The position numbers and the translations under genes were made by a program. Source: Candidatus Caldatribacteriota bacterium (GTDB lineage Bacteria; Atribacterota; Phoenicimicrobiia; Phoenicimicrobiales; Phoenicimicrobiaceae). Taken from it: a stretch of 48,107 bases of DNA. The stretch covers positions 1-48,107 of the forward strand of contig JAYEGH010000091.1 in NCBI GenBank assembly GCA_034659055.1, in the 5' to 3' direction. Numbering within the stretch: the stretch's first letter is position 1; the number at the start of each line of letters is the position of its first letter. The notes beneath the pieces were generated by a model. The model was not told where the DNA came from. It was given only the letters and a program-made list of their open reading frames with translations, and ran no database searches. Below are positions 1 through 48,107 of this stretch, piece by piece.

Positions 1-61
1 ATTCAAGTGTTTCAAGGGTGTATTAAGTCTACCCAAAATTTTGTCCAAACTGTGAAGCAAT

Positions 62-99
62 GCACCAACTCGAAAGTTGGTGCTAATAATTTCATTTTT
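62..99 (+). terminator. Intrinsic-terminator-like hairpin GCACCAACT-CGAA-AGTTGGTGC followed by a T-rich tract
   Basis: Perfect 9-bp stem with a 4-nt loop at 62-83, then TAATAATTTCATTTTT. A plus-strand frame open from the window edge stops at 53-55 just upstream. It probably terminates a convergent plus-strand gene lying left of the window, and could also act bidirectionally for ssnA. Confidence 0.4.
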
Positions 100-184
100 A
101 TGGGACATTTTTAAAAATGATTGACAGCAATTTTTCAAAATTTATTATTTATCACCTATTTTTTATGATATATGGTCTAATTTT

Positions 185-1516
185 TTAAAATCTCTTCCAA
201 AAATCCTTTGCCTGTTCTTTTACTTTTGATGTGATTTTCTCATAATTCAAACCTTTAATTTCCCGATTCTCCATCAGCATCTTCCCCCCTGCTATAGTTG
301 TATCAACCATATCTCCGCTTATCCCAAACAAAATATGGATATAAGCATTCTCACTCGTGATAGGAGTAGGTGGAAAATAATTTACTGTAATAATATCGGC
401 TGCGGCACCGTTTTTGATAGTCCCGAATTTATCTCCAAAAAAATTATGGGCAATATTTCGGTTTCCTTGAAAGGCTATCCGGAATATTTCTTCCCAACCG
501 GCTTGAGGATTATGCAAGTCATGTTTTTGTAGAAGATTAGCTACTTTAATGGATTCAAACATATCGGCAGTATAACCATCAGTACCCAATCCTACTATTA
601 TTCCCTTATCTAAAGCAGTTTTAACCGGAGTAGCTCCTACCGCGTTTCCCATATTGGATTCAGGATTATGAATTAAATAACTACCGCTATTTTTTACAAT
701 TTCCAATTCTTCTTCTTTGAGATGGACTCCGTGAATAGCCATGGTTCCCAGTCGCAGTATGCGGAATCGTTTAAGGCGCTCTGCCACTCCTGTATAACCC
801 CGGGTTTTACTCTCATATACATCCGCTTTTCCTTCTGCAACATGAATATGAAAAGGGACTTCCAACTCATCAGCTAAATCGGATGCCTGGGAAAGTGTGT
901 CATTTTTGAGGGTAAAGGAGGCATGAAGACCGATCATTCCCTTTAAAAAACTATTATTTTCTTTCTTTGTTTTTCTTATAAACCGCTCATTCTCCCTGAT
1001 TCCTTTCAAGGCTTTTTCATGCCCATCGCGATCTGTTATTTCATAAGCCAAACTTGCTCTTACTCCTGATTGCTTCACTGCTTCAGCAATAATATCCAAA
1101 CTTCCTTCAATTAGATTACTGCTGGCATGATGATCAAAAATGGTGGTAACTCCCTTTTTTACACAATCCATCAGCGGATAGATGGCACTATAATAAATAT
1201 CATCTTCGTTCAATCCTTTATCCAGTCTCCACCAGAGTTTTTCTAAAATTTCTACAAAATTTTGAGGCGGACTATCAGTCTTTATATCCATTCCCCGGGC
1301 AAAAGTGCTATAGAAATGCATATGGGTATTGATCATTCCCGGCATAATGATTTTTCCCTGAACATTCTTATAATCGGCATTAGGATATTTTATCCGCAAT
1401 TCCTTTGTGTCCCCGACAGCCACAATTTCCCTTCCCTCAATTACTACCCCTCCCCCGGAGATAACTCGGGAATTTTCATCAAAAGTAATAACTGTTCCAT
1501 TTCCGATAAGTAACAT
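185..1516 (-). CDS. ssnA: SsnA-like aminohydrolase (amidohydrolase superfamily)
   Basis: 443 aa with RBS aaaaGGAGGaaaaaATG. Contains the metal motif PGMINTHMHFYST plus LWWRLD and FDHHASS blocks, which parallel E. coli SsnA as I recall it. Lies beside XDH-family genes, as ssnA does in E. coli. Confidence 0.8.
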   Translation of the reverse strand: MLLIGNGTVITFDENSRVISGGGVVIEGREIVAVGDTKELRIKYPNADYKNVQGKIIMPGMINTHMHFYSTFARGMDIKTDSPPQNFVEILEKLWWRLDKGLNEDDIYYSAIYPLMDCVKKGVTTIFDHHASSNLIEGSLDIIAEAVKQSGVRASLAYEITDRDGHEKALKGIRENERFIRKTKKENNSFLKGMIGLHASFTLKNDTLSQASDLADELEVPFHIHVAEGKADVYESKTRGYTGVAERLKRFRILRLGTMAIHGVHLKEEELEIVKNSGSYLIHNPESNMGNAVGATPVKTALDKGIIVGLGTDGYTADMFESIKVANLLQKHDLHNPQAGWEEIFRIAFQGNRNIAHNFFGDKFGTIKNGAAADIITVNYFPPTPITSENAYIHILFGISGDMVDTTIAGGKMLMENREIKGLNYEKITSKVKEQAKDFWKRF

Positions 1517-1608
1517 TTTTTCCTCCTTTTCCTGAAAACCATCATTTCATCTTGATAGATTTCTGCAAGTTCTGAGGCGTATAGCAGTACGCCCCTACTT
1601 CTTTTTTC

Positions 1609-1643
1609 CAAACTTGAAACTTGTAACTAGTAACCTGCAACTT
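1609..1643. repeat. Five tandem heptanucleotide repeats (CAAACTT GAAACTT GTAACTA GTAACCT GCAACTT)
   Basis: Read directly from the sequence. Strict 7-nt periodicity, consensus G(T/A)AACTT. Located 93-127 nt upstream of the ssnA start, in the 211-bp gap. Confidence 0.6.
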
Positions 1644-1662
1644 ATATCTTTAATTGGGCAAT

Positions 1663-1686
1663 TGGTAAATAGGTAAATTGGTTAAT
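1663..1686. repeat. Three tandem octamers (TGGTAAAT AGGTAAAT TGGTTAAT)
   Basis: Read directly from the sequence. Lies next to the heptad array in the same intergenic gap. Confidence 0.5.
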
Positions 1687-1727
1687 TTAATAACTATGCT
1701 ATATACTAAATTAAGATTGATAATATT

Positions 1728-3095
1728 TTATCCGTCAATCATTTTTTGCGAAATTTTATTAGCTTTTTCCACAACTTTATCTTCATCAATAGTCACTAGT
1801 TTTCCATCACGAACAACTATTCTACCATTCACTATAGTCATATCCACTATTTGCGAATCTCCGGAATTCACCAATGCAGAAACTGCATCCGATAAACCGC
1901 CGGCAAATCCCAATCTCTTAGTATTAATCAAAAACATATCGGCAGCTTTTCCTTCTTCAATGCTCCCTATTTCAGGTTGATTCAAAATATCCCGACCTCC
2001 GTTGGTTGCCATAGCCAAAACTTCTTCGGCCGACATAGCGGAAATACCTGAAATAAGCCTATGCATTAAAAAAGCAGCTCTCATCTCAGCAATCATGTTG
2101 GAAGAATCATTACTTGCACTGCCATCAACACCCAATCCCACCCTTACTTTCTTTTTTAACATATACGGTATGTTTGCTGGACCGGAAGCAAGTTTCTGGT
2201 TGGATACCGGGCAATGTGCCACACCCGTATTTGTTCTCGCCATTCGTTCAATTTCACTTTCGTTTAACCATACGCAATGGGCAAACCATACATCTTTACC
2301 CAGCCAGCCAACTTTTTCCATATACTTTAATGGTCGCAAGCCAAAAGTTTTCTGACAAAATTTATTTTCATCATTGGTTTCAGCCAGATGGGTATGACTC
2401 TCCACTTTATAATTTCGAGCCAATTTAATAGATTCTTTCATCAGCATTTCAGTAACTGAAAATGGTGAACAGGGTGACAGGACGACTCTTTGCATGGCAT
2501 AAGGTTTGTCATCATGATATTTTTCAATTACCCTTTGGGAATCGGTCAGTATCTCTTCTTCTGTCTGAACTACTGAATCCGGCGGTAAACCTCCGTCCTT
2601 TTCACTCAAAGACATAGAACCCCGGCTGCCGTGAAACCTCATCCCTATCTCTCCTGCTGCTTCAAATTCTTGGTCAATTATATTTTTACTTCGACCCCTG
2701 GGAAAGACGTAGAATTGATCAGAAGAAGTCGTACAACCTGTCTTTAAGAGCTCACCCATAGCAACTTGAGCGCTGTAATAAACAGCTTCCGGGGTTAAGT
2801 GAGCCCAAATAGGATAAAGAAATTTTAACCAGTCAAATAACTCGATATCTTGTACCTGGGGAATATTTCGAGTTAAGGTTTGATAAAAATGATGATGGGT
2901 ATTGATCAATCCGGGGAAAAGAAAGTAACTTGAACCATCGATAATTTCTTCTGCTTCATCTTCTATATTCGTCAGATCCGTAGTTATTTTATCGATAATG
3001 TTGTTTTTAATTAGAAGATTATATTTTTTTAATCTATTCCTCTCGTTATCCATGGTGACAATCTCTTTGATATTTTTAATTAGGATAGAAGACAT
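1728..3095 (-). CDS. Amidohydrolase, 8-oxoguanine/guanine deaminase-like (cytosine deaminase/chlorohydrolase group)
   Basis: 455 aa. Blocks PGLINTHHHFYQTLTR, HTHLAET and GLGVDGSASND are typical of this deaminase group. RBS GAGAGGAG lies upstream of the ATG. Confidence 0.75.
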   Translation of the reverse strand: MSSILIKNIKEIVTMDNERNRLKKYNLLIKNNIIDKITTDLTNIEDEAEEIIDGSSYFLFPGLINTHHHFYQTLTRNIPQVQDIELFDWLKFLYPIWAHLTPEAVYYSAQVAMGELLKTGCTTSSDQFYVFPRGRSKNIIDQEFEAAGEIGMRFHGSRGSMSLSEKDGGLPPDSVVQTEEEILTDSQRVIEKYHDDKPYAMQRVVLSPCSPFSVTEMLMKESIKLARNYKVESHTHLAETNDENKFCQKTFGLRPLKYMEKVGWLGKDVWFAHCVWLNESEIERMARTNTGVAHCPVSNQKLASGPANIPYMLKKKVRVGLGVDGSASNDSSNMIAEMRAAFLMHRLISGISAMSAEEVLAMATNGGRDILNQPEIGSIEEGKAADMFLINTKRLGFAGGLSDAVSALVNSGDSQIVDMTIVNGRIVVRDGKLVTIDEDKVVEKANKISQKMIDG

Positions 3096-3119
3096 TTAAT
3101 TACTCCTCTCTTTAGACTC

Positions 3120-3581
3120 CTATTTAGCTACACTTTCGATTGCTTCGATAATTTGCTCATAACCGGTACAGCGACAAAGATTACCTTCCAAAGCAGTCTT
3201 AATCTCCTCTCGCGTAGGATGGGGATTATGCATAAGTAGCGCTTTGGCAGACATCAACATTCCGGGTGTGCAAAACCCGCATTGAACAGCATTGCAATCA
3301 ATAAAAGCTTGTTGCAAAGGATCCGGCTTTCCCTTAATTTCCAATCCTTCTACAGTTAATACTTCACTACCCTCCAGCTGTCCGGTAAGAATAAGACAGG
3401 AATGAACCGCTTCACCGTTCAAGATAACTGTACATGCCCCGCATTCGCCTATTCCACAGCCTTCTTTTGTTCCCGTTAGTTTTAACTGATTTCTTAGAGT
3501 ATCGATCAAGCGTTCCTTTGGTCCTACCTCCAAAAACACCTGTTTTCTATTTACTTTAAAAGTAACCTTTGTTTTATTCAT
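3120..3581 (-). CDS. Xanthine dehydrogenase family, [2Fe-2S]-binding small subunit
   Basis: 153 aa. Two Fe-S cysteine clusters: CGIGECGACTV and CGFCTPGM...CRCTGY. Overlaps the FAD subunit stop by 8 nt. Confidence 0.9.
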   Translation of the reverse strand: MNKTKVTFKVNRKQVFLEVGPKERLIDTLRNQLKLTGTKEGCGIGECGACTVILNGEAVHSCLILTGQLEGSEVLTVEGLEIKGKPDPLQQAFIDCNAVQCGFCTPGMLMSAKALLMHNPHPTREEIKTALEGNLCRCTGYEQIIEAIESVAK

Positions 3582-4452
3582 TTTTGCTTTTCTCCTTGAT
3601 CACTTCTTTTAGAGCGCGTTGAACTAATGTTGAAATGACCGGCTTCTTATAAGGAGTCGACCACCTTATTCCTGTAACAGAAACAACTTCTTCACTCATT
3701 ATCCTGCCTATCTCTTCTATATTGATTTTATGAATAGATTGACCGTTGACAGCTCTTTCAACTCCGGGGAGAGATTGGGGATAGGGAGTGGCTGAACCGG
3801 GAACTATTCTTGCATCCCGAAAAATATTTTCCTCATCAATCTTTACTACCACAGCCAAATTTAACCTGGAAATTGACAGGGCTTTTCTTCTTCCTATTTT
3901 TTGAAAATCGGTATAATATCCATCACCAGGTAAGGGAATTCTTATTTTGGTTAATAATTCATTTATTTGAATTTTAGTTTTATAAGGACCTGCTAAAAAT
4001 TCTTCCAAGGATAATACTCTTTTGCCTTTCCTATATGTTAATTCTACTTCAGCCCTTAAGGCTATTAAAGGAGGTAACAGGTCCGCGGCTGGTGAGGCAT
4101 TACAAATATTGCCACCAATTGTTCCTCTGTTTCGTATTTGCGTTGAACCGATATAGTGTGCAGCACAACTCAGCAAGGGTAACTTTTCCTTAACCAACGG
4201 TTCATGCATTAACCCTGAATGAGTTACCAGGGGACCAATCTCCACATAATGGTCAACCTGCCGGATAAAATTTAAAGTACCGATATTGCTGATATCCAAC
4301 AAATAAGATATTTCCGGTAATCGCTTACTCTTATTGTGAATGTTCACCAGAATATCGGTTCCTCCGGCTATTACTTTTACCTGATTCAATTTATACAAGT
4401 AATTGAGTGCTTCTTCTAATCCGGAAGCTGATAAAAAATCGTAATCAATCAT
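3574..4452 (-). CDS. Xanthine dehydrogenase family, FAD-binding medium subunit (CoxM/XdhB-like)
   Basis: 292 aa. Blocks IAGGTDILV and RGTIGGNICNASPAADL. ATGA overlap with the large-subunit stop. Confidence 0.85.
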   Translation of the reverse strand: MIDYDFLSASGLEEALNYLYKLNQVKVIAGGTDILVNIHNKSKRLPEISYLLDISNIGTLNFIRQVDHYVEIGPLVTHSGLMHEPLVKEKLPLLSCAAHYIGSTQIRNRGTIGGNICNASPAADLLPPLIALRAEVELTYRKGKRVLSLEEFLAGPYKTKIQINELLTKIRIPLPGDGYYTDFQKIGRRKALSISRLNLAVVVKIDEENIFRDARIVPGSATPYPQSLPGVERAVNGQSIHKINIEEIGRIMSEEVVSVTGIRWSTPYKKPVISTLVQRALKEVIKEKSKNE

Positions 4453-6755
4453 TTTTTTCTTCCCCCTTTACTTAAAGAATATCCCAATAAAACTCTTTCT
4501 AAATTAAGGGGTAAATGTCTAATTCTTTTTCCTGTTGCCTGAGCTACCGCATTTGCAATGGCTGCCGCCCCTATTTCAAGGGTGGGTTCACCAATGGATT
4601 TTGCACCAAAAGGTCCGTTTGGATCCGGATTTTCTACGATAATGGGATTGATTTCCGGCATATCTTTAATTGTAGGAATCAAATATTCGTCAAAATTAGC
4701 ATTTTTAATATAGCCTTTATCTGTTTCCAATTCCTCCATTAAACCATAACCCATCCCCATCATGACTCCTCCGTAAATCTGTCCCTTAAGGCAAGCAGGG
4801 TTAATGGCTCTGCCTACATCATGGGCTGCTGTCATCTTTAACAGATCTACCTTTCCGGTCCCTGTATCTACTTCCACTTCAGCGATTTGGCAGCCATAGA
4901 CATAGGTAAAATACGGTCTTCCCTGTCCGGTTTCTTCATTCCAAGAGATATCAGGGGCCTTATACCACCCGAAAGCGGAAAGGCATAATCCCTCCTGGTA
5001 AGCCAATGATACGGTTTCTTCAAAAGAGAGTAATTTTTTTTCTGTTTTTCTGTCAATAAGATAATCATCTTGAATTATAATATAATCTTTTCTCATCTTG
5101 TATTTCTTTGCCATCATCTCAAGGAGCATACTTTTTAATTTGACCACAGCCTCTTTAATCGCATTACCGCCTAAGATAGTGCCGCGGGAAGCTACTGTAG
5201 AACCGCTGTCAGGCGATATCGAGGTATCCAGTTCCTGATAAATTACCCTTTTCATATCCACACCCAACTCCTCGGCAGCAATTTGCGATAAAACGGTTTT
5301 TAAGCCCTGACCATTTTCTGCTAATCCGGAGCTGATTAATATGCTTCCATCCTTTTGAATAGCCACGATGGCTCCGGCTGCATCGACCGCTTCTGCACCC
5401 AAACTACAACCGCGAAAACTGATCGCCATACCGATTCCTCTTTTTATATCTCCGGGTTTTGATTTATTATTTTTATATAATTCGTATTTTTTATAATAAC
5501 CACTTTCTTTTGCCGCTTTTTCTATAACCTCTTCCAGGCTCACCTCGTGATTATCCAGTTTCTGGCCACTTGCCGTGATTGAATTATTATGATAAATATT
5601 TTTTAAACGAATCTCAGCAGGGTTCATATTTAATTCCCCAGCTAATTCATCCATTAAAGATTCCTGGGCAAAGATGGTCTGGGGAGTACCGTAACCCCTC
5701 ATTGCCCCTGTATATACATTATTGGTGTAATAACCGTAGGTATCTGTTTTTACATTAGATAAACTATATGGACCTGTAGCCTGGACGACCGAACGCCAGG
5801 TAACAAAAGGTGTCTGACAGGCATAAGCTCCACTATCGGCGATACACTGAATTTCCATACCTAATAATTTACCCTCCCTTGAAGCTCCAATCTTATATTT
5901 CATCTTATAAGGATGACGCTTATAGCTTTCCAAAATGGATTCATAGCGTGAATTAACCATTTTTATCGGCCTCTTGGTTTTTAAGGCCAAAACAGAAGCC
6001 CGAGCGGCCATGGCAGACATTACCTCATCCTTGCCACCAAATGAACCACCAATATGATTCTGAATAATTCTTACTTTGTTTAAACTTACCATTAGTACAC
6101 TTGCAACTGCGTTTTGACAGGAAAAAGGATTTTGTATCGAACCATAAATAGTAATCAAATGATTGTCATCATAAGGTACTGCTACGATAGCTTCAGGTTC
6201 AATATAGCTGTGCTCTATAAATTGAGTGGAATATTCTCTTTCCAGGATAATATCTGATTTGGTAAATCCATCATTCACATTACCTTTTCTTAATAAATGA
6301 TGAATGACTTGATTATCTTTTAATTCAGGATGAACTCGAAGCGCTTTTTCTTTCGAGGCCTCTTCCGGGTCATAAATTCCGGGCAGTTCTTTATAGTCAA
6401 CTTCAATCAGCTCCAATGCTCTTTCTGCAGCCTCTTCTGTCTCTGCAGCTACCACAGCAATTCCATCCCCGATATAATATACATATTCCTTAGCCAATAC
6501 TTGTTGATTTTGAATAATTACTCCAAATTCATTATTGGGAATATCAGTAGCAGTTAAAAGAGCTTTAACCTCCGGAAAAGTTAAAGCTCTTTTTATTTCT
6601 ATTTTATTAATTTTTGCATGAGGGTATCTACTGCGCAAAACTTTTGCATAAAGCATATCGGGGAAAGATAAATCAGCTGCAAATTTGGCTTTACCGGTTA
6701 CCTTTTCATAAGCATCCACCCGATTAACTGATTTATTTACTTGATGATATTTCAT
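4449..6755 (-). CDS. Xanthine dehydrogenase family, molybdopterin-binding large subunit
   Basis: Blocks GGSFGGK, AMRGYGTPQ and the C-terminal SIGEPT (catalytic Glu context). The ORF runs to 6773, but the ATG at 6755 has RBS AGGGAG 9 nt upstream and the 6773 ATG has none. Confidence 0.9.
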   Translation of the reverse strand: MKYHQVNKSVNRVDAYEKVTGKAKFAADLSFPDMLYAKVLRSRYPHAKINKIEIKRALTFPEVKALLTATDIPNNEFGVIIQNQQVLAKEYVYYIGDGIAVVAAETEEAAERALELIEVDYKELPGIYDPEEASKEKALRVHPELKDNQVIHHLLRKGNVNDGFTKSDIILEREYSTQFIEHSYIEPEAIVAVPYDDNHLITIYGSIQNPFSCQNAVASVLMVSLNKVRIIQNHIGGSFGGKDEVMSAMAARASVLALKTKRPIKMVNSRYESILESYKRHPYKMKYKIGASREGKLLGMEIQCIADSGAYACQTPFVTWRSVVQATGPYSLSNVKTDTYGYYTNNVYTGAMRGYGTPQTIFAQESLMDELAGELNMNPAEIRLKNIYHNNSITASGQKLDNHEVSLEEVIEKAAKESGYYKKYELYKNNKSKPGDIKRGIGMAISFRGCSLGAEAVDAAGAIVAIQKDGSILISSGLAENGQGLKTVLSQIAAEELGVDMKRVIYQELDTSISPDSGSTVASRGTILGGNAIKEAVVKLKSMLLEMMAKKYKMRKDYIIIQDDYLIDRKTEKKLLSFEETVSLAYQEGLCLSAFGWYKAPDISWNEETGQGRPYFTYVYGCQIAEVEVDTGTGKVDLLKMTAAHDVGRAINPACLKGQIYGGVMMGMGYGLMEELETDKGYIKNANFDEYLIPTIKDMPEINPIIVENPDPNGPFGAKSIGEPTLEIGAAAIANAVAQATGKRIRHLPLNLERVLLGYSLSKGGRKK

Positions 6756-6833
6756 TTTCTTTGTCTCCCTCATTATTATAAATCATTTTAGAATGTAAGG
6801 AAAAACTTTTTTTCTTAATATAGATATTTTAAC

Positions 6834-8300
6834 TTATTTTAACAATCTGGTTTTCTCGTTGAATTTTTTAATCAATTCATCTATCTTGCCGACTTGCCGA
6901 TGAATACCATTCCAATAATTATTATAATCATACCATTGGGCATTCAATTCTTCCAAATTTTTATTTTGCTGTTCAATCCAGGTAAAGTATTTAAGATTAT
7001 GAATTCTCTTTCTGTCATTATAGGTTAATTCCTGCATATAATCGGTGGACAGTGCTTTAAGATTGCGATGATAATCAATGGCTGCATCGGTTTCATCATA
7101 TGAACCGAATTTTTCTTCCAATTCTTTTAACCGGGAACCATACAGCTCCATGGAATCCGTAAAAACGGTTAAAACAATATCATCTTCGGTTAATTCATAA
7201 AATTTGGCAAATTTGATAGCCATAATCATATTGGCCACGCTGGAAATTCCCAAGAGGGGCAATTGTTTGATAATATCACGGGAAACACCTTTTTTATTTA
7301 GATATTTCTGTCCTATCGGTTCATTAAATAGTCGAATTAGTCCCATGGTATTGTTATCATCGACTGCGATGACCATATCGGTATTTCTCACATTATGAAT
7401 CCAGGGAACATGCTTATCTCCTATACCTTCTATTCTATGTGCACCAAAACCATTAGCCGTTAAAGTCGGACATTGCAAGGCTTCTCCGGCAACAATTTTG
7501 CTGGTGGGAAATTGTTCTTTCATGTAATCTCCACAACCCAGGGTTCCAGCAGAACCGGTGGTTAAAACCACACCGGCATACTTATCTTTACCCTTCATCT
7601 CTTTGGCCAGGACCTCTGTCATAGCCTTACCGGTAACCTCATAATGCCATAGATGATTGCCAAATTCATCAAACTGATTAAATACAACGACATTACCCCT
7701 GGTCTTTTTTAATTCCCAGGATTTATCAAAAATTTCTTTTACATTGCTCTCCGTTCCGGGAGTGGCAATAACTTCTCCGGCTACATTGGATAACCAGTCA
7801 AAACGTTCCCTACTCATCCCTTCCGGTAAAATGGCAATGGATTCACAGGAAAGCAGATCGGCATCATAGGCACCACCCCGACAGTAATTGCCCGTAGAAG
7901 GCCAGACTGCCTTTTGAGAGGTAGGGTCAAACTGGCCGGTAACCAGACGGGGAACCAGACATCCGAAAGTCGCTCCGACTTTATGGGCACCGGTTGGAAA
8001 CCATTTCCCGACCAAAGCGATTATTCTGGCATTTACGCCGGTAAGTTCCCGGGGTAATTCCACGTAATTAACTCCCCCAAATTGACCACCCATTTTGACC
8101 GGTTTATTTTTCCAGGTGATTCGAAAGAGATTATAAGAATTAATATCCCATAATCCAATATTTTTTAATTTATCTTTCACCTGTTGTGGTACAAGCTCAG
8201 GATTTTCCTGTTCAGCAAAAGTCGGGATAATTATATTTTTTTCCTTCGCCCTTCCCACTGTCATTTTCAGTTGTTCTTCATTGATAGTTAAATCAATCAT
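6834..8300 (-). CDS. Fold-type II PLP-dependent enzyme with a TrpB-like lysine motif; function unknown
   Basis: 488 aa. PTGAHKVG resembles the TrpB PLP-lysine block HTGAHK. Gly-rich TTGSAGTLGCG loop and a long helical C-terminal extension. ATGA start/stop overlap with the upstream M20 gene. Confidence 0.6.
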   Translation of the reverse strand: MIDLTINEEQLKMTVGRAKEKNIIIPTFAEQENPELVPQQVKDKLKNIGLWDINSYNLFRITWKNKPVKMGGQFGGVNYVELPRELTGVNARIIALVGKWFPTGAHKVGATFGCLVPRLVTGQFDPTSQKAVWPSTGNYCRGGAYDADLLSCESIAILPEGMSRERFDWLSNVAGEVIATPGTESNVKEIFDKSWELKKTRGNVVVFNQFDEFGNHLWHYEVTGKAMTEVLAKEMKGKDKYAGVVLTTGSAGTLGCGDYMKEQFPTSKIVAGEALQCPTLTANGFGAHRIEGIGDKHVPWIHNVRNTDMVIAVDDNNTMGLIRLFNEPIGQKYLNKKGVSRDIIKQLPLLGISSVANMIMAIKFAKFYELTEDDIVLTVFTDSMELYGSRLKELEEKFGSYDETDAAIDYHRNLKALSTDYMQELTYNDRKRIHNLKYFTWIEQQNKNLEELNAQWYDYNNYWNGIHRQVGKIDELIKKFNEKTRLLK

Positions 8301-9439
8301 TTTATTTTCTCCTTTGTTTTTAAAAATTCAATAAACGTATCTACTGATTGATAAAGGGATTTCAATTCGATATATTCATCATTTTGATGGGCCTGGGCGA
8401 TATCCCCGGGACCATAAATAGTAAAAGGTATTTTTTTCTCGGGAATAATCGTTGCTCCGTCAGTACAATATCTGGTAATAACTGCTTCATCCACACCGGC
8501 TGTCTTTATAAATTTTTGAATATAAGGATTTTTCGGGTCGGTAAAAATAGGATGTTTGTAATTAAAAACCTCTTCTTCAAATCGCACGTTATACTTTTCT
8601 GCAATATCTTCGCCAGTCTTCTTAATCAACTCTATTGCTTTTTCTTTATCTTCTTCTGAAATCACTCTAAAATCAAATTGTATTTCTGAATAATTTGGCA
8701 CAATATTTACCTGTACACCACCATGAAACTGTCCAATATTCATGGAAGTTTTACCCCAAAAATAATCGGTTTTAAATATTTTTTTATATTGCCCGGTTAC
8801 CTCCATAATTAGTTCACTCCCGGGGATAACACTGCTTACACCAACTTCAGGAGTAGAACCATGAGCAGATTTACCGTAAAACTTTGCACTTATCCATAAT
8901 TCTCCCTTTTCTCCGCAAGATACCTGTAGTGTTGAAGGTTCAGTGATAATTAAAAAATCTGTTTGGTTAAAATAACCTTTATTGGTTAAATCTTTTGCTC
9001 CTCTATATCCCCATTCTTCATCTGCGGTAAGCGCCAGCAAAATGGTTTTTTGAGGAATAATTCCTCTTCTTTTTAAAAGTATGGCAGCATATATCATGGC
9101 GGCTACTCCACCTTTCATATCAGATGTTCCCCTGCCATACATTCTGTCATTTTCAATCAATCCCTGAAATGGCGGTTTTTCCCAATATTCCTCTTTTACT
9201 CTAACGGTATCGAGATGACCGCAGAAAGCAATATTTCTTTCTTCTTTACCCGGTATTTTAGCAACCAGAGAGTCTCTTCCCTCTTCCAGTTGTACAATTT
9301 CAGAATCAATATCATTACTTGAAAGAAATTCTTTGATAAAATGTGCTATTTTACTTTCATTTCCCGGAGGATTTTCGCTATTTATTTGTATTAATTTTTG
9401 TAAAAATTCAACCAATTCTTCCTTTTCTTCTGCCTTCAC
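8297..9439 (-). CDS. M20 family metallo-amidohydrolase (ArgE/DapE/YgeY-like)
   Basis: 380 aa. Blocks CGHLDTV, GRGTSDMKGG, TADEEWG and ITEPS. GTG start overlaps the ThrC-like stop (GTGA). Confidence 0.8.
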   Translation of the reverse strand: MKAEEKEELVEFLQKLIQINSENPPGNESKIAHFIKEFLSSNDIDSEIVQLEEGRDSLVAKIPGKEERNIAFCGHLDTVRVKEEYWEKPPFQGLIENDRMYGRGTSDMKGGVAAMIYAAILLKRRGIIPQKTILLALTADEEWGYRGAKDLTNKGYFNQTDFLIITEPSTLQVSCGEKGELWISAKFYGKSAHGSTPEVGVSSVIPGSELIMEVTGQYKKIFKTDYFWGKTSMNIGQFHGGVQVNIVPNYSEIQFDFRVISEEDKEKAIELIKKTGEDIAEKYNVRFEEEVFNYKHPIFTDPKNPYIQKFIKTAGVDEAVITRYCTDGATIIPEKKIPFTIYGPGDIAQAHQNDEYIELKSLYQSVDTFIEFLKTKEKIK

Positions 9440-10665
9440 TCTAAATTCTCCTTTACTGCTTCTAAATTTGGATCTATGGTAAGTGCTTTTCCGCCTGCCT
9501 TTTTTGCGCTTTCTACATCTTTTAATCCATTTCCGGTAACTAATACAGCTATTTTATCTCTTTTAGAAATTTTTCCTTCCTGTAAACATTTTAGCATACC
9601 GGCAAAGGCGGTAGAACCTGCAGGTTCTGCAAAGATACCCTGTGCGGTACCCAAATATTTAATTGCCTTGATTATTTCTTCATCACTAACCGTAACACCA
9701 AATCCATCTAGTCCTTTTACATCTCTAACTGCCATTAAACGATTCCGGGGTATGCCCACTGAAATGCTGTCAGCGATAGTATCGGGTTCAACAAATTTTA
9801 CATTTCCGTCTCCGTTAATCGCATCTACAATCGGTTTGCATCCTTCCGCCTGAACCGCTATTACTTTGGGTAAGTGATCGATAAAACCCAGGGTTAACAT
9901 TTCTCTGTAAGCTTTAACTACTCCGGATATGATGCAACCATCTCCCACGGAAACAAATACAAAATCAGGAACCTCAAAATTCATTTGCTCAATAATTTCC
10001 AAACCAACAGTTTTTTTCCCTTCCACCATGTAAGGATTAAAGGCTGTGTTCCGGTTATACCATCCAAATTCCCTGGTTGCTTCGATAGACAAATCGAAGG
10101 CTTCATCATAGCTTCCCTTCACCGCAAAAACAGTGGAACCGAAAACCAGCAATTGAGCTATTTTAGCAATCGGTGCAGTTTGAGGAACAAAAATGTAACT
10201 CTTTAAACCTACCGAAGCAGCAGCTCCGGCCAGCGAAGAAGCGGCATTGCCCGTAGAAGCACAGGTTATAGTTTTTTCCCCTAATTCCCGAGCTTTTACA
10301 ATTGCAATGGCTGAAGGTCTGTCTTTTAGAGAAGCAGTTGGATTTCTACCGTCATCCTTGATCCACAAATTGGGTATTCCGAGATCTTCCCTAATTCTTT
10401 TTGCTTCATATAATGGTGTCCATCCTACCTTTAACGGACCTATCTTTTCCATATCATCTACAGGTAAAAGTGGCAAATATCTCCACATGGAGTACTCCCT
10501 GTTATCTTGCAAAGTTGTTTTAGTGAAATTTTTTCCGATACCGGAATAATCGTAAATAACTTCCAGGACGCCTTCATCTCCACATTTTGGACAGGTATAT
10601 CTTACCTCATCGGGTGGATATTCCGCCCCGCAGATCAAACATTTTAATTTTTTTATATTATTCAT
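9436..10665 (-). CDS. Threonine-synthase-family PLP enzyme with an N-terminal 4-Cys zinc ribbon
   Basis: Blocks CLICG...CPKCG, PLP-lysine NPTASLKDR, STGNAASS and VTGNGLKD. The ORF extends to a TTG at 10689, but the ATG at 10665 follows GGGAGG by 10 nt. Confidence 0.75.
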   Translation of the reverse strand: MNNIKKLKCLICGAEYPPDEVRYTCPKCGDEGVLEVIYDYSGIGKNFTKTTLQDNREYSMWRYLPLLPVDDMEKIGPLKVGWTPLYEAKRIREDLGIPNLWIKDDGRNPTASLKDRPSAIAIVKARELGEKTITCASTGNAASSLAGAAASVGLKSYIFVPQTAPIAKIAQLLVFGSTVFAVKGSYDEAFDLSIEATREFGWYNRNTAFNPYMVEGKKTVGLEIIEQMNFEVPDFVFVSVGDGCIISGVVKAYREMLTLGFIDHLPKVIAVQAEGCKPIVDAINGDGNVKFVEPDTIADSISVGIPRNRLMAVRDVKGLDGFGVTVSDEEIIKAIKYLGTAQGIFAEPAGSTAFAGMLKCLQEGKISKRDKIAVLVTGNGLKDVESAKKAGGKALTIDPNLEAVKENLE

Positions 10666-10765
10666 ATTTATATTTCCTCCCGGGCACAAATTATCTCCAA
10701 TCCTTTTGGAGTACTAATACGTTTAGTTTATATTAGCAAAGTATCAATAACGATTAATATTAAAG

Positions 10766-10804
10766 CAATGGGTGGGGCTCTACAACTACCCCCACCACCC
10801 ATTG
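10766..10804 (-). terminator. GC-rich stem-loop downstream of carbamate kinase (probable intrinsic terminator)
   Basis: CAATGGGTGG pairs with CCACCCATTG (10 bp), then a 1-nt bulge and 2 more GC pairs. In minus-strand sense it is followed by CTTTAATATTAAT. Lies about 100 nt after the arcC stop. Confidence 0.5.
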
Positions 10805-10900
10805 ACTTCCGGTGGCAATACTGTCCAACAGGAAAGGGATACAATTAATAGTGAGTTAATCTCCACCTTACAAATTTGTAGTTTTTATGACTATTGTAAC

Positions 10901-11851
10901 TTAGGGAAATATATGTGTTCCGGTTTCTCCTTTTAGTGCTCTTTCCAGGGATTCAGGATTTGTGACAATAGCTTCTTTTCCTCCTGCTTCCAGAAATCTT
11001 ACAATCGCCTGAATCTTGGGAAGCATGCTCCCTTTGGCAAAATGTCCTTCATTAATATATTTCTTTGCTTCTGCTACAGTTAGTTTATCCAAATCAATTT
11101 GATCCGATTTATTAAAGTTTAAACAAACTTTCTCTACTGCAGTAGAAATAACAAAAAGATCTGCTTTAATATTGATGGCCAGTAAACTTGAAGCATTATC
11201 TTTATCGATAACTGCAGCTACACCTTCGAGCATGCCATCATCATTGTAAGCTACCGGAATTCCTCCGCCTCCAACGCCGACCACGCTGAAACCATTTTTT
11301 ACCAAGGTATTGATTGCATCTTCTTCTACAATCTCTACCGGCATCGGAGAAGGAACTACTCTTCTATAGCCTCTGCCTACATCATCGATGATAACCCAAT
11401 CGGGATGTTCTTTCTGTAGTTCTTCTGCTCTTTCTTTGGAATAAAAAGTACCAATCGGTTTTGCAGGATTCTGAAATGCAGGGTCTTTTTTATCTACGAC
11501 AACCTGGGTCACAACCGTAGCAATTTGTTTCTTAATCCCCCGTTTTTTAAACTCATTGTCCATTGCCTGCTGAATTTGATATCCGATAGAACCCTGGGTA
11601 TCTGCTCCGCAACTCACCAAAGGAACATCATGCATCCCTCCGACTTCATGGGCAATTTCCGAACGTCTTAAAATAAATCCCACCTGCGGACCGTTGCCAT
11701 GAGTTACTACTACACTATAATTCTGTTCTATTAGACTGGCAATGTGTTTGGCTGTTTCACATACTGCATTATACTGGTCTTCTACAGTCTCATGCTTTTT
11801 GTCCTTAATAAGGGAATTTCCCCCAATAGCCAATACTGCTAATTTACTCAT
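10901..11851 (-). CDS. arcC: Carbamate kinase
   Basis: 316 aa. Blocks LAIGGNSL and VVTHGNGPQVG, with carbamate-kinase length and layout. Starts 3 nt after the upstream carbamoyltransferase stop. Confidence 0.9.
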   Translation of the reverse strand: MSKLAVLAIGGNSLIKDKKHETVEDQYNAVCETAKHIASLIEQNYSVVVTHGNGPQVGFILRRSEIAHEVGGMHDVPLVSCGADTQGSIGYQIQQAMDNEFKKRGIKKQIATVVTQVVVDKKDPAFQNPAKPIGTFYSKERAEELQKEHPDWVIIDDVGRGYRRVVPSPMPVEIVEEDAINTLVKNGFSVVGVGGGGIPVAYNDDGMLEGVAAVIDKDNASSLLAINIKADLFVISTAVEKVCLNFNKSDQIDLDKLTVAEAKKYINEGHFAKGSMLPKIQAIVRFLEAGGKEAIVTNPESLERALKGETGTHIFP

Positions 11852-11854
11852 TTT

Positions 11855-12865
11855 CTATCTCCATCCTTCCGCCATAGTTAAGGCCATTATAGCTTTTTGG
11901 GCATGTAATCTGTTTTCCGCGAGATCATAAACAATGGAACGGGAACCACTTGCCACTTCATCATCGACTTCATTTCCGCGATCAATAGGCATGGGATGAA
12001 TATAATAAGCATCATCTGTAAGGGCAGCAAGTTCTTTTGTATATCTCCAATCCTTATATTTTAAGGCAATTTTCTTTTCTTCTTCCTTGCCTATAGTATA
12101 TCTTAACGGACTCATCCAATTTCTGGCATATACGACTTGTGCACCTTTTACCGCTTCATGCCTATCATGGCTGATTTCAAATTTTGATCCGGAAATTTCG
12201 GCATTCTTTTTACCCTGGGCAATAACTTCGGGATCCAATTCGAAGCCTTCCGGATGAACCAGAGTAAAGTCCATCCCATAACGAGGAAGTAGAAAAATAT
12301 CTTCCTGCACAGAACTCCAGGAACGCACCATTGAAGAATAACCCCACATCATGGTTATTTTTTTACCCTTTACGTCTCCCATATGTTCCTGAAGACCCAT
12401 TAAGTCAGCAAGCCCCTGGCAGGGATGATATTTATCATGAGCCATGGATACAAGAGGGATGGATAAATATTTAGCATATTCTCTAAGCAATTCTTCTCCC
12501 TGTCCATATTCTCTTATGGCATCTTCCAATAGTCTGATCCCTAATCCTACAGCATATCTGCTCATAACATTTGCTGCATCCTCAACTGTCTCTCCTGCTT
12601 TCCCCTTCTCTTTTAATCTCATAGATTTGGGTTCAAGGAATTGAGCATGACCACCCAATTCTGTAGCTGCTGCTTCAAATGATTGCCTGGTTCTAACCGA
12701 AGGATTATAGAAAAACATTAAAAAAGTTTTATCTTTAAGAATTTCGGTATAAGGTTTTTCGTAACGGTGTTTTTTCATATCTTTTGCGAGGGCCAACACT
12801 TCATCAAGCCACTCTTTTTCCCAATCCTGGGTAGTAATCATATGTTTTTTATAAAGTTTTGTCAT
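11855..12865 (-). CDS. Non-canonical carbamoyltransferase (Asp/Orn transcarbamylase fold; CT1)
   Basis: 336 aa. Has SVRTR and HPCQ carbamoyl-phosphate motifs and an ATCase-like HPMPIDRGNEV block. The second-substrate region reads YARNW and lacks the OTC DxxxSMG motif. RBS AGGAGGAAATAA-ATG. Confidence 0.8.
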   Translation of the reverse strand: MTKLYKKHMITTQDWEKEWLDEVLALAKDMKKHRYEKPYTEILKDKTFLMFFYNPSVRTRQSFEAAATELGGHAQFLEPKSMRLKEKGKAGETVEDAANVMSRYAVGLGIRLLEDAIREYGQGEELLREYAKYLSIPLVSMAHDKYHPCQGLADLMGLQEHMGDVKGKKITMMWGYSSMVRSWSSVQEDIFLLPRYGMDFTLVHPEGFELDPEVIAQGKKNAEISGSKFEISHDRHEAVKGAQVVYARNWMSPLRYTIGKEEEKKIALKYKDWRYTKELAALTDDAYYIHPMPIDRGNEVDDEVASGSRSIVYDLAENRLHAQKAIMALTMAEGWR

Positions 12866-12893
12866 TTATTTCCTCCTATTTACTTAGTGAATG

Positions 12894-12921
12894 GTAATTC
12901 GTATCGCGTATTGCGTGAAAA
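12894..12921. repeat. Four tandem heptads (GTAATTC GTATCGC GTATTGC GTGAAAA)
   Basis: Read directly from the sequence. Lies 29-56 nt upstream of the CT1 start codon. Confidence 0.5.
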
Positions 12922-12950
12922 AATTAGGATTAAAACTTTCTTGCGCCTGT

Positions 12951-12989
12951 CATTCCCATGAAACCTGTCCTCGACCTGATCGGGGAATG
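12951..12989. repeat. Inverted repeat CATTCCC...GGGAATG with a 25-nt spacer
   Basis: 7-bp arms at 12951-12957 and 12983-12989, in the 210-bp gap between the cyclic amidohydrolase and CT1. Confidence 0.55.
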
Positions 12990-13028
12990 GGAATCTATCT
13001 TATCCTTTTTAATTCTTCTAACTTCGTT

Positions 13029-13046
13029 GGGCACGATGCGTCGTGC
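13029..13046. repeat. Small GC hairpin GCACGA-TGCG-TCGTGC, preceded by GG
   Basis: Perfect 6-bp stem with a tetraloop. The 11-mer GGGCACGATGC (13029-13039) recurs inverted at 34891-34901. Confidence 0.55.
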
Positions 13047-13075
13047 TCATACAAGGCATTACTATATTTTATTTT

Positions 13076-14455
13076 TTAAATCCCTGACTTATTCTTGACA
13101 AAATGTCCGTATCCCCTTTTGCCGACAACTCCCTCGTCTTCTCTATAAACCATCTCTCCACGGATAATAGTCATATAAATTTTTCCTTTTAGTATCTTAC
13201 CGGAAAAGGGGGAATACTTTCCTTTACTTTCCAATCTTGATGATTCCACTAACCATTCTTTATTAAGGTTTATAACCGAAAAGTCTGCATCGCTGCCTAC
13301 TCGAATTATTCCTTTTTGAGGATAAATTCCATATCTTTTCGCAGCATTTTCTGACATCAGTTTCTGAATCTCGCCCAAATTTAATCTTCCTTTATGATAT
13401 CCGTAATTAAGTATGGCCGAAACAGCTAATTGTGTACCGGGAATACCAGCATAATTTTTCCAGATATTCGAAAAAGACTTCTCTTCGGGATATTTTCCGG
13501 CAGCATGATCAGTGCAAATAAAATTAATAGAACCGTCTTTCAATCCTTCCCAAAGTCCTTCATTATCCTCTTTTTTCCGTAAAGATGGTGCAACTTTTAA
13601 TATTGCTCCCATTTTTTTAAAATCTTCAACTGTAAAAAGTAAATAGTGAGGACATGTTTCAGTGCTTATATCCATCCCATCAGCTTTTGCCCGACGAATA
13701 ATATTTAATCCTTCTCTTGTAGAAAGATGTACGATATGCAGTTTATTACCCGCTTTTCTGGTAACGCCTACTACAGACCATATTGCTTTTGGTTCTGCTT
13801 CGTATGTCCGCCCTTCACACCAGCTTTCTACATCAGTTCTTCCTTGCATCTTTATAAGATTAGAATAATAATCAACTAAAAAGTAATCCTCTGCATGCAC
13901 TGCACACACCAAGTTTAACTTTTTAAGGAATTTGAAAGCTTTATCCATTTCTGAAACCGGCATCCTGGGATAAAATTCCATTCCGGATACAGTATAAAAC
14001 TTTACTCCAACAATCCCTCTTTCTTTTAGCTCTTCTAAAGTCTTTTTATACTCTCCTGATTTTACCTGTTCAGGGGTAACTCCTCCCCAAAAAGCAAAAT
14101 CAACATATGCTTTTTCTTTTACTATATTTAATTTGCAATCAAAATTCTTACCACTGGTAACCATAGGAATAGAAGTGCAGGGCATATCAATAATTGTAGT
14201 AATACCACCAGCCGCTGCACTTCTGGTTCCGGTTTCAAAATCCTCTCTTTGAGTATATCCGGGGTCATCAAAATGAACATGAGGGTCAATAAAACCCGGA
14301 AAAACCACATTCTTCTTTATATCAATTTCTCTTTCTGCAGGAAGTAATATTTCATCTCCGGGTACAATTTTATTTATCTTACCCTTTTTAATGTCAATAC
14401 TTACTTTTTTTAATTGATTATCTACTAAAATTAAAGCATTTTTAATCCTTATCAT
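13076..14455 (-). CDS. Cyclic amidohydrolase (allantoinase/dihydroorotase/hydantoinase family)
   Basis: 459 aa. Blocks FIDPHVHFDDPG...ETGTRSAAAGGITTIIDMP, VGVKFY (carboxylated-Lys context), VHAED, HIVHLST, TCPHYL and CTDHA. The C-terminal half resembles E. coli AllB as I recall it. Confidence 0.8.
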   Translation of the reverse strand: MIRIKNALILVDNQLKKVSIDIKKGKINKIVPGDEILLPAEREIDIKKNVVFPGFIDPHVHFDDPGYTQREDFETGTRSAAAGGITTIIDMPCTSIPMVTSGKNFDCKLNIVKEKAYVDFAFWGGVTPEQVKSGEYKKTLEELKERGIVGVKFYTVSGMEFYPRMPVSEMDKAFKFLKKLNLVCAVHAEDYFLVDYYSNLIKMQGRTDVESWCEGRTYEAEPKAIWSVVGVTRKAGNKLHIVHLSTREGLNIIRRAKADGMDISTETCPHYLLFTVEDFKKMGAILKVAPSLRKKEDNEGLWEGLKDGSINFICTDHAAGKYPEEKSFSNIWKNYAGIPGTQLAVSAILNYGYHKGRLNLGEIQKLMSENAAKRYGIYPQKGIIRVGSDADFSVINLNKEWLVESSRLESKGKYSPFSGKILKGKIYMTIIRGEMVYREDEGVVGKRGYGHFVKNKSGI

Positions 14456-14492
14456 TTTTCTCCTTTTACTTCCTGTCAGATTTACAGGACCT

Positions 14493-15536
14493 TTATCTCA
14501 TCAGAAGAGTCATTATTGCCTTTTGAGCATGCAGTCTGTTCTCAGCTTCATCAAAGACCACCGAATTCGGACCATCAATTACCGAATCGGTTACTTCATA
14601 CCCTCTATCACAAGGCAGGCAATGCATATAAATTGCTTCCGGTTTAGCTAATTTTAATTTTCGGTCATCACATATCCAATCCTTATTTTTATCAAATAGG
14701 GCTTTCATCTTCTCTACATTTATTTCAGAAGTTTGCGGCGGAACACAGGTTAAGCTACCCCATGATTTAGGATATAACACATCTGCATCTTTAAAAGAAT
14801 CTTCCATAGAATCGGTTTCTTCAAATGAGCCACCGTATTTTTTAGAATTTTCTTTGATGGCATCAATCATCATGGGATCCAGTTGGAAACCCTCCGGACG
14901 GGCTAAAGTAATATTCATACCAAACTTACTGGCTGTTGACATTAAACACTGTGGAACTGCCACTGGTTTTTCCACACTTGGTGAATAAGCCCAGCTTACT
15001 ACCAATTTTTTATTACGTAAGTCACCCAATTTTTCTTTCATGGTGAGGACATCAGCCATCGACTGACAAGGGTGATATATATCGTCTTCCATATTAATTA
15101 CTGGGATATCTGCCCATTTAGCAAATTCGCGCAGATATTTATTACCATTACCATATTTCCAACCGGTCGGTTTTCCATACATTCTTATAGCAATACCATC
15201 GCCCATTCTAGCCAATACGCGAGCAACATCAGATACTCTTTCTGTAGAGTAGGCTCTCTCTTCACCTTCAGTAGCAGGAGTATATATCTTTTCTGAATCC
15301 AGATAATTGGCATGTCCGCCTAACTGAGTCATTCCAGTTTCAAAGCTGTTACGGGTTCGTAAAGATTTATTGTAAAAGATAATAAATAAAGTTTTACGGA
15401 GAAGCAGTGAGTGCTCCCGACCAGATGCATTGTCAGCCTTTAAAACAGCAGCTAACTCCAGCATACTTTCTAATTCGTCCTTGGTAAATTCCAGTGTACT
15501 TATAAAGTCACGACCTTTTAATGATTTTGTTTTCAT
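14493..15536 (-). CDS. YgeW-like non-canonical carbamoyltransferase (CT2)
   Basis: 347 aa. Has SLRTR, HPCQ and HCLP motifs. The blocks SWAYSPSVEKPVAVPQ and GGSFEETDSMEDSFKDADVLYPKSW mirror E. coli YgeW (WAYSPSYGKPLSVPQ; GGSF..TSMEEAFKDADIVYPKSW, from memory). RBS AGGAGGAATCAAA-ATG. Confidence 0.8.
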   Translation of the reverse strand: MKTKSLKGRDFISTLEFTKDELESMLELAAVLKADNASGREHSLLLRKTLFIIFYNKSLRTRNSFETGMTQLGGHANYLDSEKIYTPATEGEERAYSTERVSDVARVLARMGDGIAIRMYGKPTGWKYGNGNKYLREFAKWADIPVINMEDDIYHPCQSMADVLTMKEKLGDLRNKKLVVSWAYSPSVEKPVAVPQCLMSTASKFGMNITLARPEGFQLDPMMIDAIKENSKKYGGSFEETDSMEDSFKDADVLYPKSWGSLTCVPPQTSEINVEKMKALFDKNKDWICDDRKLKLAKPEAIYMHCLPCDRGYEVTDSVIDGPNSVVFDEAENRLHAQKAIMTLLMR

Positions 15537-15608
15537 TTTGATTCCTCCTAATAAATAATTTTTATGTTTTAGAAACTCGTTCTACGAATACTTTTACTTT
15601 TCGATTTA

Positions 15609-15617
15609 CCCTCCTTT
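15609..15617 (-). promoter_or_regulatory. Start-codon-less Shine-Dalgarno-like motif AAAGGAGGG in the CT2 leader
   Basis: Lies 74 nt upstream of the ATG at 15536. No ATG/GTG/TTG within 15 nt downstream. A TATAAT box (15629-15634, minus sense) sits 12 nt upstream, so the motif would be near the mRNA 5' end. Confidence 0.35.
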
Positions 15618-15844
15618 TCTAGTAATATATTATACTATTTAATAACTGTTCTATTATTTATATTTATATAAAATCCTATTTTATTATAACAAAATTTAAA
15701 ATAAAAATACTTTTATAAAACAATGTTAAATAGACTTTAAGGCATTATGATTATATTAATCCTATATTTTCATATTTTCAAATTTTAACAGTATTCAATT
15801 TTTTGTTGTTTTTTTTAAAATATTACATCTAAATTAAAAATTAA

Positions 15845-16768
15845 TTAAGAACGCTCCTTGATATAAGGTTTGCCTAAAAAGGCCGGAACATTAAATTTCC
15901 TTCTAGCAATGGTTGCTACAATTGTCAGAATATAGGGAAGAGCAATTAAGAATTCATTCGGAATCAGCTTAAAATTAGAAGTCAGCAAAACAACGGACAA
16001 TCCTTCGGCAAATCCAAAAATCAGAGAACCAATTAATATTCCCAGCGGATCCCAATTACCTAAAAAACAGATTGCAAAAGCAATCCATCCTCTTCCTCCA
16101 ATAATATCATTAGTATAAAGTCCTAAAAATCCTATAGAGTAGAAGGCTCCTGCTAAGCCATCCAATGCACTCGACCCAAGCACGGCAAGGAAGCGAATGC
16201 GTTCCACATTAATCCCGGCTACATCCACTGCTTCTGGATTTTCACCTGTAGAACGAATAATTAATCCTAAAGGTGTTTTAAATAAAATCCAATATCCTAC
16301 AGCAATCAGTACGACTGCCAGATAAGTCAAACTATTCTGACTAAAGAGAGCTCTTCCAATAATAGGAATATCAGATAAAAAAGGAATTGAAATATCCTTT
16401 AAAGGTTCTACGGTTAATGGTAAAAGAGGAATTCCAAATAACATTTGATAAAGAAACAATCCTAAACCCAAGGTAAGGATATTTATCGCTACTCCAGTTA
16501 CAATTTGATGTTGTTTTAATTTAATTGTGAAATAACCATAGATTGCACCACAAAAGATCCCTACCAGTATGGCAAATAAAAAACCAACCCATAGTTTTCC
16601 GGTCAAATAAGCTCCAACAAAACCTCCCCATGCACCCATAAGAAAGATTCCTTCAATAGCTATATTCATCACGCCAGTCCGCTCAGCAAATACTTCCCCT
16701 AATGCACCAAGCATCAAAGGTGTACTCATACGAATGGTAGCAACAAATAATCCAGTAATAATATTCAT
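15845..16768 (-). CDS. ABC transporter permease (BMP/nucleoside-type system)
   Basis: 307 aa, polytopic and hydrophobic. Overlaps the upstream permease gene by 4 nt, in an operon with a BMP-family binding protein. Confidence 0.85.
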   Translation of the reverse strand: MNIITGLFVATIRMSTPLMLGALGEVFAERTGVMNIAIEGIFLMGAWGGFVGAYLTGKLWVGFLFAILVGIFCGAIYGYFTIKLKQHQIVTGVAINILTLGLGLFLYQMLFGIPLLPLTVEPLKDISIPFLSDIPIIGRALFSQNSLTYLAVVLIAVGYWILFKTPLGLIIRSTGENPEAVDVAGINVERIRFLAVLGSSALDGLAGAFYSIGFLGLYTNDIIGGRGWIAFAICFLGNWDPLGILIGSLIFGFAEGLSVVLLTSNFKLIPNEFLIALPYILTIVATIARRKFNVPAFLGKPYIKERS

Positions 16769-17889
16769 AATCTATGTTCCTCTTGCTCCACAAGTTTTTT
16801 CTTGCTTCTTAAAACTATTAATTTATCTCTTATAAAATAAGATAAAATCACTGACAATATAACAAAACCCTCCATAATACCAATAATGCTAGCGGGAATT
16901 CTTGAGGTTTGAACAACTAGATTTCCGCCTACTTTTAAGGCTCCAAACAAAAGGGCAGAAATTACTATACCTAAAGGATGTGCATTTCCCAATATGGCAA
17001 TTCCTATTCCTTCAGCCCCAATCATGGGGTTAAATCCTTCAATTAACATGTGCTGCATTCCATTTATTTCTGTAAAACCTGCAATTCCGGCAAATGCCCC
17101 ACTTATAAAAAACACAATAATATAGATTTTTTCGACATTTACCCCTGCATAACGGGCTGCATCTCGATTAAATCCAACCATTCTAATTTTATATCCCAGC
17201 GATGTCTTCCATAAAATTAAATAAGCTACCAAAGCAACAAGCAAAGCAAATATAAAACCCCAATGAAGTCTCGTGTGCGGAATAAGGGATGGTAACCACC
17301 CGCTTTCCGGGATAACATCTGTCTGCGGATATTCCCCTTTGGCTTCTTTTAATAAACCTCCAAGTAGAAAATTCATCACAGCAATGGCAACATAAGTTAA
17401 CATCATGCTAACTAAAAATTCACTGGCATTAAAACGTGCTTTTACATAACCAATAAAAGCTGCCCATATACTGCCTCCCAGCAAACTCATTGTAAAACAT
17501 ATGAATAGTGCAAGCACCATGGGAAACGAACCTAATTTTAATGCAAATCCAACCGCTAATACCGCACCAATATAAAACTGCCCCTGAGCGCCAATATTGA
17601 ATAATGATGCTCGAAAAGCAAACCCAAAAGCCAATCCGGTAAGAATAAGGGGAGTCGCCTTGGCAAATATATCTGCAATATTGTATATATCGCGAAATGC
17701 GTAATTTAACATATTTGAATAAACAATTAATGGATTATGATCTAAAAGCATCATCATTATACTGCTCAACAACAGGCCAAGCAATACTGAAAATATAGGT
17801 AAAAGATTAAGTAGAATATTATTATCCTGCACTTTTACGGATAATTCGCTTTTTACAGTAATGTCTTTATTTCTATTATTTTTTTTCAT
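16765..17889 (-). CDS. ABC transporter permease (BMP/nucleoside-type system)
   Basis: 374 aa, polytopic. Overlaps the ATPase gene end by 14 nt. Confidence 0.85.
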   Translation of the reverse strand: MKKNNRNKDITVKSELSVKVQDNNILLNLLPIFSVLLGLLLSSIMMMLLDHNPLIVYSNMLNYAFRDIYNIADIFAKATPLILTGLAFGFAFRASLFNIGAQGQFYIGAVLAVGFALKLGSFPMVLALFICFTMSLLGGSIWAAFIGYVKARFNASEFLVSMMLTYVAIAVMNFLLGGLLKEAKGEYPQTDVIPESGWLPSLIPHTRLHWGFIFALLVALVAYLILWKTSLGYKIRMVGFNRDAARYAGVNVEKIYIIVFFISGAFAGIAGFTEINGMQHMLIEGFNPMIGAEGIGIAILGNAHPLGIVISALLFGALKVGGNLVVQTSRIPASIIGIMEGFVILSVILSYFIRDKLIVLRSKKKLVEQEEHRL

Positions 17890-19420
17890 TTCCCTGTCTC
17901 TCGGTAATTCCTGCCATTAAAAGTCCAATCTCATCGACATTTGCATCTTCTCTTAATATTATCTTGAGCAATTTTCCTCTATACATAACTCCTATCCGGT
18001 CTGATAAAATCATAATTTCCGATAATTCTGTTGAAATTAACAGAATGGCCTTACCTTCTTTTTTTTCTCTTAGTAAGGTTTTATGAACATAATCAATAGC
18101 ACCCAGGTCAAGACCGCGGGTAGGTTGTACAGCGACCAGTACTTTGGAACCGATATTTACTTCCCTTGCAACCGCAACTTTTTGCTGGTTCCCCCCTGAC
18201 AAAGTCATTGCCTTGCTAGTTGAGGAGGTTGCTTTGATTTCAAAATTTTTCATTAATGTTTTTGCATTTTGTTGAATTTTATTCTGATTCAAAAAGCCAT
18301 ATTTTATAAATGAGGAGTCAGAATGATTTTTAAGAAACAGATTTTCCTCAATGGACATATCCAAAACCAATCCCTCTTTATGGCGATCAGCCGGTATATA
18401 ACCTACACCCTGTTGAATAATGGATAAAGCATTTTTATTAGTGATTTCCTTGTCGGATAAAAGAAGATGACCACTCTTTGATTTCCGTAAGCCACATATT
18501 GTCTGGGCAAGTTCTTCCTGGCCATTACCGCTTACTCCGGCAATACCAAATATTTCTCCTTCCTTGACATCAAATGATAAGTCATCAACCATCTTGCTTT
18601 TTTTATCTCCAATAATGGTTAGATTTTTTATTTTAAGCACTTCTTTATTATTACTATTAAAAGTCGTAGCATTTCTTTTAGCTATCATCAAATCCCGCCC
18701 GATCATCATTTTCGTCAACTGACTCTCTGTTGCTTCATGGCGGGAAACATTCCCTACAACTTTACCGTCTCTTAATACGGTAATCCTATCGGCAATTTCC
18801 ATAACCTCATTTAACTTATGACTGATAAAGATAACCGAATGGCCTTTAGCTTTAAAATCATGTATGAAACGAAATAATTTCTCAGTCTCCTGAGAAGTAA
18901 GGACTGAAGTCGGCTCATCCATGATAAGAATTTCTGCATTTCGGTAAAGAGCCTTGATTATTTCCACCCGCTGTTGCATGCCAACCGGAAGTTGCCTGAT
19001 AAAGGCAAAAGGGTCAACCTCAAGTCCATACTTTTTGCCAATTTCTTCGATTTTTTTCACTCTTTTTCCAATATTTATATTATTCAAATAAGCAGATTCT
19101 GTTCCCAGAATAATGTTTTCTACTACTGTATGAACGGGAACCAGGGTAAAATGTTGATGAATCATACCTACACCGTACTTCATAGCATCATGAGGGGAGC
19201 GAATTCTCACCCGTTTTCCCTTGATGTATATTTCACCTTCATCCGGTTGATATAATCCGTAAAGTATACTCATTAAGGTTGTTTTACCAGCACCGTTTTC
19301 TCCAAAAAGAGCTAATACTTCTCCTCTTGCCAAAGTAAAATTAATGTGATCATTGGCAATTGTTCCCGGAAAATATTTAGTAATATTTTTTAAAGTAATA
19401 AAATCAGAATTATCTTTCAT
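17876..19420 (-). CDS. ABC transporter ATP-binding protein with duplicated ATPase domains
   Basis: Walker A GENGAGKTT, signatures LPVGMQQRV and LSGGNQQKV, Walker B ILIMDEPT. The ORF extends to 19489 but would then include the terminator hairpin. The ATG at 19420 (MKDNSDFITLKNITKYF) is the likely start. Confidence 0.9.
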   Translation of the reverse strand: MKDNSDFITLKNITKYFPGTIANDHINFTLARGEVLALFGENGAGKTTLMSILYGLYQPDEGEIYIKGKRVRIRSPHDAMKYGVGMIHQHFTLVPVHTVVENIILGTESAYLNNINIGKRVKKIEEIGKKYGLEVDPFAFIRQLPVGMQQRVEIIKALYRNAEILIMDEPTSVLTSQETEKLFRFIHDFKAKGHSVIFISHKLNEVMEIADRITVLRDGKVVGNVSRHEATESQLTKMMIGRDLMIAKRNATTFNSNNKEVLKIKNLTIIGDKKSKMVDDLSFDVKEGEIFGIAGVSGNGQEELAQTICGLRKSKSGHLLLSDKEITNKNALSIIQQGVGYIPADRHKEGLVLDMSIEENLFLKNHSDSSFIKYGFLNQNKIQQNAKTLMKNFEIKATSSTSKAMTLSGGNQQKVAVAREVNIGSKVLVAVQPTRGLDLGAIDYVHKTLLREKKEGKAILLISTELSEIMILSDRIGVMYRGKLLKIILREDANVDEIGLLMAGITERQGNEKK

Positions 19421-19433
19421 GTTTTCTTCTTCC

Positions 19434-19480
19434 AAAAAAAAGAGGGGGGATTGAAGAGTTTTTAAAAACCCTTCAATCCC
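19434..19480 (-). terminator. Hairpin plus U8 tract directly after the BMP binding-protein gene (attenuator/terminator)
   Basis: GGGATTGAAG (19447-19456) pairs with CTTCAATCCC (19471-19480). The loop holds the palindrome GTTTTTAAAAAC. In minus sense it is followed by CCCCTCTTTTTTTT. Confidence 0.6.
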
Positions 19481-19496
19481 TACTATCAATATTGTT

Positions 19497-20489
19497 TTAT
19501 TCCAAAGATTCGGGAAATTGAGATATAAATTTCAATAATTTCCCTTCTGCAATTAATTCTGAAGCTTGTTCAACCATTTCACGAACTTCCGGGGAAACCT
19601 CATCAGTAAAGGACATGCTAATAACCCCTTCTTTCATGCCTAATTCATTAACGACAGGTTTTAATTCACCGTTCATGTACTTTGTTGCAATCCATTTATA
19701 GATATCTTCTGTTCCAAACCATGCGCTTGCCACGACAGTACCCGGAGCAATATCATTCTGGTCACTTGCAAAACCTAAAAATTTAGCGCCTTGCTCTTTA
19801 CAGGATTGAATAGCACCAAGACCAACCTGGTTCGCATAGAAGAAAAGCACATCTGCGCCCTTGTCAATCATGGAAGAGGCCATTTGCTTGCCTAAAGCCA
19901 CATCGCTCCATGAATTTGCATAAGCCCTGATTACTTCAACATCTGGAGAGCCAATTCTTGCACCATATTCATAGGTATTTAGAAGTCTGATCATCAGTTT
20001 GTTGGGAAAGCCACCAGAAATACCGATTTTGCCTGTTTTGGTGGTATACCCAGCAATTATACCGGCTAAAAAGCTTGCTTCATATTCCTTGGGTAATACC
20101 GGGCAAACATTTGGAGGATTAGCAATCATTCCATTGAATACACAATAAGTAGTCTTCGGATATTTTGGCCCAACTCTATTGGCAGCTTCATCAAACTGCG
20201 TTCCCGCAGAAATAACTAAATCATATCCTCGTTCACCGTAATTTCGAAAAGTAGATTCATAATCACTTGCCTGGACATTTTCCACATATTCCATATTAGT
20301 TCCAAGTGTATTATTACACGCCAATAAGCCGGCATAGTTAGCTGCGTTCCAGCTTTGGTCATTAATAGGACCAGGGAGAATTAATACCATTTTATAACTT
20401 CCCGCATCTTTTGCGATTCCGGAAGTTATACATAAACTTAATACCAATAAAACTAATAATACTTTAATCAGTAAATTCGAATTTTTCAT
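19497..20489 (-). CDS. BMP-family (PnrA/Med-like) substrate-binding protein of ABC importer
   Basis: 330 aa with an N-terminal signal peptide (LVLLVLSLCITSG). Layout is typical of basic-membrane-protein purine-nucleoside binders. First gene of the ABC operon. Confidence 0.85.
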   Translation of the reverse strand: MKNSNLLIKVLLVLLVLSLCITSGIAKDAGSYKMVLILPGPINDQSWNAANYAGLLACNNTLGTNMEYVENVQASDYESTFRNYGERGYDLVISAGTQFDEAANRVGPKYPKTTYCVFNGMIANPPNVCPVLPKEYEASFLAGIIAGYTTKTGKIGISGGFPNKLMIRLLNTYEYGARIGSPDVEVIRAYANSWSDVALGKQMASSMIDKGADVLFFYANQVGLGAIQSCKEQGAKFLGFASDQNDIAPGTVVASAWFGTEDIYKWIATKYMNGELKPVVNELGMKEGVISMSFTDEVSPEVREMVEQASELIAEGKLLKFISQFPESLE

Positions 20490-20563
20490 TTTAGTTTTTA
20501 TACCTCTCTTTTATTTTTTATTTTTTATAAAGAAAACTTACTTTAAAAGCAAAAACTATTTTA

Positions 20564-20572
20564 CACCTCCTT
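20564..20572 (-). promoter_or_regulatory. Start-codon-less perfect Shine-Dalgarno motif AAGGAGGTG in the BMP-gene leader
   Basis: Full complement of the 16S 3' end, lying 75 nt upstream of the ATG at 20489. No ATG or GTG follows within 15 nt. The genuine RBS (AGAGAGG) sits next to the ATG. Confidence 0.35.
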
Positions 20573-20660
20573 CTTTTTTAATTATTCGCCAGTGAGTTAC
20601 CTAGTTATCTTGATTCTTATGTTATTTTGGATTTTTATAACTTCCTTACACCTCTACTTA

Positions 20661-20682
20661 CAAAACTACTATTAAATAGTAG
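20661..20682 (-). terminator. Weak AT-rich hairpin CTACTATT-A-AATAGTAG plus TTTT after the regulator gene
   Basis: Palindrome at 20666-20682, 3 nt after the stop codon, followed in minus sense by TTTTG. Confidence 0.35.
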
Positions 20683-20685
20683 ATC

Positions 20686-21237
20686 TTAAAAATTAGCCGG
20701 GGTTATCGCGGAAATAATAATGAGATCATTATCCCCTATACTGGTTATTTTATGAGGAATACTAGCAATGTAATATATCGTATCTCCAGCTCTCAATTCA
20801 TGCTCGTTGTCACCGATCTGGATTTTCATTATGCCTTCAACCACCAGGGTACATTCTTCGCCCTTATGGGGAAGAGGTGTGCTGCAGGTGCTGGCTCCCG
20901 GCTCAATGCGTGTTCTAATCATTTCAATCTGTTTGCTTAAATCAGGAGAGAGTAATTCATAGGTTAAATGAGATTCGGGAAATTTTAAAACTCTTCGCTC
21001 ATCTTTTCTTACTATTGCGCTTTGTTTTTTATCATCTACCAAAAAATAGAATATTGGAACATCTAAAACCTTGGATATTTCTCTTAATGCCATAATGGAC
21101 GGTGAAGCGATACCTCGTTCTATCTGACTTAAATAACTGGATGTTTTTCCAATTTTTTCCGCCAGTCTAGCCATGTTCATATCCTTGGAAATACGCAATG
21201 TACGAATTTTATTGCCTAATCTTTCTTTTTCGACCAT
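20686..21237 (-). CDS. XRE-family HTH plus cupin-domain transcriptional regulator (PuuR-like architecture)
   Basis: 183 aa. N-terminal HTH (LGNKIRTLR...LAEKIGKTSSYLSQIERG) and a C-terminal cupin barrel (HKGEECTLVVEG...GDTIYY...PHKI). Confidence 0.85.
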   Translation of the reverse strand: MVEKERLGNKIRTLRISKDMNMARLAEKIGKTSSYLSQIERGIASPSIMALREISKVLDVPIFYFLVDDKKQSAIVRKDERRVLKFPESHLTYELLSPDLSKQIEMIRTRIEPGASTCSTPLPHKGEECTLVVEGIMKIQIGDNEHELRAGDTIYYIASIPHKITSIGDNDLIIISAITPANF

Positions 21238-21540
21238 TATTAATATTTCACTCTTTTTTTTAAAGATTATTTTTTGGGGAAATAATATTTATTAAAATAT
21301 ATTTAATAAATTCAATTTTATTAAACCATATTTATATATATATTACAAGAAGATTTTTAAAATTTTTTAAAATATTTAGAAAAAATAATCGCCGAAAAAA
21401 AATAAATTACAAACTTTCTATAAAAGTGAAATATATATTTAAATCTTTATATCAGTTAATTGATATTGAAAAAAATGGGGAAATAAAAAATACTGCCATT
21501 TTAAATATATTTATTCTATTAAATGTCTGATAGATCTGCA

Positions 21541-22125
21541 TTATTTTAGTTGTTTTGTAAAATTTTCAATTTGCGCTTTTAAAGTGTTGGGGTTTTTAAA
21601 AAGGATGGATTTGATGCCAATGTTTTGAGCGGTGATAATATTTTCTTCCCTATCATCCACAAAAATAGCTTCTTCCGGTTTGATACCCTCTTCTTTTAAA
21701 ATATACCTGTAAAAATCAGGGTCAGGTTTAGATATACCCATTAAGTTAGAGGCATAAACCTCATCAAAAATATCATAATCACCACGATTTAAAAGATAGT
21801 AATAATGCGAATCAATAGTGTTAGTACCGCAAATAACCCTTGAACTACTTTTAAGCTGTTTTATTATATCCTTTGTTTCCTGGATTATTCCCGGATTAAA
21901 ATATTTGCCGAATAATTCTTCTTTCACTTTCTTGCCATATCTCAAAGAAAATCTTAACCAAAATTCATTACTATTAATTTTTCCTTCAAGAAGTTTTCTA
22001 AAATCTTTATCGGCATAAACAAAAAAATTTTCTTCAGTAATTCCAAGATAATTGCTTATAATAGGAATGTTATTAAAATCACAACATAGAACACCACCCA
22101 TATCGAAAATATAGAGCTTTTTCAT
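21541..22125 (-). CDS. HAD-superfamily hydrolase
   Basis: 194 aa. Motif I FDMGGVL and a C-terminal FVDDREENI block. Starts 6 nt after the sugar permease stop. Confidence 0.75.
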   Translation of the reverse strand: MKKLYIFDMGGVLCCDFNNIPIISNYLGITEENFFVYADKDFRKLLEGKINSNEFWLRFSLRYGKKVKEELFGKYFNPGIIQETKDIIKQLKSSSRVICGTNTIDSHYYYLLNRGDYDIFDEVYASNLMGISKPDPDFYRYILKEEGIKPEEAIFVDDREENIITAQNIGIKSILFKNPNTLKAQIENFTKQLK

Positions 22126-22131
22126 ATTTTT

Positions 22132-23016
22132 TTATCCTTTCCTGGAGGAATATATTGCTGCACCACCCAGAAAATATTTTGAAAGTTTAAAAAATACCAG
22201 CAGTATGGGAATGCTCGCAATAGCGGCTACAGCCATCATCGCACCTTCATCAGTATGTTTTTCTGCCATAAATTTAACTATATAAAGGGGAATGGTTTTC
22301 ATTTCTTCACTCTGTACAACCAGTAATGGCCATAAAAGATTATCCCATTGCGCTTTAAAGATGAGAATGGCCAGGGTTGCCACAGCAGGAATACTATTGG
22401 GGAGAATAATACTTCTAAAAATCATCAATTCGCTTGCACCATCAATTCTTGCCGCATCCAATATTTCATCCGGGAAAGTGATGAAGTATTGCCTCATAAG
22501 GAAAATACCGAATGCATTAACCAAAAAAGGTGCAATTAATCCGGCGTATGAATCCTGAAGCCCTAACTTGGTCGTTACAAGATAAAGGGGAATCATGATT
22601 GCTTCAAAGGGTATCATCATGGTCGCCATAATAATCATGAAAACCAGATTCCTGCCTTTAAAGTAATATTTGGCTAAACCGAAACCGGCTAATGCGGAAA
22701 AAAATACAGTAGTTGCAGATACTACAGCAGCTACTATAAATGAATTAAAAATATTTCTGATATAAATAAAACTTCCATCATTTCCTCTAATCCCCTGCCA
22801 AAAATTTTGCCAGTAGAAACTTTTAGGTATCCAGCGATAAGGCATTTTTAAAATATCGTTAGCCGGCATAAATGAGGCAGTAAACATAAATATGGTGGGA
22901 GCAAGAACAAATAGAGCAGTTATAATAAGAAATGCCCAGATCAATAAATCAATAATAATGGATTGCTGAAAGATGCCCCTCTTTTTTAATTGATTCAGTT
23001 GAAGTTTTTGAGACAT
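22132..23016 (-). CDS. Carbohydrate ABC transporter permease
   Basis: 294 aa. EAA-type loop DAARIDGASELMIFRSIILP typical of MalG-like permeases. Confidence 0.85.
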   Translation of the reverse strand: MSQKLQLNQLKKRGIFQQSIIIDLLIWAFLIITALFVLAPTIFMFTASFMPANDILKMPYRWIPKSFYWQNFWQGIRGNDGSFIYIRNIFNSFIVAAVVSATTVFFSALAGFGLAKYYFKGRNLVFMIIMATMMIPFEAIMIPLYLVTTKLGLQDSYAGLIAPFLVNAFGIFLMRQYFITFPDEILDAARIDGASELMIFRSIILPNSIPAVATLAILIFKAQWDNLLWPLLVVQSEEMKTIPLYIVKFMAEKHTDEGAMMAVAAIASIPILLVFFKLSKYFLGGAAIYSSRKG

Positions 23017-23030
23017 GGAACATTTCCTCC

Positions 23031-23942
23031 TTAATAAGTGATTTCGTCTGCCCGGGAAGACCTAAATTGCATCCAGGTAAAAACCAGCATCATGATAAAA
23101 AGAATAATACTCATGGCACTTGCCCGGCCAATTCTATGATCTCTTATAGCTGTATGGTACACATTTAGAGTGATTACATTAATGGGAGCCAGCGGGGCTC
23201 CTCCCTGGGTAAACAGGTATTGCGTACTGAACGTCTTCAGACATTGCAGCATGGACATAATGGAAACCAGGATGGTAGTCGGCTTCAAAAGTGGTAGGGT
23301 AATATACCAAAAATTTTTCCAATTATTTCCCCCATCTATTTTTGCAGCTTCGTAAATACTTTTAGGAATTGATGCCAATCCTACAATAAAAATTATAGTA
23401 AAATAACCCACATATTTCCAGCCATATACCAGTATGGTGGATAATTGAACCATGATTGAATTTGCCAGCCAATTATGGTCAATTCCGGGGGAGTTCATGA
23501 TAATATTGAGCCACTGGTTAGCCAGGCCTCTCGGGTCAAAGATAATCAGCCAAATGGCTGCTGCCACAACAGATGAAAGCACTGCCGGAGAATAATAGGC
23601 CATTTGAAAGAATTTTTGAAATCTTTTCCTGGACATAATAAATACTGCGAATAGAAGGCTGAAAATTAAAAGCGGCACAAAAGTTCCAATAGTAAATACA
23701 ACGGTTGCTCTTATGGAATTCCAAAAATCCGGAGAATCCAAAAGGTAAGCATAGTTATGCAAACCAATGAATGTCGGCGGTTTTAAAGATAGTAATTTTT
23801 TCTTAAATAAACTGGTGTAAAGCGCATTAAGAATGGGATAAAAGTTGAATAGCGAAAAAATAATCAGTGAAGGTGTAATAAATATCCATCCCCATTGCGC
23901 TTTTTTTCTTTCAATGCTGTATTTTGTATTTCGTTTACTCAT
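23031..23942 (-). CDS. Carbohydrate ABC transporter permease
   Basis: 303 aa. EAAKIDGGNNWKNFWYITLP loop typical of MalF-like permeases. Confidence 0.85.
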   Translation of the reverse strand: MSKRNTKYSIERKKAQWGWIFITPSLIIFSLFNFYPILNALYTSLFKKKLLSLKPPTFIGLHNYAYLLDSPDFWNSIRATVVFTIGTFVPLLIFSLLFAVFIMSRKRFQKFFQMAYYSPAVLSSVVAAAIWLIIFDPRGLANQWLNIIMNSPGIDHNWLANSIMVQLSTILVYGWKYVGYFTIIFIVGLASIPKSIYEAAKIDGGNNWKNFWYITLPLLKPTTILVSIMSMLQCLKTFSTQYLFTQGGAPLAPINVITLNVYHTAIRDHRIGRASAMSIILFIMMLVFTWMQFRSSRADEITY

Positions 23943-23960
23943 AGATGATTTTCCTCAACA

Positions 23961-24000
23961 ATAAAATAGGGTTAAGCAAACCGGGCTTAACCCTATTTTA
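23961..24000 (-). terminator. 13-bp hairpin with flanking A/T runs after the sugar-binding-protein gene
   Basis: AATAGGGTTAAGC (23965-23977) pairs with GCTTAACCCTATT (23985-23997), with a 7-nt loop. In minus sense it is followed by TTTTATTGTT. Sits between the SBP and permease genes. Confidence 0.6.
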
Positions 24001-24024
24001 CCGCTTTAATAAAAATTAATCTCC

Positions 24025-25299
24025 TTATTCTTCGTCAAGAATTTCCTGAACTTTTCTTCTTAAAGTGTTTAATGAGTCTTCCGGTGAACTTCCTGCCAGC
24101 ATTACCGATTCAACTGCTTCCCTGATAAATGATTGAATCTCTGCGCTGTTTTCGCCATAATAAACAACATGACCTTTGGACATATCATCTGTAAATACCT
24201 TGGAATAAGGCATGGATTTAAAGGTTTTAGATTCCATTAATTGGTTCGTAGGCTGAACAATATTAACTTTGGTCAAATATTCTTCACCATGGCTGAGCAT
24301 ATAGGCAATGAATTTCCAGGCCATTTTCTTGTTTTCCTCCGGTTTCTGACCATTGACCATATAGTAATGTCCGTAATAGGCTGCGGGAACATCTTTTACT
24401 GCATTTTCAAATATTGGGAAAGGTATAACCATCCAATCTCCACTGTTGTAGAAATCGGGGTTATCACTTCTGATTCTTCCCTGTTGGTACAATCCGGTTA
24501 GGCACATGCCAATATCATTATTGTCTTTATTAAAGAGTTTTCGAGCATTAGCATAAGTAGGTGAACCGAGAATTTTTCCATTAGGACCCCATTCCTGCAT
24601 AAATTTCAAGAATTTGAGCCAGGCTTCATCATTTACAATGGCAGTTTTTCCGTCATCACTGATTAATTTTCCGCCAAGCTGCTCAACCATGGGAACCGTG
24701 GAAACAAGATAATAAGGGTATCTGAAATCAAATCCTCTTCTGCTCAATATCTCTCCATCGCGAATAGCAATTTTATCTGATACTTCTACCATTTCCTCCC
24801 AGGTTTTGGGATAATCTTTTTCCGGATCAAGCCCGACATCCCTAAATACTTTTTTATTGAGATAGATACACCAGTTGGTCAATTCCAGAGGAAGCCCGTA
24901 TAGTTTTCCTTTGTAGGTAGCCGGTTTTAATACCCCGGGAATATAAGCATCATAAATTGCCTGAAGGCTGGGATAACCTGCCGCTTCAAAATCAACCGGA
25001 GCAAGACGTTCATTAACAATATAAGCATATTCATCTTCAATGGACATATTAAAAATGTCAGGACCCTGTTTGGCTGCAAAGGCGGTAAGGATCAATTCCT
25101 GAATTTTACCTGAGCCACTAGTCACTCTTTTGATAGTGACTCCCGGATTTGCCTTTTCAAATTCTGCAATATACCTGTTTTCGATTTCCGTTCTATTTGG
25201 GTCTTCATGAGTCCAAAAAGTAATTTCCATAGCATTGACAGTATTGACTGTCATAATAAGAAGAAACACGAAGAGAAAGAGTACAAATAATTTTTTCAT
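24025..25299 (-). CDS. Extracellular solute-binding protein (family 1, sugar ABC)
   Basis: 424 aa with a signal peptide ending VNA. First gene of the SBP-permease-permease operon. Confidence 0.85.
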   Translation of the reverse strand: MKKLFVLFLFVFLLIMTVNTVNAMEITFWTHEDPNRTEIENRYIAEFEKANPGVTIKRVTSGSGKIQELILTAFAAKQGPDIFNMSIEDEYAYIVNERLAPVDFEAAGYPSLQAIYDAYIPGVLKPATYKGKLYGLPLELTNWCIYLNKKVFRDVGLDPEKDYPKTWEEMVEVSDKIAIRDGEILSRRGFDFRYPYYLVSTVPMVEQLGGKLISDDGKTAIVNDEAWLKFLKFMQEWGPNGKILGSPTYANARKLFNKDNNDIGMCLTGLYQQGRIRSDNPDFYNSGDWMVIPFPIFENAVKDVPAAYYGHYYMVNGQKPEENKKMAWKFIAYMLSHGEEYLTKVNIVQPTNQLMESKTFKSMPYSKVFTDDMSKGHVVYYGENSAEIQSFIREAVESVMLAGSSPEDSLNTLRRKVQEILDEE

Positions 25300-25373
25300 T
25301 AGTTTAAATCTCCTTTATATTTAATACATCAATAAGATTGTCTCAAAACTTATTAGTAATTAAATAGTTACTT

Positions 25374-25382
25374 CACCTCCTT
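25374..25382 (-). promoter_or_regulatory. Start-codon-less perfect Shine-Dalgarno motif AAGGAGGTG in the sugar-SBP leader
   Basis: The same 9-mer at the same 75-nt distance from the ATG (25299) as in the BMP leader. No start codon follows. The genuine RBS AAAGGAG is adjacent to the ATG. Confidence 0.35.
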
Positions 25383-25542
25383 TGTTATATTATTTTCCAG
25401 TTAAAAAAAGTTGGGTAAATTTAAATATCAGGTTAAAAACGTTTCTATAGTAGGTTTAATTCTCTTTTTTAAATTCATTTTTGTATCTTTATACTATATT
25501 CAATAAAATTTAAAAAATTCCTGCCTAATAAAAATTATTTTT

Positions 25543-28131
25543 TTAATTTTTTATAATCTCATATCTGGAACCTACTTCAGGTAGTTTAGTTACTTCAATC
25601 CTTACCGGGAAAGAATTTTTTAATGATTCCAGATGGGTAATAACTAATATTTTATCAAAATCATCCCTAATGGATTGGATAGCCTGCACTAAATTATCTA
25701 TGCCTTCTTCATCCTGAGTACCGAATCCCTCATCCATAACCAAAGTTCTCAATTTTGTCCCCGCTCTTCTGGTTAGTAGTTTGGACAAGGCGATTCTTAT
25801 TGCAAAATCTATACGAAAAGATTCTCCCCCGCTGTACATTTCGTAATCACGAATTCCTAACTCATCGCTTATCTTTATATCTAAAGTTTCCTTTATTCCA
25901 CCACTCTTTAAATCACGCAGAGACTCAATAGATATTTGAGTACCGTTATTAGTCAATTTTGCCAGCAAATTATTGGCCTCTTCTTCTATTTCCGGTAAAA
26001 CATTTTCAATAATCAAAGCCTGAATTCCATTCTTCCCAAAAGCCACAATCAGTTTCTCATAAATATTCTGTTCTTTTCTGCCTTTTTCCAATTCTTTGCC
26101 TATCACTTTCTTCTCTTTCTCTAATTTTAAGCACTGGTCAAGTTTGCTCTGATATCCTCCTCTTTCTCCTAAAATTTTTTCCTTTAAAATCTGGTCATTA
26201 TCCAATAATCGTGTTATCTCTATTAATTTTTCTTTCAATAAAGGGAGCCCTTTTGATTCTACCTTCATCTTATCTTTCTTTTTTTCTAAATCTTTTATAT
26301 TTAATTCTCTTCGTTGATAATTTTCTTTTAATTCGGATAGTTCTTCTCTTAAAGAATTAATCTTCTTCTCTGCCTCTTCTAATTTTACTTTTTCCAGAGG
26401 AGCATTACCCAACTTTTCAATCTCGCTATTTATTTGATGGTGTCTTGCTTCATCATAACCAATATTTTTAATTTGCTCTTCAAATTCTTTTAATCTTTTC
26501 TGTTCCTCTAAAGCATATCCCTTCTCTTGAATAGTCTTTTCTAATTTTTTAATCTCCTCCTGTAAATCAACTACCAATTTCTCTGCTTGTGTAGATTCTT
26601 TACATTCAAAATAAGCCTTACTTAAATTTTGCTGCAAGATATCTTTATCTCTCAATCCTTGTTTAGCCTCTTTCCATTTTTCTGCTAATTTATCTTTTTG
26701 TTTACTCGATTTTTCCGCCTCTTTTTTTAATTTCTTTATATCTTTGCGATATGAACTTATTTCCTTATTTATGCTATCCTCAATCTTTCTTTTTCTCTCT
26801 GCGTTTAATTTTGCTTCACATAAAGGGCATTCTCCTTCCGGATTCTCCCTTAATAGATATAGTTTTTCCTGATTATCTTTATTGCCTTTTTCTAGTCTTT
26901 CTATCTGACTTTTAATGTTGTTTATTTCTACACCAAGCTCACTACCTTTTTTACGAATTTCTTCACTCTGCTTTTCGAGTAACCTTATTCCCTTCATCTT
27001 TTTTTCAAATTCTGAAACCTTGGCACTGTTTTTTATACCCTGCTCGGCTTTCATCTTTAAATCTTTATATCTATCTTGCTTATTTCTAACTTTTACTTCT
27101 AAATCTACTCGTTCACTTTCTATTTTCCTTCCGGTAAGAATTTTTTTCTCTTCTATTTTCCTGATTTTTTGGAGCTTTTGGCTAAATTTATTGTTTTCTG
27201 TGTTAAATTTCTGATAATTTTTAAAATTAGCTAAAACTTTCTCCTTTTGGAGAATTATCTTTTCGTAATTGGTAATTTCTTTTTTTCTTAATGTAATTTG
27301 CTTTTGCTCTCGTACAATTTCTTGCCTTTGCTGTTCCATTCGGCTTTCCAATTCTGCGCATTGTTCGCCTTTATTTTTTAAGATACTTATATCTTCTTTT
27401 AATTTACTTGTTTTTATTTCTTCTGTCTTTATCTTCCGGGAAATTCCCTTATAACTTTCAGACAATTCTTTTATCTTTTCTTTATAAAAATCAAGATTGG
27501 TCATCTCCTGATAAATATATTCCAATCTGCTTTCTTTGGTCATTATAGAATTATTAATCTCCTTAAGATGAAATTTAGCTAAATCAGCCAATTCATCATA
27601 ACGGGAAAGGACCAAAATCTCAGATAATATTTCCTTTCTTTCCCGGGCACTCTTCTGGCTGAATTCATCTATCCGCCCTTGAAGAATAAAAGCAGAATTG
27701 ATAAAGGTTTGATAATCTATCCTTAAGGTCTTAATTATCTCTTCCTGTGTTTTTCGGATTGAAGAACAACTGAGTGAGACGTATTTGTCAGTTTTCCGGT
27801 TAAATACCTGAAATTCCAAACCGGAACGTGAATTTTTTTTTGCCAGAGAAAAGGTTCTTATGATTCGATACCTGTCTCCCTCCAGGTCAAATATAAATTC
27901 TACCTGCATATCTTTTTGCCCAATTCGAAGAAGACTGCTATCGGCTTTCTTTTCCCGACTTGATTTTCTCCCTTCTCCCCAGACTGCCCAGGTCAAGGCA
28001 TCCAGGAGAGCAGATTTGCCCTGCCCGTTATTTCCCGAAAGACAGGCTACATCAAATTGTTCGAAATCGAGAGGAGGGACATCCTCTCCATAACTTAAAA
28101 AATTTTTTAAAGTCAGCTTTATCGGTATCAA
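25543..28131 (-). CDS. sbcC: SbcC/Rad50-family ATPase
   Basis: 862 aa. Walker A GNNGQGKSA, a long coiled coil, central zinc hook CPLCEA, and C-terminal YSGGESFR and LVMDEGFG blocks. TTG start, with an in-frame TGA two codons upstream. Confidence 0.85.
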   Translation of the reverse strand: MIPIKLTLKNFLSYGEDVPPLDFEQFDVACLSGNNGQGKSALLDALTWAVWGEGRKSSREKKADSSLLRIGQKDMQVEFIFDLEGDRYRIIRTFSLAKKNSRSGLEFQVFNRKTDKYVSLSCSSIRKTQEEIIKTLRIDYQTFINSAFILQGRIDEFSQKSARERKEILSEILVLSRYDELADLAKFHLKEINNSIMTKESRLEYIYQEMTNLDFYKEKIKELSESYKGISRKIKTEEIKTSKLKEDISILKNKGEQCAELESRMEQQRQEIVREQKQITLRKKEITNYEKIILQKEKVLANFKNYQKFNTENNKFSQKLQKIRKIEEKKILTGRKIESERVDLEVKVRNKQDRYKDLKMKAEQGIKNSAKVSEFEKKMKGIRLLEKQSEEIRKKGSELGVEINNIKSQIERLEKGNKDNQEKLYLLRENPEGECPLCEAKLNAERKRKIEDSINKEISSYRKDIKKLKKEAEKSSKQKDKLAEKWKEAKQGLRDKDILQQNLSKAYFECKESTQAEKLVVDLQEEIKKLEKTIQEKGYALEEQKRLKEFEEQIKNIGYDEARHHQINSEIEKLGNAPLEKVKLEEAEKKINSLREELSELKENYQRRELNIKDLEKKKDKMKVESKGLPLLKEKLIEITRLLDNDQILKEKILGERGGYQSKLDQCLKLEKEKKVIGKELEKGRKEQNIYEKLIVAFGKNGIQALIIENVLPEIEEEANNLLAKLTNNGTQISIESLRDLKSGGIKETLDIKISDELGIRDYEMYSGGESFRIDFAIRIALSKLLTRRAGTKLRTLVMDEGFGTQDEEGIDNLVQAIQSIRDDFDKILVITHLESLKNSFPVRIEVTKLPEVGSRYEIIKN

Positions 28132-28210
28132 CTGTCAATCCTTTCCCTTTCTTCTTTTTTGCTCCAATTCCTATAATTATCAGAAATACAAACGATTAAG
28201 CAATTCCTCT

Positions 28211-28283
28211 GTCATTTGCAAATCCTGATTTATCAGGATAGGGAAATCTCATAACTTATGAGATTACTTTGTATCGCAATGAC
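28211..28283. repeat. Composite nested palindrome between sbcD and sbcC
   Basis: Outer arms are GTCATTTGC and GCAATGAC. Inner palindromes are ATCCTGAT-TT-ATCAGGAT (28222-28239) and AATCTCATAA-C-TTATGAGATT (28245-28265). Confidence 0.7.
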
Positions 28284-28343
28284 AAATTATTAGTGCAGTA
28301 TAAAAAATTCTAATTCATGAAAAATATAATCTCATTTATGCAT

Positions 28344-29573
28344 CTACGTATATTTTTTATCCTCTAATTCCTGTTCTAAATTTTGGGCATAGGTCCTTAA
28401 TTTATCAGCTATCGGAATTAAGTCACGCTTATTCTGAATATATTTATCCATGGCATCCAACATACCTAAATCCTCTGAAATCTCTGCTCTTTGTGATTTC
28501 TCTATTTTTTTTGTTTTTCTGCTAATAGCAGCTACTAAAAAGGCATCATCTAAAGCATTATTTATTTTTTTAAAATCTATCAATTCTTCTCTTTCCGCTA
28601 ATATAGTATAAAATACCCTCACTATCGCCCCGGATAAATCATATTTTTCAATTTCTTTTAAAATTGTTTTTGTCGGATTATGTTCTTCTTCAATAATGAT
28701 ATCGATGGTGATAAATCTTTTGGCAGGAACAGGGATGAACTCATAATTCGTTTTACTTTTTTCTATGGTTGCCATACAAAATCCTTTATCTTCCTTCTCT
28801 TCCCCAAAATTTATCCTTTCGATGCTTCCCGGATAAATTACCGGAGGATGATTTTGCGGATTTAAATCCTGAAATCTATGAATATGTCCCAAAGCTACAT
28901 AGTCAAACTCTTCCCGAGCTAATATCTCAGTGGAAAATACCGGATCTCTCCCTATTATGGCTGATCTTTCCGAACCGGAATAAACGGCATCTTTAGCAGC
29001 TAAATGGGCAGTGAAAATTGAAGGAATGTTGGGTTTCATCATTTTAGCATATTTAATGATTTTTTCACTTACTCGCTCCTGAATCTCTCCGGTAATTTCC
29101 TTATCGGTAAAATTCTTATATTCTTCTTTAGCAAGATACTGGCTCTTGGTCGGCCAGGGCAAAGCAAAGATTTGAACTGCTCCTGATTTCGTCTCTATAT
29201 TAAATAATTCCGGATCTGTTACTACTTTTACTCCGGGAATATTCAAGGTATTAAAGATTTCCAGTGAAGTTGCTTTTCCAAAAGATACAGGGTTATCGTG
29301 ATTTCCACTGACTAACACAATGGGGATTCGGGCATTGCTTAATCTATAAATTTGACGGGCAAATTCCCGCTGATGGGTAGGATTGGGAAAACTGTTTTTA
29401 TAGGCATCACCGGCAAATATTACTAAATCTACTTTTTCTTCTAAAGCAACATCAATAGCAAAACTAAAACACTTTATAAAATCCTGCAATCGGGTATGCA
29501 GTCCGGTGGAAGGATCTATCCGCCCGTAATTTTCCATACCTAAATGAATATCGGCTATATGAAGAAATTTCAT
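28344..29573 (-). CDS. sbcD: SbcD/Mre11-family nuclease
   Basis: Blocks MKFLHIADIHLG, GDAYK, SGNHD and GHIH. The ORF extends to a TTG at 29633, but the conserved N-terminus begins at the ATG at 29573. Confidence 0.85.
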   Translation of the reverse strand: MKFLHIADIHLGMENYGRIDPSTGLHTRLQDFIKCFSFAIDVALEEKVDLVIFAGDAYKNSFPNPTHQREFARQIYRLSNARIPIVLVSGNHDNPVSFGKATSLEIFNTLNIPGVKVVTDPELFNIETKSGAVQIFALPWPTKSQYLAKEEYKNFTDKEITGEIQERVSEKIIKYAKMMKPNIPSIFTAHLAAKDAVYSGSERSAIIGRDPVFSTEILAREEFDYVALGHIHRFQDLNPQNHPPVIYPGSIERINFGEEKEDKGFCMATIEKSKTNYEFIPVPAKRFITIDIIIEEEHNPTKTILKEIEKYDLSGAIVRVFYTILAEREELIDFKKINNALDDAFLVAAISRKTKKIEKSQRAEISEDLGMLDAMDKYIQNKRDLIPIADKLRTYAQNLEQELEDKKYT

Positions 29574-29684
29574 CCGGTTTTTACCTTTCACATTTATTTT
29601 GAATAGTCTCCTTAGCATTAAATGCAGATACAAAATCTAATGATTGAACGATTACCGATTGAATCAGTTAACCGGTTCTGGAAT

Positions 29685-29710
29685 GTAAAAATCCCACGGA
29701 CAAATCCGGG
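29685..29710 (-). terminator. Short bulged hairpin CCCGGA..TCCGTGGG plus U-run after the flavoprotein gene
   Basis: In minus sense reads CCCGGATTTGTCCGTGGGATTTTTAC, about 35 nt after the stop at 29746. Confidence 0.35.
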
Positions 29711-29745
29711 AAACCTTTTCCATTTCTTTAATTATAACATAAAAT

Positions 29746-31005
29746 TTAAGGTAATTTTGCTGCACTTTCTCCGGCGAGATATCCGGTACTCCAGCACTCC
29801 TGCAAGTTGTATCCTCCTGAAGGTCCGTCAAGGTCTAAAATTTCTCCGGCAAAATAAAGATTCTCAATCTTTCTTGAACCCATGGTATTTGGATTCACCT
29901 CTTTAAGGGAAACTCCTCCACCGGTTACTATCGACCATTTAAAACCCAACAATCCGGTGGGCGTTAATTCCAATTCTTTTAGCAGGTGCACTAATTTATT
30001 TCTTTCTTCCCAGGTCAGATGATCCACTTGTTTGTCCGGCTTTATTCCGGAAAGTTCAATAATTACTGGTATCATCGATAAGGGCAATAGTCCTATCAAT
30101 GAATTCTTAAACATTCTTCCTTTAAATTTTTGGAAATCCCGTTGAATTCTCTTGTCTAACTTTTTAAAATCCAGAGCTGGTTTTAAATCTAAAATTAATT
30201 TAATCGGACCATCCTTCAACAATCCTCCGATATGTTTGCTCATATCCATTACAATCGGCCCACTTACCCCGAAGTGAGTAAAAAGCATCTCCCCAAAACG
30301 TTCATCGCGTTTTTTGCCATGCTGAAACAATTGTAAAGATACATTTTTGAGCGATAATCCTTGTAATTCTTTTACCCATTTTTCAGTAATTTTCACCGGA
30401 TTAAGGGCGGGTTCAGGCTCAATGATGGTATGTCCGAAAATTCTTCCCCATACATATCCATCACCGGTCGAACCGGTTTGGGGATAGGATTTTCCTCCGG
30501 TACATAGAATAATTTTATGGGCACTTATTTTATTATTGCAAAGCATGATTTCAAATATTTTTTCATTATCATTATCCTGTTTAAGGTCAATTACTTTGGC
30601 GTTGCATAAAATATTAACTTTTCCCTCAGATAAATATTTTATAAGTATATCTAATATATCTTGTGCATTCCCCTTCTCGGGAAAAACTCTGTTACCGCGT
30701 TCGACTTTCCCTTTCAGGCCACGGGATTCAAAAAAATCAATCACCCCGGGAACACCAAATTTCCCTAAGGCTCCATAGAGAAAACGTCCATTTCTTCCAA
30801 ATCTTTCTGCAAATTTCCTTATATCAAATTCGTTATGGGTAAAATTACAGCGTCCCTTGCCGGTAATTAGCAATTTTTTTCCTAAAGTTTCGTTCTTTTC
30901 GATTAAAACAACCTTTGCTCCCGACTCTGCTGCCCGACCGGCAGCCATCATGCCTGCCGGTCCGCCCCCAATTACTGCTATATCAAATAAATTTTTATCC
31001 TTCAC
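29746..31005 (-). CDS. HI0933/BaiN-family FAD-dependent oxidoreductase
   Basis: 419 aa. Blocks DIAVIGGGPAGMMAAGRAAESG and LLITGKGRCNFTH typical of this family. Confidence 0.8.
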   Translation of the reverse strand: MKDKNLFDIAVIGGGPAGMMAAGRAAESGAKVVLIEKNETLGKKLLITGKGRCNFTHNEFDIRKFAERFGRNGRFLYGALGKFGVPGVIDFFESRGLKGKVERGNRVFPEKGNAQDILDILIKYLSEGKVNILCNAKVIDLKQDNDNEKIFEIMLCNNKISAHKIILCTGGKSYPQTGSTGDGYVWGRIFGHTIIEPEPALNPVKITEKWVKELQGLSLKNVSLQLFQHGKKRDERFGEMLFTHFGVSGPIVMDMSKHIGGLLKDGPIKLILDLKPALDFKKLDKRIQRDFQKFKGRMFKNSLIGLLPLSMIPVIIELSGIKPDKQVDHLTWEERNKLVHLLKELELTPTGLLGFKWSIVTGGGVSLKEVNPNTMGSRKIENLYFAGEILDLDGPSGGYNLQECWSTGYLAGESAAKLP

Positions 31006-31136
31006 CTATATCATCTCACTTTTAAAAACATTACGGAAAATATTTTTTATCGATCTCTTCTTTATTCTAAAACATTTTTATCTCAATCCCAAGTATTTTT
31101 TTATCATTTCATGTATAATATGTTTAATCATTTGGA

Positions 31137-33125
31137 ATGACAATGACCAGGATAAAAGTACAGGAGCATGAACCCTTTATGATTAACGTAAATAATGTCA
31201 GTATTGCATTTCCCGAAAAAACTCTATTTGAAAACTTGAATTGGCGGATTCCTCGGGGGAGTCGTGTTGGATTAGTAGGTAATAACGGCACCGGAAAAAC
31301 CACTCTATTCAGGATAATTGCCGGATTAATTCATCCGGATAAAGGAGAAGTAACCACACCTAAAAAGCAAAAGATCGGCTATCTGCCACAAGACATCATT
31401 GAACTTGGCAGCCATAAAAGCCTCCTTTTCTTTTTAAAAGAAAAATCGGGGATAGCAGAATTGGAAGATATATTAATCAAACAAGAAGAATATTTATCTT
31501 CAATTCCTTCTGATTCCTCTAAATATCAAGCTGCCTTTAAAAAGTATGAACAAGCAAGCCATCTTTTCGAAGTGAAATGCGGTTATACTTTTTCCGTTCA
31601 AGCTAAAAAAGTGCTCAAGGGATTGGGATTTCAGGAAAAGGATTTTTCGCGTAGTTGCAGCGAATTTTCCGGAGGATGGAAGATGCGGATAATTTTAGCA
31701 TCATTACTCCTCTCTTCTCCGGATATTCTTTTACTCGATGAACCGACTAATCATCTGGATACAGAAAGTCTGGAATGGCTGGAAAATTGGCTTATGAAAT
31801 ATAGCGGAACTATCATTACCGTCTCTCATGACCGATATTTTTTAGACAAATTGGTAACTCAGATTGCAGAGCTTGACCATCAAAAATTAACCATCTATAA
31901 AGGAAATTTCTCCTGGTATCTGAAAGACATGGTCAAAAGGCAGGAATTATTACAAAAACAGCTAAAAGATCAAAAATCAAAAATAGCAAAAACGGAACAT
32001 TTTATTGAAAGATTCCGTTATAAAAACACCAAAGCTGTTCAGGTGCAGAGCCGAATAAAAATGCTGGAAAAAATGGCTACTGTCAAAATCGAAAAAGCAG
32101 CGAAAAATATCCACATTCGTTTTCCCCAATGTCCACGAAGTGGTAACAGTGTTATCACAGCGGAAGACTTAGGCAAAGTCTACTTCGATAACCAGGTATT
32201 CAATCATTTAAATTTTACTTTACATCGTGGGGAAAAAGTTGCCCTGGTAGGGGTTAATGGTGCAGGAAAATCCACCCTTTCCCGATTAATCAATCAAAGA
32301 GAAGCTCCTTCAACCGGTAAAGTTTCTTTAGGATATAAAGTCAATATGGCCTTTTTCTCCCAGGAAAGTGCGCAAAACCTGAATTATAAGTATTCCATCT
32401 GGCAGGAAATATCTTCTGTCTCCAGTCCTATGACAGGAGAAGAAAGAAGAACTTTATTAGGGGCTTTTCTCTTCTCAGGAGATAGTATTTATAAACCGAT
32501 TAATGTACTCTCGGGTGGAGAAAAATCCAGAGTGACCCTGGCTAAAATTCTAATGCAGGAATCTAATTTCTTGATACTGGATGAACCTACCAATCATCTG
32601 GATATAGCGACAAAAGATCTATTTCAAAAGGCTCTATTAAAATACAAGGGAACCATTCTGATTGTTTCCCATGACCGTTACTTTCTGGACAATCTAATCA
32701 ACCGGGTAATCGAGATACGCGATGGACAAATGTATGACTATCCCGGAAATTATTCTTATTTTATAGAAAAACGAGCCCGGTTGTTAGCTGAAACCAATGA
32801 CGGATTATCTACGAAAAAAGCAGGGCAATCAAAACCAAAGGCAAAAATTTTAGATAAACAAAAAAAACGGAAAGAAGCAGAAAAAAGAAATCTTATCTAC
32901 CGACAAAACAAAGATATTCTGGATAAATTGAAATTAATCGAAGAAAAGATTAAAATCTTAGAAAAAAACAAAACTGATACAGAAAATAAACTATGCGACC
33001 CTGTTATCCTTAAGGATTCTAAAATGATAAAAAGTTTGATGATTGATTTAAAAAAATATAATCAGGAACTTAAAACCCTAACCAAAATCCGTGAGGAAAT
33101 TAATCTAAAAATTTCAACAATTTAA
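31137..33125 (+). CDS. ABC-F family ATPase (two ABC domains, Lys-rich coiled C-terminus)
   Basis: Walker A GNNGTGKTT and GVNGAGKST, signatures FSGGWKMR and LSGGEKSR. The start is ambiguous (31137, or 31179 at MINVNN). The only plus-strand gene. Confidence 0.85.
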   Translation: MTMTRIKVQEHEPFMINVNNVSIAFPEKTLFENLNWRIPRGSRVGLVGNNGTGKTTLFRIIAGLIHPDKGEVTTPKKQKIGYLPQDIIELGSHKSLLFFLKEKSGIAELEDILIKQEEYLSSIPSDSSKYQAAFKKYEQASHLFEVKCGYTFSVQAKKVLKGLGFQEKDFSRSCSEFSGGWKMRIILASLLLSSPDILLLDEPTNHLDTESLEWLENWLMKYSGTIITVSHDRYFLDKLVTQIAELDHQKLTIYKGNFSWYLKDMVKRQELLQKQLKDQKSKIAKTEHFIERFRYKNTKAVQVQSRIKMLEKMATVKIEKAAKNIHIRFPQCPRSGNSVITAEDLGKVYFDNQVFNHLNFTLHRGEKVALVGVNGAGKSTLSRLINQREAPSTGKVSLGYKVNMAFFSQESAQNLNYKYSIWQEISSVSSPMTGEERRTLLGAFLFSGDSIYKPINVLSGGEKSRVTLAKILMQESNFLILDEPTNHLDIATKDLFQKALLKYKGTILIVSHDRYFLDNLINRVIEIRDGQMYDYPGNYSYFIEKRARLLAETNDGLSTKKAGQSKPKAKILDKQKKRKEAEKRNLIYRQNKDILDKLKLIEEKIKILEKNKTDTENKLCDPVILKDSKMIKSLMIDLKKYNQELKTLTKIREEINLKISTI

Positions 33126-33131
33126 CAACTT

Positions 33132-34082
33132 TTAATCCAAATCTATTTCTTTTCCCTGGACTGTTAATTTCTTTTTGCTGATCCAGGAAAAACCTTTATT
33201 GAGAGTGATAATAGCCACATCCACCGGGCCGCCTACACCGGGCATATCTCCCGGATTAGCTATAATCCCATCAGAAAAACGCTGTATTGCCGAAGTAGTC
33301 TGTATCATTAAAGTACAAAAATCTATTGCATCCTGGAGGGTCATTGTCCCCCATTGAATAGCATACTGTAAACCCCTAAGTTGTTTTCTGATTTCTTCTT
33401 GCCCAAGATCCTTGGCTGCTTCATTAACAAACTTTAGATTGCTAATCCTCCCGTCAAATCCTAAAACAATTCTGGAAACTACATCAGTCTGACCTACCCA
33501 GCTTGCTCCATACTCTTTGCCTTTTTCTTTACTGTCTCGTTTTTTTTGAACCTCACCGGGAATACGGCAAGTATAAACTTCATAGGAACCATTCTTATTA
33601 AAACCTGCCACTAGAAGAGTTATTGTATCAATCCCGCCAATTCCATTTTTTAAATTTCCCTGCAAGTCTTTATATTGGAATTTAATCATATAATTTTCTT
33701 GTTTAACTTCTAAAACCTCAAAGCCCTGTCGCCTGAGATCTCTATCAATCTTTTCTACTGTATCATCTAATCGCTTCTGCCAATCATATTTTTTATCAAA
33801 AAGACTATGCAATCTGTCTGCAGCATCTCTTACATTTAATCTTTCTATATCGTTCTCTCTTTTAAACTGTTCGATAAATTTACTGACATTTTTCATCACT
33901 CCATCTTCCGGTAAAAAAGCCAGGCCGGTTACAATCACTCCAATTCTTTCGTTTAACTGAAAAAGTTTGGAAGCATTATCACTTCCGATTCGAGCCATCC
34001 CTTTTCGGTTACGATATGATTGCCGGCTGTCAGCAGCTAAAACAATTCCTTCCGGAGTTGTTGTATTTATTCCTAATGACAT
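33132..34082 (-). CDS. Divergent proteasome-beta/HslV-like Ntn-hydrolase-fold protein
   Basis: 316 aa. The N-terminus M-SLGINTTTPEGIVLAADSR aligns residue for residue with HslV/beta-subunit TTIV....G.V.AAD. ASKLFQL gives the Lys33 context, and GGPVDVAIITLNKG is the C-terminal strand. Contains large insertions. RBS AAGGGGGA. Confidence 0.6.
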   Translation of the reverse strand: MSLGINTTTPEGIVLAADSRQSYRNRKGMARIGSDNASKLFQLNERIGVIVTGLAFLPEDGVMKNVSKFIEQFKRENDIERLNVRDAADRLHSLFDKKYDWQKRLDDTVEKIDRDLRRQGFEVLEVKQENYMIKFQYKDLQGNLKNGIGGIDTITLLVAGFNKNGSYEVYTCRIPGEVQKKRDSKEKGKEYGASWVGQTDVVSRIVLGFDGRISNLKFVNEAAKDLGQEEIRKQLRGLQYAIQWGTMTLQDAIDFCTLMIQTTSAIQRFSDGIIANPGDMPGVGGPVDVAIITLNKGFSWISKKKLTVQGKEIDLD

Positions 34083-34309
34083 ATAATCCCCCTTGTTTTA
34101 AATTGTCTTTATTTTTTCCTTTAATAACTTTAATAATTTTTAATAATATTTCTTCTGTTTGCGGCCAGGCATCCATTTGTTTGTATATTTTAATGCTTTA
34201 TCAATTTTTTTAATCTCCCGGAAAAATTCTGAATACTCTACTCAGTTTTTATGACTATGATTTAATATTCAATAAAATCCTAAAAAATCCTCTTCTTTAA
34301 TAAATATTA

Positions 34310-34837
34310 TTAATTAATTTTTTTATCTGACTTAATAAATTGGTACAGAGAACCATCCCCTGTACCAGCAGTTAGACGATACACCACCCACTCATCCATA
34401 GATTTTGCACCCATATGTTCATAAAACTCTCGAGCTGGATTCCATTTTAAAACAGACCATTCCATTCTGACACATTTATCTTTTTTTGCAATACGAGCAC
34501 AATATTTAAATAAGGCTGTACCAACTCCTTGTCCCCGATATTTCTCAGAAACAAACACATCTTCTATATAAAGACCGGGCCTCCCCACAAAAGTTGAAAA
34601 ATTATAAAAGTATAAGGCATAACCGACAGGTTCTTTGTCAATTTCTGCAATGAGGACACGGGCATATGGTTTATCTCCAAAGAGTGTTTCCCGGAGAATA
34701 TCTTCAGTAGCAACTACTTCCTTAGACATTTTTTCATATATTGAAAGTTCCTTTATAAATTTAAGAATTAAAGGAATATCATCATAGGAAGCCTTTCGGA
34801 TTTTTAGATTATTTTCTTTGTCTTCAAATTTTTTCAT
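34310..34837 (-). CDS. GNAT family N-acetyltransferase (diamine acetyltransferase-like)
   Basis: Acetyl-CoA motif RGQGVGTALF. The ORF extends to a GTG at 34882, but the ATG at 34837 (MKKFEDKENNLKIRKAS) is more plausible. The last 18 codons run through palindromic repeat copy A. Confidence 0.75.
   Translation of the reverse strand: MKKFEDKENNLKIRKASYDDIPLILKFIKELSIYEKMSKEVVATEDILRETLFGDKPYARVLIAEIDKEPVGYALYFYNFSTFVGRPGLYIEDVFVSEKYRGQGVGTALFKYCARIAKKDKCVRMEWSVLKWNPAREFYEHMGAKSMDEWVVYRLTAGTGDGSLYQFIKSDKKIN
34341..34367. repeat. 27-nt palindromic repeat, copy A (TGGTACAGAGAACCATCCCCTGTACCA)
   Basis: 8-bp arms TGGTACAG/CTGTACCA with an 11-nt loop. Differs at one position from copies B and C. Lies inside the 3' end of the GNAT ORF. 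Confidence 0.85.
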
Positions 34838-34850
34838 AATTATTTTTCCT

Positions 34851-34866
34851 GCAGGTACATACCTGC
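34851..34866. repeat. 16-bp perfect palindrome GCAGGTACATACCTGC
   Basis: Lies 14 nt upstream of the GNAT ATG (34837), between the HD and GNAT genes. Could be an operator or an RBS-proximal hairpin. Confidence 0.6.
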
Positions 34867-34918
34867 CTGCGAGTTTCTGCACTTAGACAGGCATCGTGCC
34901 CGTACAATACGATTTTAC

Positions 34919-35530
34919 TTACTTTTTTTGGTACAGAGAACCGTCCCCTGTACCACTTCCTCCTTTTAATCCAATCTCCTCAGCTACTTCCTGCATTCCG
35001 GCAATGGTATCAGCAATTATTTCGGAAATATCTATTCCCAGCATTTCGGCTCCTTTTAAAATAATCGTTCTGTCTACTTTTGCGGCAAATCTTTTATCTT
35101 TCCATTTTTTCTTTACTGACTTTACTTTTACATCCATAATGCTCTTTGAAGGACGTACCAGAGCAGTTGTTGCGACAAGCCCGGTCAGTTCGTCGATAGT
35201 AAAAAGTACTTTTTCCAAATCTGTTTCCGGTTTTATATTTGAAACGAGTCCCCAGCCATGACTGGCGACTGCACGAACATACTCTTCCGGCCAATTTCTT
35301 TCTCTCATTATTTCTTGGCTTTTGTGGCAGTGTTCTTCGGGATATTTTTCATAATCAAAATCATGGATTAATCCAACAATTCCCCATTTTTCTTCATCTT
35401 CTCCACGTTCCCGGGCAAAATACCGCATGACTCCTTCCACGGCCAAGGCATGTTTAATTAGACCGTCAGTTTTGTTAAATTCGGTTAATAATTGATATGC
35501 TTCTTCTCTAGTAGGTACTTTTGAAACCAT
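34919..35530 (-). CDS. HD-domain metal-dependent phosphohydrolase
   Basis: 203 aa. Has the H...HD signature (HALAVEG...GLIHDFDYE). RBS AGGAGGAATTGTA-ATG. The last 11 codons run through palindromic repeat copy B. Confidence 0.75.
   Translation of the reverse strand: MVSKVPTREEAYQLLTEFNKTDGLIKHALAVEGVMRYFARERGEDEEKWGIVGLIHDFDYEKYPEEHCHKSQEIMRERNWPEEYVRAVASHGWGLVSNIKPETDLEKVLFTIDELTGLVATTALVRPSKSIMDVKVKSVKKKWKDKRFAAKVDRTIILKGAEMLGIDISEIIADTIAGMQEVAEEIGLKGGSGTGDGSLYQKK
34929..34955. repeat. 27-nt palindromic repeat, copy B (TGGTACAGAGAACCGTCCCCTGTACCA)
   Basis: Identical to copy C (reverse-complemented) and differs from copy A at one position (26 of 27 nt match). Lies inside the 3' end of the HD ORF. 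Confidence 0.85.
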
Positions 35531-35614
35531 TACAATTCCTCCTGTTACTTTAATTTATTTTGTTTTATTGAACATTTAATTTTAAATTGATTTTAGCAAT
35601 TTTTTATAATACTG

Positions 35615-36874
35615 TCAAAAGGATTTATTTTTTTCCACTCTTAAAAATCTGTTTAGAATTAATATTGATGATCCTATTATAAAGAATAATATAGCAATTC
35701 CAAATCTATCGGCAATATAACCAAACAAAGGAGCCAAAATTATCATAAAAAAAGAGCGAGTTTGGCTTTCAACCGACATTACAGTAGCTCGTTCTTTTTT
35801 TCTCATATAATTACCGAAAACATCAACTGCCAACGGCCGTCTCCCGTCTTTTAACAGGTATAAAATAAAGTAAAGTAAAATTACTATTAAAGTAATTTTA
35901 CTTTTAATGGCGAAAAACATTATAAAAAAGACTACTCCCAAAACATCGAAACTAATATCCATTAATTTATCTGAGTCATATTTTAAATTCAATCTATAAA
36001 CATTTCGGGAAACCATTGAACTAAAGATGTACATCACTCCATAAATAAGTCCTAAAATAATTTTTAACTGAGTATCTGCATTCATCGAGCTTATCATGTA
36101 AATTCCGGAAATTAAAATAAGATTTTTCAAAATCGGCTGTATGTAATCCTTTAAGATTTTGAAAATTCCATCAAAGAGGGATGAACTTAAAATCACTTTC
36201 CCTAAAGCTTTATTAGAGAAAATTTCTTTTAGTTGATTGATGCTATAAACCCAAAATTTTTTCATACTAAGCTTGGTTTCTACTTGTTCGTTCAAACTAT
36301 TCGGATAAGACCAAATTAATAAAAAATCAAGAATGTAAGGGATAATACTAAATAAGAATATAGTTTGCATCTTAGGTAATTTAATAACTAAAAAAATTGC
36401 AGCAAAGGCAGATAATGATGAACCGATTAAAGAAAAAGAACGGGTACGGCCATAGACAAAAGTTTTATGCTTAAACCACCCTTTCTGTTCCAAATAGGCA
36501 TAGATCATCGCTTTATGCGTTCCGGACCTGAAGGCTTCTCCCAATCCGTAAAATAACATGGCTATCAAAATTATGGAATAATGGCCACCAACATAAAAGA
36601 AGAAAAAAGATATGATGTAAAATATAAAACAAATAACCAGTTCAGTTTTTTTTCCATACTGGTCGGCAAGTATCCCGGAAGGTACTTCAAATATATAGGT
36701 AATGGCTTCCCTAATAGAAAATAAAGTTCCAATTTGAAAAAGATTAAGACCTACAACCTGTATTAGATAAATATACAAGTAGGGCTCAAAAAAGCGCAAA
36801 TTTTTTAAAAATCCGTACAGACAAAATTTTTTTATCTGATTATTCTGTTTGATGACTTGATAGATATCTTTCAT
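35615..36874 (-). CDS. MFS-type membrane transporter
   Basis: 419 aa with about 12 hydrophobic segments and an MFS-like loop GILADQYGKK after TM2. Substrate unknown. Confidence 0.65.
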   Translation of the reverse strand: MKDIYQVIKQNNQIKKFCLYGFLKNLRFFEPYLYIYLIQVVGLNLFQIGTLFSIREAITYIFEVPSGILADQYGKKTELVICFIFYIISFFFFYVGGHYSIILIAMLFYGLGEAFRSGTHKAMIYAYLEQKGWFKHKTFVYGRTRSFSLIGSSLSAFAAIFLVIKLPKMQTIFLFSIIPYILDFLLIWSYPNSLNEQVETKLSMKKFWVYSINQLKEIFSNKALGKVILSSSLFDGIFKILKDYIQPILKNLILISGIYMISSMNADTQLKIILGLIYGVMYIFSSMVSRNVYRLNLKYDSDKLMDISFDVLGVVFFIMFFAIKSKITLIVILLYFILYLLKDGRRPLAVDVFGNYMRKKERATVMSVESQTRSFFMIILAPLFGYIADRFGIAILFFIIGSSILILNRFLRVEKNKSF

Positions 36875-37014
36875 TATATATCCTGATCAAACTTTATCTT
36901 AAAGCTTTACTCTTATATTAAGAATAAACCATCCATCTCTTCTTGTGACGAAAAAATTACCTTAAAGAGGTGAACCTGATGGATTATTAAAGATTTATAT
37001 GAAATTTGATTTTT

Positions 37015-37530
37015 TTATTTTTTATTGGTTCTTTTACGTTCGATTATTGGACTGACAAAGTCTGAGTTTGTTTCGGTGTCCCAAGGAAAAAGTACCCAGG
37101 TATCCTGACTGACTTCAGTAACAAAAGTATCCACCATCGACCGTCCATCTGGCTTTGCATAAACAGTTGCAAAATAAGCACCCGGAATCATATCCCGAAC
37201 AGCCTTCCCTGTTTTGCCGGTATCCACTAAATCATCAATAATTAGGTATTTCTCCCGGTTGTCCTTAAGTTTACTGATACTCTTTAAAATAGATATTTTT
37301 CCCTGATGTCTTAAAGTATAACTGGAAATACATACTGTATCGATATAGCGTATACCTAATTCCCGTGCAATAATTGCTGCCGGAATCAATCCTCCCCGGG
37401 CAACTGCGATAATCCTTTCCCACTTTTTTTTGGTCTCCAATAATCTCCAGGCCAAAACCCGGCTATCGCGGTGAAATTGTTCCCAATTTACTGAAAAGTA
37501 TTTTTGTGATTTACTTTTCTTGTTTTCCAT
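37015..37530 (-). CDS. gpt: Xanthine-guanine phosphoribosyltransferase
   Basis: 171 aa. Blocks IIAVARGGLIPAAIIARELGIRYIDTVCISSY and LIIDDLVDTGKT closely parallel E. coli Gpt. Confidence 0.85.
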   Translation of the reverse strand: MENKKSKSQKYFSVNWEQFHRDSRVLAWRLLETKKKWERIIAVARGGLIPAAIIARELGIRYIDTVCISSYTLRHQGKISILKSISKLKDNREKYLIIDDLVDTGKTGKAVRDMIPGAYFATVYAKPDGRSMVDTFVTEVSQDTWVLFPWDTETNSDFVSPIIERKRTNKK

Positions 37531-37565
37531 TCATCCTCTCCCTAAAAAAAAGTATTTTTATTTTT

Positions 37566-38783
37566 TTACTCATATCTCAGTGCTTCGACCGGGTCCATTT
37601 TGGCAGCTTTCATAGCAGGGTAGAGACCAAAGAAAAGACCGATAATTACAGCAAAACCAAAAGCCAGCAGAACAGAGATAGGAGTAATTACCAAAGGCCA
37701 CTTTCCGGCTTGGGCAATAGCATAGGCACCTAACCAACCGAAGGCAATACCAACCAGTCCTCCCATTCCACTCAAACTCAAAGCTTCAATAAGAAACTGG
37801 CTCATTATATTTTTATTTTTTGCTCCTAATGCTTTGCGAATTCCTATCTCTCTAGTCCTCTCAGTTACCGATACCAGCATAATATTCATAATTCCAATTC
37901 CCCCTACCAGCAGGGATATAGCAGCAATTCCTCCTAACATTAAGCTTAGAGAGGCAGTAACTGAACTGATAGTATCTAAAATTTGGTCTTGACTTAGCAG
38001 GTTAAATTTTTCTTTTTCCTCATCATCCAGATATTTAATTAAAAAATATTCTATCTCTCCTACTGCAGCTGAGGCTTCATCGCCGGAATTCGCCTGAGCC
38101 ATATAATAGGAAACAAATCGGGAATTAGAAAGTTTTTTCATAAAAGTAGTAATAGGTATATAAGCCTGTTCATTAAGATCGCCGGCTAATCCTTTTCCTT
38201 TTTCTTCCATTACCCCAATTACCGTAAAAAGATAATCTCTTTCCTGATAGGATAATTTCATTTTCTCTCCCAGAGGATTATTACTGCCAAATAGTTCTTC
38301 AGCTAATCCCGAGCCTAATACTATAATATTTCGGCTGGTGTCAAGGTCACCTTCATTTACAAATTGTCCCATAGCCAGATTATAATTATTTAACACCTGG
38401 TAATCAGTATTTGTACCGATAATGGTAGTTTGAATATTGAAATTCCCTTTTATCAATAAACCTGAGCCCTGGGAAATAGGTACTACTCTCTTTACCGAAG
38501 GACTTGCTTTCTCAATATAATCAGCTAATTCCAGAGTAAAAACTTCCACCGAACTTGCACTAATACTGCCCCCCCATCCCTTACTGGTCCCGGGCAAAAT
38601 ATTTATAACATTAGAACCCAAATCAGATATTTGTGCAGTAATCTGCTCTCGAGCTCCGGAACCAATAGAAACAATAGCAATTACCGCTCCAACTCCGATA
38701 ATTATTCCCAGCATAGAAAGAAGGGTACGCAGTTTATTTGCTCTTAAACTATCTATTGCCAATTTTATAATTTCAAAAATCAT
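37566..38783 (-). CDS. MacB/FtsX-type ABC efflux permease
   Basis: 405 aa. N-terminal TM, a large periplasmic domain, and a C-terminal FtsX-like three-TM bundle (REIGIRKALGA). Confidence 0.85.
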   Translation of the reverse strand: MIFEIIKLAIDSLRANKLRTLLSMLGIIIGVGAVIAIVSIGSGAREQITAQISDLGSNVINILPGTSKGWGGSISASSVEVFTLELADYIEKASPSVKRVVPISQGSGLLIKGNFNIQTTIIGTNTDYQVLNNYNLAMGQFVNEGDLDTSRNIIVLGSGLAEELFGSNNPLGEKMKLSYQERDYLFTVIGVMEEKGKGLAGDLNEQAYIPITTFMKKLSNSRFVSYYMAQANSGDEASAAVGEIEYFLIKYLDDEEKEKFNLLSQDQILDTISSVTASLSLMLGGIAAISLLVGGIGIMNIMLVSVTERTREIGIRKALGAKNKNIMSQFLIEALSLSGMGGLVGIAFGWLGAYAIAQAGKWPLVITPISVLLAFGFAVIIGLFFGLYPAMKAAKMDPVEALRYE

Positions 38784-39457
38784 GTCTTTACCTCATCCTT
38801 TTCAATTAAACCATCACGTAAATGAATAATCCTTTGGGCATGTTCAGCAATTTCTGCTTCATGAGTTACCATAATAACAGTATGTCCTTGTTGGTGTAAT
38901 TTATCAAAGATTTTCATAATCTCTTCTCCGGTTTTAGTATCCAAATTTCCGGTCGGTTCATCGGCTAAAATAATTAAGGGATCATTAACTAAAGCCCGGG
39001 CAATAGCAGCTCTTTGTTTTTCTCCGCCCGATATCTCACTAGGCTTATGTTTTACTCTATCACCTAAACCTACACTCTCTAATACCTGTGTAGCTAACTT
39101 TCTTCTCTGTTTACTCTTTTGTCCTGCGTAAATAAGAGGGATTTCCACATTATGCAAAATACTGGTTCGAGACAGGAGGTTAAATTGCTGAAAAACAAAA
39201 CCAATACTTTTATTACGAATCTCGGCCAGTCTGTCATCATTCAGCTTACTTACGTCTTTTCCTCCGATTATGAAATTACCCTCTGTAGGTTGATCGAGAC
39301 AACCGATAATATGCATTAAAGTAGATTTACCCGAACCGGAAGGACCCATAATAGCTACAAATTCTCCTTTATCAATATAAAAAGAGACTCCCTTTAAGGC
39401 CTCTACTTTCACTTTTCCCATCTGGTATATTTTTTTTATTTTTTTTATCTCTAACAT
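38780..39457 (-). CDS. ABC efflux ATP-binding protein (MacB/LolD-like)
   Basis: 225 aa. Walker [10 protein letters not shown], signature ISGGEKQR, Walker [12 protein letters not shown]. 4-nt overlap with the permease gene. Confidence 0.9.
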
Positions 39458-39494
39458 TTAGATATTACCTTTATATTATTTTCCTACTCTTTAG

Positions 39495-40544
39495 TTATTT
39501 TTGCGGCCTCATAAATCCACCACCCATTCTAGGAGTACCACCCTGCGTACTATTATCCTTAGAACCGGTTTTAGCAAATTCATAAACATTTATCACTATC
39601 TCTTCACCCTCAATTAATCCATCTTCGATTGCAGTATAAACTCCATCGCTAAATCCGACTTTTACCGGGGTAAACACTGGCTTACTATCTACCACTTTCA
39701 CTACCGTTTGCTGCCCTTTTCGATCAAGGAGTGCGCTAATGGGAACTAATAATTCGCCTTCCGCTCTACCGATAATAATTTCCACTAAAGCGGAAAAACC
39801 GGGCTTAAACTGCTTATCTGCCTTATCTAACTGCACTATAACCGGAAGAGTGACTACTCCGTTTACATTTTGAGTGTAATTATGAATTTCCTTTACTCTT
39901 CCTGAAAATTCTCTCCCCGGAAAGGCATCCAGGATAATAATTACCTCCTGTCCTACTTCTACTTCCAGGCTATCAATCTCATTGACTGCAACTTCAATCT
40001 CGTAACTGCTGTCATCAATTATATAAGCTATTTCCCTTCCTGAATTAATGTAATCATCCACTTTAACGGAAATATTAGTAATCAAACCGGAAAATGGGGC
40101 TTTAAGAGTGGTATTTTCTAAATTTTTCTTAGCAATTTGAAAATTTAGCTCTTGTTCGTTTATTTCACTTTCTGAGCCACTCGTCTTAATTAATTCATAA
40201 GTATTTTTTGCTTTTAAATAATTATATTCTTGCTGACTTTTCTCTAATCGCACCAATACTTCTCCCTCTGTAACTCTATTACCCTCACTGATTAGCACTT
40301 CTTCAATTTCTCCGTTCAGACTAAAAATGAGGGCTTTTTCATCAGCTGCCTGTAGGTAACCACTAGTAGAAACCGTCTTTTTAAGATCTCCCCGTTCTAC
40401 AGATGTAACCATCTGAGGAGTAATCTTGATATTTTGTTCAGTCGATCCCTCTTCACTTGTTTTATTTAAAAACCTGCCTCTGGCAAAAAAAGCAATAATT
40501 ACTACAATAATAATTATTCCGATAATCAACCACTTCTTCTTCAT
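39495..40544 (-). CDS. HlyD/MFP-family periplasmic adaptor
   Basis: 349 aa. N-terminal TM, coiled-coil hairpin, and lipoyl and beta-barrel segments (LKAPFSGLITNISV). Confidence 0.8.
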   Translation of the reverse strand: MKKKWLIIGIIIIVVIIAFFARGRFLNKTSEEGSTEQNIKITPQMVTSVERGDLKKTVSTSGYLQAADEKALIFSLNGEIEEVLISEGNRVTEGEVLVRLEKSQQEYNYLKAKNTYELIKTSGSESEINEQELNFQIAKKNLENTTLKAPFSGLITNISVKVDDYINSGREIAYIIDDSSYEIEVAVNEIDSLEVEVGQEVIIILDAFPGREFSGRVKEIHNYTQNVNGVVTLPVIVQLDKADKQFKPGFSALVEIIIGRAEGELLVPISALLDRKGQQTVVKVVDSKPVFTPVKVGFSDGVYTAIEDGLIEGEEIVINVYEFAKTGSKDNSTQGGTPRMGGGFMRPQK

Positions 40545-40571
40545 CTTTTTTTCACTCCTTAACTTTAACTG

Positions 40572-42020
40572 CTATTTTCTGATTCCCAAAAAATGAGTTA
40601 TGCGTAATTTATTTATTAAAATCTCATCTTTAGCAGATTTAAGATTTATTTCTGCTTCCTGCCACCCAAGCATCTTGTACTGAAATTCACTATCACCAAT
40701 CAAGCCCTGTTTAAGCTGAATCTGATAAGATTCCTCTTCTAATTTAGCTTTTTCCCAGGACATCAATTTTTCTTCCAGGTTCAAACTATTTATTTCCTGC
40801 TGATTAATTAGGTTAGATAGTTCTAATTTTAATTCAGAGACTATCTGCAAATAATCATCCTTTAAATTTTCTAATTTCGCTTGATATCCTTCGTCTTCTA
40901 TTTTCTGTTTTCCTCCGTCAAAGATATCGTAACTTAATTCAACTTCTACTCCCCAAGCATTATCCTTGCTGCTATATGCGCCATATAAATCCACTTGTGG
41001 TTTATTATTAGTTAAATTCCATTCTGCTTCTTTTTGAGCACTGTCTTGATCCAGAAGATTATTTTTAATTTTGTAATAGTTACCCACTGCTAATTCCATT
41101 AATTCTTCTTCTTTCAAATTTAATTCTAAAGATTCAGTCCATTTTATAATTTCTTCTAAAAAAGGCGAGTCTTTCACCAAAAACACTTCGGTTTCTTCCG
41201 GTAAACCTAAATTCAAATACCACCCGTTTTTTTGTTGAAGAAAAGTATTCTGAGCTTGCAAAAAATCTATCTCTGCTTTTTTCAGAGCGATCTCTGCTTC
41301 TATTCCCTGTCTTCCTCCTGCTTCTCCAATCTCAATTTTTTTTAATATCTTACTTAAATCCTCTTGAGCATACTGAAAATTAGTTTCAGCTAAAGATAAT
41401 CTTTCCTGCAGGCGTAAAAGATTAAAATAAGATTCTAAAAATTCTATTTTTTTATATTCTTGCTGCCAGGTTAGATTTTCTTTGGCCTTAAGTAGGTCAT
41501 TAGAAGTTAAATATTTTTCCTGTTCTGATTCGATGGGAAGCACAGGATAAAGGCTTTTGGTTGCACTAAAAGTGCTATTCGGTCCTTCCGAAAGCTTCTC
41601 CAGATCAAACAAGTCTTCCTCTTTTATAGAAATTTCCGATTGAAGGAATATTCCGTTTGAAAATAACTTTGTAGTTTTCATACTGATTTCAGGACCATTA
41701 CTGCTTTCTGAGCTGGTATCTCCCTCATCAATACCATTTGAGTTATCGTCAGTCTGTTTTTCAAAACCACCGGCAATAATCGGATTGGCGCTTATTTCTG
41801 ATTTAAAGCCGTATTCAGTATCAATTATATTTAAACTTCTTTCTATGGTTTCAACGCCGTCTTTTATTTCTTTAATTGAAGAATTATTTTCAATTCCCCA
41901 ATTAAGGGCTTCTTCCAAAGAAATCTCTTTGGCCTGGACGCTTGTCCAGGCAAAAATAAAACTTATGACTATCATTAAAATTAATATAGAAAATGAATTA
42001 TTTTTTTTAATTTGATTCAT
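40572..42020 (-). CDS. TolC-family outer-membrane efflux protein (long paralog)
   Basis: 482 aa with a signal peptide. Repeated helical/coiled segments typical of OEP-family proteins. Carries an acidic, low-complexity insert. Confidence 0.7.
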   Translation of the reverse strand: MNQIKKNNSFSILILMIVISFIFAWTSVQAKEISLEEALNWGIENNSSIKEIKDGVETIERSLNIIDTEYGFKSEISANPIIAGGFEKQTDDNSNGIDEGDTSSESSNGPEISMKTTKLFSNGIFLQSEISIKEEDLFDLEKLSEGPNSTFSATKSLYPVLPIESEQEKYLTSNDLLKAKENLTWQQEYKKIEFLESYFNLLRLQERLSLAETNFQYAQEDLSKILKKIEIGEAGGRQGIEAEIALKKAEIDFLQAQNTFLQQKNGWYLNLGLPEETEVFLVKDSPFLEEIIKWTESLELNLKEEELMELAVGNYYKIKNNLLDQDSAQKEAEWNLTNNKPQVDLYGAYSSKDNAWGVEVELSYDIFDGGKQKIEDEGYQAKLENLKDDYLQIVSELKLELSNLINQQEINSLNLEEKLMSWEKAKLEEESYQIQLKQGLIGDSEFQYKMLGWQEAEINLKSAKDEILINKLRITHFLGIRK

Positions 42021-43090
42021 TCAATATCTCCCTCTTCGATCATCTCTCCTATTAATTTCTGTATGGTTAATTTAGCCGTATAATAATTGAGGATGGCTGA
42101 ATTTAAACTATATTCTGCCTGCGCTAAACTTATTTCTGCTGATAAAAGACTATTTTTAGTTTTAAGACCGGCTTTTACCTGCTCGGCTATTATGTCGCTG
42201 TTTTCTTGTGCCTGTTTCAAATTCTGTTGACTTAAGTCCAAATTATTAATAGCTTGTTTATATAAATAATATTGTGTTTTGATTGAATTGTTTAATTCCT
42301 TTTGGGTTTTATTAAAATTCAAATTAGCTAATTCTATATTATTCCTAAGTTTTTGTAAATCTAATTCAGGACTTGCGGCCACTTCAGCTCTTTCTAAATC
42401 AACCTTAGCCAATTCTATCTGCCTTCTCCTTAGTTCTAAAGTAAAACTATTTTCAATCACTTTTTTTAGTGCTTGTTTTTCGTCTATCTTCCATATTTCG
42501 GGATAATTTACCTCGGTTAAATTAAGTTCTTCTTCCTCTTTATTATTCAATCCTAATTCTAATTGAAATTCTCTAAAAGTTTGTTGATAATCATCATTTG
42601 CTTTTTCCAAATCAAAGGCAGTATTATTGTAGCTGTTTTCCTGTTGAAGAAGATCTAAATTTCCTTTGTGCCCGGCTCTAACCTGTGCTTTAACTTCTTC
42701 CAATAAATTTTTCTCTAATTCTGCTTCTTTACTCTTAGCGGTAATATTTTTTTTAGCCTGATTTAATTGAAGATATTTTTGTACCACATCAATAATTACC
42801 TCATTCCTGGTCTGATTATAATTTTCCTTCGCTTGGAGTAATCCTAAATCTCCCTGTAATTGTATGTAGCGCGATTCAGTGAGCAAGTTATTTGCCTTGG
42901 TCTTTTCATAATCTATCTGAGCATTTTCCAAATCTAAATTTGCAATCTTCAAATCAAGGTTGTTTTCTAAAGCCAATTTAATTGATCGGTTAAAATCCAT
43001 TTCTCCGGTTTTTTCGGCGAATAATGTACCGGAAAAAACAAAAAATACCACCAGAATCGATATTATGCTTTTTACTATATTTTTAATCAT
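42017..43090 (-). CDS. TolC-family outer-membrane efflux protein (short paralog)
   Basis: About 357 aa with a signal peptide and OEP-type helical repeats. The ATG at 43090 has RBS GAAGGTG 9 nt upstream (the ORF reaches a GTG at 43102). 4-nt overlap with the next TolC gene. Confidence 0.7.
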   Translation of the reverse strand: MIKNIVKSIISILVVFFVFSGTLFAEKTGEMDFNRSIKLALENNLDLKIANLDLENAQIDYEKTKANNLLTESRYIQLQGDLGLLQAKENYNQTRNEVIIDVVQKYLQLNQAKKNITAKSKEAELEKNLLEEVKAQVRAGHKGNLDLLQQENSYNNTAFDLEKANDDYQQTFREFQLELGLNNKEEEELNLTEVNYPEIWKIDEKQALKKVIENSFTLELRRRQIELAKVDLERAEVAASPELDLQKLRNNIELANLNFNKTQKELNNSIKTQYYLYKQAINNLDLSQQNLKQAQENSDIIAEQVKAGLKTKNSLLSAEISLAQAEYSLNSAILNYYTAKLTIQKLIGEMIEEGDIE

Positions 43091-43221
43091 AAAACAACAC
43101 ACCTTCTTATTTAATATTTTAAATTAGTAAATACTTTATCTTTTATTTTACCACAATCTCTTCCTATCTTCCTTCTTTTTTCAATCAGAAATTAGAAGAT
43201 AATTTTTATCCTGATAAATTC

Positions 43222-44112
43222 TCATCTTCCCCATAAATTTACAACTATTACTCCAAGTAAGGTAAGGGCCCCTCCAACCAATGCTAAAAAAGCAGGCATT
43301 TCACCCAACCATACCCAGGCAATTATTATAGCTAATACAGGGGATAAATAAAGATAACTTGCTGCTAAAGAAGCCGGAATTCGGGAAAGGACATATGTCC
43401 AGGTAATATATGCTAAAGCAGCTGGGAAAATACCCAGATAAATAATAGCCAGTGTTGCCTCTATCGGTGCATCTTTTATATTTTGGAACAAACCTCGTGA
43501 AAAAAATATTTGAAAAAAAGTGCCGCTCCAGATGGCATAAGTAACAAATTTTAAAGGAGAATACTTCTTTAAATAAGGTTTTTGCAAAACGAAATAAAAA
43601 CTCGTACTAATGGCAGCTAATAAAATCAAAAAAGCCGCCGGTTCAAATACAATTCCTTTACCTTCTCCACTGGCAACTAAACTTATTCCCAAAAAACTAA
43701 TTATAATTCCTATCCAGCCCCAGCTTTTAATTTTTTCTTTCAAGATAAACATAGCCAGGATAGCAGTAAAAATAGGGGCAGAAGCAATTAAAAGACTGGC
43801 AGAACCAGCAGTTACTTTTAATTCTCCAAATGTGAGGGCAAGGTGATAAACGGTTATTCCTACAAAGCCAAGAAAAAATATTGCGGGTAAGTCTTTCTTG
43901 TCAGGCAAAGGCATGCGAGTAACCATAGCATAAACTAATAAAACTAATGAAGCTGTTAAAAAACGAAAAAGGACTAAATTTCCCGGACTGTAAGCCTTTA
44001 ATCCCGCCCTTATACCGGCAAAAGCAGAAGCCCAAAAAATTAGAGTTACGGTTATTGCCATTATAATGCGAAAATCAATAGATACCTTTTCTTGCCCGCT
44101 ATTTTTGCTCAT
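43222..44112 (-). CDS. DMT-superfamily (EamA-type) transporter
   Basis: 296 aa, ten hydrophobic segments in two EamA-like halves. Confidence 0.8.
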   Translation of the reverse strand: MSKNSGQEKVSIDFRIIMAITVTLIFWASAFAGIRAGLKAYSPGNLVLFRFLTASLVLLVYAMVTRMPLPDKKDLPAIFFLGFVGITVYHLALTFGELKVTAGSASLLIASAPIFTAILAMFILKEKIKSWGWIGIIISFLGISLVASGEGKGIVFEPAAFLILLAAISTSFYFVLQKPYLKKYSPLKFVTYAIWSGTFFQIFFSRGLFQNIKDAPIEATLAIIYLGIFPAALAYITWTYVLSRIPASLAASYLYLSPVLAIIIAWVWLGEMPAFLALVGGALTLLGVIVVNLWGR

Positions 44113-44269
44113 GCTTTGTTTCCTTTATTAAAAATATTTGATTACTATTATTATTTTCAATTTGTTATCTTTATAAAAAAAATATGCCACTGGATTAGCA
44201 CATTTAAAGGTTAAATTATTAATAAAAGTATATCACACTTTTATTAATATGGTGATTTAAATAAAATTT

Positions 44270-45970
44270 CTATCGGATTTTACTCTTCTTTTCTACCACA
44301 ATCTCTTTCTGTTTTTTTTTCTTCTTTAAATTCTTCTCCACAAAAATTGCTTTTCCGGTAAATGGATCTATTTCAGTATAATACATCAGGGTAGAATAGG
44401 TTGAAGGAGTAGGGGTAAATATCTGAACTTGTTCCGGATTTATTTTTAATTCTTTAGAAACAAACCCATGCAATTTACGCATATCCTCCTCCCTGCAACC
44501 AGGGTGTGCAGCTATCAGATAATAGGTTAAAAATTGCTTTTTTCTCTGTTCTTTATTTATTTGGAAAAACTTATCTTTAAATAATTTCAGATAACTATTA
44601 TCAGGCTTACCCATTTTTTGCAAAATTTTGTTTTCAGTATGCTCGGGGGCGATTTTAAGCTGTCCTGAAATATGATATTTAATTAATTCTCTTAAATATT
44701 TATCTCCATATTTCTGGTCATTTAATAACATATCATAGCGTATCCCTGAGGCAACAAAAACCTTTTTTACCCCCTCAATCCGTCTTATCTTATTTAAAAT
44801 TTCCATCTGCTTTTTATGATTTATCTTTAGACTCGAGCAAAACTGCGGATACAGGCATTTCTTATCGAAACAGCTTCCTGACTTTAATTTCTTTCGGCAT
44901 TCTATTCCGTACATATTAGCAGTAGGTCCGCCTACATCTAATATGTATCCCTTAAAATCCCTTAATTTGGTTAATAATCTTGCCTCTCTTAAAATTGATT
45001 TTTCACTTCTTCCCTGGATAACCCTGCCCTGATGAACCGCAATGGAACAAAAATTACACTCTCCATAACATCCGCGATGAGTAGTTATAGAAAATTTTAT
45101 TGTATCCATCGCTTTTACTTTTCCATCTTTTCGATAATAAGGGTGAACATCTCTTTCATAGGGTAGATCATAAATTTTATCTATTTCTTTTTTCTTGAGT
45201 GGATGAGTCGGTAAATTCTGAATTAAATAGCGGGTATCCTGCTGCTGGGATAATCCTTTCGCGGTGAGAGCATCATTGTTCTGATAAAAGATGTGGAACA
45301 TAGAGATAAATTTCTCATTATCCTGTTTTACTTCTTGATAAGAAGGCAGTAACAGATATCCTTTTCCAGGATGAGGAGAAAGATAGCATATTCCCTTAAC
45401 TCGTTTAAAATCTTCACCCCTATTTATTTTTTCTGCCAATGCCAGAACTGATTTTTCTCCCATACCATAGACCAGAATATCTGCTTTAGCGTCTACCAGT
45501 ATCGACCTTCTGATTTTGTTATCCCAATAATCGTAATGGGCAATTCGACGAAGACTGACTTCAATGCCTCCAAGCACAATAGGGACGGTTTTCTTGTAAT
45601 ATTTTTTAATCAAATTGCAATAAACGATGGTTGCCCGATCAGGCCGCTTGGTATTTTTACCTCCGGGAGTAAAATCATCATTCTTTCTCTTTTTCTTTAA
45701 GGCAGTATAATTAGCAACCATGGAATCGACCGAACCGGCAGTTACTCCCCAAAAAAGTTTCGGTTCACCCAGTCTGGTAATATCCTTCTCACTGTAGATG
45801 TCAGGCTGGGCAATAATACCTACTTTATAACCGGCAGCAGCTAAAACCCTACCTATCACTGCTGCTCCGATATAGGAACTGTCTATATAGGTGTCACCGG
45901 TTACCAGGATAATATCCAATTTATCCCAATTCATTTTTTTTAATTCAGCTTTAGTAACAGGCAAAAACAT
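44270..45970 (-). CDS. ygiQ: YgiQ-family radical SAM protein (UPF0313)
   Basis: 566 aa. N-terminus MFLPVTKAELKKMNWDKLDIILVTGDTYIDS is characteristic of YgiQ. Radical-SAM cluster CYGECNFCS. Confidence 0.85.
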   Translation of the reverse strand: MFLPVTKAELKKMNWDKLDIILVTGDTYIDSSYIGAAVIGRVLAAAGYKVGIIAQPDIYSEKDITRLGEPKLFWGVTAGSVDSMVANYTALKKKRKNDDFTPGGKNTKRPDRATIVYCNLIKKYYKKTVPIVLGGIEVSLRRIAHYDYWDNKIRRSILVDAKADILVYGMGEKSVLALAEKINRGEDFKRVKGICYLSPHPGKGYLLLPSYQEVKQDNEKFISMFHIFYQNNDALTAKGLSQQQDTRYLIQNLPTHPLKKKEIDKIYDLPYERDVHPYYRKDGKVKAMDTIKFSITTHRGCYGECNFCSIAVHQGRVIQGRSEKSILREARLLTKLRDFKGYILDVGGPTANMYGIECRKKLKSGSCFDKKCLYPQFCSSLKINHKKQMEILNKIRRIEGVKKVFVASGIRYDMLLNDQKYGDKYLRELIKYHISGQLKIAPEHTENKILQKMGKPDNSYLKLFKDKFFQINKEQRKKQFLTYYLIAAHPGCREEDMRKLHGFVSKELKINPEQVQIFTPTPSTYSTLMYYTEIDPFTGKAIFVEKNLKKKKKQKEIVVEKKSKIR

Positions 45971-45984
45971 AAATTACCCTCTTT

Positions 45985-47373
45985 TTAAATTGAATCAGCA
46001 AGCCCTTCTCCGACACCACTGCCGTGAAACCATAAATTCATCTTTTTTAACTCACTCCTTAGATAAAAGACAGTAAGAATGACTGCTAAAACATCAGCAA
46101 TCGGATAGGAAATCCAAATTCCCATAATACCCAATCCTAAGATTCTTGGTAAAATAATGACAAGTGGTATAAAAATTAATATCTGTCTAAGTAGGGATAA
46201 TATCAAGGTAGGTATTGCTTTTCCTAATGATTGAAAAACAGTAGCGCCAACAATTTGAATACCGATTAGCGGAATCATGGAAATAATGATTCTCATTACG
46301 GGAATACCTTTTTCAATGACTTCGCCTTCTGATGTGAAGACGTGAAAAATAAGAGAAGGGAACAGCTCGATAAAACACCATCCAAGGGTTGCCAATCCCG
46401 TAGTGACTAAAATAGATATTTTTATCGTCTCTTTGACCCGCTCATATTTTTTGGCACCATAATTAAATCCGATAATAGGCTGCATTCCTTGAACAACTCC
46501 AAACATCGGCATAAATATAAACATTGTTACTCTATGAAGGATACCTATAATAATTAAAGCAACATCTCCTCCTAAAATACTTAAAGAACTATTGATAATA
46601 ATACCGGCTATTCCCCCGGAGATATGCCTGAAAAAGGAAGCCATGCCTACAGTAATTATTTCCTTAATAATATCTAACCTCGGTTTTAGATGATGAAACC
46701 TGACCTTTAATGAACTTTTACCACTATATAAATATCTTAGGATATAGAGAAAAGCAAAAAACTGAGCAATGATGGTTGCCAGTGCCGCACCTTTTACTCC
46801 TAATTTAAATACAAAGATAAATATCGGATCTAAAATAATGTTTGACCCTGCACCAATTATCATGGAAGTCATGGCTACTTTGGCGTTTCCCTCTGCCCTG
46901 ATCAAATTATTGGTCGACATGGCAAAAGAGCGGAATACGCTTCCGTAAAATATAATGGTGATATAATCCCTGGCATAAGGCAATATCGTATCGGTTGCGC
47001 CGACCAATCTAAGTAGAGGTTCGGTAAAAATTAAACCCAATATCGCAATAATCGCACTAAAAAACACGATAGATATAAACGAGTTTCCGGTTACATTGTC
47101 TGCCCTTTCAACATTTTTGGCTCCCAGACTTCTTGAAATAGCGGAAGCTGAACCCATCCCTATCATAATGGCAAAAGCCATGATAATCATTTGAATGGGG
47201 AAAGATACAGTTAAAGCACCAATGGCTATTGCACCTACTCCCCTTCCCACAAAAATAGTATCTACTAAATTATATAATGCATTTACGGTCATTCCCATGG
47301 TTGCGGGTACAGATAGGCTGATTAAAAGTTTGCTGATCTTCTCTTTTCCCAATCTAGTACTAATCTCTTTCAT
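45985..47373 (-). CDS. MATE-family efflux transporter
   Basis: 462 aa, 12 TM, with typical MATE N-terminal blocks (PATMGMTVNALYNLVDTIFVG). Confidence 0.85.
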   Translation of the reverse strand: MKEISTRLGKEKISKLLISLSVPATMGMTVNALYNLVDTIFVGRGVGAIAIGALTVSFPIQMIIMAFAIMIGMGSASAISRSLGAKNVERADNVTGNSFISIVFFSAIIAILGLIFTEPLLRLVGATDTILPYARDYITIIFYGSVFRSFAMSTNNLIRAEGNAKVAMTSMIIGAGSNIILDPIFIFVFKLGVKGAALATIIAQFFAFLYILRYLYSGKSSLKVRFHHLKPRLDIIKEIITVGMASFFRHISGGIAGIIINSSLSILGGDVALIIIGILHRVTMFIFMPMFGVVQGMQPIIGFNYGAKKYERVKETIKISILVTTGLATLGWCFIELFPSLIFHVFTSEGEVIEKGIPVMRIIISMIPLIGIQIVGATVFQSLGKAIPTLILSLLRQILIFIPLVIILPRILGLGIMGIWISYPIADVLAVILTVFYLRSELKKMNLWFHGSGVGEGLADSI

Positions 47374-47427
47374 AAATTTTCTCCTATTATAATTTCTTCA
47401 TTATTTTATTAATATCAAATTAATATC

Positions 47428-47862
47428 TCATTTGTCACAAAAAACACGATTTAGAATCTTTAATCCCTTAATAATGTCATTTATTTCCTGTTTAGAAAGT
47501 TTTTTAAGCAAATGAGCAAAATATTCTTCCCTTTTCCGATGAAATTCACGGTATATTTGTTGGCTCCCCTTGCTCAAGTAAATCTTAACCACTCTTCTAT
47601 CATCTCGGTCGCGTTGACGCTCTACTATTTTCTTCTGTTCAAGGCGATCCAAAATACCTGACACAGTACTATCAGATAATCCCATTTTTTCACTAATCTC
47701 ACTAACCTTCTGTTTTCCGTTTTTGGCCAATATAGAGATAACAGAAAGTTGAGGAAGTGTAAAACCAGAATCCTGCATTAAATCATGAAAATCGTGTCTT
47801 AAGGTTCTATTAAAATTTCTACTCAGATTTATAATTTGGGAAATGTTTTCGAATTTTGACAT
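47428..47862 (-). CDS. MarR-family transcriptional regulator
   Basis: 144 aa. Winged-HTH blocks (LSVISILAKNGKQKVSEISEKMGLSDSTVSGILDRLEQKKIVERQRDRDDRR). RBS GGGAGG 9 nt upstream of the ATG. Confidence 0.85.
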   Translation of the reverse strand: MSKFENISQIINLSRNFNRTLRHDFHDLMQDSGFTLPQLSVISILAKNGKQKVSEISEKMGLSDSTVSGILDRLEQKKIVERQRDRDDRRVVKIYLSKGSQQIYREFHRKREEYFAHLLKKLSKQEINDIIKGLKILNRVFCDK

Positions 47863-47921
47863 TTAAAAATTTCCTCCCGGTCTCTCTTATATTTTGTATC
47901 ATAATATTTCGTATGCGAATT

Positions 47922-47950
47922 ATTATAATGCAAAAATTCGTCTCTGTCAA
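47922..47950 (-). promoter_or_regulatory. Perfect sigma70-type consensus promoter for marR (TTGACA-17 nt-TATAAT)
   Basis: Minus strand reads TTGACAgagacgaatttttgcatTATAAT. The -35 box is at 47945-47950 and the -10 box at 47922-47927, about 60 nt upstream of the marR ATG. Confidence 0.6.
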
Positions 47951-47952
47951 AC

Positions 47953-47979
47953 TGGTACAGGGGACGGTTCTCTGTACCA
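47953..47979. repeat. 27-nt palindromic repeat, copy C (inverted orientation)
   Basis: Plus strand reads TGGTACAGGGGACGGTTCTCTGTACCA, the exact reverse complement of copy B. Sits 2 nt upstream of the marR -35 box. Confidence 0.85.
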
Positions 47980-48107
47980 GTAGTCTTATCCAATGCAAGA
48001 TGAGCCTGAAAGTAAGAGTCATGCTGCTAGTATTTTATCAAATAATTTATCCCTTTCCAACTGTACTTTTTTAGCCATCTCATTATCTGTGTATCTTCTT
48101 GCTATTT

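Follow-up and report, generated by a model that had tools for sequence, protein, structure and literature searches.

The window, meaning the whole 48,107-bp stretch of DNA that was analysed, is one entire contig of a Candidatus Caldatribacteriota MAG, and its host is an uncultured, sediment-dwelling Atribacterota bacterium. In the ORF listing, 17 open reading frames, all on the minus strand, span positions 185 to 21237 exactly (Table 1); the order that the initial annotation gave for this co-directional series was confirmed, and profile-HMM checks recovered every family on its list, from the regulator through SsnA, with two labels qualified. Neighbouring genes overlap by 4-14 nt (in ThrCL/M20/PLP488, XdhL/M/S and ATPase/permease/permease), and five intergenic gaps within the island measure ~200-310 nt. 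Downstream of ssnA there are 184 nt of non-coding sequence and then the contig end. The HAD-IA phosphatase gene immediately upstream, beyond the island, is syntenic with the cluster in loci L006 (77%) and L007 (59%), and its product is possibly associated with the island as a putative nucleotidase.

Table 1. Genes of the island and its upstream neighbour, with the scores that support each family assignment
Feature	Position	Strand	Evidence
SsnA (island's last gene)	185..1516	-	NF005540, 595 bits vs cut-off 444
8-oxoguanine-deaminase-family amidohydrolase (OxoGD)	1728..3095	-	NF006055, 614.7 bits vs 532, pass
Three-subunit molybdenum hydroxylase (XDH family)	3120..6773	-	all equivalog models below cut-off
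Hydroxylase 2Fe-2S subunit S	3120..3581	-	
Hydroxylase FAD subunit M	3574..4452	-	
Hydroxylase L subunit	4449..6773	-	
PLP488, 488-aa fold-type-II PLP enzyme	6834..8300	-	Pfam PALP, just 46.5 bits
M20 metallohydrolase, ArgE/DapE type	8297..9439	-	TIGR01910, 275 bits vs 218, pass
ThrC-like PLP enzyme (ThrCL), N-terminal 4-Cys zinc ribbon	9436..10689	-	NF006050, 315 bits vs 303, pass
Carbamate kinase (YqeA/ArcC role)	10901..11851	-	NF009007, 462 bits vs 266, pass
CT2, second carbamoyltransferase, distinct family	11855..12865	-	OTCase fold; every NCBIfam model below cut-off
Allantoinase/L-hydantoinase-type cyclic amidohydrolase (AllB-like)	13076..14455	-	TIGR03178, 393.7 bits vs 357.85, pass
CT1, short YgeW-related carbamoyltransferase	14493..15536	-	OTCase fold; YgeW models fail
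ABC importer, double ATPase and two permeases	15845..19489	-	best NCBIfam matches below cut-off
ABC importer permeases, two	16765..17889 and 15845..16768	-	
ABC importer double ATPase	17876..19489	-	
Bmp/PnrA-family substrate-binding protein of ABC importer	19497..20489	-	Pfam PF02608, 195.8 bits
XRE-HTH + cupin transcriptional regulator, PuuR-like	20686..21237	-	Pfam HTH_3 51.8 bits, Cupin_2 48.2 bits
HAD-IA phosphatase (upstream, beyond the island)	21541..22125	-	TIGR01509, pass

SsnA, 33% identical to its E. coli namesake, also passes TIGR03314 (553 bits, cut-off 455.5); in the reductive urate pathway this amidohydrolase opens the ring. OxoGD, which presumably funnels guanine-type purines, adjoins ssnA in every case within the lineage; the pair is kept in Atribacterota and in loci L121-L147, and in L142 an OxoGD-like gene adjoins ssnA downstream of YgfK. 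All three hydroxylase subunits predicted earlier are present; the enzyme is assignable neither to xanthine dehydrogenase nor to 2,8-dioxopurine dehydrogenase, and it fits no equivalog (pucD, 572 bits against 784; XdhA, 561 against 780); its top PDB matches are 4-hydroxybenzoyl-CoA reductase (383 bits), nicotinate dehydrogenase (313) and bovine XDH (308). The equivalents of R880 and E1261 of bovine XDH are retained, and E802 is changed to D, F914 to Y, F1009 to L and A1078 to V; the insertion that bears E606 in E. coli XdhD is absent by comparison with that protein. The hydroxylase has 31-45% identity to XdhABC and 28-32% to XdhD/YgfM; that it is unlike both E. coli XdhD and the published DOPDH residue pattern counts against the pathway favoured below. 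It may convert xanthine to urate, urate to 2,8-dioxopurine, or both.

Among the lower-pathway families named in the initial annotation, profile searches upheld carbamate kinase, as they did SsnA, and failed to place any protein within YgeW, YgeY or HyuA. CT1, which PGAP labels ornithine carbamoyltransferase, scores 192 bits against 453 and 176 against 500 with the two YgeW models and narrowly fails the N-acetylornithine carbamoyltransferase model (283 bits, cut-off 288); it is 36% identical to E. coli YgeW, with which it has the motifs WAYSPS..KP.AVPQ, YPKSW and MHCLP.D in common. CT2 (motifs WGYSSMV-RSW, ARNWMSP and HPMPID) reaches 141 bits with the YgeW equivalog (cut-off 453), and in related loci its family is always found alongside another carbamoyltransferase. 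Motif comparison found the OTC motif DxxxSMG in neither protein, and both fall in the YgeW-containing clade, away from E. coli ArgI (196/200 bootstraps), so that the earlier description of a YgeW-like or YgeW-type enzyme stands at the level of the clade but not at that of the equivalog. The cyclic amidohydrolase (29% identical to E. coli HyuA) was rejected as HyuA on its failed membership test and is allantoinase/L-hydantoinase-like instead: it fails the D-hydantoinase model TIGR02033 (263 bits, cut-off 393), and its top PDB matches are allantoinase 3hm7 (290 bits) and L-hydantoinase 1gkr (243 bits). In the compact arrays of L007 and of the window it is the sole cyclic amidohydrolase; allantoin (5-ureidohydantoin) and 5-ureidomethylhydantoin are one CH2 apart. 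Carbamate kinase passes TIGR00746 too (380 bits, cut-off 358), and its identity to E. coli YqeA is 47%.

The second transcarbamylase and two additional fold-type-II PLP enzymes reported earlier are all present. ThrCL, the real start of which is probably Met9 (about 10665), resembles class II threonine synthases (Aquifex 2ZSJ, its top PDB match at 205 bits, and Thermus 1UIM) in its fold type, lysine motif SxKDR and CASTGN loop; unlike them, it has an extra N-terminal 4-Cys ribbon of ~70 aa, Met at the equivalent of T. thermophilus ThrC Arg160, with loss of this phosphate ligand, VGDGCIISG in place of the VGNAGN loop, and a context of purine catabolism rather than hom/thrB. We propose that ThrCL is an undescribed enzyme standing where YgeX, the known last enzyme, would be. 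PLP488 had been called TrpB-like, and the lysine motif TGAHK agrees with this, but its family profile lies nearest CysK/CBS (top PDB matches, ~105 bits). It fails the cysK model (~93 bits, cut-off 351), carries the conserved motifs GAHKVG, PSTGNYCRGG, TTGSAGT and EGIGDKH, and is often a partner of ThrCL, which it adjoins or lies near in 38 loci; by profile similarity it is distantly related to CysK/CBS. Between the two genes, overlapping each by 4 nt, lies that for the M20 hydrolase (top PDB match DapE 7uoi; 26% identical to E. coli YgeY), which was rejected as YgeY (196 bits against 321 and 155 against 321.5 with the YgeY models) and may possibly provide a bypass by hydrolytic ureido or acyl cleavage. 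PLP488 and the M20 hydrolase fit no explained step of the route favoured below, and this is counted against it.

At the head of the island, the XRE-cupin protein, presumably its ligand-sensing regulator, fails the PuuR model NF007408 (73 bits, cut-off 211); in L007 and L127-L158, orthologues of 54-69% identity sit next to the corresponding clusters. The top NCBIfam matches of the ABC importer are BMP-type 'putative B6' ABC models, each under cut-off. The Bmp protein is a different paralogue, as the Bmp genes found in related clusters match it at just 24-27% identity; other Atribacterota loci have equivalent transporters after ssnA, with a purine-nucleoside-phosphorylase-family gene.

The same gene set is syntenic in dozens of loci of other genomes, so the grouping is not due to chance. 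Comparison of gene neighbourhoods covered 160 related loci (truncated and phylogenetically non-independent, which weakens the co-occurrence statistics), in which the ThrCL gene is accompanied by genes for SsnA, XDH, carbamoyltransferase, carbamate kinase and M20. Across more than 10 phyla ThrCL lies in SsnA/YgfK/YgeY/carbamoyltransferase/kinase clusters, often with the 488-aa CysK-like gene, and its neighbours in other phyla include YgfK (TIGR03315 passed at 890 and 953 bits), YgeY (66-74% identical to that of E. coli) and YgeW (66%). YgeX occurs in one of the 160 loci (L165, which has neither ThrCL nor PLP488), and ThrCL and YgeX occur together in none. A close YgeY is present in 20 of 35 loci with one carbamoyltransferase as against 0 of 21 with two or more (Fisher p = 5.5e-6, uncorrected for phylogeny). 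L002 and L012 have AllB-CT-CT-CK-ABC-ThrCL and, within 10 kb of it, neither SsnA nor XDH; this counts against the pathway favoured below, since the module may then act on a ureide taken up by the cell.

The anaerobic urate pathway of gut bacteria (E. coli type) was solved biochemically in 2025 (PMC12507026; 10.1101/2025.04.24.650524), which makes outdated the earlier statement that the substrates of SsnA, YgeW, YgeY and HyuA are unassigned; the E. coli gene order given with it was correct. The E. coli reductive uricolytic, or 2,8-dioxopurine, genes are xdhD-ygfM, ygfK, ssnA, hyuA, ygeW, yqeA, ygeY and ygeX (PMC12507026), and the pathway is also found in Clostridium sporogenes/C. difficile (Li et al. 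2025, PMC12507026, preprint bioRxiv 10.1101/2025.05.19.654654; Liu et al. 2025, 10.1101/2025.04.24.650524). Ahead of the SsnA step it requires a reductase that dearomatises the ring, namely YgfK, UacX or an F420 enzyme (PMC12507026; 10.1101/2025.04.24.650524). As the initial annotation had it, neither YgfK nor YgeX was found across the 48-kb contig (tblastn), and the larger contig ORFs scanned gave no match to a UacX- or F420-type reductase family; in related Atribacterota loci, E. coli YgfK as a tblastn query had no match in the 10 kb around ssnA, and spot family searches in five such loci found no reductase downstream of it. With no such reductase on the contig or beside related ssnA genes, the uptake-to-ATP route suggested earlier is incomplete as encoded. 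Its formation of ATP from carbamoyl phosphate by the kinase is likely, and so is the removal of the C3 skeleton by PLP-dependent enzymes.

The suggestion of a purine/urate catabolic island, built round a true SsnA (595 bits against 444), is supported, and we think it probable that the island encodes the Atribacterota form of the reductive (2,8-dioxopurine) pathway by which urate and purines are fermented anaerobically, with double phosphorolysis and with enzymes other than the gut-bacterial ones at about five of the steps. What was observed directly is the gene content, the membership of families and the conservation of synteny; the route is inferred. The Bmp-type importer would bring in a purine base or nucleoside, from which OxoGD and the hydroxylase would make urate and/or 2,8-dioxopurine; after dearomatisation by a reductase that the contig does not encode, SsnA would open the six-membered ring to give 5-ureidomethylhydantoin, and the allantoinase-like amidohydrolase, in the role of HyuA, would open the hydantoin to 2,3-diureidopropionate. 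CT1, acting first on this compound, and CT2, in place of the hydrolase YgeY, would phosphorolyse one ureido group each, and carbamate kinase would convert carbamoyl phosphate to ATP. ThrCL, replacing YgeX and assisted by PLP488 and perhaps also by the M20 hydrolase, would turn 2,3-diaminopropionate or a mono-ureido derivative into pyruvate and ammonia, the whole set being under XRE-cupin control. Because the YgeW, YgeY and HyuA memberships fail, the lower pathway would consist of non-orthologous or paralogous enzymes, and all of its steps rest on analogy. If the route is true, two ATP per urate would be possible instead of one.

The main rival, which the initial annotation omitted and which we consider rather unlikely, is allantoin (ureide) fermentation: imported allantoin would be opened to allantoate by the allantoinase-like enzyme, the carbamoyltransferases would phosphorolyse its ureido groups, carbamate kinase would make ATP or supply carbamoyl phosphate, and XDH, OxoGD and SsnA would be a separate purine-funnelling module, adjacent incidentally. 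An allantoinase gene next to a carbamoyltransferase, then a purine-type ABC transporter, was read in this way in Atribacteria SAGs, with allantoin and allantoate detected in sediments and Atribacteria transcripts tracking allantoin (Bird et al. 2019, mBio, PMC6469976). That account predates knowledge of the reductive urate pathway; SsnA, XDH, ThrC-like and CysK-like genes are unmentioned in its 'allantoin degradation operon', and one operon there has a GntR regulator as against the island's XRE-cupin (PMC6469976). The TIGR03178 pass, the allantoinase PDB matches and the L002/L012 module also favour allantoin; yet the contig has no AllC, ureidoglycine aminohydrolase, ureidoglycolate dehydrogenase/lyase, AllFGH or glyoxylate-handling gene, and allantoate products offer no substrate to a beta/gamma-elimination PLP enzyme, although ThrCL is the most constant companion of carbamoyltransferase and carbamate kinase. 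Moreover, L007 and the window both have the amidohydrolase in one array with ssnA, as the only hydantoinase candidate, and elsewhere the ThrCL/PLP488 pair sits inside canonical YgfK/YgeY/YgeW clusters.

Far less probable is the xanthinase (Rabinowitz) pathway, in which XDH would reduce urate to xanthine, an amidohydrolase would hydrolyse this directly, a carbamoyltransferase would remove the ureido group of 4-ureido-5-imidazolecarboxylate and later steps would lead to glycine; xanthinase genes were reportedly identified by Tong et al. in 2023. It needs no dearomatising reductase, consistent with the absence of YgfK, and the island has several amidohydrolases, but SsnA passes its equivalog far over cut-off, there is no place for two carbamoyltransferases, an M20 and two beta-elimination-type PLP enzymes, and the decarboxylase and formiminotransferase are both absent. 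Least credible of all is that ordinary biosynthetic genes (ornithine carbamoyltransferases, threonine synthase, cysteine synthase, and acetylornithine or succinyl-diaminopimelate deacylase) lie beside a purine salvage unit by chance, as the PGAP/IMG names 'ornithine carbamoyltransferase', 'threonine synthase' and 'cysteine synthase' and the NF006050 pass of ThrCL would have it: the combination recurs beside SsnA, XDH, YgfK and YgeY across more than 10 phyla, DxxxSMG is missing from both carbamoyltransferases and the Arg160 equivalent from ThrCL, and PLP488 falls well below the cysK cut-off.

The island, which we favour as a variant of the reductive urate pathway, would couple OTCase-fold ureido phosphorolysis to carbamate kinase and ATP as the arginine and agmatine deiminase pathways do. 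Those pathways use a catabolic OTCase or putrescine carbamoyltransferase with carbamate kinase; the island, by contrast, has no deiminase, and the ornithine-binding DxxxSMG is missing from its carbamoyltransferases, which group with YgeW instead of ArgI. With the urate systems of E. coli and Clostridium it has in common a true SsnA, a carbamate kinase and a molybdenum hydroxylase with an FAD subunit, clustered with a cyclic amidohydrolase, an OTCase-fold carbamoyltransferase, an M20 and a fold-type-II PLP enzyme, and the overall plan of opening the ring, phosphorolysing ureido groups and forming ATP. Unlike them, it is without YgfK, UacX or F420 reductase, its hydroxylase has three subunits and is nearer XdhABC than XdhD/YgfM, and other enzymes stand in for the known ones: an allantoinase/L-hydantoinase type for HyuA, a short relative for YgeW, an ArgE/DapE-type M20 for YgeY, and ThrC-like and CysK-like PLP enzymes for YgeX; a second carbamoyltransferase is added. 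Transport and regulation differ from those of E. coli as had been anticipated, with a Bmp ABC importer for UacT/XanQ and an XRE-cupin protein for the sigma-54 activator YgeV.

The co-directional purine island proposed in the initial annotation is real: 17 consecutive ORFs occupy the minus strand between positions 185 and 21237 in the ORF listing of the window, and its general assignment to purine catabolism was right. SsnA scores above curated cut-offs, and the gene set is syntenic in related Atribacterota. Overlapping stop and start codons link ThrCL, M20 and PLP488, the three Xdh subunits, and the ATPase with the two permeases, and the five gaps, about 200-310 nt each, point to as many as six transcription units. 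A search for a shared operator across six intergenic regions gave zero common 11-mers and neither a meaningful alignment nor a repeat family; promoter and terminator scans yielded counts equal to shuffled expectation; and Rfam scans, at gathering thresholds for the whole contig and at E <= 1 for the island, found no riboswitch or RNA family, only chance matches to eukaryotic snoRNAs and miRNAs. Three spacers within the island (12866..13075, 10690..10900 and 1517..1727; 210-211 nt) each carry GC-rich hairpins in AT-rich surroundings, are mutually dissimilar and have no Rfam match; in L013, a related locus, the gap between OxoGD and ssnA is only about 17 nt. Beyond the 3' end of ssnA only 184 non-coding bases remain, the window being the whole contig, and the exact SsnA sequence was found elsewhere only on a 1.5-kb contig.

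Genes of the purine island, in transcription order, and other genes of the contig
Feature	Coordinates	Strand
XRE-HTH/cupin regulator	20686..21237	-
Bmp/PnrA binding protein	19497..20489	-
Double ABC ATPase	17876..19489	-
Permease	16765..17889	-
Permease	15845..16768	-
Carbamoyltransferase CT1	14493..15536	-
Cyclic amidohydrolase (AllB-like)	13076..14455	-
Carbamoyltransferase CT2	11855..12865	-
Carbamate kinase	10901..11851	-
ThrC-like PLP enzyme (ThrCL)	9436..10689	-
M20 hydrolase (M20)	8297..9439	-
488-aa PLP enzyme (PLP488)	6834..8300	-
Molybdenum hydroxylase subunit XdhL	4449..6773	-
Molybdenum hydroxylase subunit XdhM	3574..4452	-
Molybdenum hydroxylase subunit XdhS	3120..3581	-
8-oxoguanine-deaminase-family amidohydrolase (OxoGD)	1728..3095	-
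SsnA	185..1516	-
HAD-IA phosphatase	21541..22125	-
Unrelated: xanthine phosphoribosyltransferase	37015..37530	-
Unrelated: MacAB-type efflux pump, membrane-fusion protein, two OEP/TolC-family genes	37566..43102	-
Unrelated: sugar-type ABC system		
Unrelated: SbcCD		
Unrelated: ABC-F protein		
Unrelated: HI0933-like flavoprotein		
Unrelated: YgiQ		
Unrelated: MATE transporter		

The HAD-IA phosphatase gene, which immediately precedes that of the regulator, keeps its synteny with the cluster in other Atribacterota (L006, 77%; L007, 59%), and its product could be either a nucleotidase feeding the pathway or a member of the upstream sugar ABC operon (22132..25299). The xanthine phosphoribosyltransferase (NF006613, 227 bits versus 138) lies 16 kb from the island, giving the organism a salvage as well as a catabolic option for xanthine. 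In this Atribacterota genome of low GC content (about 36%), the efflux genes agree with a diderm envelope.

The initial annotation regarded the substrates of SsnA, YgeW, YgeY and HyuA as not firmly assigned; they have in fact been assigned by two 2025 studies that reconstituted the anaerobic urate pathway, in gut Enterobacteria and Clostridia only (PMC12507026; bioRxiv 10.1101/2025.04.24.650524). In that pathway XdhD, the 2,8-dioxopurine dehydrogenase (DOPDH), reduces urate to 2,8-dioxopurine; YgfK (DOPOR) reduces the ring further, a step given to UacX in C. difficile and to a putative F420 enzyme in Chloroflexota; SsnA opens the ring to 5-ureidomethylhydantoin; HyuA yields 2,3-diureidopropionate; YgeW with the kinase YqeA produces carbamoyl phosphate and ATP; YgeY hydrolyses the second ureido group; and YgeX turns 2,3-diaminopropionate into pyruvate. 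In the published survey of such clusters YgeX was counted as PF00291 and YgeW as PF00185, and by Pfam family alone YgeX is inseparable from ThrC-like and CysK-like enzymes.

Profile-HMM tests proposed in the initial annotation divided the island's proteins: SsnA and carbamate kinase pass their models, but the counterparts of YgeW, YgeY and HyuA fail theirs. SsnA (33% identical to E. coli SsnA over 100% coverage) passes NF005540 (595.3 bits versus 444) and TIGR03314 (553.1 versus 455.5) over residues 1-443, and carbamate kinase (47% identical to YqeA) passes NF009007 (462 bits versus 266) and TIGR00746 (380 versus 358). OxoGD is a putative 8-oxoguanine deaminase by its score against the equivalog NF006055 (614.7 bits versus 532).

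The molybdenum hydroxylase falls below the cut-off of every XDH equivalog model (best, pucD, 572 bits versus 784). XdhL is 31% and 28% identical to E. coli XdhA and XdhD, respectively, and its best solved relative is a reductive dehydroxylase, 4-hydroxybenzoyl-CoA reductase. Since it keeps the equivalents of bovine R880 and E1261, XdhL is predicted to be a competent purine-type hydroxylase, which would make urate, 2,8-dioxopurine or both. The DOPDH reference pattern comprises F1009V, A1078T/S and, in E. coli XdhD, E606; XdhL has D, Y, L and V at bovine E802, F914, F1009 and A1078, and lacks the insertion carrying E606. A second lineage of related loci (L121-L147; e.g. L127 3764..14926), with SsnA 51-60% identical, has the XdhLMS-OxoGD-SsnA block and, behind it, another XDH set of a different kind, whose large subunit is split; this additional set may be the 2,8-dioxopurine dehydrogenase wanting in Atribacterota clusters.

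Both carbamoyltransferases miss the YgeW cut-offs of NF005538 and TIGR03316 (CT1, 192 bits versus 453 and 176 versus 500; CT2, 141 versus 453 and 128 versus 500), as well as the OTC cut-off of TIGR00658 (242 and 211 bits versus 281), and the OTC motif DxxxSMG is absent, with PKSWGSL in CT1 and ARNWMSP in CT2. They are 36% and 34% identical, respectively, to E. coli YgeW; CT1 shares with it the signatures WAYSPS..KP.AVPQ, YPKSW and MHCLP.D but has neither its insertions nor its C-terminal tail, and CT2 is distinct from YgeW in signature motifs. The placement of CT1 with YgeW made in the initial annotation fails at the level of the equivalog and may hold at that of the clade: CT1, CT2, CT3 (a further family from related loci) and YgeW group to the exclusion of E. 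coli ArgI and PyrB in 196/200 bootstraps of a neighbour-joining tree built without AOTCase, SOTCase or PTCase references.

The cyclic amidohydrolase is a predicted allantoinase-type enzyme by TIGR03178 (393.7 bits versus 357.85); it fails the narrower NF004839 (390 versus 631) and NF005960 (293 versus 688), and the D-hydantoinase/HyuA-type TIGR02033 (263 versus 393). It is 29% identical to E. coli HyuA and groups with allantoinases and L-hydantoinase, not with D-hydantoinases. M20 (26% identical to E. coli YgeY) fails the YgeY models NF009555 and TIGR03526 (196 bits versus 321 and 155 versus 321.5) and passes the ArgE/DapE model TIGR01910, with DapE as its nearest solved relative.

At the terminal step, the initial annotation was correct that YgeX is absent: tblastn over the whole contig gives only local matches (27% of the query), and ThrCL fails the YgeX model NF006058 (62 bits versus 276). 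ThrCL narrowly passes the threonine synthase model NF006050 (315 bits versus 303), retains the PLP lysine and the CASTGN loop, and carries an N-terminal four-cysteine ribbon with C17, C20, C33 and C36 invariant. Against four solved ThrCs, NPHRLEGQKT is changed to NPYMVEGKKT and VGNAGN to VGDGCIISG, and Met stands at the equivalent of Arg160 of T. thermophilus ThrC, which reportedly binds the substrate phosphate (Omi and colleagues, 2003). With this Arg replaced and the VGNAGN loop altered, ThrCL is probably not a housekeeping threonine synthase. For both ThrCL (TTG, 10689) and XdhL (ATG, 6773) the automatic call probably sets the start too far upstream: ThrCL homologues of 409-411 aa all share its Met9, and the protein collection contains the exact sequences of the neighbouring proteins but of neither of these two.

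PLP488, a fold-type-II enzyme identical to database protein MEA1939662.1, belongs to a well-conserved family (62-93% identity across phyla) with the motifs GAHKVG, PSTGNYCRGG, TTGSAGT and EGIGDKH. Its Pfam PALP match is weak (46.5 bits), its best profile matches are to CysK/CBS (about 105 bits), and its AlphaFold2 model, built on a shallow 19-sequence alignment (78-93% identity), is too poor for use (mean pLDDT 50.9). An "L-series" lower pathway (L-hydantoinase, ArgE/DapE, ThrC/CysK) with PLP488 as a racemase was considered and dropped, because the presence of PLP488 does not cleanly track hydantoinase or M20 type; the window has both.

The neighbourhood comparison envisaged in the initial annotation shows that clusters of SsnA, carbamoyltransferase and kinase recur in many lineages. 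We assembled 160 related loci (L numbers), 80 from GTDB species genomes retrieved with an alignment of ThrC-like homologues and 80 from JGI metagenomes retrieved with the SsnA protein, and labelled all of them by tblastn with window and E. coli proteins. The Atribacterota locus L007 has the order HAD-XRE/cupin-AllB-CT-ThrCL-M20-PLP488-ATCase-like-XdhLMS-OxoGD-SsnA, and L013, L099, L113 and L118 resemble it, so the island is syntenic in other Atribacterota. Purine clusters with ThrCL, whose neighbours there include carbamoyltransferase, carbamate kinase, PLP488, M20/YgeY, XDH and SsnA, span Atribacterota, Caldisericota, Chloroflexota (Anaerolineae, Ktedonobacteria, Thermoflexales), Synergistota, SAR324, Haloplasma, Bacteroidota and further candidate phyla; several contain bona fide YgfK (TIGR03315, 890 and 953 bits versus 835) or a YgeY 66-74% identical to that of E. 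coli, and L045 has a YgeW 66% identical. ThrCL occurs in 110 loci, in 38 of them alongside PLP488. A homologue of E. coli YgeX was found in one of the 160 (L165), which has SsnA, YgfK, YgeY, carbamoyltransferase, carbamate kinase and HyuA, and neither ThrCL nor PLP488; YgeX and ThrCL are mutually exclusive across the 160 loci. Two Caldisericota loci (L004, Caldisericum exile AP012051.1 604..11257; L014) show a reduced arrangement, which has neither a carbamoyltransferase nor a kinase within 10 kb and consists of an SsnA-like amidohydrolase (43-44%), a second one of AllB type, a ThrC-like gene and a divergent ABC transporter of the Bmp type; an adenine deaminase sits between the two amidohydrolases of L004.

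Carbamoyltransferases of the related loci comprise a large CT1 family (including the window's CT1 and that of the otherwise canonical L165), CT2, CT3, an ATCase-like type passing TIGR00670 (261 bits versus 237), and YgeW proper. The presence of a second carbamoyltransferase goes together with loss of YgeY: close YgeY (>=50% identity) is present in 20 of the 35 loci with one carbamoyltransferase and in none of the 21 with two or more, a difference (Fisher p = 5.5e-6) that is only indicative because the loci are incomplete and phylogenetically related. The ATCase-like type (L007 13997..14932; also L009, L113, L023, L034, L044, L054, L063, L064, L068 and L071) is embedded in many of the purine clusters, in Atribacterota between PLP488 and XdhL, and having no PyrI partner it probably has a catabolic role.

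The uptake-to-ATP route of the initial annotation is incomplete on this contig, which lacks a known dearomatising reductase. As that annotation had stated, YgfK is absent, with zero tblastn matches to the E. coli query on the whole contig; the same query finds none in any related Atribacterota locus, and spot family searches downstream of ssnA in five of these loci reveal no reductase. Loci that do carry YgfK include those of Chloroflexota and Haloplasma. In related Atribacterota, ssnA is followed by an ABC transporter of the Bmp type, a further amidohydrolase and a phosphorylase of the PNP family, which supports purine nucleosides as input. The missing reductase is a concrete gap, implying a new dearomatisation enzyme or a different SsnA substrate. 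An Atribacterota metagenome contig (L120 7069..10366) carries SelA (selenocysteine synthase) and elongation factor SelB a few kb downstream of ssnA, of interest because the pathway's gut-bacterial hydroxylases are selenium-dependent. Ktedonobacteria clusters (L037 7623..8651 and 12812..13780) contain an FMN-dependent alpha-hydroxyacid-dehydrogenase-like gene (255 bits to LldD-type models), possibly an alternative reductase, as well as a metallo-beta-lactamase-fold gene; a Lactamase_B gene also lies between AllB and the carbamoyltransferases of L002 (1068..1874).

The island, we think, probably encodes a variant reductive fermentation of urate or purines with non-orthologous or paralogous replacements. 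The allantoinase-like amidohydrolase would act as the hydantoinase in place of HyuA, and CT1, a short relative of YgeW, would cleave the first ureido group; CT2 would take over from YgeY by cleaving the second phosphorolytically, with a potential yield of two ATP per urate; and ThrCL, with or without PLP488, would serve as terminal lyase in place of YgeX, or might instead beta-eliminate urea directly from albizziin. For CT2, ThrCL, PLP488 and M20 we infer these steps from co-occurrence. The main rival, a fermentation of allantoin, seems to us less probable. In Atribacteria single-cell genomes, allantoinase and carbamoyltransferase genes lie side by side with a purine-type ABC transporter after them, and they have been linked to allantoin in Baltic sediments where uric acid and guanosine also occur (Bird et al. 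2019, PMC6469976), and L002 and L012 have an AllB/carbamoyltransferase module with neither SsnA nor XDH nearby; however, the contig holds no other allantoin-pathway gene, and a beta/gamma-eliminating PLP enzyme would have no obvious substrate there. A route through xanthinase is unlikely, as is a purely biosynthetic role for the genes.

Extending the variant urate pathway beyond the window, we tentatively suggest, as a possibility on which we place less weight, that zinc-ribbon ThrCL, often paired with PLP488, forms a terminal module used widely in anaerobic urate fermentation, undescribed in the literature searched, that replaces YgeX in at least ten phyla; that versions with two carbamoyltransferases phosphorolyse both ureido groups and so double the ATP; and that Atribacterota, whose clusters lack the known reductases, may reduce or bypass 2,8-dioxopurine by an unknown route. 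The points of most interest, the YgeX-excluding ThrC-like/CysK-like module, the YgeY-excluding second carbamoyltransferase and the missing Atribacterota reductase, are unmentioned in the literature searched: a search for ssnA with threonine synthase returned one unrelated paper only, and the 2025 pathway papers contain no terms for them. If the replacements are right, the pathway is much more modular than has been described, with other enzymes able to serve as terminal lyase and as hydantoinase; a higher-yield version making two ATP per urate would be relevant to engineering urate-lowering probiotics; and the "allantoin" operon invoked to explain how Atribacterota survive over long periods in deep sediments may be one for purine/urate fermentation. 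The E. coli neighbourhood (ygeW-ygeX-ygeY-hyuA-yqeA, and ssnA-ygfM-xdhD with guaD) was given correctly in the initial annotation, and so was the contrast drawn with it: unlike E. coli, the island pairs its catabolic genes with a Bmp-type ABC importer and an XRE-cupin regulator.

Follow-up and report, generated by a model that had tools for sequence, protein, structure and literature searches.

A candidate PLP-enzyme pair for the last step of a YgeX-less reductive purine pathway in anaerobic phyla

The known reductive purine (SsnA/2,8-dioxopurine) pathway ends with the action of YgeW or UacY, followed by YgeY and then by YgeX, which converts 2,3-diaminopropionate to pyruvate (bioRxiv 10.1101/2025.05.19.654654). 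The E. coli genes are arranged as ygeW-ygeX-ygeY-hyuA-yqeA / ygfK-ssnA-xdhD, with YgeX beside YgeY as the original prediction had stated. In the Candidatus Caldatribacteriota contig analysed here (the window, 48,107 nt), two genes for fold-type II PLP enzymes, one ThrC-like and the other encoding a 488-aa protein, are found at the YgeX position together with an M20 hydrolase gene, and the question is what these enzymes do there. The reading that we favour, with moderate confidence, is that the two PLP enzymes constitute the PLP end of a YgeX-less anaerobic version of this pathway, disposing of 2,3-diaminopropionate as pyruvate and ammonia, possibly via serine.

The purine cluster and its gene junctions

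The genes surrounding the PLP enzymes form a purine-breakdown cluster with SsnA, carbamate kinase, two OTCase-fold transferases, a hydantoinase, a xanthine-dehydrogenase-family hydroxylase (XDH) and a Bmp-type transporter (Table 1), in an arrangement that is syntenic in other Atribacterota. Identity to the E. coli counterparts was 33% for SsnA, 47% for carbamate kinase (YqeA), and 31% and 28% for XDH (XdhA and XdhD, respectively); the XDH orthologues in locus L001 carry the Pfam domains Ald_Xan_dh_C/MoCoBD, FAD_binding_5 and Fer2_2. The cyclic amidohydrolase, probably the HyuA counterpart, is 29% identical to E. coli HyuA and 53% identical to a Caldisericum exile gene product whose gene adjoins those of SsnA and the ThrC-like protein. 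Carbamoyltransferase A is the most widespread carbamoyltransferase beside the PLP pair, with homologues in more than 40 loci, and carbamoyltransferase B stayed under all curated cut-offs (141 bits on the YgeW model, cut-off 453). In a number of other phyla, too, the 8-oxoguanine-deaminase-type gene is a neighbour of the 488-aa gene, and the head of the cluster encodes Bmp, ABC_tran, two BPD_transp_2 and HTH_3 plus Cupin_2 domains. No YgfK, UacX or F420-type dearomatising reductase was found in the window, so that, as far as the window shows, the Atribacterota route lacks some of its upstream part.

Table 1. Features of the purine cluster in the window
Feature	Coordinates	Strand	Evidence
SsnA, marker amidohydrolase of the reductive urate (2,8-dioxopurine) pathway	185..1516	-	NF005540, 595 bits (cut-off 444)
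Amidohydrolase, 8-oxoguanine-deaminase type, 455 aa	1728..3095	-	NF006055, 614.7 bits (cut-off 532)
Three-subunit XDH-family molybdenum hydroxylase	3120..6773	-	Pfam domains of L001 orthologues
XDH 2Fe-2S subunit	3120..3581	-	
XDH FAD subunit	3574..4452	-	
XDH molybdenum subunit	4449..6773	-	
488-aa PLP enzyme (PLP488)	6834..8300	-	Pfam PALP, 4e-12
M20 metallohydrolase, ArgE/DapE group, 380 aa	8297..9439	-	Peptidase_M20 and M20_dimer domains
ThrC-like PLP enzyme (ThrCl), 409 aa, N-terminal zinc ribbon	9436..10665	-	Pfam PALP, 2e-76
Intergenic region, carbamate kinase to ThrC-like gene	10666..10900	-	235 nt
Carbamate kinase, counterpart of E. coli YqeA	10901..11851	-	NF009007, 462 bits (cut-off 266)
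Carbamoyltransferase B, OTCase fold, 336 aa	11855..12865	-	OTCace_N and OTCace domains
Cyclic amidohydrolase, allantoinase/hydantoinase type, 459 aa	13076..14455	-	TIGR03178, 394 bits (cut-off 358)
Carbamoyltransferase A, 347 aa	14493..15536	-	OTCase domains; 36% identity to E. coli YgeW
Bmp-type ABC transporter (binding protein, ATPase, two permeases) and HTH-cupin regulator	15845..21237	-	Pfam

The ThrC-like, M20 and 488-aa genes are consecutive minus-strand genes placed just upstream of the XDH genes, 60 nt before the start of the molybdenum subunit. The ThrC-like gene starts with ATG at 10665, 8 nt past GGGAGG, giving a product of the same length as its homologues, and the M20 gene starts with GTG. 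Reading of both junctions (gagaatttagaGTGAagg and ggagaaaataaaATGAttg) bore out the predicted 4-nt start/stop overlaps GTGA and ATGA, each preceded by AAGGAG. Since a 4-nt overlap is the commonest junction type in prokaryotic operons, these overlaps are unremarkable in themselves; moreover, they are unconserved, the spacing between the M20 and 488-aa genes being 56 nt in L001 and 461 nt in L002. The intergenic region ahead of the ThrC-like gene, just 67 nt long in L001 against 235 nt in the window, contains a G+C-rich hairpin (CAAUGGGUGGUGGGGG...CCCCACCCAUUG), so that the three genes may have their own transcription start; the overall fold z-score of this region was -1.2, and an Rfam search of it matched no family.

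The M20 protein, which scored 275 bits on TIGR01910 (cut-off 218), probably acts as a decarbamoylase or deacylase by hydrolysis. Its assignment as a YgeY orthologue was rejected, given an identity of 26% to E. coli YgeY and scores of 196 and 154 bits on the YgeY models (cut-off 321). The gene is found in L001-L004 and L098 and is missing in L097, an Atribacterota relative in which the two PLP genes have no M20 gene between them. Outside Atribacterota, the slot is occupied by a GT2 glycosyltransferase gene, by an SHMT gene, or is empty. The M20 gene is thus a lineage-specific insert of Atribacterota, and the predicted three-gene module gives way to a conserved unit of two, the ThrC-like and 488-aa genes.

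Identity of the two PLP enzymes

The ThrC-like translation carries CLIC...CPKC and NPTASLKDR, and the 488-aa translation PTGAHK, as originally described. The former cleared the cut-offs of two NCBIfam models for threonine synthase (on NF006050 with 314 bits, cut-off 303, and on the other with 199, cut-off 167), is labelled threonine synthase in public records, was alignable at ~40% over the whole catalytic domain with the ThrC structures of Aquifex, Bacillus, Thermus and Mycobacterium, and keeps both the S-T-G-N loop and the lysine that binds PLP. It departs, however, from the four solved ThrCs (2zsj, 6cgq, 1uim and 2d1f) at positions that these share, with A141 at Thermus T88, M213 at R160 and D242 at N188, and with D299-S300 and the N-terminal zinc ribbon added. 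In the Thermus ThrC complex of Omi et al. (2003), T88, S155, R160 and N188 are presumably phosphate ligands. This signature is conserved among 49 orthologues (T88A, R160M/L/T, N188D) and differs from all four solved ThrCs; N191 of the latter is replaced by I, T or V, and 47 of the 49 retain the cysteines C9, C12 and C25. Taken together, these sequence features point to a member of the threonine-synthase superfamily with a remodelled leaving-group pocket that is no threonine synthase. As the altered positions coincide with a purine instead of a hom-thrB gene context, a phosphorylated substrate appears unlikely.

A precedent is offered by cysteate synthase, a ThrC-derived enzyme that has come to work at the beta position of a C3 amino acid and whose substrate is still phosphorylated. 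The N-terminal region is shared, and TIGR03844 aligns with residues 7-385 of the ThrC-like protein, although the score of 90.9 bits falls far short of the cut-off (324.9).

The 488-aa protein had been called TrpB-like on its lysine motif alone, an identity that was discarded: the NCBIfam profile search gave no TrpB match, the best model was cysK (92.6 bits, cut-off 351), and the best 60 of its 79 sequence matches to solved structures were all CysK or CBS. A CysK/CBS-fold core (~76-390) is flanked by an N-terminal (1-75) and a C-terminal extension (390-488). The AlphaFold2 model (mean pLDDT 94.4) agreed with the prediction of a helical C-terminal extension (residues 384-484), and Foldseek placed it on CysK, beta-cyanoalanine synthase and CBS with TM-scores of 0.80-0.85 on the targets and ~0.55 on the query, the N- and C-terminal helices (~170 extra residues) having no structural match in that search. 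With these enzymes it aligns the lysine (K107, conserved as are other motifs), two loops (S-T-G-N and the glycine-rich phosphate loop) and the motifs H-x-I-x-G-I-G and G-I-S-S. PLP-aminoacrylate chemistry would be expected. Nevertheless, identity is only 22-27%, the scores lie far under every CysK, CysM and CBS cut-off, and the gene has no CysE partner or sulfur context. Profile and model thus indicate a CysK/CBS-fold protein of an uncharacterised family.

It is scarcely credible that the two genes encode ordinary threonine and cysteine synthases lying in a purine cluster by chance. The two cut-offs passed and the public name of the ThrC-like protein would suit such a role, as would the JGI label of the 488-aa protein, cysteine synthase, but the altered ThrC positions, the low cysK score and extra residues of the 488-aa protein, the purine-gene synteny kept across many phyla and the lack of hom, thrB or cysE nearby in the window speak against it. 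The claim that neither is a housekeeping ThrC or TrpB was in this respect sustained.

Distribution of the pair and of YgeX

The 488-aa gene was followed in 160 loci, namely 80 GTDB species loci and 80 further metagenome loci. Core purine/ureide genes were present at no more than 10 kb from it in 56 of the 80 species loci, upholding the predicted link across genomes, and in 41 of the 51 loci flanked by 5 kb or more on each side; in the remaining fifth or so of well-flanked loci, Asgard archaea included, there was no purine gene nearby. Orthologues of YgeY (true ones, with 47-71% identity), HyuA, YqeA, YgfK and SsnA are common in the species loci, 48 of which also have the ThrC-like gene. Both genes occur together in 50 loci from many phyla, made up of the window, 47 GTDB species loci and a single MAG locus of Atribacterota. 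They share the strand in every one of these loci, being directly adjacent in 20 and separated by one gene in 26. Their neighbours are carbamoyltransferases, carbamate kinase, SsnA, hydantoinases and XDH. In view of this recurrence across the purine clusters of many phyla of anaerobes, the final pathway step in these organisms is probably the work of the pair.

A YgeX homologue was detected in one species locus (1/80) and in none of the 80 metagenome loci, the exception being Desulfosporosinus nitroreducens, with the pair and a YgeX homologue 7 kb away. Of the 160 loci carrying the 488-aa gene, 159 therefore lack YgeX. The pair shares with YgeX the fold type and the position beside carbamoyltransferase, M20 hydrolase, hydantoinase and carbamate kinase genes, and it occurs where YgeX is absent. 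It is not orthologous to YgeX, since the ThrC-like protein reached 61.7 bits on the YgeX model (cut-off 276), the 488-aa protein had no match to it, and BLAST gave 25% identity over 30% of the length. As a counterpoint to the pair model, E. coli needs a single protein, YgeX, whereas the predicted activity would involve two.

The frequent adjacency of XDH-family genes bears on another reading, in which the CysK-fold enzyme, possibly in concert with the ThrC-like protein, would make cysteine, selenocysteine or a related donor for the selenium- and molybdenum-dependent hydroxylase, instead of degrading the C3 product. The fold of the 488-aa protein, the presence of SelB in eight Anaerolineae loci and the reported selenium dependence of the pathway hydroxylases (bioRxiv 10.1101/2025.04.24.650524) are consistent with it. 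Even so, this supply role is very improbable: many loci, such as L020 and L172, combine the pair with genes for carbamoyltransferase and carbamate kinase while lacking an XDH gene, the 488-aa protein lies far under the CysK, CysM and CBS cut-offs, and the absence of YgeX would be left unexplained.

Proposed reactions and the division of labour

From the observed gene identities, synteny, YgeX absence, residue signature and fold, we infer the substrates, products and enzyme order as follows. By homology, XDH, SsnA and the allantoinase-type hydantoinase would open the purine ring to yield 2,3-diureidopropionate. Its ureido groups would be taken off by the two carbamoyltransferases as carbamoyl phosphate, from which carbamate kinase would generate ATP, and the end product would be 2,3-diaminopropionate. 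The Atribacterota M20 hydrolase could provide additional hydrolytic removal of ureido groups, although with two carbamoyltransferases present it would have no necessary job. The pair would then strip the beta-amino group by PLP-dependent beta-elimination or beta-replacement, the carbon leaving as pyruvate with ammonia, so that its net reaction may be that of YgeX, diaminopropionate to pyruvate and 2 NH3, although a chemistry unlike that of YgeX had originally been predicted. In the preferred division, the ThrC-like enzyme, its phosphate pocket presumably rebuilt around the new aspartates, would act on diaminopropionate to give an aminoacrylate intermediate or its hydration product serine, and the CysK-fold enzyme would convert serine-level C3 amino acids to pyruvate.

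YgeX works with two catalytic bases, and it is conceivable, if unlikely, that its job is split between two parallel ammonia-lyases of diaminopropionate or serine, for example one for each of the D- and L-enantiomers. The genes for carbamoyltransferase and carbamate kinase can be followed by just one of the two PLP genes, which is why the pair may act in parallel and not in sequence: L172 has the order GntR-carbamoyltransferase-carbamoyltransferase-carbamate kinase-ThrC-like (L171 is similar), and in L007 and L009 the 488-aa gene adjoins carbamate kinase and carbamoyltransferases A and B. In L027 and L045 the 488-aa gene has carbamoyltransferases A/B and carbamate kinase as neighbours on the other strand, and in C. 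exile SsnA, a hydantoinase and a Bmp-type ABC transporter are grouped with the ThrC-like gene. HyuA-like and allantoinase-like hydantoinases both occur in these clusters, making both diaminopropionate enantiomers conceivable, and YgeX reportedly shows the same activity on either isomer (bioRxiv 10.1101/2025.05.19.654654). Against a parallel arrangement, the sequences hold no clue to stereospecificity, the presence of the ThrC-like gene does not follow the hydantoinase type, and an SHMT gene between the two PLP genes is left unexplained.

Less probable still is an action of one enzyme on 3-ureidoalanine (albizziin) before decarbamoylation, eliminating urea or carbamate and bypassing YgeY. The alpha-amino group of albizziin, an intermediate of the pathway, is free, the YgeY-type M20 gene is missing in most Anaerolineae loci, the CysK fold can accommodate a ureido side chain (O-ureidoserine synthase, 3x44, was the structural match of rank 35), and a ureido group could form hydrogen bonds with the new Asp residues of the ThrC-like protein. 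Nearly all well-covered loci, however, encode two carbamoyltransferases or one plus YgeY, so diaminopropionate would be the expected product; moreover, release of urea would forgo the ATP from carbamoyl phosphate.

Under the preferred route through serine, lineages with SHMT between the pair could divert serine to glycine and a one-carbon unit. The gene order is M20-M20-ThrC-like-SHMT-488-aa gene-FTHFS-FolD in L015; the same core recurs in L091, with FTHFS and FolD ~5 kb further downstream, and ThrC-like-SHMT-488-aa gene in L093, L099 and L100. L093 and L100 also have true YgeY and a carbamoyltransferase, and L100 HyuA too. In Synergistaceae-type loci, SHMT, FolD and formate-THF ligase share an operon with the pair; among known systems, this recalls the glycine-serine-pyruvate route of purine-fermenting clostridia. 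Serine dehydratases of the SdhA/SdhB type are iron-sulfur and not PLP enzymes. The logic of SHMT plus serine dehydratase known from C. acidurici is mirrored by these operons, with the difference that the clostridial L-serine dehydratase is of the SdhA/SdhB type (PMC3519856). Finally, the 488-aa gene adjoins a pyruvate phosphate dikinase gene in a Thorarchaeota locus and a PFL-like glycyl-radical enzyme gene in Anoxybacter fermentans.

The purine cluster and its three-gene region

The reductive urate (2,8-dioxopurine) pathway was not solved until 2025, and then just for gut bacteria relying on YgeX, the E. coli 2,3-diaminopropionate ammonia-lyase. In this pathway, the ureido groups of 2,3-diureidopropionate are removed via YgeW or UacY and YgeY (bioRxiv 10.1101/2025.05.19.654654; bioRxiv 10.1101/2025.04.24.650524), and YgeX, the final enzyme, turns 2,3-diaminopropionate into pyruvate and ammonia (bioRxiv 10.1101/2025.05.19.654654). 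As in the published pathway, the window carries SsnA, a candidate hydantoinase, carbamoyltransferases (CTases), a carbamate kinase (CK), an M20 hydrolase and a putative PLP lyase, and no YgeX homologue was found in it. The position beside YgeY that had been ascribed to YgeX in E. coli was verified by the gene order ygeW-ygeX-ygeY-hyuA-yqeA, and the two PLP genes of the window, encoding a 409-aa threonine-synthase-like (ThrC-like) protein and a 488-aa protein (hereafter the pair), are similarly placed beside CTase, M20 hydrolase and CK genes in a urate cluster. In sequence, however, they differ from YgeX: the ThrC-like protein scored 61.7 against 276 bits on NF006058, the 488-aa protein gave no match, and BLAST alignments with E. 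coli YgeX covered 30% of the former and 9% of the latter.

Features of the purine cluster in the window, in order of transcription
Feature	Position	Strand	Remark
HTH-cupin regulator			
Bmp-type ABC transporter			
CTase A	14493-15536		
Allantoinase-type cyclic amidohydrolase, 459 aa	13076-14455		
CTase B	11855-12865		
CK	10901-11851		
G+C-rich hairpin (CAAUGGGUGGUGGGGG...CCCCACCCAUUG)	10760-10815	-	In CK/ThrC-like spacer
ThrC-like gene	9436-10665	-	ORF
M20 gene	8297-9439	-	ORF
488-aa PLP gene	6834-8300	-	ORF
XDH-family Mo hydroxylase, three subunits	3120-6773		Pfam domains read in orthologous genes of L001 (another Atribacterota locus)
8-oxoguanine-deaminase-type amidohydrolase, 455 aa	1728-3095		
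SsnA			

SsnA scored 595.3 against 444 bits on NF005540, and the CK reached 462 against 266 bits, with 47% identity to YqeA. The two OTCase-fold transferases presented 34-36% identity to YgeW and fell under the YgeW cut-offs, while the XDH-family enzyme was 31% identical to XdhA and 28% to XdhD. The 455-aa amidohydrolase cleared the 8-oxoguanine deaminase cut-off (614.7 against 532 bits) and the 459-aa amidohydrolase that of the allantoinase type (TIGR03178, 394 against 358 bits), the latter with only 29% identity to HyuA. Both names may be misleading in a strict anaerobe, and the 459-aa enzyme more probably opens 5-ureidomethylhydantoin. An aerobic-type breakdown of allantoin was rejected as the main reading, given that SsnA and XDH flank the module and that in other phyla the pair sits with YgfK, UacX and true YgeY. 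Dearomatising reductases (YgfK, UacX/PreA-like or F420-dependent luciferase-like) were not found in the 48-kb window, the cluster at 1-21237 included; elsewhere, they were observed in loci of Desulfosporosinus (YgfK, UacX-like) and of Anaerolineae (F420-dependent, luciferase-like). Directly upstream of CTase A, other Atribacterota carry an arginine-deiminase/DDAH-fold gene (L001:1752-2597, L002:1525-2363), present as two ORFs in L002-L004, where the window has the Bmp-type ABC transporter instead.

The original prediction described the ThrC-like, M20 and 488-aa genes as a translationally coupled trio lying immediately upstream of the XDH genes. The 4-nt start/stop overlaps were confirmed (GTGA for the ThrC-like stop and M20 GTG, ATGA for the M20 stop and 488-aa ATG), each overlapped start being preceded by AAGGAG in the window sequence, and the CxxC...CxxC ribbon, NPTASLKDR and PTGAHK motifs were found in the translations as claimed. 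Such 4-nt overlaps are commonplace in operons; these ones are not kept in other Atribacterota, where gaps of 56 or 461 nt lie ahead of the 488-aa gene, and in one locus of this phylum (L097) the M20 gene is absent. The adjacency to XDH also stood, the Mo subunit of the three-subunit enzyme beginning 60 bases downstream of the trio; it is unlikely that the pair supplies sulfur or selenium to the hydroxylase, because many loci hold the pair without XDH. The ATG at 10665 is most likely the ThrC-like start, since it lies 8 nt after GGGAGG and yields 409 aa, equal to the homologue length. The spacer between CK and the ThrC-like gene is unusually long (235 nt, against 67 nt in L001) and contains the hairpin, which may be a terminator or an attenuator; its fold stability was not significant (z-score -1.2), and no Rfam family matched the whole window at gathering thresholds, this hairpin included.

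Conservation of the pair across phyla

Close homologues of the 488-aa protein (at least 78% identity) belong to Atribacterota and so assign the window to this phylum, where synteny extends over the entire cluster. When one genome per GTDB species was scanned, with a five-sequence alignment as the query, more than 597 relatives were recovered, and the best 80 (63-77% identity) were distributed among Anaerolineae and other Chloroflexota, Bipolaricaulota, Thermotogae, Synergistota, Desulfosporosinus, Clostridium, Halanaerobiales, Spirochaetota and Asgard archaea. Every ORF of the loci was compared with the window proteins and with those of the E. coli cluster. It was verified that core purine/ureide genes lie within 10 kb of the 488-aa gene in 56 of these 80 loci, and in 41 of the 51 flanked on either side by 5 kb or more, and that true orthologues of YgeY, HyuA, YqeA, YgfK and SsnA are often present. 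About a fifth of the well-flanked loci represented unrelated contexts with uninformative neighbours, such as TPR proteins, riboflavin synthesis, a DNA methylase and a ClpB-type AAA+ ATPase (ClpB_D2-small).

YgeX was missing from 159 of 160 loci with the 488-aa gene, including all of a second set of 80 metagenome loci. The sole exception was found in Desulfosporosinus nitroreducens P130 (L055:18133-21293), whose YgeX is 52% identical to that of E. coli and lies 7 kb from the pair, beside its own sigma-54 activator, with ABC-2 transporter genes in between.

The ThrC-like gene was present in 48 of the 80 GTDB species loci. Both PLP genes occur in 50 loci: 47 of the GTDB species set, the window, and one Atribacterota MAG locus. 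In every one of them, the two genes share a strand and purine or ureide genes are neighbours of the ThrC-like gene. The PLP genes are directly adjacent in 20 of these loci and separated by a single gene in 26, and the intervening gene varies: M20 in Atribacterota, and elsewhere a GT2 glycosyltransferase, a metallo-beta-lactamase-fold protein, a glycoside hydrolase, VanZ or serine hydroxymethyltransferase (SHMT). Consequently, the conserved unit is the pair and the trio is a local variant; the predicted co-occurrence with purine genes holds broadly across phyla for the pair. The GT2-family glycosyltransferase (Pfam 1e-35) occupies the slot in L019:8940-12085 and in about 18 other Anaerolineae loci (L033 and L052, for example), and Anaerolineae loci also carry a conserved ORF of ~197 aa, with no Pfam match, after the 488-aa gene.

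The M20 protein is a deacylase of the ArgE/DapE type (TIGR01910, 275.4 against 217.6 bits; M20 and dimerisation domains PF01546 and PF07687 present). It failed both YgeY models (196.3 against a cut-off of 321 and 154.5 against 321.5 bits) and shares 26% identity with E. coli YgeY, in contrast to the 47-71% reached by the true YgeY orthologues of other loci.

Active site and fold of the two PLP proteins

The ThrC-like protein matches Pfam PALP at 2e-76, and its whole catalytic domain can be aligned to the ThrC structures known from Aquifex, Bacillus, Thermus and Mycobacterium. As in ThrC, the domain is of fold-type II, with the PLP lysine and the S-T-G-N loop unaltered, K114 (in NPTASLKDR) and residues 137-140 aligning with Thermus K61 and S84-N87. 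Two curated threonine-synthase cut-offs were cleared, NF006050 narrowly (314 against 303 bits) and TIGR00260 (199.2 against 167.1 bits), and the scores on the remaining ThrC models fell under their cut-offs. In the N-terminal zinc ribbon, three Cys are kept in 47 of 49 sequences and the fourth ligand is Cys, His or Asp.

In the Thermus ThrC complex described by Omi et al. in 2003, the phosphate of the substrate, O-phosphohomoserine, is reportedly held by T88, S155, R160 and N188. These four residues are kept by all four solved ThrCs, whereas the alignment of 49 ThrC-like orthologues (39-83% identity to the window protein) with them revealed that, in every orthologue, T88 is replaced by Ala, S155 by Ala, Thr or Gly, R160 by Met, Leu or Thr, and N188 by Asp (D242 in the window protein), and that N191 is likewise replaced by a hydrophobic residue or Thr (Thermus numbering throughout). 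Moreover, Lys replaces the Gln of the EGQKT motif, and Asp-Ser replaces Thr-Ala further along. If the reported ligand roles apply, a pocket that has lost Arg and Thr and acquired two Asp would disfavour a phosphorylated substrate and would suit a leaving group that is cationic or donates hydrogen bonds, for example an amine. By its residues, then, the ThrC-like protein is predicted not to be a threonine synthase (EC 4.2.3.1). No homoserine dehydrogenase or kinase (hom, thrB) was found among the 29 window ORFs scanned (185-15536 and 15845-39457).

The 488-aa protein fell under every curated family cut-off, the best being cysK (92.6 against 350.95 bits), with cysKM at 83.1 against 344 and CBS at 73 against 510, and the 60 best listed sequence matches among solved structures were all CysK or CBS. 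Its AlphaFold2 model, built with a diverse alignment including distant representatives, presented a mean pLDDT of 94.4, and the top 50 Foldseek matches were all CysK-fold proteins (cysteine synthases, CBS and beta-cyanoalanine/beta-substituted-alanine synthases), with TM-scores of 0.51-0.85 on the targets (0.77-0.85 at catalytic-core length) and 0.51-0.58 on the query. The modelled protein shares with CysK, CysM and CBS the fold and the aligned PLP-binding motifs; it has 488 residues, in contrast to the ~300-330 of the CysK/CysM catalytic core, and a TM-score of ~0.55 on the query leaves some 170 residues of N- and C-terminal helices (1-75 and 384-484 in the model) without a known counterpart. 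The label of TrpB-like had to be abandoned, since no TrpB model matched at E <= 0.001 and TrpB was absent from the 60 best sequence matches and the 50 best PDB structural matches; the G-A-H-K motif is presumably the sole resemblance. Kinship with OrtB, the PLP subunit of 2-amino-4-ketopentanoate thiolase, was backed by no model or name, and ten distant representatives of the family bear only generic names ("cysteine synthase", "PLP-dependent enzyme").

In public records, the ThrC-like protein is called threonine synthase and the 488-aa protein cysteine synthase or "PLP-dependent enzyme". Reading the two genes as the housekeeping thrC and cysK is nevertheless at odds with their residue signature, their synteny and their profile scores, and the earlier claim that neither gene is a housekeeping ThrC or TrpB is supported on these grounds and by the lack of any TrpB affinity. 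Metabolic models built on the names that pipelines now assign would include threonine and cysteine routes that may not exist. For enzymology, the ThrC-like protein offers a clean example of active-site remodelling in the threonine-synthase family.

A putative C3 amino-acid end of the pathway

With slightly better than even confidence, the pair is read as closing the pathway at the C3 amino-acid stage, the net outcome being pyruvate and ammonia. The two CTases would strip diureidopropionate, with ATP gained by way of the CK; in Atribacterota, the M20 enzyme could also strip diureidopropionate hydrolytically, and its role is redundant on paper. The diaminopropionate so formed would be handled by the pair: in the preferred scheme, the ThrC-like enzyme would take off the beta-amino group, perhaps releasing serine by the water addition at C-beta native to its family, and the CysK-fold 488-aa enzyme would convert serine-level substrates to pyruvate. 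Weak hints of pyruvate as the product of the latter come from its neighbours, a pyruvate phosphate dikinase in a Thorarchaeota chromosome (L042) and a PFL-like glycyl-radical enzyme in Anoxybacter fermentans. It is also possible that one PLP enzyme is a lyase acting on albizziin, although two ureido-cleaving enzymes are already encoded in most loci.

Serine is a substrate or product of SHMT, and the presence of this enzyme beside the pair ties the latter to serine-level C3 amino acids. A Synergistaceae operon (L015:460-9705) reads M20-M20-ThrC-like-SHMT-488-aa gene-FTHFS-FolD (FTHFS, formate-THF ligase), the ThrC-like-SHMT-488-aa order recurs in four further metagenome loci, and SHMT is nearby in three more. 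Loci listed as of this type were L015, L091, L093, L099, L100, L102 and L103; in L091, FTHFS and FolD lie ~5 kb further downstream rather than directly following as in L015. Moreover, L093 and L100 hold true YgeY (70-74% identity) and a CTase, and L100 also HyuA. Such loci may connect the carbon of purines with serine and one-carbon metabolism, a possible physiological route in which SHMT would be a side branch to glycine and one-carbon units, and the SHMT accompanying the pair brings to mind the glycine-serine-pyruvate route known from clostridia that ferment purines (PMC3519856). A sequential route of the pair through serine is put forward with rather low confidence. The complete scheme is given a similarly low probability; in it, the ThrC-like enzyme would be a diaminopropionate-to-serine hydrolytic deaminase and the 488-aa enzyme a PLP serine/diaminopropionate dehydratase, both joined to serine/glycine/one-carbon metabolism, and D242, replacing N188, would activate water as the released phosphate does in ThrC. 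If true, it would add two new activities tying anaerobic purine breakdown to SHMT, FolD and FTHFS in uncultured anaerobes of wide occurrence, Atribacterota, Anaerolineae and Synergistota among them.

Either PLP gene can accompany CTase and CK genes alone, which also fits two parallel lyases, for example one per enantiomer. The ThrC-like gene was found without the 488-aa gene in L172, which reads GntR-CTase-CTase-CK-ThrC-like, and in the cultured Caldisericum exile, which reads SsnA-adenine deaminase-hydantoinase-Bmp transporter-ThrC-like. Conversely, the 488-aa gene without the ThrC-like gene is followed on the same strand by CK, CTase A and CTase B in one locus each of Thermotogae (L007) and Bipolaricaulota (L009), and lies adjacent to the same three genes on the opposite strand in L027 and L045. 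Parallel lyases would, however, leave SHMT unexplained.

Genes resembling threonine synthase or cysteine synthase are mentioned in neither of the 2025 preprints (bioRxiv 10.1101/2025.05.19.654654; bioRxiv 10.1101/2025.04.24.650524), and a literature search returned no paper connecting YgeX, threonine synthase and XDH. The finding is rated as a variant form of a known pathway with two uncharacterised enzyme subfamilies. It points to two other, uncharacterised PLP enzymes as the probable end of the pathway in many anaerobes from the environment, among them Atribacterota, Anaerolineae, Bipolaricaulota, Thermotogae, Synergistota and Desulfosporosinus, and pathway surveys based on YgeX would overlook these organisms. 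Experiments are feasible, since there are cultured carriers, namely Desulfosporosinus nitroreducens, Caldisericum exile, Anoxybacter fermentans and Clostridium thailandense.

The 488-aa family extends to other settings. In six loci of Asgard archaea (Thor- and Hodarchaeota; L013, L029, L042, L049, L060 and L065), no purine genes were found near the 488-aa gene, and the protein is 67-70% identical to that of Atribacterota, an identity across domains that suggests recent horizontal transfer and strong constraint. One distant branch (P0141), in which Gln occupies the PLP-lysine position (GSYQV against GAHKV, K107 column of the family alignment A1), may be a catalytically dead paralogue. Finally, homologues of 562-571 aa with 44% identity (P0126 and P0406) are annotated in Aduncisulcus paluster, an anaerobic metamonad protist, and may reflect acquisition of the family by a eukaryote through transfer.

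Follow-up and report, generated by a model that had tools for sequence, protein, structure and literature searches.

A conserved pair of non-canonical transcarbamylases in an Atribacterota purine-catabolic cluster may turn both ureido groups of purines into ATP

The reductive urate pathway of E. coli and C. sporogenes comprises XdhD/YgfM, YgfK, SsnA, HyuA, YgeW with YqeA, YgeY and YgeX (10.1101/2025.04.24.650524; PMC12507026; PMC12990295), and YgeW together with YqeA forms ATP from 2,3-diureidopropanoate in vitro (10.1101/2025.04.24.650524). Other transcarbamylases of purine catabolism are the pseudo-ATCases described by Barba et al. 2013. They include the ureidoglycine transcarbamylase (UGTCase) of Rubrobacter, which is found with an allantoinase and a carbamate kinase, and a Nocardioides JS614 protein encoded next to a ygeW homologue, xdhABC and hyuA (PMC4016543). 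In Atribacteria from Baltic Sea sediment, Bird et al. 2019 describe operons in which an allantoinase-like gene adjoins a carbamoyltransferase gene, together with a purine-binding ABC transporter; these operons were transcribed in the sediments and were read as allantoin catabolism (PMC6469976).

In this paper we analysed a window of 48,107 nucleotides, the whole of a contig from a Candidatus Caldatribacteriota (Atribacterota) genome. An anaerobic purine-catabolic cluster occupies its first 21 kb (Table 1), with XDH, SsnA, a purine-type deaminase and a nucleoside-type ABC transporter as its purine genes. The window contains no dearomatising reductase, the contig ending 184 nt after ssnA, its final gene. 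A YgfK/UacX-type reductase was likewise not found in the visible sequence of the window or of any Atribacterota relative that we saw. The XRE-HTH/cupin regulator at the head of the cluster also precedes the hydrolase in two other loci (L093 and L087).

Table 1. Features of the purine-catabolic cluster in the window
Feature	Position	Strand	Remarks
XRE-HTH + cupin regulator	20686..21237	-	head of cluster
ABC transporter: Bmp/PnrA-type (nucleoside-type) binding protein, ATPase, two permeases	15845..20489	-	upstream of CT2
CT2, transcarbamylase, CT2 subfamily	14493..15536	-	347 aa; loops YgeW/AOTCase-like: INME, WAYSPSVEKPVAVPQ, YPKSW, HCLP
Cyclic amidohydrolase, allantoinase/dihydroorotase type	13076..14455	-	459 aa; presumed opener of 5-substituted hydantoin ring
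CT1, transcarbamylase, CT1 subfamily	11855..12865	-	336 aa; SVRTR, MAHDKYHPCQ, invariant R181/S182, YARNW, HPMP
Carbamate kinase (CK)	10901..11851	-	NF009007 462 vs cut-off 266; 48% identity to E. coli YqeA
ThrC-like fold-type-II PLP enzyme, N-terminal Cys4 ribbon	9436..10689	-	kept beside CT1/CK module
M20 ArgE/DapE-type deacylase	8297..9439	-	4-nt overlap with each neighbour gene; no YgeY orthologue
PALP488, 488-aa fold-type-II PLP enzyme	6834..8300	-	distantly cysteine-synthase-like; kept in module
XDH-family molybdoenzyme, three subunits	3120..6773	-	Mo 4449-6773, FAD 3574-4452, 2Fe-2S 3120-3581
Purine-deaminase-type amidohydrolase	1728..3095	-	passes 8-oxoguanine deaminase model NF006055, 615 vs cut-off 532
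SsnA, reductive urate marker amidohydrolase	185..1516	-	NF005540 595 vs cut-off 444; 33% identity to E. coli SsnA

The two transcarbamylases CT1 and CT2 are encoded by intact reading frames, with the coordinates and motifs given in the original prediction. An alignment of the two spans 341 residues with 38% identity (E = 8e-78), and their predicted paralogy is real and not due to chance. All carbamoyl-phosphate-binding motifs are kept in both proteins when they are aligned. The translations and the alignment give SLRTR, HPCQ, HCLPCDRGYEV and YPKSW for CT2, and SVRTR, HPCQ, HPMPIDRGNEV and YARNW for CT1. At the OTCase DxxxSMG site we find RNWMSPL in CT1 and KSWGSLT in CT2, and the ATCase RxQxER motif is in neither translation, so the claimed lack of both motifs holds. 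The match of YPKSW to E. coli YgeW given there was correct as well, and X. campestris N-acetylornithine transcarbamylase (AOTCase) has YAKSW. Neither protein reaches any of the curated cut-offs for OTCase, ATCase, AOTCase, PTCase or YgeW, which bears out their description as non-canonical. AOTCase is the top NCBIfam match of each, with 283 bits for CT2 and 247 bits for CT1 against a cut-off of 288; the YgeW models give CT2 192 and 176 bits, with cut-offs of 453 and 500. The closest structures to the AF2 models are also AOTCases, namely 3kzm for CT2 (pLDDT 89, TM 0.85-0.88) and 3kzk for CT1 (pLDDT 86, TM 0.84). All four specificity loops differ between CT1 and CT2, and across phyla the conservation of either pattern is 90% or more. 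In the Pro-rich loop CT2 has the same Ser and Lys as YgeW, and the lysine of YPK is likewise common to both (residue roles from PMC4581275). Both basic positions, Lys in YgeW and CT2, are Arg in CT1, whose HPxP motif is ATCase-like.

The neighbouring genes are likewise as first described. The cyclic amidohydrolase lies 37 nt downstream of CT2 and the carbamate kinase starts 3 nt past CT1, and both pass family cut-offs, the one as allantoinase-like and the other as carbamate kinase. PALP488 scores 93 with the CysK model, whose cut-off is 351, and has orthologues of 58-64% identity in Caldisericia and Neomarinimicrobiota modules.

In total, 451 species-level genomes encode a relative of CT1, and the transcarbamylases fall into three subfamilies, CT1, CT2 and CT3. 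The partner of CT1 is a CT2 protein in 38 loci and a CT3 protein in 25. Among the 46 CT1 loci flanked by 3 kb or more on each side (the well-flanked set), a CT2- or CT3-type partner adjoins CT1 in 41 and a carbamate kinase is present in 44. The pairing is thus not accidental, and its near-obligate adjacency argues for a joint task of CT1 and its partner. A fold-type-II PLP enzyme of any kind occurs in 38 of these loci and a ThrC-like one in 33, and none of the 46 has a YgeW or YgeX orthologue. M20 enzymes of any type are found in only 12 of the 46. True YgeY homologues do accompany the transcarbamylase pair in about 8 loci, which means that a locus can encode three ureido-cleaving enzymes although there are only two ureido groups to cleave. 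Every variant of the cluster in Atribacterota encodes transcarbamylases from two or more clades, and two of these variants (L093 and L012) contain a UGTCase-like HSLP transcarbamylase, that is, a pseudo-ATCase. CT2 homologues also occur without CT1. One adjoins a DHODH-like reductase and a hydantoinase, and another (61% identity) lies among DDAH/ADI-like genes on a Bacillota contig, suggesting that the CT2 subfamily may have more than one substrate.

Neomarinimicrobiota loci and a 945-kb contig carry complete reductive urate (2,8-dioxopurine) gene sets that include the CT2-CT1-CK-PLP block, which there takes the place of ygeW, ygeY and ygeX. YgfK occurs in six Neomarinimicrobiota loci (35-48% identity to E. 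coli), most of which also encode SsnA, XDH subunits and a CT2-CT1-CK-PALP488-ThrC block. A HyuA-like gene was detected in only one of the six (L079), and no ygeW, ygeY or ygeX orthologue is present in any of them. The order in another complete cluster (L098) is HyuA, XDH, a split DPD-like reductase, SsnA, PALP, CT2, CT1, CK, ThrC-like, XDH FeS and a xanthine/uracil permease. Neither L079 nor L098 contains an M20 gene.

Our results support the predicted catabolic, purine-linked operon served by one carbamate kinase. We favour, at somewhat better than even confidence, a fully phosphorolytic variant of purine degradation that would convert the two ureido groups of 2,3-diureidopropionate to carbamoyl phosphate and then to ATP. 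We establish directly which genes are present, which families they belong to, that the pair is conserved and that it lies inside complete reductive urate clusters of other lineages, while the substrates, step order, reaction direction and ATP yield are inferred. Purines would be taken up by the Bmp-type ABC transporter, and the deaminase-type amidohydrolase and XDH-family enzyme would channel them towards a diureido acid, most likely 2,3-diureidopropionate. CT2, which has YgeW specificity-loop residues, would phosphorolyse one ureido group, probably the 3-ureido group. CT1 would then act on the remaining one, a step for which known clusters use the hydrolase YgeY. Carbamate kinase could convert both carbamoyl phosphates, giving up to 2 ATP per purine, and 2,3-diaminopropionate may be turned into pyruvate by the ThrC-like enzyme, PALP488 or both, in place of YgeX. 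If this is true, the yield compares with a published 1 ATP for YgeW with YgeY and 0 ATP for UacY with YgeY, and the same pair, found in many uncultured anaerobes, probably turns both urea-like groups of purines into ATP.

The idea of two ureido groups and 2 ATP came with the original prediction, and it is strengthened where the pair replaces ygeW, ygeY and ygeX in two other lineages, as predicted. Several observations weigh against it: the operon has its own M20 deacylase, which could hydrolyse one ureido group; the visible sequence has no reductase; there are two PLP enzymes where one would be enough; a purine gene lies within 10 kb of only 10 of the 46 well-flanked modules; and one CT2 homologue sits in the DDAH/ADI-like context. 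The suggestion of new acceptor substrates probably does not hold entirely. The likeliest acceptors are 2,3-diureidopropionate and its mono-ureido product, described in 2025, and the novelty lies in the enzymes.

It is unlikely, in our view, that the cluster degrades allantoin, with a true allantoinase, phosphorolysis of allantoate (diureidoacetate) and later of ureidoglycine or oxalurate by the transcarbamylases, and ATP from carbamate kinase. With 394 bits the hydrolase clears the TIGR03178 cut-off of 358 for allantoinase and is slightly nearer to E. coli AllB (32%) than to HyuA (29%), but it is far under the curated allantoinase cut-offs PRK06189 and PRK08044. Rubrobacter UGTCase phosphorolyses allantoate in vitro (PMC4016543), a UGTCase-like protein occurs in the Atribacterota variants mentioned above, and Bird et al. 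2019 report allantoin in the sediments (PMC6469976). However, uricase, allA, allC, allD, allE, allFGH, gcl and glxK are all absent from the window and related loci, and no allA/C/D/E/FGH gene was found near any module. The cluster instead holds SsnA, the marker of the reductive route, and the same pair accompanies YgfK, SsnA and HyuA in other lineages. The C2 products of allantoate would also leave the conserved fold-type-II PLP enzymes without a role.

That a single transcarbamylase handles the diureido acid from purines, in the manner of YgeW, appears quite unlikely. Here the M20 enzyme would hydrolyse the second ureido group like YgeY, with 1 ATP per purine, and the other transcarbamylase would serve elsewhere, for example on N-carbamoyl-beta-alanine from pyrimidines or a deiminated guanidino compound. 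The translational coupling of the M20 gene between two PLP genes would fit this, as would the YgeY-like genes in some loci and the contexts of solitary CT2 homologues. Against this, the window M20 is 26% identical to YgeY and fails its model (196 vs 321 bits), both transcarbamylases are kept in the 34 of 46 well-flanked modules without M20 and in the two complete clusters lacking it, and the near-obligate adjacency speaks for shared work. We regard as very unlikely an anabolic or supply role, with carbamate kinase working towards carbamoyl phosphate or the module as the cell's main source of it, CT1 and CT2 as divergent ATCase-like and acyl-ornithine-like biosynthetic enzymes and the ThrC-/CysK-like genes as ordinary amino-acid synthases. 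In favour, CT2 is barely under the AOTCase cut-off and retains the counterparts of E144 and K252, CT1 has the ATCase-like HPxP motif, one 'threonine synthase' model accepts the ThrC-like protein, and some modules, as in Cryosericum and Anaerolineae, are surrounded by housekeeping genes. Atribacteria SAGs are also reported without carAB (PMC6469976). But no argB, argC, argH, carA, carB or pyrI homologue was found within 10 kb of any module, and canonical OTCase genes adjoin it in Elusimicrobia loci. The AOTCase-defining Glu92, Asn185 and Lys302 are not conserved, RxQxER and DxxxSMG are both missing, and the pair stands among catabolic purine genes in the window and both complete clusters.

With the reductive urate pathway the window shares an XDH-family enzyme, SsnA, a ring-opening amidohydrolase, a transcarbamylase beside carbamate kinase, a fold-type-II PLP enzyme and the conversion of a ureido group through carbamoyl phosphate to ATP, and related loci add YgfK and HyuA. 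It differs in lacking YgeW, YgeY and YgeX orthologues and a visible reductase, in its allantoinase-type rather than HyuA-type hydrolase, in its two different PLP enzymes, and in its two transcarbamylases, which share only 34-36% identity with YgeW and fall some 50 residues short of its length. The knotted X. campestris AOTCase (PDB 3kzc/3kzk) is the top sequence and structure match for CT1 and CT2, and shares the extended 120s loop, the Pro-rich-loop insertion and the basic residue in Y-A/P-K/R-S/N-W. Identity is however 34-37%, the Trp77 80s-loop insertion is missing, Glu92/Asn185/Lys302 are Gly/Ser/Glu in CT1 and Thr/Pro/Glu in CT2, and the genes adjoin carbamate kinase without an arginine-biosynthesis context. 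The arginine and agmatine deiminase pathways also combine ureido phosphorolysis by a catabolic OTCase or PTCase with carbamate kinase, but use one transcarbamylase with canonical OTC/PTC motifs, on a ureido compound made by a deiminase and not by ring opening. The Atribacteria operon of Bird et al. 2019 is very probably of the same kind as ours; that paper is older than the reductive pathway, and its accessible text mentions neither SsnA nor two non-canonical transcarbamylases (PMC6469976). Unlike the pseudo-ATCases of Barba et al., CT1 and CT2 lie off the ATCase branch (22-25% identity to PyrB), have HPMP and HCLP where those have H(T/S)LP, and occur in a window without a uricase route. Both groups are nevertheless catabolic transcarbamylases of purine clusters with carbamate kinase, and in Nocardioides, as a precedent, two different transcarbamylases are encoded next to each other close to XDH and a hydantoinase.

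On the evidence of their sequences, CT1 and CT2 are competent-looking transcarbamylases of the AOTCase/YgeW-like group that lie outside all named families, a placement that follows from their motifs, model scores, structure matches and loop residues. They belong to a region in which every gene is on the minus strand. A cyclic amidohydrolase begins 37 nt past CT2, a 210-nt gap separates the amidohydrolase from CT1, and carbamate kinase starts 3 nt past CT1; both short spacings are as originally noted. The proposed paralogy is borne out by 38% identity over 341 residues (E = 8e-78).

Coordinates of the features discussed, in the window and in homologous loci of other genomes
Feature	Location	Coordinates	Strand	Length
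CT2 transcarbamylase	window	14493-15536	minus	347 aa
Cyclic amidohydrolase	window	13076-14455	minus	459 aa
CT1 transcarbamylase	window	11855-12865	minus	336 aa
Carbamate kinase	window	10901-11851	minus	
ThrC-like PLP enzyme	window	9436-10689	minus	
M20	window	8297-9439	minus	
PALP488	window	6834-8300	minus	
Intergenic gaps	window	1517-1727, 10690-10900, 12866-13075		210-211 nt
Region compared with nearest relatives	window	13076-20489		
Cluster with other transcarbamylase types	L093/L094 (Atribacterota)	4927-12496		
Cluster with other transcarbamylase types	L012 (Atribacterota)	2225-8313		
Two short ORFs	L093/L094 (Atribacterota)	1525-2363		
Adenine deaminase (PF13382)	L042 (Caldisericales)	4885-6648		
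CT2 orthologue cluster	L004-L006 (Thermacetogeniaceae)	about 7800-20400		
CT2 homologue cluster	L097 (Bacillota MAG)	1-6600		

The motifs named in the original prediction are present in translation and alignment. CT2 has SLRTR, HPCQ and HCLP (in full HCLPCDRGYEV) with YPKSW, and CT1 has SVRTR, HPCQ and HPMPIDRGNEV with YARNW. Each protein also carries the beta4 arginine (R118 in CT2, R111 in CT1) and the C-terminal arginine (R334 and R319) of the transcarbamylase superfamily, and Pfam PF02729 and PF00185 are annotated on their homologues. The YPKSW block of E. coli YgeW is found in the sequence of the K-12 record, and its counterpart in X. campestris AOTCase is YAKSW. As had been claimed, the OTCase motif DxxxSMG is missing, its loop position reading RNWMSPL in CT1 and KSWGSLT in CT2, and the ATCase motif RxQxER aligns in neither protein.

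The description of the pair as non-canonical also holds against the family models. The best NCBIfam model for both is AOTCase NF003384, where CT1 scores 247 and CT2 a borderline 283 against a cut-off of 288. Scores for CT1 and CT2 are well below the cut-offs for OTCase (TIGR00658: 211 and 242, cut-off 281), ATCase (TIGR00670: 110 and 104, cut-off 237; 22-25% identity to PyrB), putrescine transcarbamylase (TIGR04384: 203 and 228, cut-off 500) and YgeW (TIGR03316: 128 and 176, cut-off 500; NF005538: 141 and 192, cut-off 453). Nor do they fit the pseudo-ATCase UGTCase (ureidoglycine transcarbamylase), since they carry HPMP and HCLP rather than H(T/S)LP and their nearest kin are AOTCase and OTC, not PyrB. 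At the AOTCase hallmark residues Glu92, Asn185 and Lys302 (X. campestris numbering; PMC4581275) we find Gly, Ser and Glu in CT1 and Thr, Pro and Glu in CT2. The arginine-biosynthesis context of AOTCase and SOTCase is missing too: neither the window nor any of about 95 related loci, to a distance of 10 kb, has a homologue of argB, argC or argH. The N-terminal extension, 240s-loop insertions and C-terminal tail of YgeW are absent from the alignment of both proteins.

By sequence, the nearest solved structures are X. campestris AOTCase and P. furiosus OTCase, with YgeW (3q98) weaker. The AlphaFold models (pLDDT 86 for CT1 and 89 for CT2) match AOTCase best, at a TM of 0.84-0.88, and are poor at residues 54-90, a stretch that takes in the 80s loop as well as the SxRTR segment. 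In each protein the 120s loop is extended and the loop insertion of 'knotted' transcarbamylases is present, and the 240s loop opens with a basic residue, equivalent to K252 in AOTCase and K270 in YgeW. The Pro-rich loop position is where they part: it is proline-rich in CT2 (WAYSPSVEKPVAVPQ) and near-identical to that of YgeW (WAYSPSYGKPLSVPQ), including the Ser and Lys proposed as YgeW substrate binders, whereas CT1 has no prolines there. For the putative second-substrate residues K270, S200, K203 and Q160 of YgeW (PMC4581275), CT2 has K257, S187, K190 and Glu150 (Glu for Gln), and CT1 has R248, Met179, R181 and Ala142. Thus CT1 has Arg at both basic sites, and its Ala142 aligns with Glu in AOTCase and CT2 and with Gln in YgeW. 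CT1 further differs from CT2 in having HPMP for HCLP (Met for Leu, Pro for Cys), which recalls the HPLP of ATCase.

Homologues of CT1 and CT2 are plentiful in metagenomes, with 60-67% identity across phyla, and their entries in public databases mostly read 'ornithine' or 'N-acetylornithine carbamoyltransferase'. When one genome per species was scanned, 451 genomes proved to encode a CT1 relative; the best 80 loci are spread over Atribacterota, Caldisericota, Elusimicrobiota, Neomarinimicrobiota, Anaerolineae, Deltaproteobacteria, Cloacimonadota, Thorarchaeota and others. Clustering of 171 aligned transcarbamylases (164 from the homologous loci L001-L088, the two window proteins and five references) gave three subfamilies: CT1 (n=83), CT2 (n=48) and a third, CT3 (n=26). 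CT3 is 46% identical to CT2, and each of the three is just 33-38% identical to YgeW or AOTCase. The partner of CT1 is CT2 in 38 loci and CT3 in 25. The system is built from at least two hitherto uncharacterised transcarbamylase subfamilies with conserved, distinctive specificity loops.

To describe the neighbourhood we counted features within 10 kb in the 46 CT1 loci that have at least 3 kb on either side. Carbamate kinase was found in 44 of the 46 and a partner transcarbamylase in 41, with two more loci whose partner is hidden by ORF calling. A ThrC-like PLP enzyme occurs in 33/46, PALP488 in 19/46 and one or both of them in 38/46; 12 loci have any M20, and none of the 46 has a YgeW or YgeX orthologue. 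The Caldisericia version of the module consists of four genes only: CT2, PALP488, carbamate kinase and CT1. CT2-CT1 and CT2-M20 fusions would count as Rosetta-stone evidence, but the apparent fusion ORFs in L085 and L072 are artefacts of ORF calling in a different frame.

Within the phylum Atribacterota, CT1 has changed its partner transcarbamylase. The nearest relatives of the window (L013, L032, L091) have the order hydrolase, CT3, CT1 and carbamate kinase, then a Bmp ABC transporter. The window lacks CT3; its CT2 lies upstream of the hydrolase, and upstream of CT2 is a different Bmp transporter (26-50% identical). Other Atribacterota variants (L093, L094, L012) carry further transcarbamylase types in the same cluster. 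One, 'CTx', is a fourth, YgeW-like type of 327 aa with the NLQCD motif of YgeW and 43% identity to CT2; the other is a pseudo-ATCase of 317 aa with HSLP and without RxQxER, which is 36% identical to PyrB and resembles the UGTCase group. In L012 there are three transcarbamylases within a single cluster. All Atribacterota variants seen have at least two transcarbamylases of different clades, which fits two regiospecific steps. Just upstream of an XRE-cupin regulator, L093 and L094 also have two short ORFs with ADI/DDAH-family matches, which look like deiminase gene fragments.

What might such a pair do? In the anaerobic urate pathway, elucidated only in 2025, urate is reduced to 2,8-dioxopurine, which is dearomatised by YgfK; ring opening by SsnA, the marker of this reductive pathway, and HyuA yields 2,3-diureidopropionate; YgeW then removes one ureido group by phosphorolysis, and YqeA makes ATP from the carbamoyl phosphate; YgeY removes the second by hydrolysis, and diaminopropionate becomes pyruvate through YgeX (10.1101/2025.04.24.650524; PMC12507026; PMC12990295). 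The pair itself is a real observation, and the double phosphorolysis originally proposed is the best available explanation for it, one drawn entirely from comparative genomics. Both ureido groups of the diureido acid from ring opening would be removed by phosphorolysis, with CT2 (or CT3) taking the role of YgeW and CT1 standing in for the hydrolase YgeY. Carbamate kinase would convert both carbamoyl phosphates to ATP, and a fold-type-II PLP enzyme would stand in for YgeX. The substrates of YgeW and AOTCase are omega-ureido acids in which the alpha-nitrogen is acylated. We infer that the 3-ureido group may be the target of CT2 and the 2-ureido group that of CT1, which is reasonable because CT2 is YgeW/AOTCase-like and CT1 has an ATCase-like HPxP and two invariant arginines. 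Rather tentatively, at somewhat less than an even chance, we propose that CT1 and CT2/CT3 are two uncharacterised families which, joined by carbamate kinase and by one or two new fold-type-II PLP lyases, make up a self-contained module, 'diureido acid to pyruvate + 2 ATP', spread in uncultured anaerobes (Atribacterota, Caldisericota, Neomarinimicrobiota, Elusimicrobiota, Anaerolineae, Thorarchaeota).

The window cluster itself has several features of a reductive urate cluster. Downstream of the module come the ThrC-like, M20 and PALP488 genes, and a 4-nt overlap at each junction between them suggests that they are translationally coupled. PALP488 is an uncharacterised PLP subfamily, because it matches cysteine synthase models weakly (93 bits, cut-off 351) and is more than 80% conserved across more than 100 Atribacterota protein clusters. 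Further along are a three-subunit XDH-family molybdoenzyme and SsnA (NF005540 score 595, equivalog cut-off 444), as in reductive urate clusters, with an amidohydrolase between them that passes the 8-oxoguanine deaminase model; carbamate kinase beside a transcarbamylase is another such feature. A Bmp/PnrA-type ABC transporter and an XRE-cupin regulator lie upstream of the module. No dearomatising reductase (YgfK, UacX or F420 enzyme) was found in the 48-kb window, which ends 184 non-coding bases past ssnA, nor a YgfK/UacX-type one in as much of each Atribacterota relative as is visible. The 48,107-bp window is a complete contig of a Candidatus Caldatribacteriota (Atribacterota) MAG, so the purine cluster runs into the contig end. 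Profile scores and identities give no orthologues of HyuA, YgeW, YgeY or YgeX in the window: the hydrolase is 29% identical to HyuA (TIGR02033 263, cut-off 393), the transcarbamylases 34-36% to YgeW and the M20 26% to YgeY, and the sole YgeX match is local, over 133 residues of the ThrC-like protein at 26% identity. The three intergenic gaps of similar length have no similarity to each other (mean column identity 42%), and neither they nor the rest of the window match Rfam at gathering thresholds. Promoter and terminator scans of the window gave counts not above those of shuffled sequence, so operon boundaries are drawn from spacing alone.

Other lineages also link the module to purines. YgfK (35-48% identical to E. 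coli) is found in six Neomarinimicrobiota loci, most of which also have SsnA and XDH subunits, and a HyuA-like gene was detected in one of the six (L079). These loci have a CT2-CT1-CK-PALP488-ThrC block in place of ygeW, ygeY and ygeX. A dearomatising reductase adjoins the transcarbamylase pair in L041, L047, L054, L061, L079, L082 and L098. The last of these, on a 945-kb contig, has the order HyuA, XDH, split DPD-like reductase, SsnA, PALP, CT2, CT1, carbamate kinase, ThrC-like, XDH FeS and xanthine/uracil permease, with no M20 in the cluster. A Caldisericales locus has SsnA, adenine deaminase, an allantoinase-like hydrolase, CT3, CT1, carbamate kinase, a Bmp ABC transporter and a ThrC-like gene. 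In L042 an adenine deaminase lies between SsnA and the allantoinase-like hydrolase, a position that supports a purine-feeding role of that cluster. Only 10 of the 46 well-flanked modules have purine genes within 10 kb, and the housekeeping or glycosyltransferase neighbours of the Cryosericum and Anaerolineae modules are uninformative on substrate. The M20 of the Atribacterota operon and a true YgeY homologue in about eight other module loci mean that a hydrolytic step may coexist with two phosphorolytic ones.

CT2 homologues are also found in other settings. Three Thermacetogeniaceae loci have a 73% identical CT2 orthologue without CT1, clustered with a divergent pyruvate kinase, enolase-like, carbamate kinase, MOFRL glycerate kinase, DHODH-like/ferredoxin reductase, HyuA-like hydantoinase (40%) and GrdB-like genes; the cluster may represent another ring-reduction pathway that yields ATP, with a C3 hydroxy acid as its end product. 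In a Bacillota MAG, a DDAH/ADI-family gene follows each of two transcarbamylases, a CT2 homologue of 61% identity and one of OTC/PTC-like type, and an amino-acid permease and a carbamate kinase are present too; the whole has the look of a double deiminase route acting on guanidino compounds. These two settings suggest that the CT2 subfamily may accept several omega-ureido acids.

An Atribacteria operon very probably of this kind has been read differently. Bird et al. 2019 (PMC6469976) describe an allantoinase-carbamoyltransferase operon beside a purine-binding ABC transporter, transcribed in allantoin-containing sediments, and attribute to it the catabolism of allantoin, perhaps as the only source of carbamoyl phosphate. 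The hydrolase would then be an allantoinase, and the transcarbamylases would act on allantoin-derived ureido compounds. The window hydrolase does pass one allantoinase model and is slightly closer to AllB (32%) than to HyuA (29%), and the Rubrobacter UGTCase phosphorolyses allantoate in vitro (PMC4016543). However, a search near the modules found no other allantoin-pathway genes, SsnA is present in the window cluster and the PLP enzymes are left without a role, so we consider allantoin unlikely as the substrate source. We also considered the xanthinase (Rabinowitz) pathway, because 4-ureido-5-imidazolecarboxylate is a ureido compound as well, but this pathway ends in glycine and hence offers no obvious role for the two PLP enzymes of the module. 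An anabolic role seems very improbable because the arginine, pyrimidine and carbamoyl-phosphate-synthetase genes sought near the modules (arg, car, pyrI) were not found, the AOTCase, OTCase and ATCase determinants are missing from CT1 and CT2, and in Elusimicrobia the module has canonical OTCase genes next to it.

If double phosphorolysis is correct, it could be a main route to energy from scavenged nucleobases in the deep subsurface. The published allantoin reading of the Atribacteria operon is reopened by these results. Atribacterota rank with the most abundant cells of marine sediments, and additional ATP would matter most for such energy-starved subsurface bacteria. Two regiospecific enzymes could also help to decide which ureido group is attacked by YgeW-type enzymes (PMC12990295).

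We found no description of a two-transcarbamylase variant in the literature searched; one published survey demanded at least 63% identity to YgeW and would have missed genes of the CT1/CT2 type. A precedent for two transcarbamylases is Nocardioides, where a pseudo-ATCase lies beside a ygeW homologue, xdhABC and hyuA (Barba et al., PMC4016543), and the HSLP pseudo-ATCase of L093, L094 and L012 is like the one noted there. In the published systems, cleavage of the first ureido group is either phosphorolytic (YgeW with YgeY, 1 ATP) or hydrolytic (UacY with YgeY, 0 ATP). The route proposed here would yield twice the carbamoyl-phosphate-derived ATP of the E. coli-type pathway from purine fermentation.
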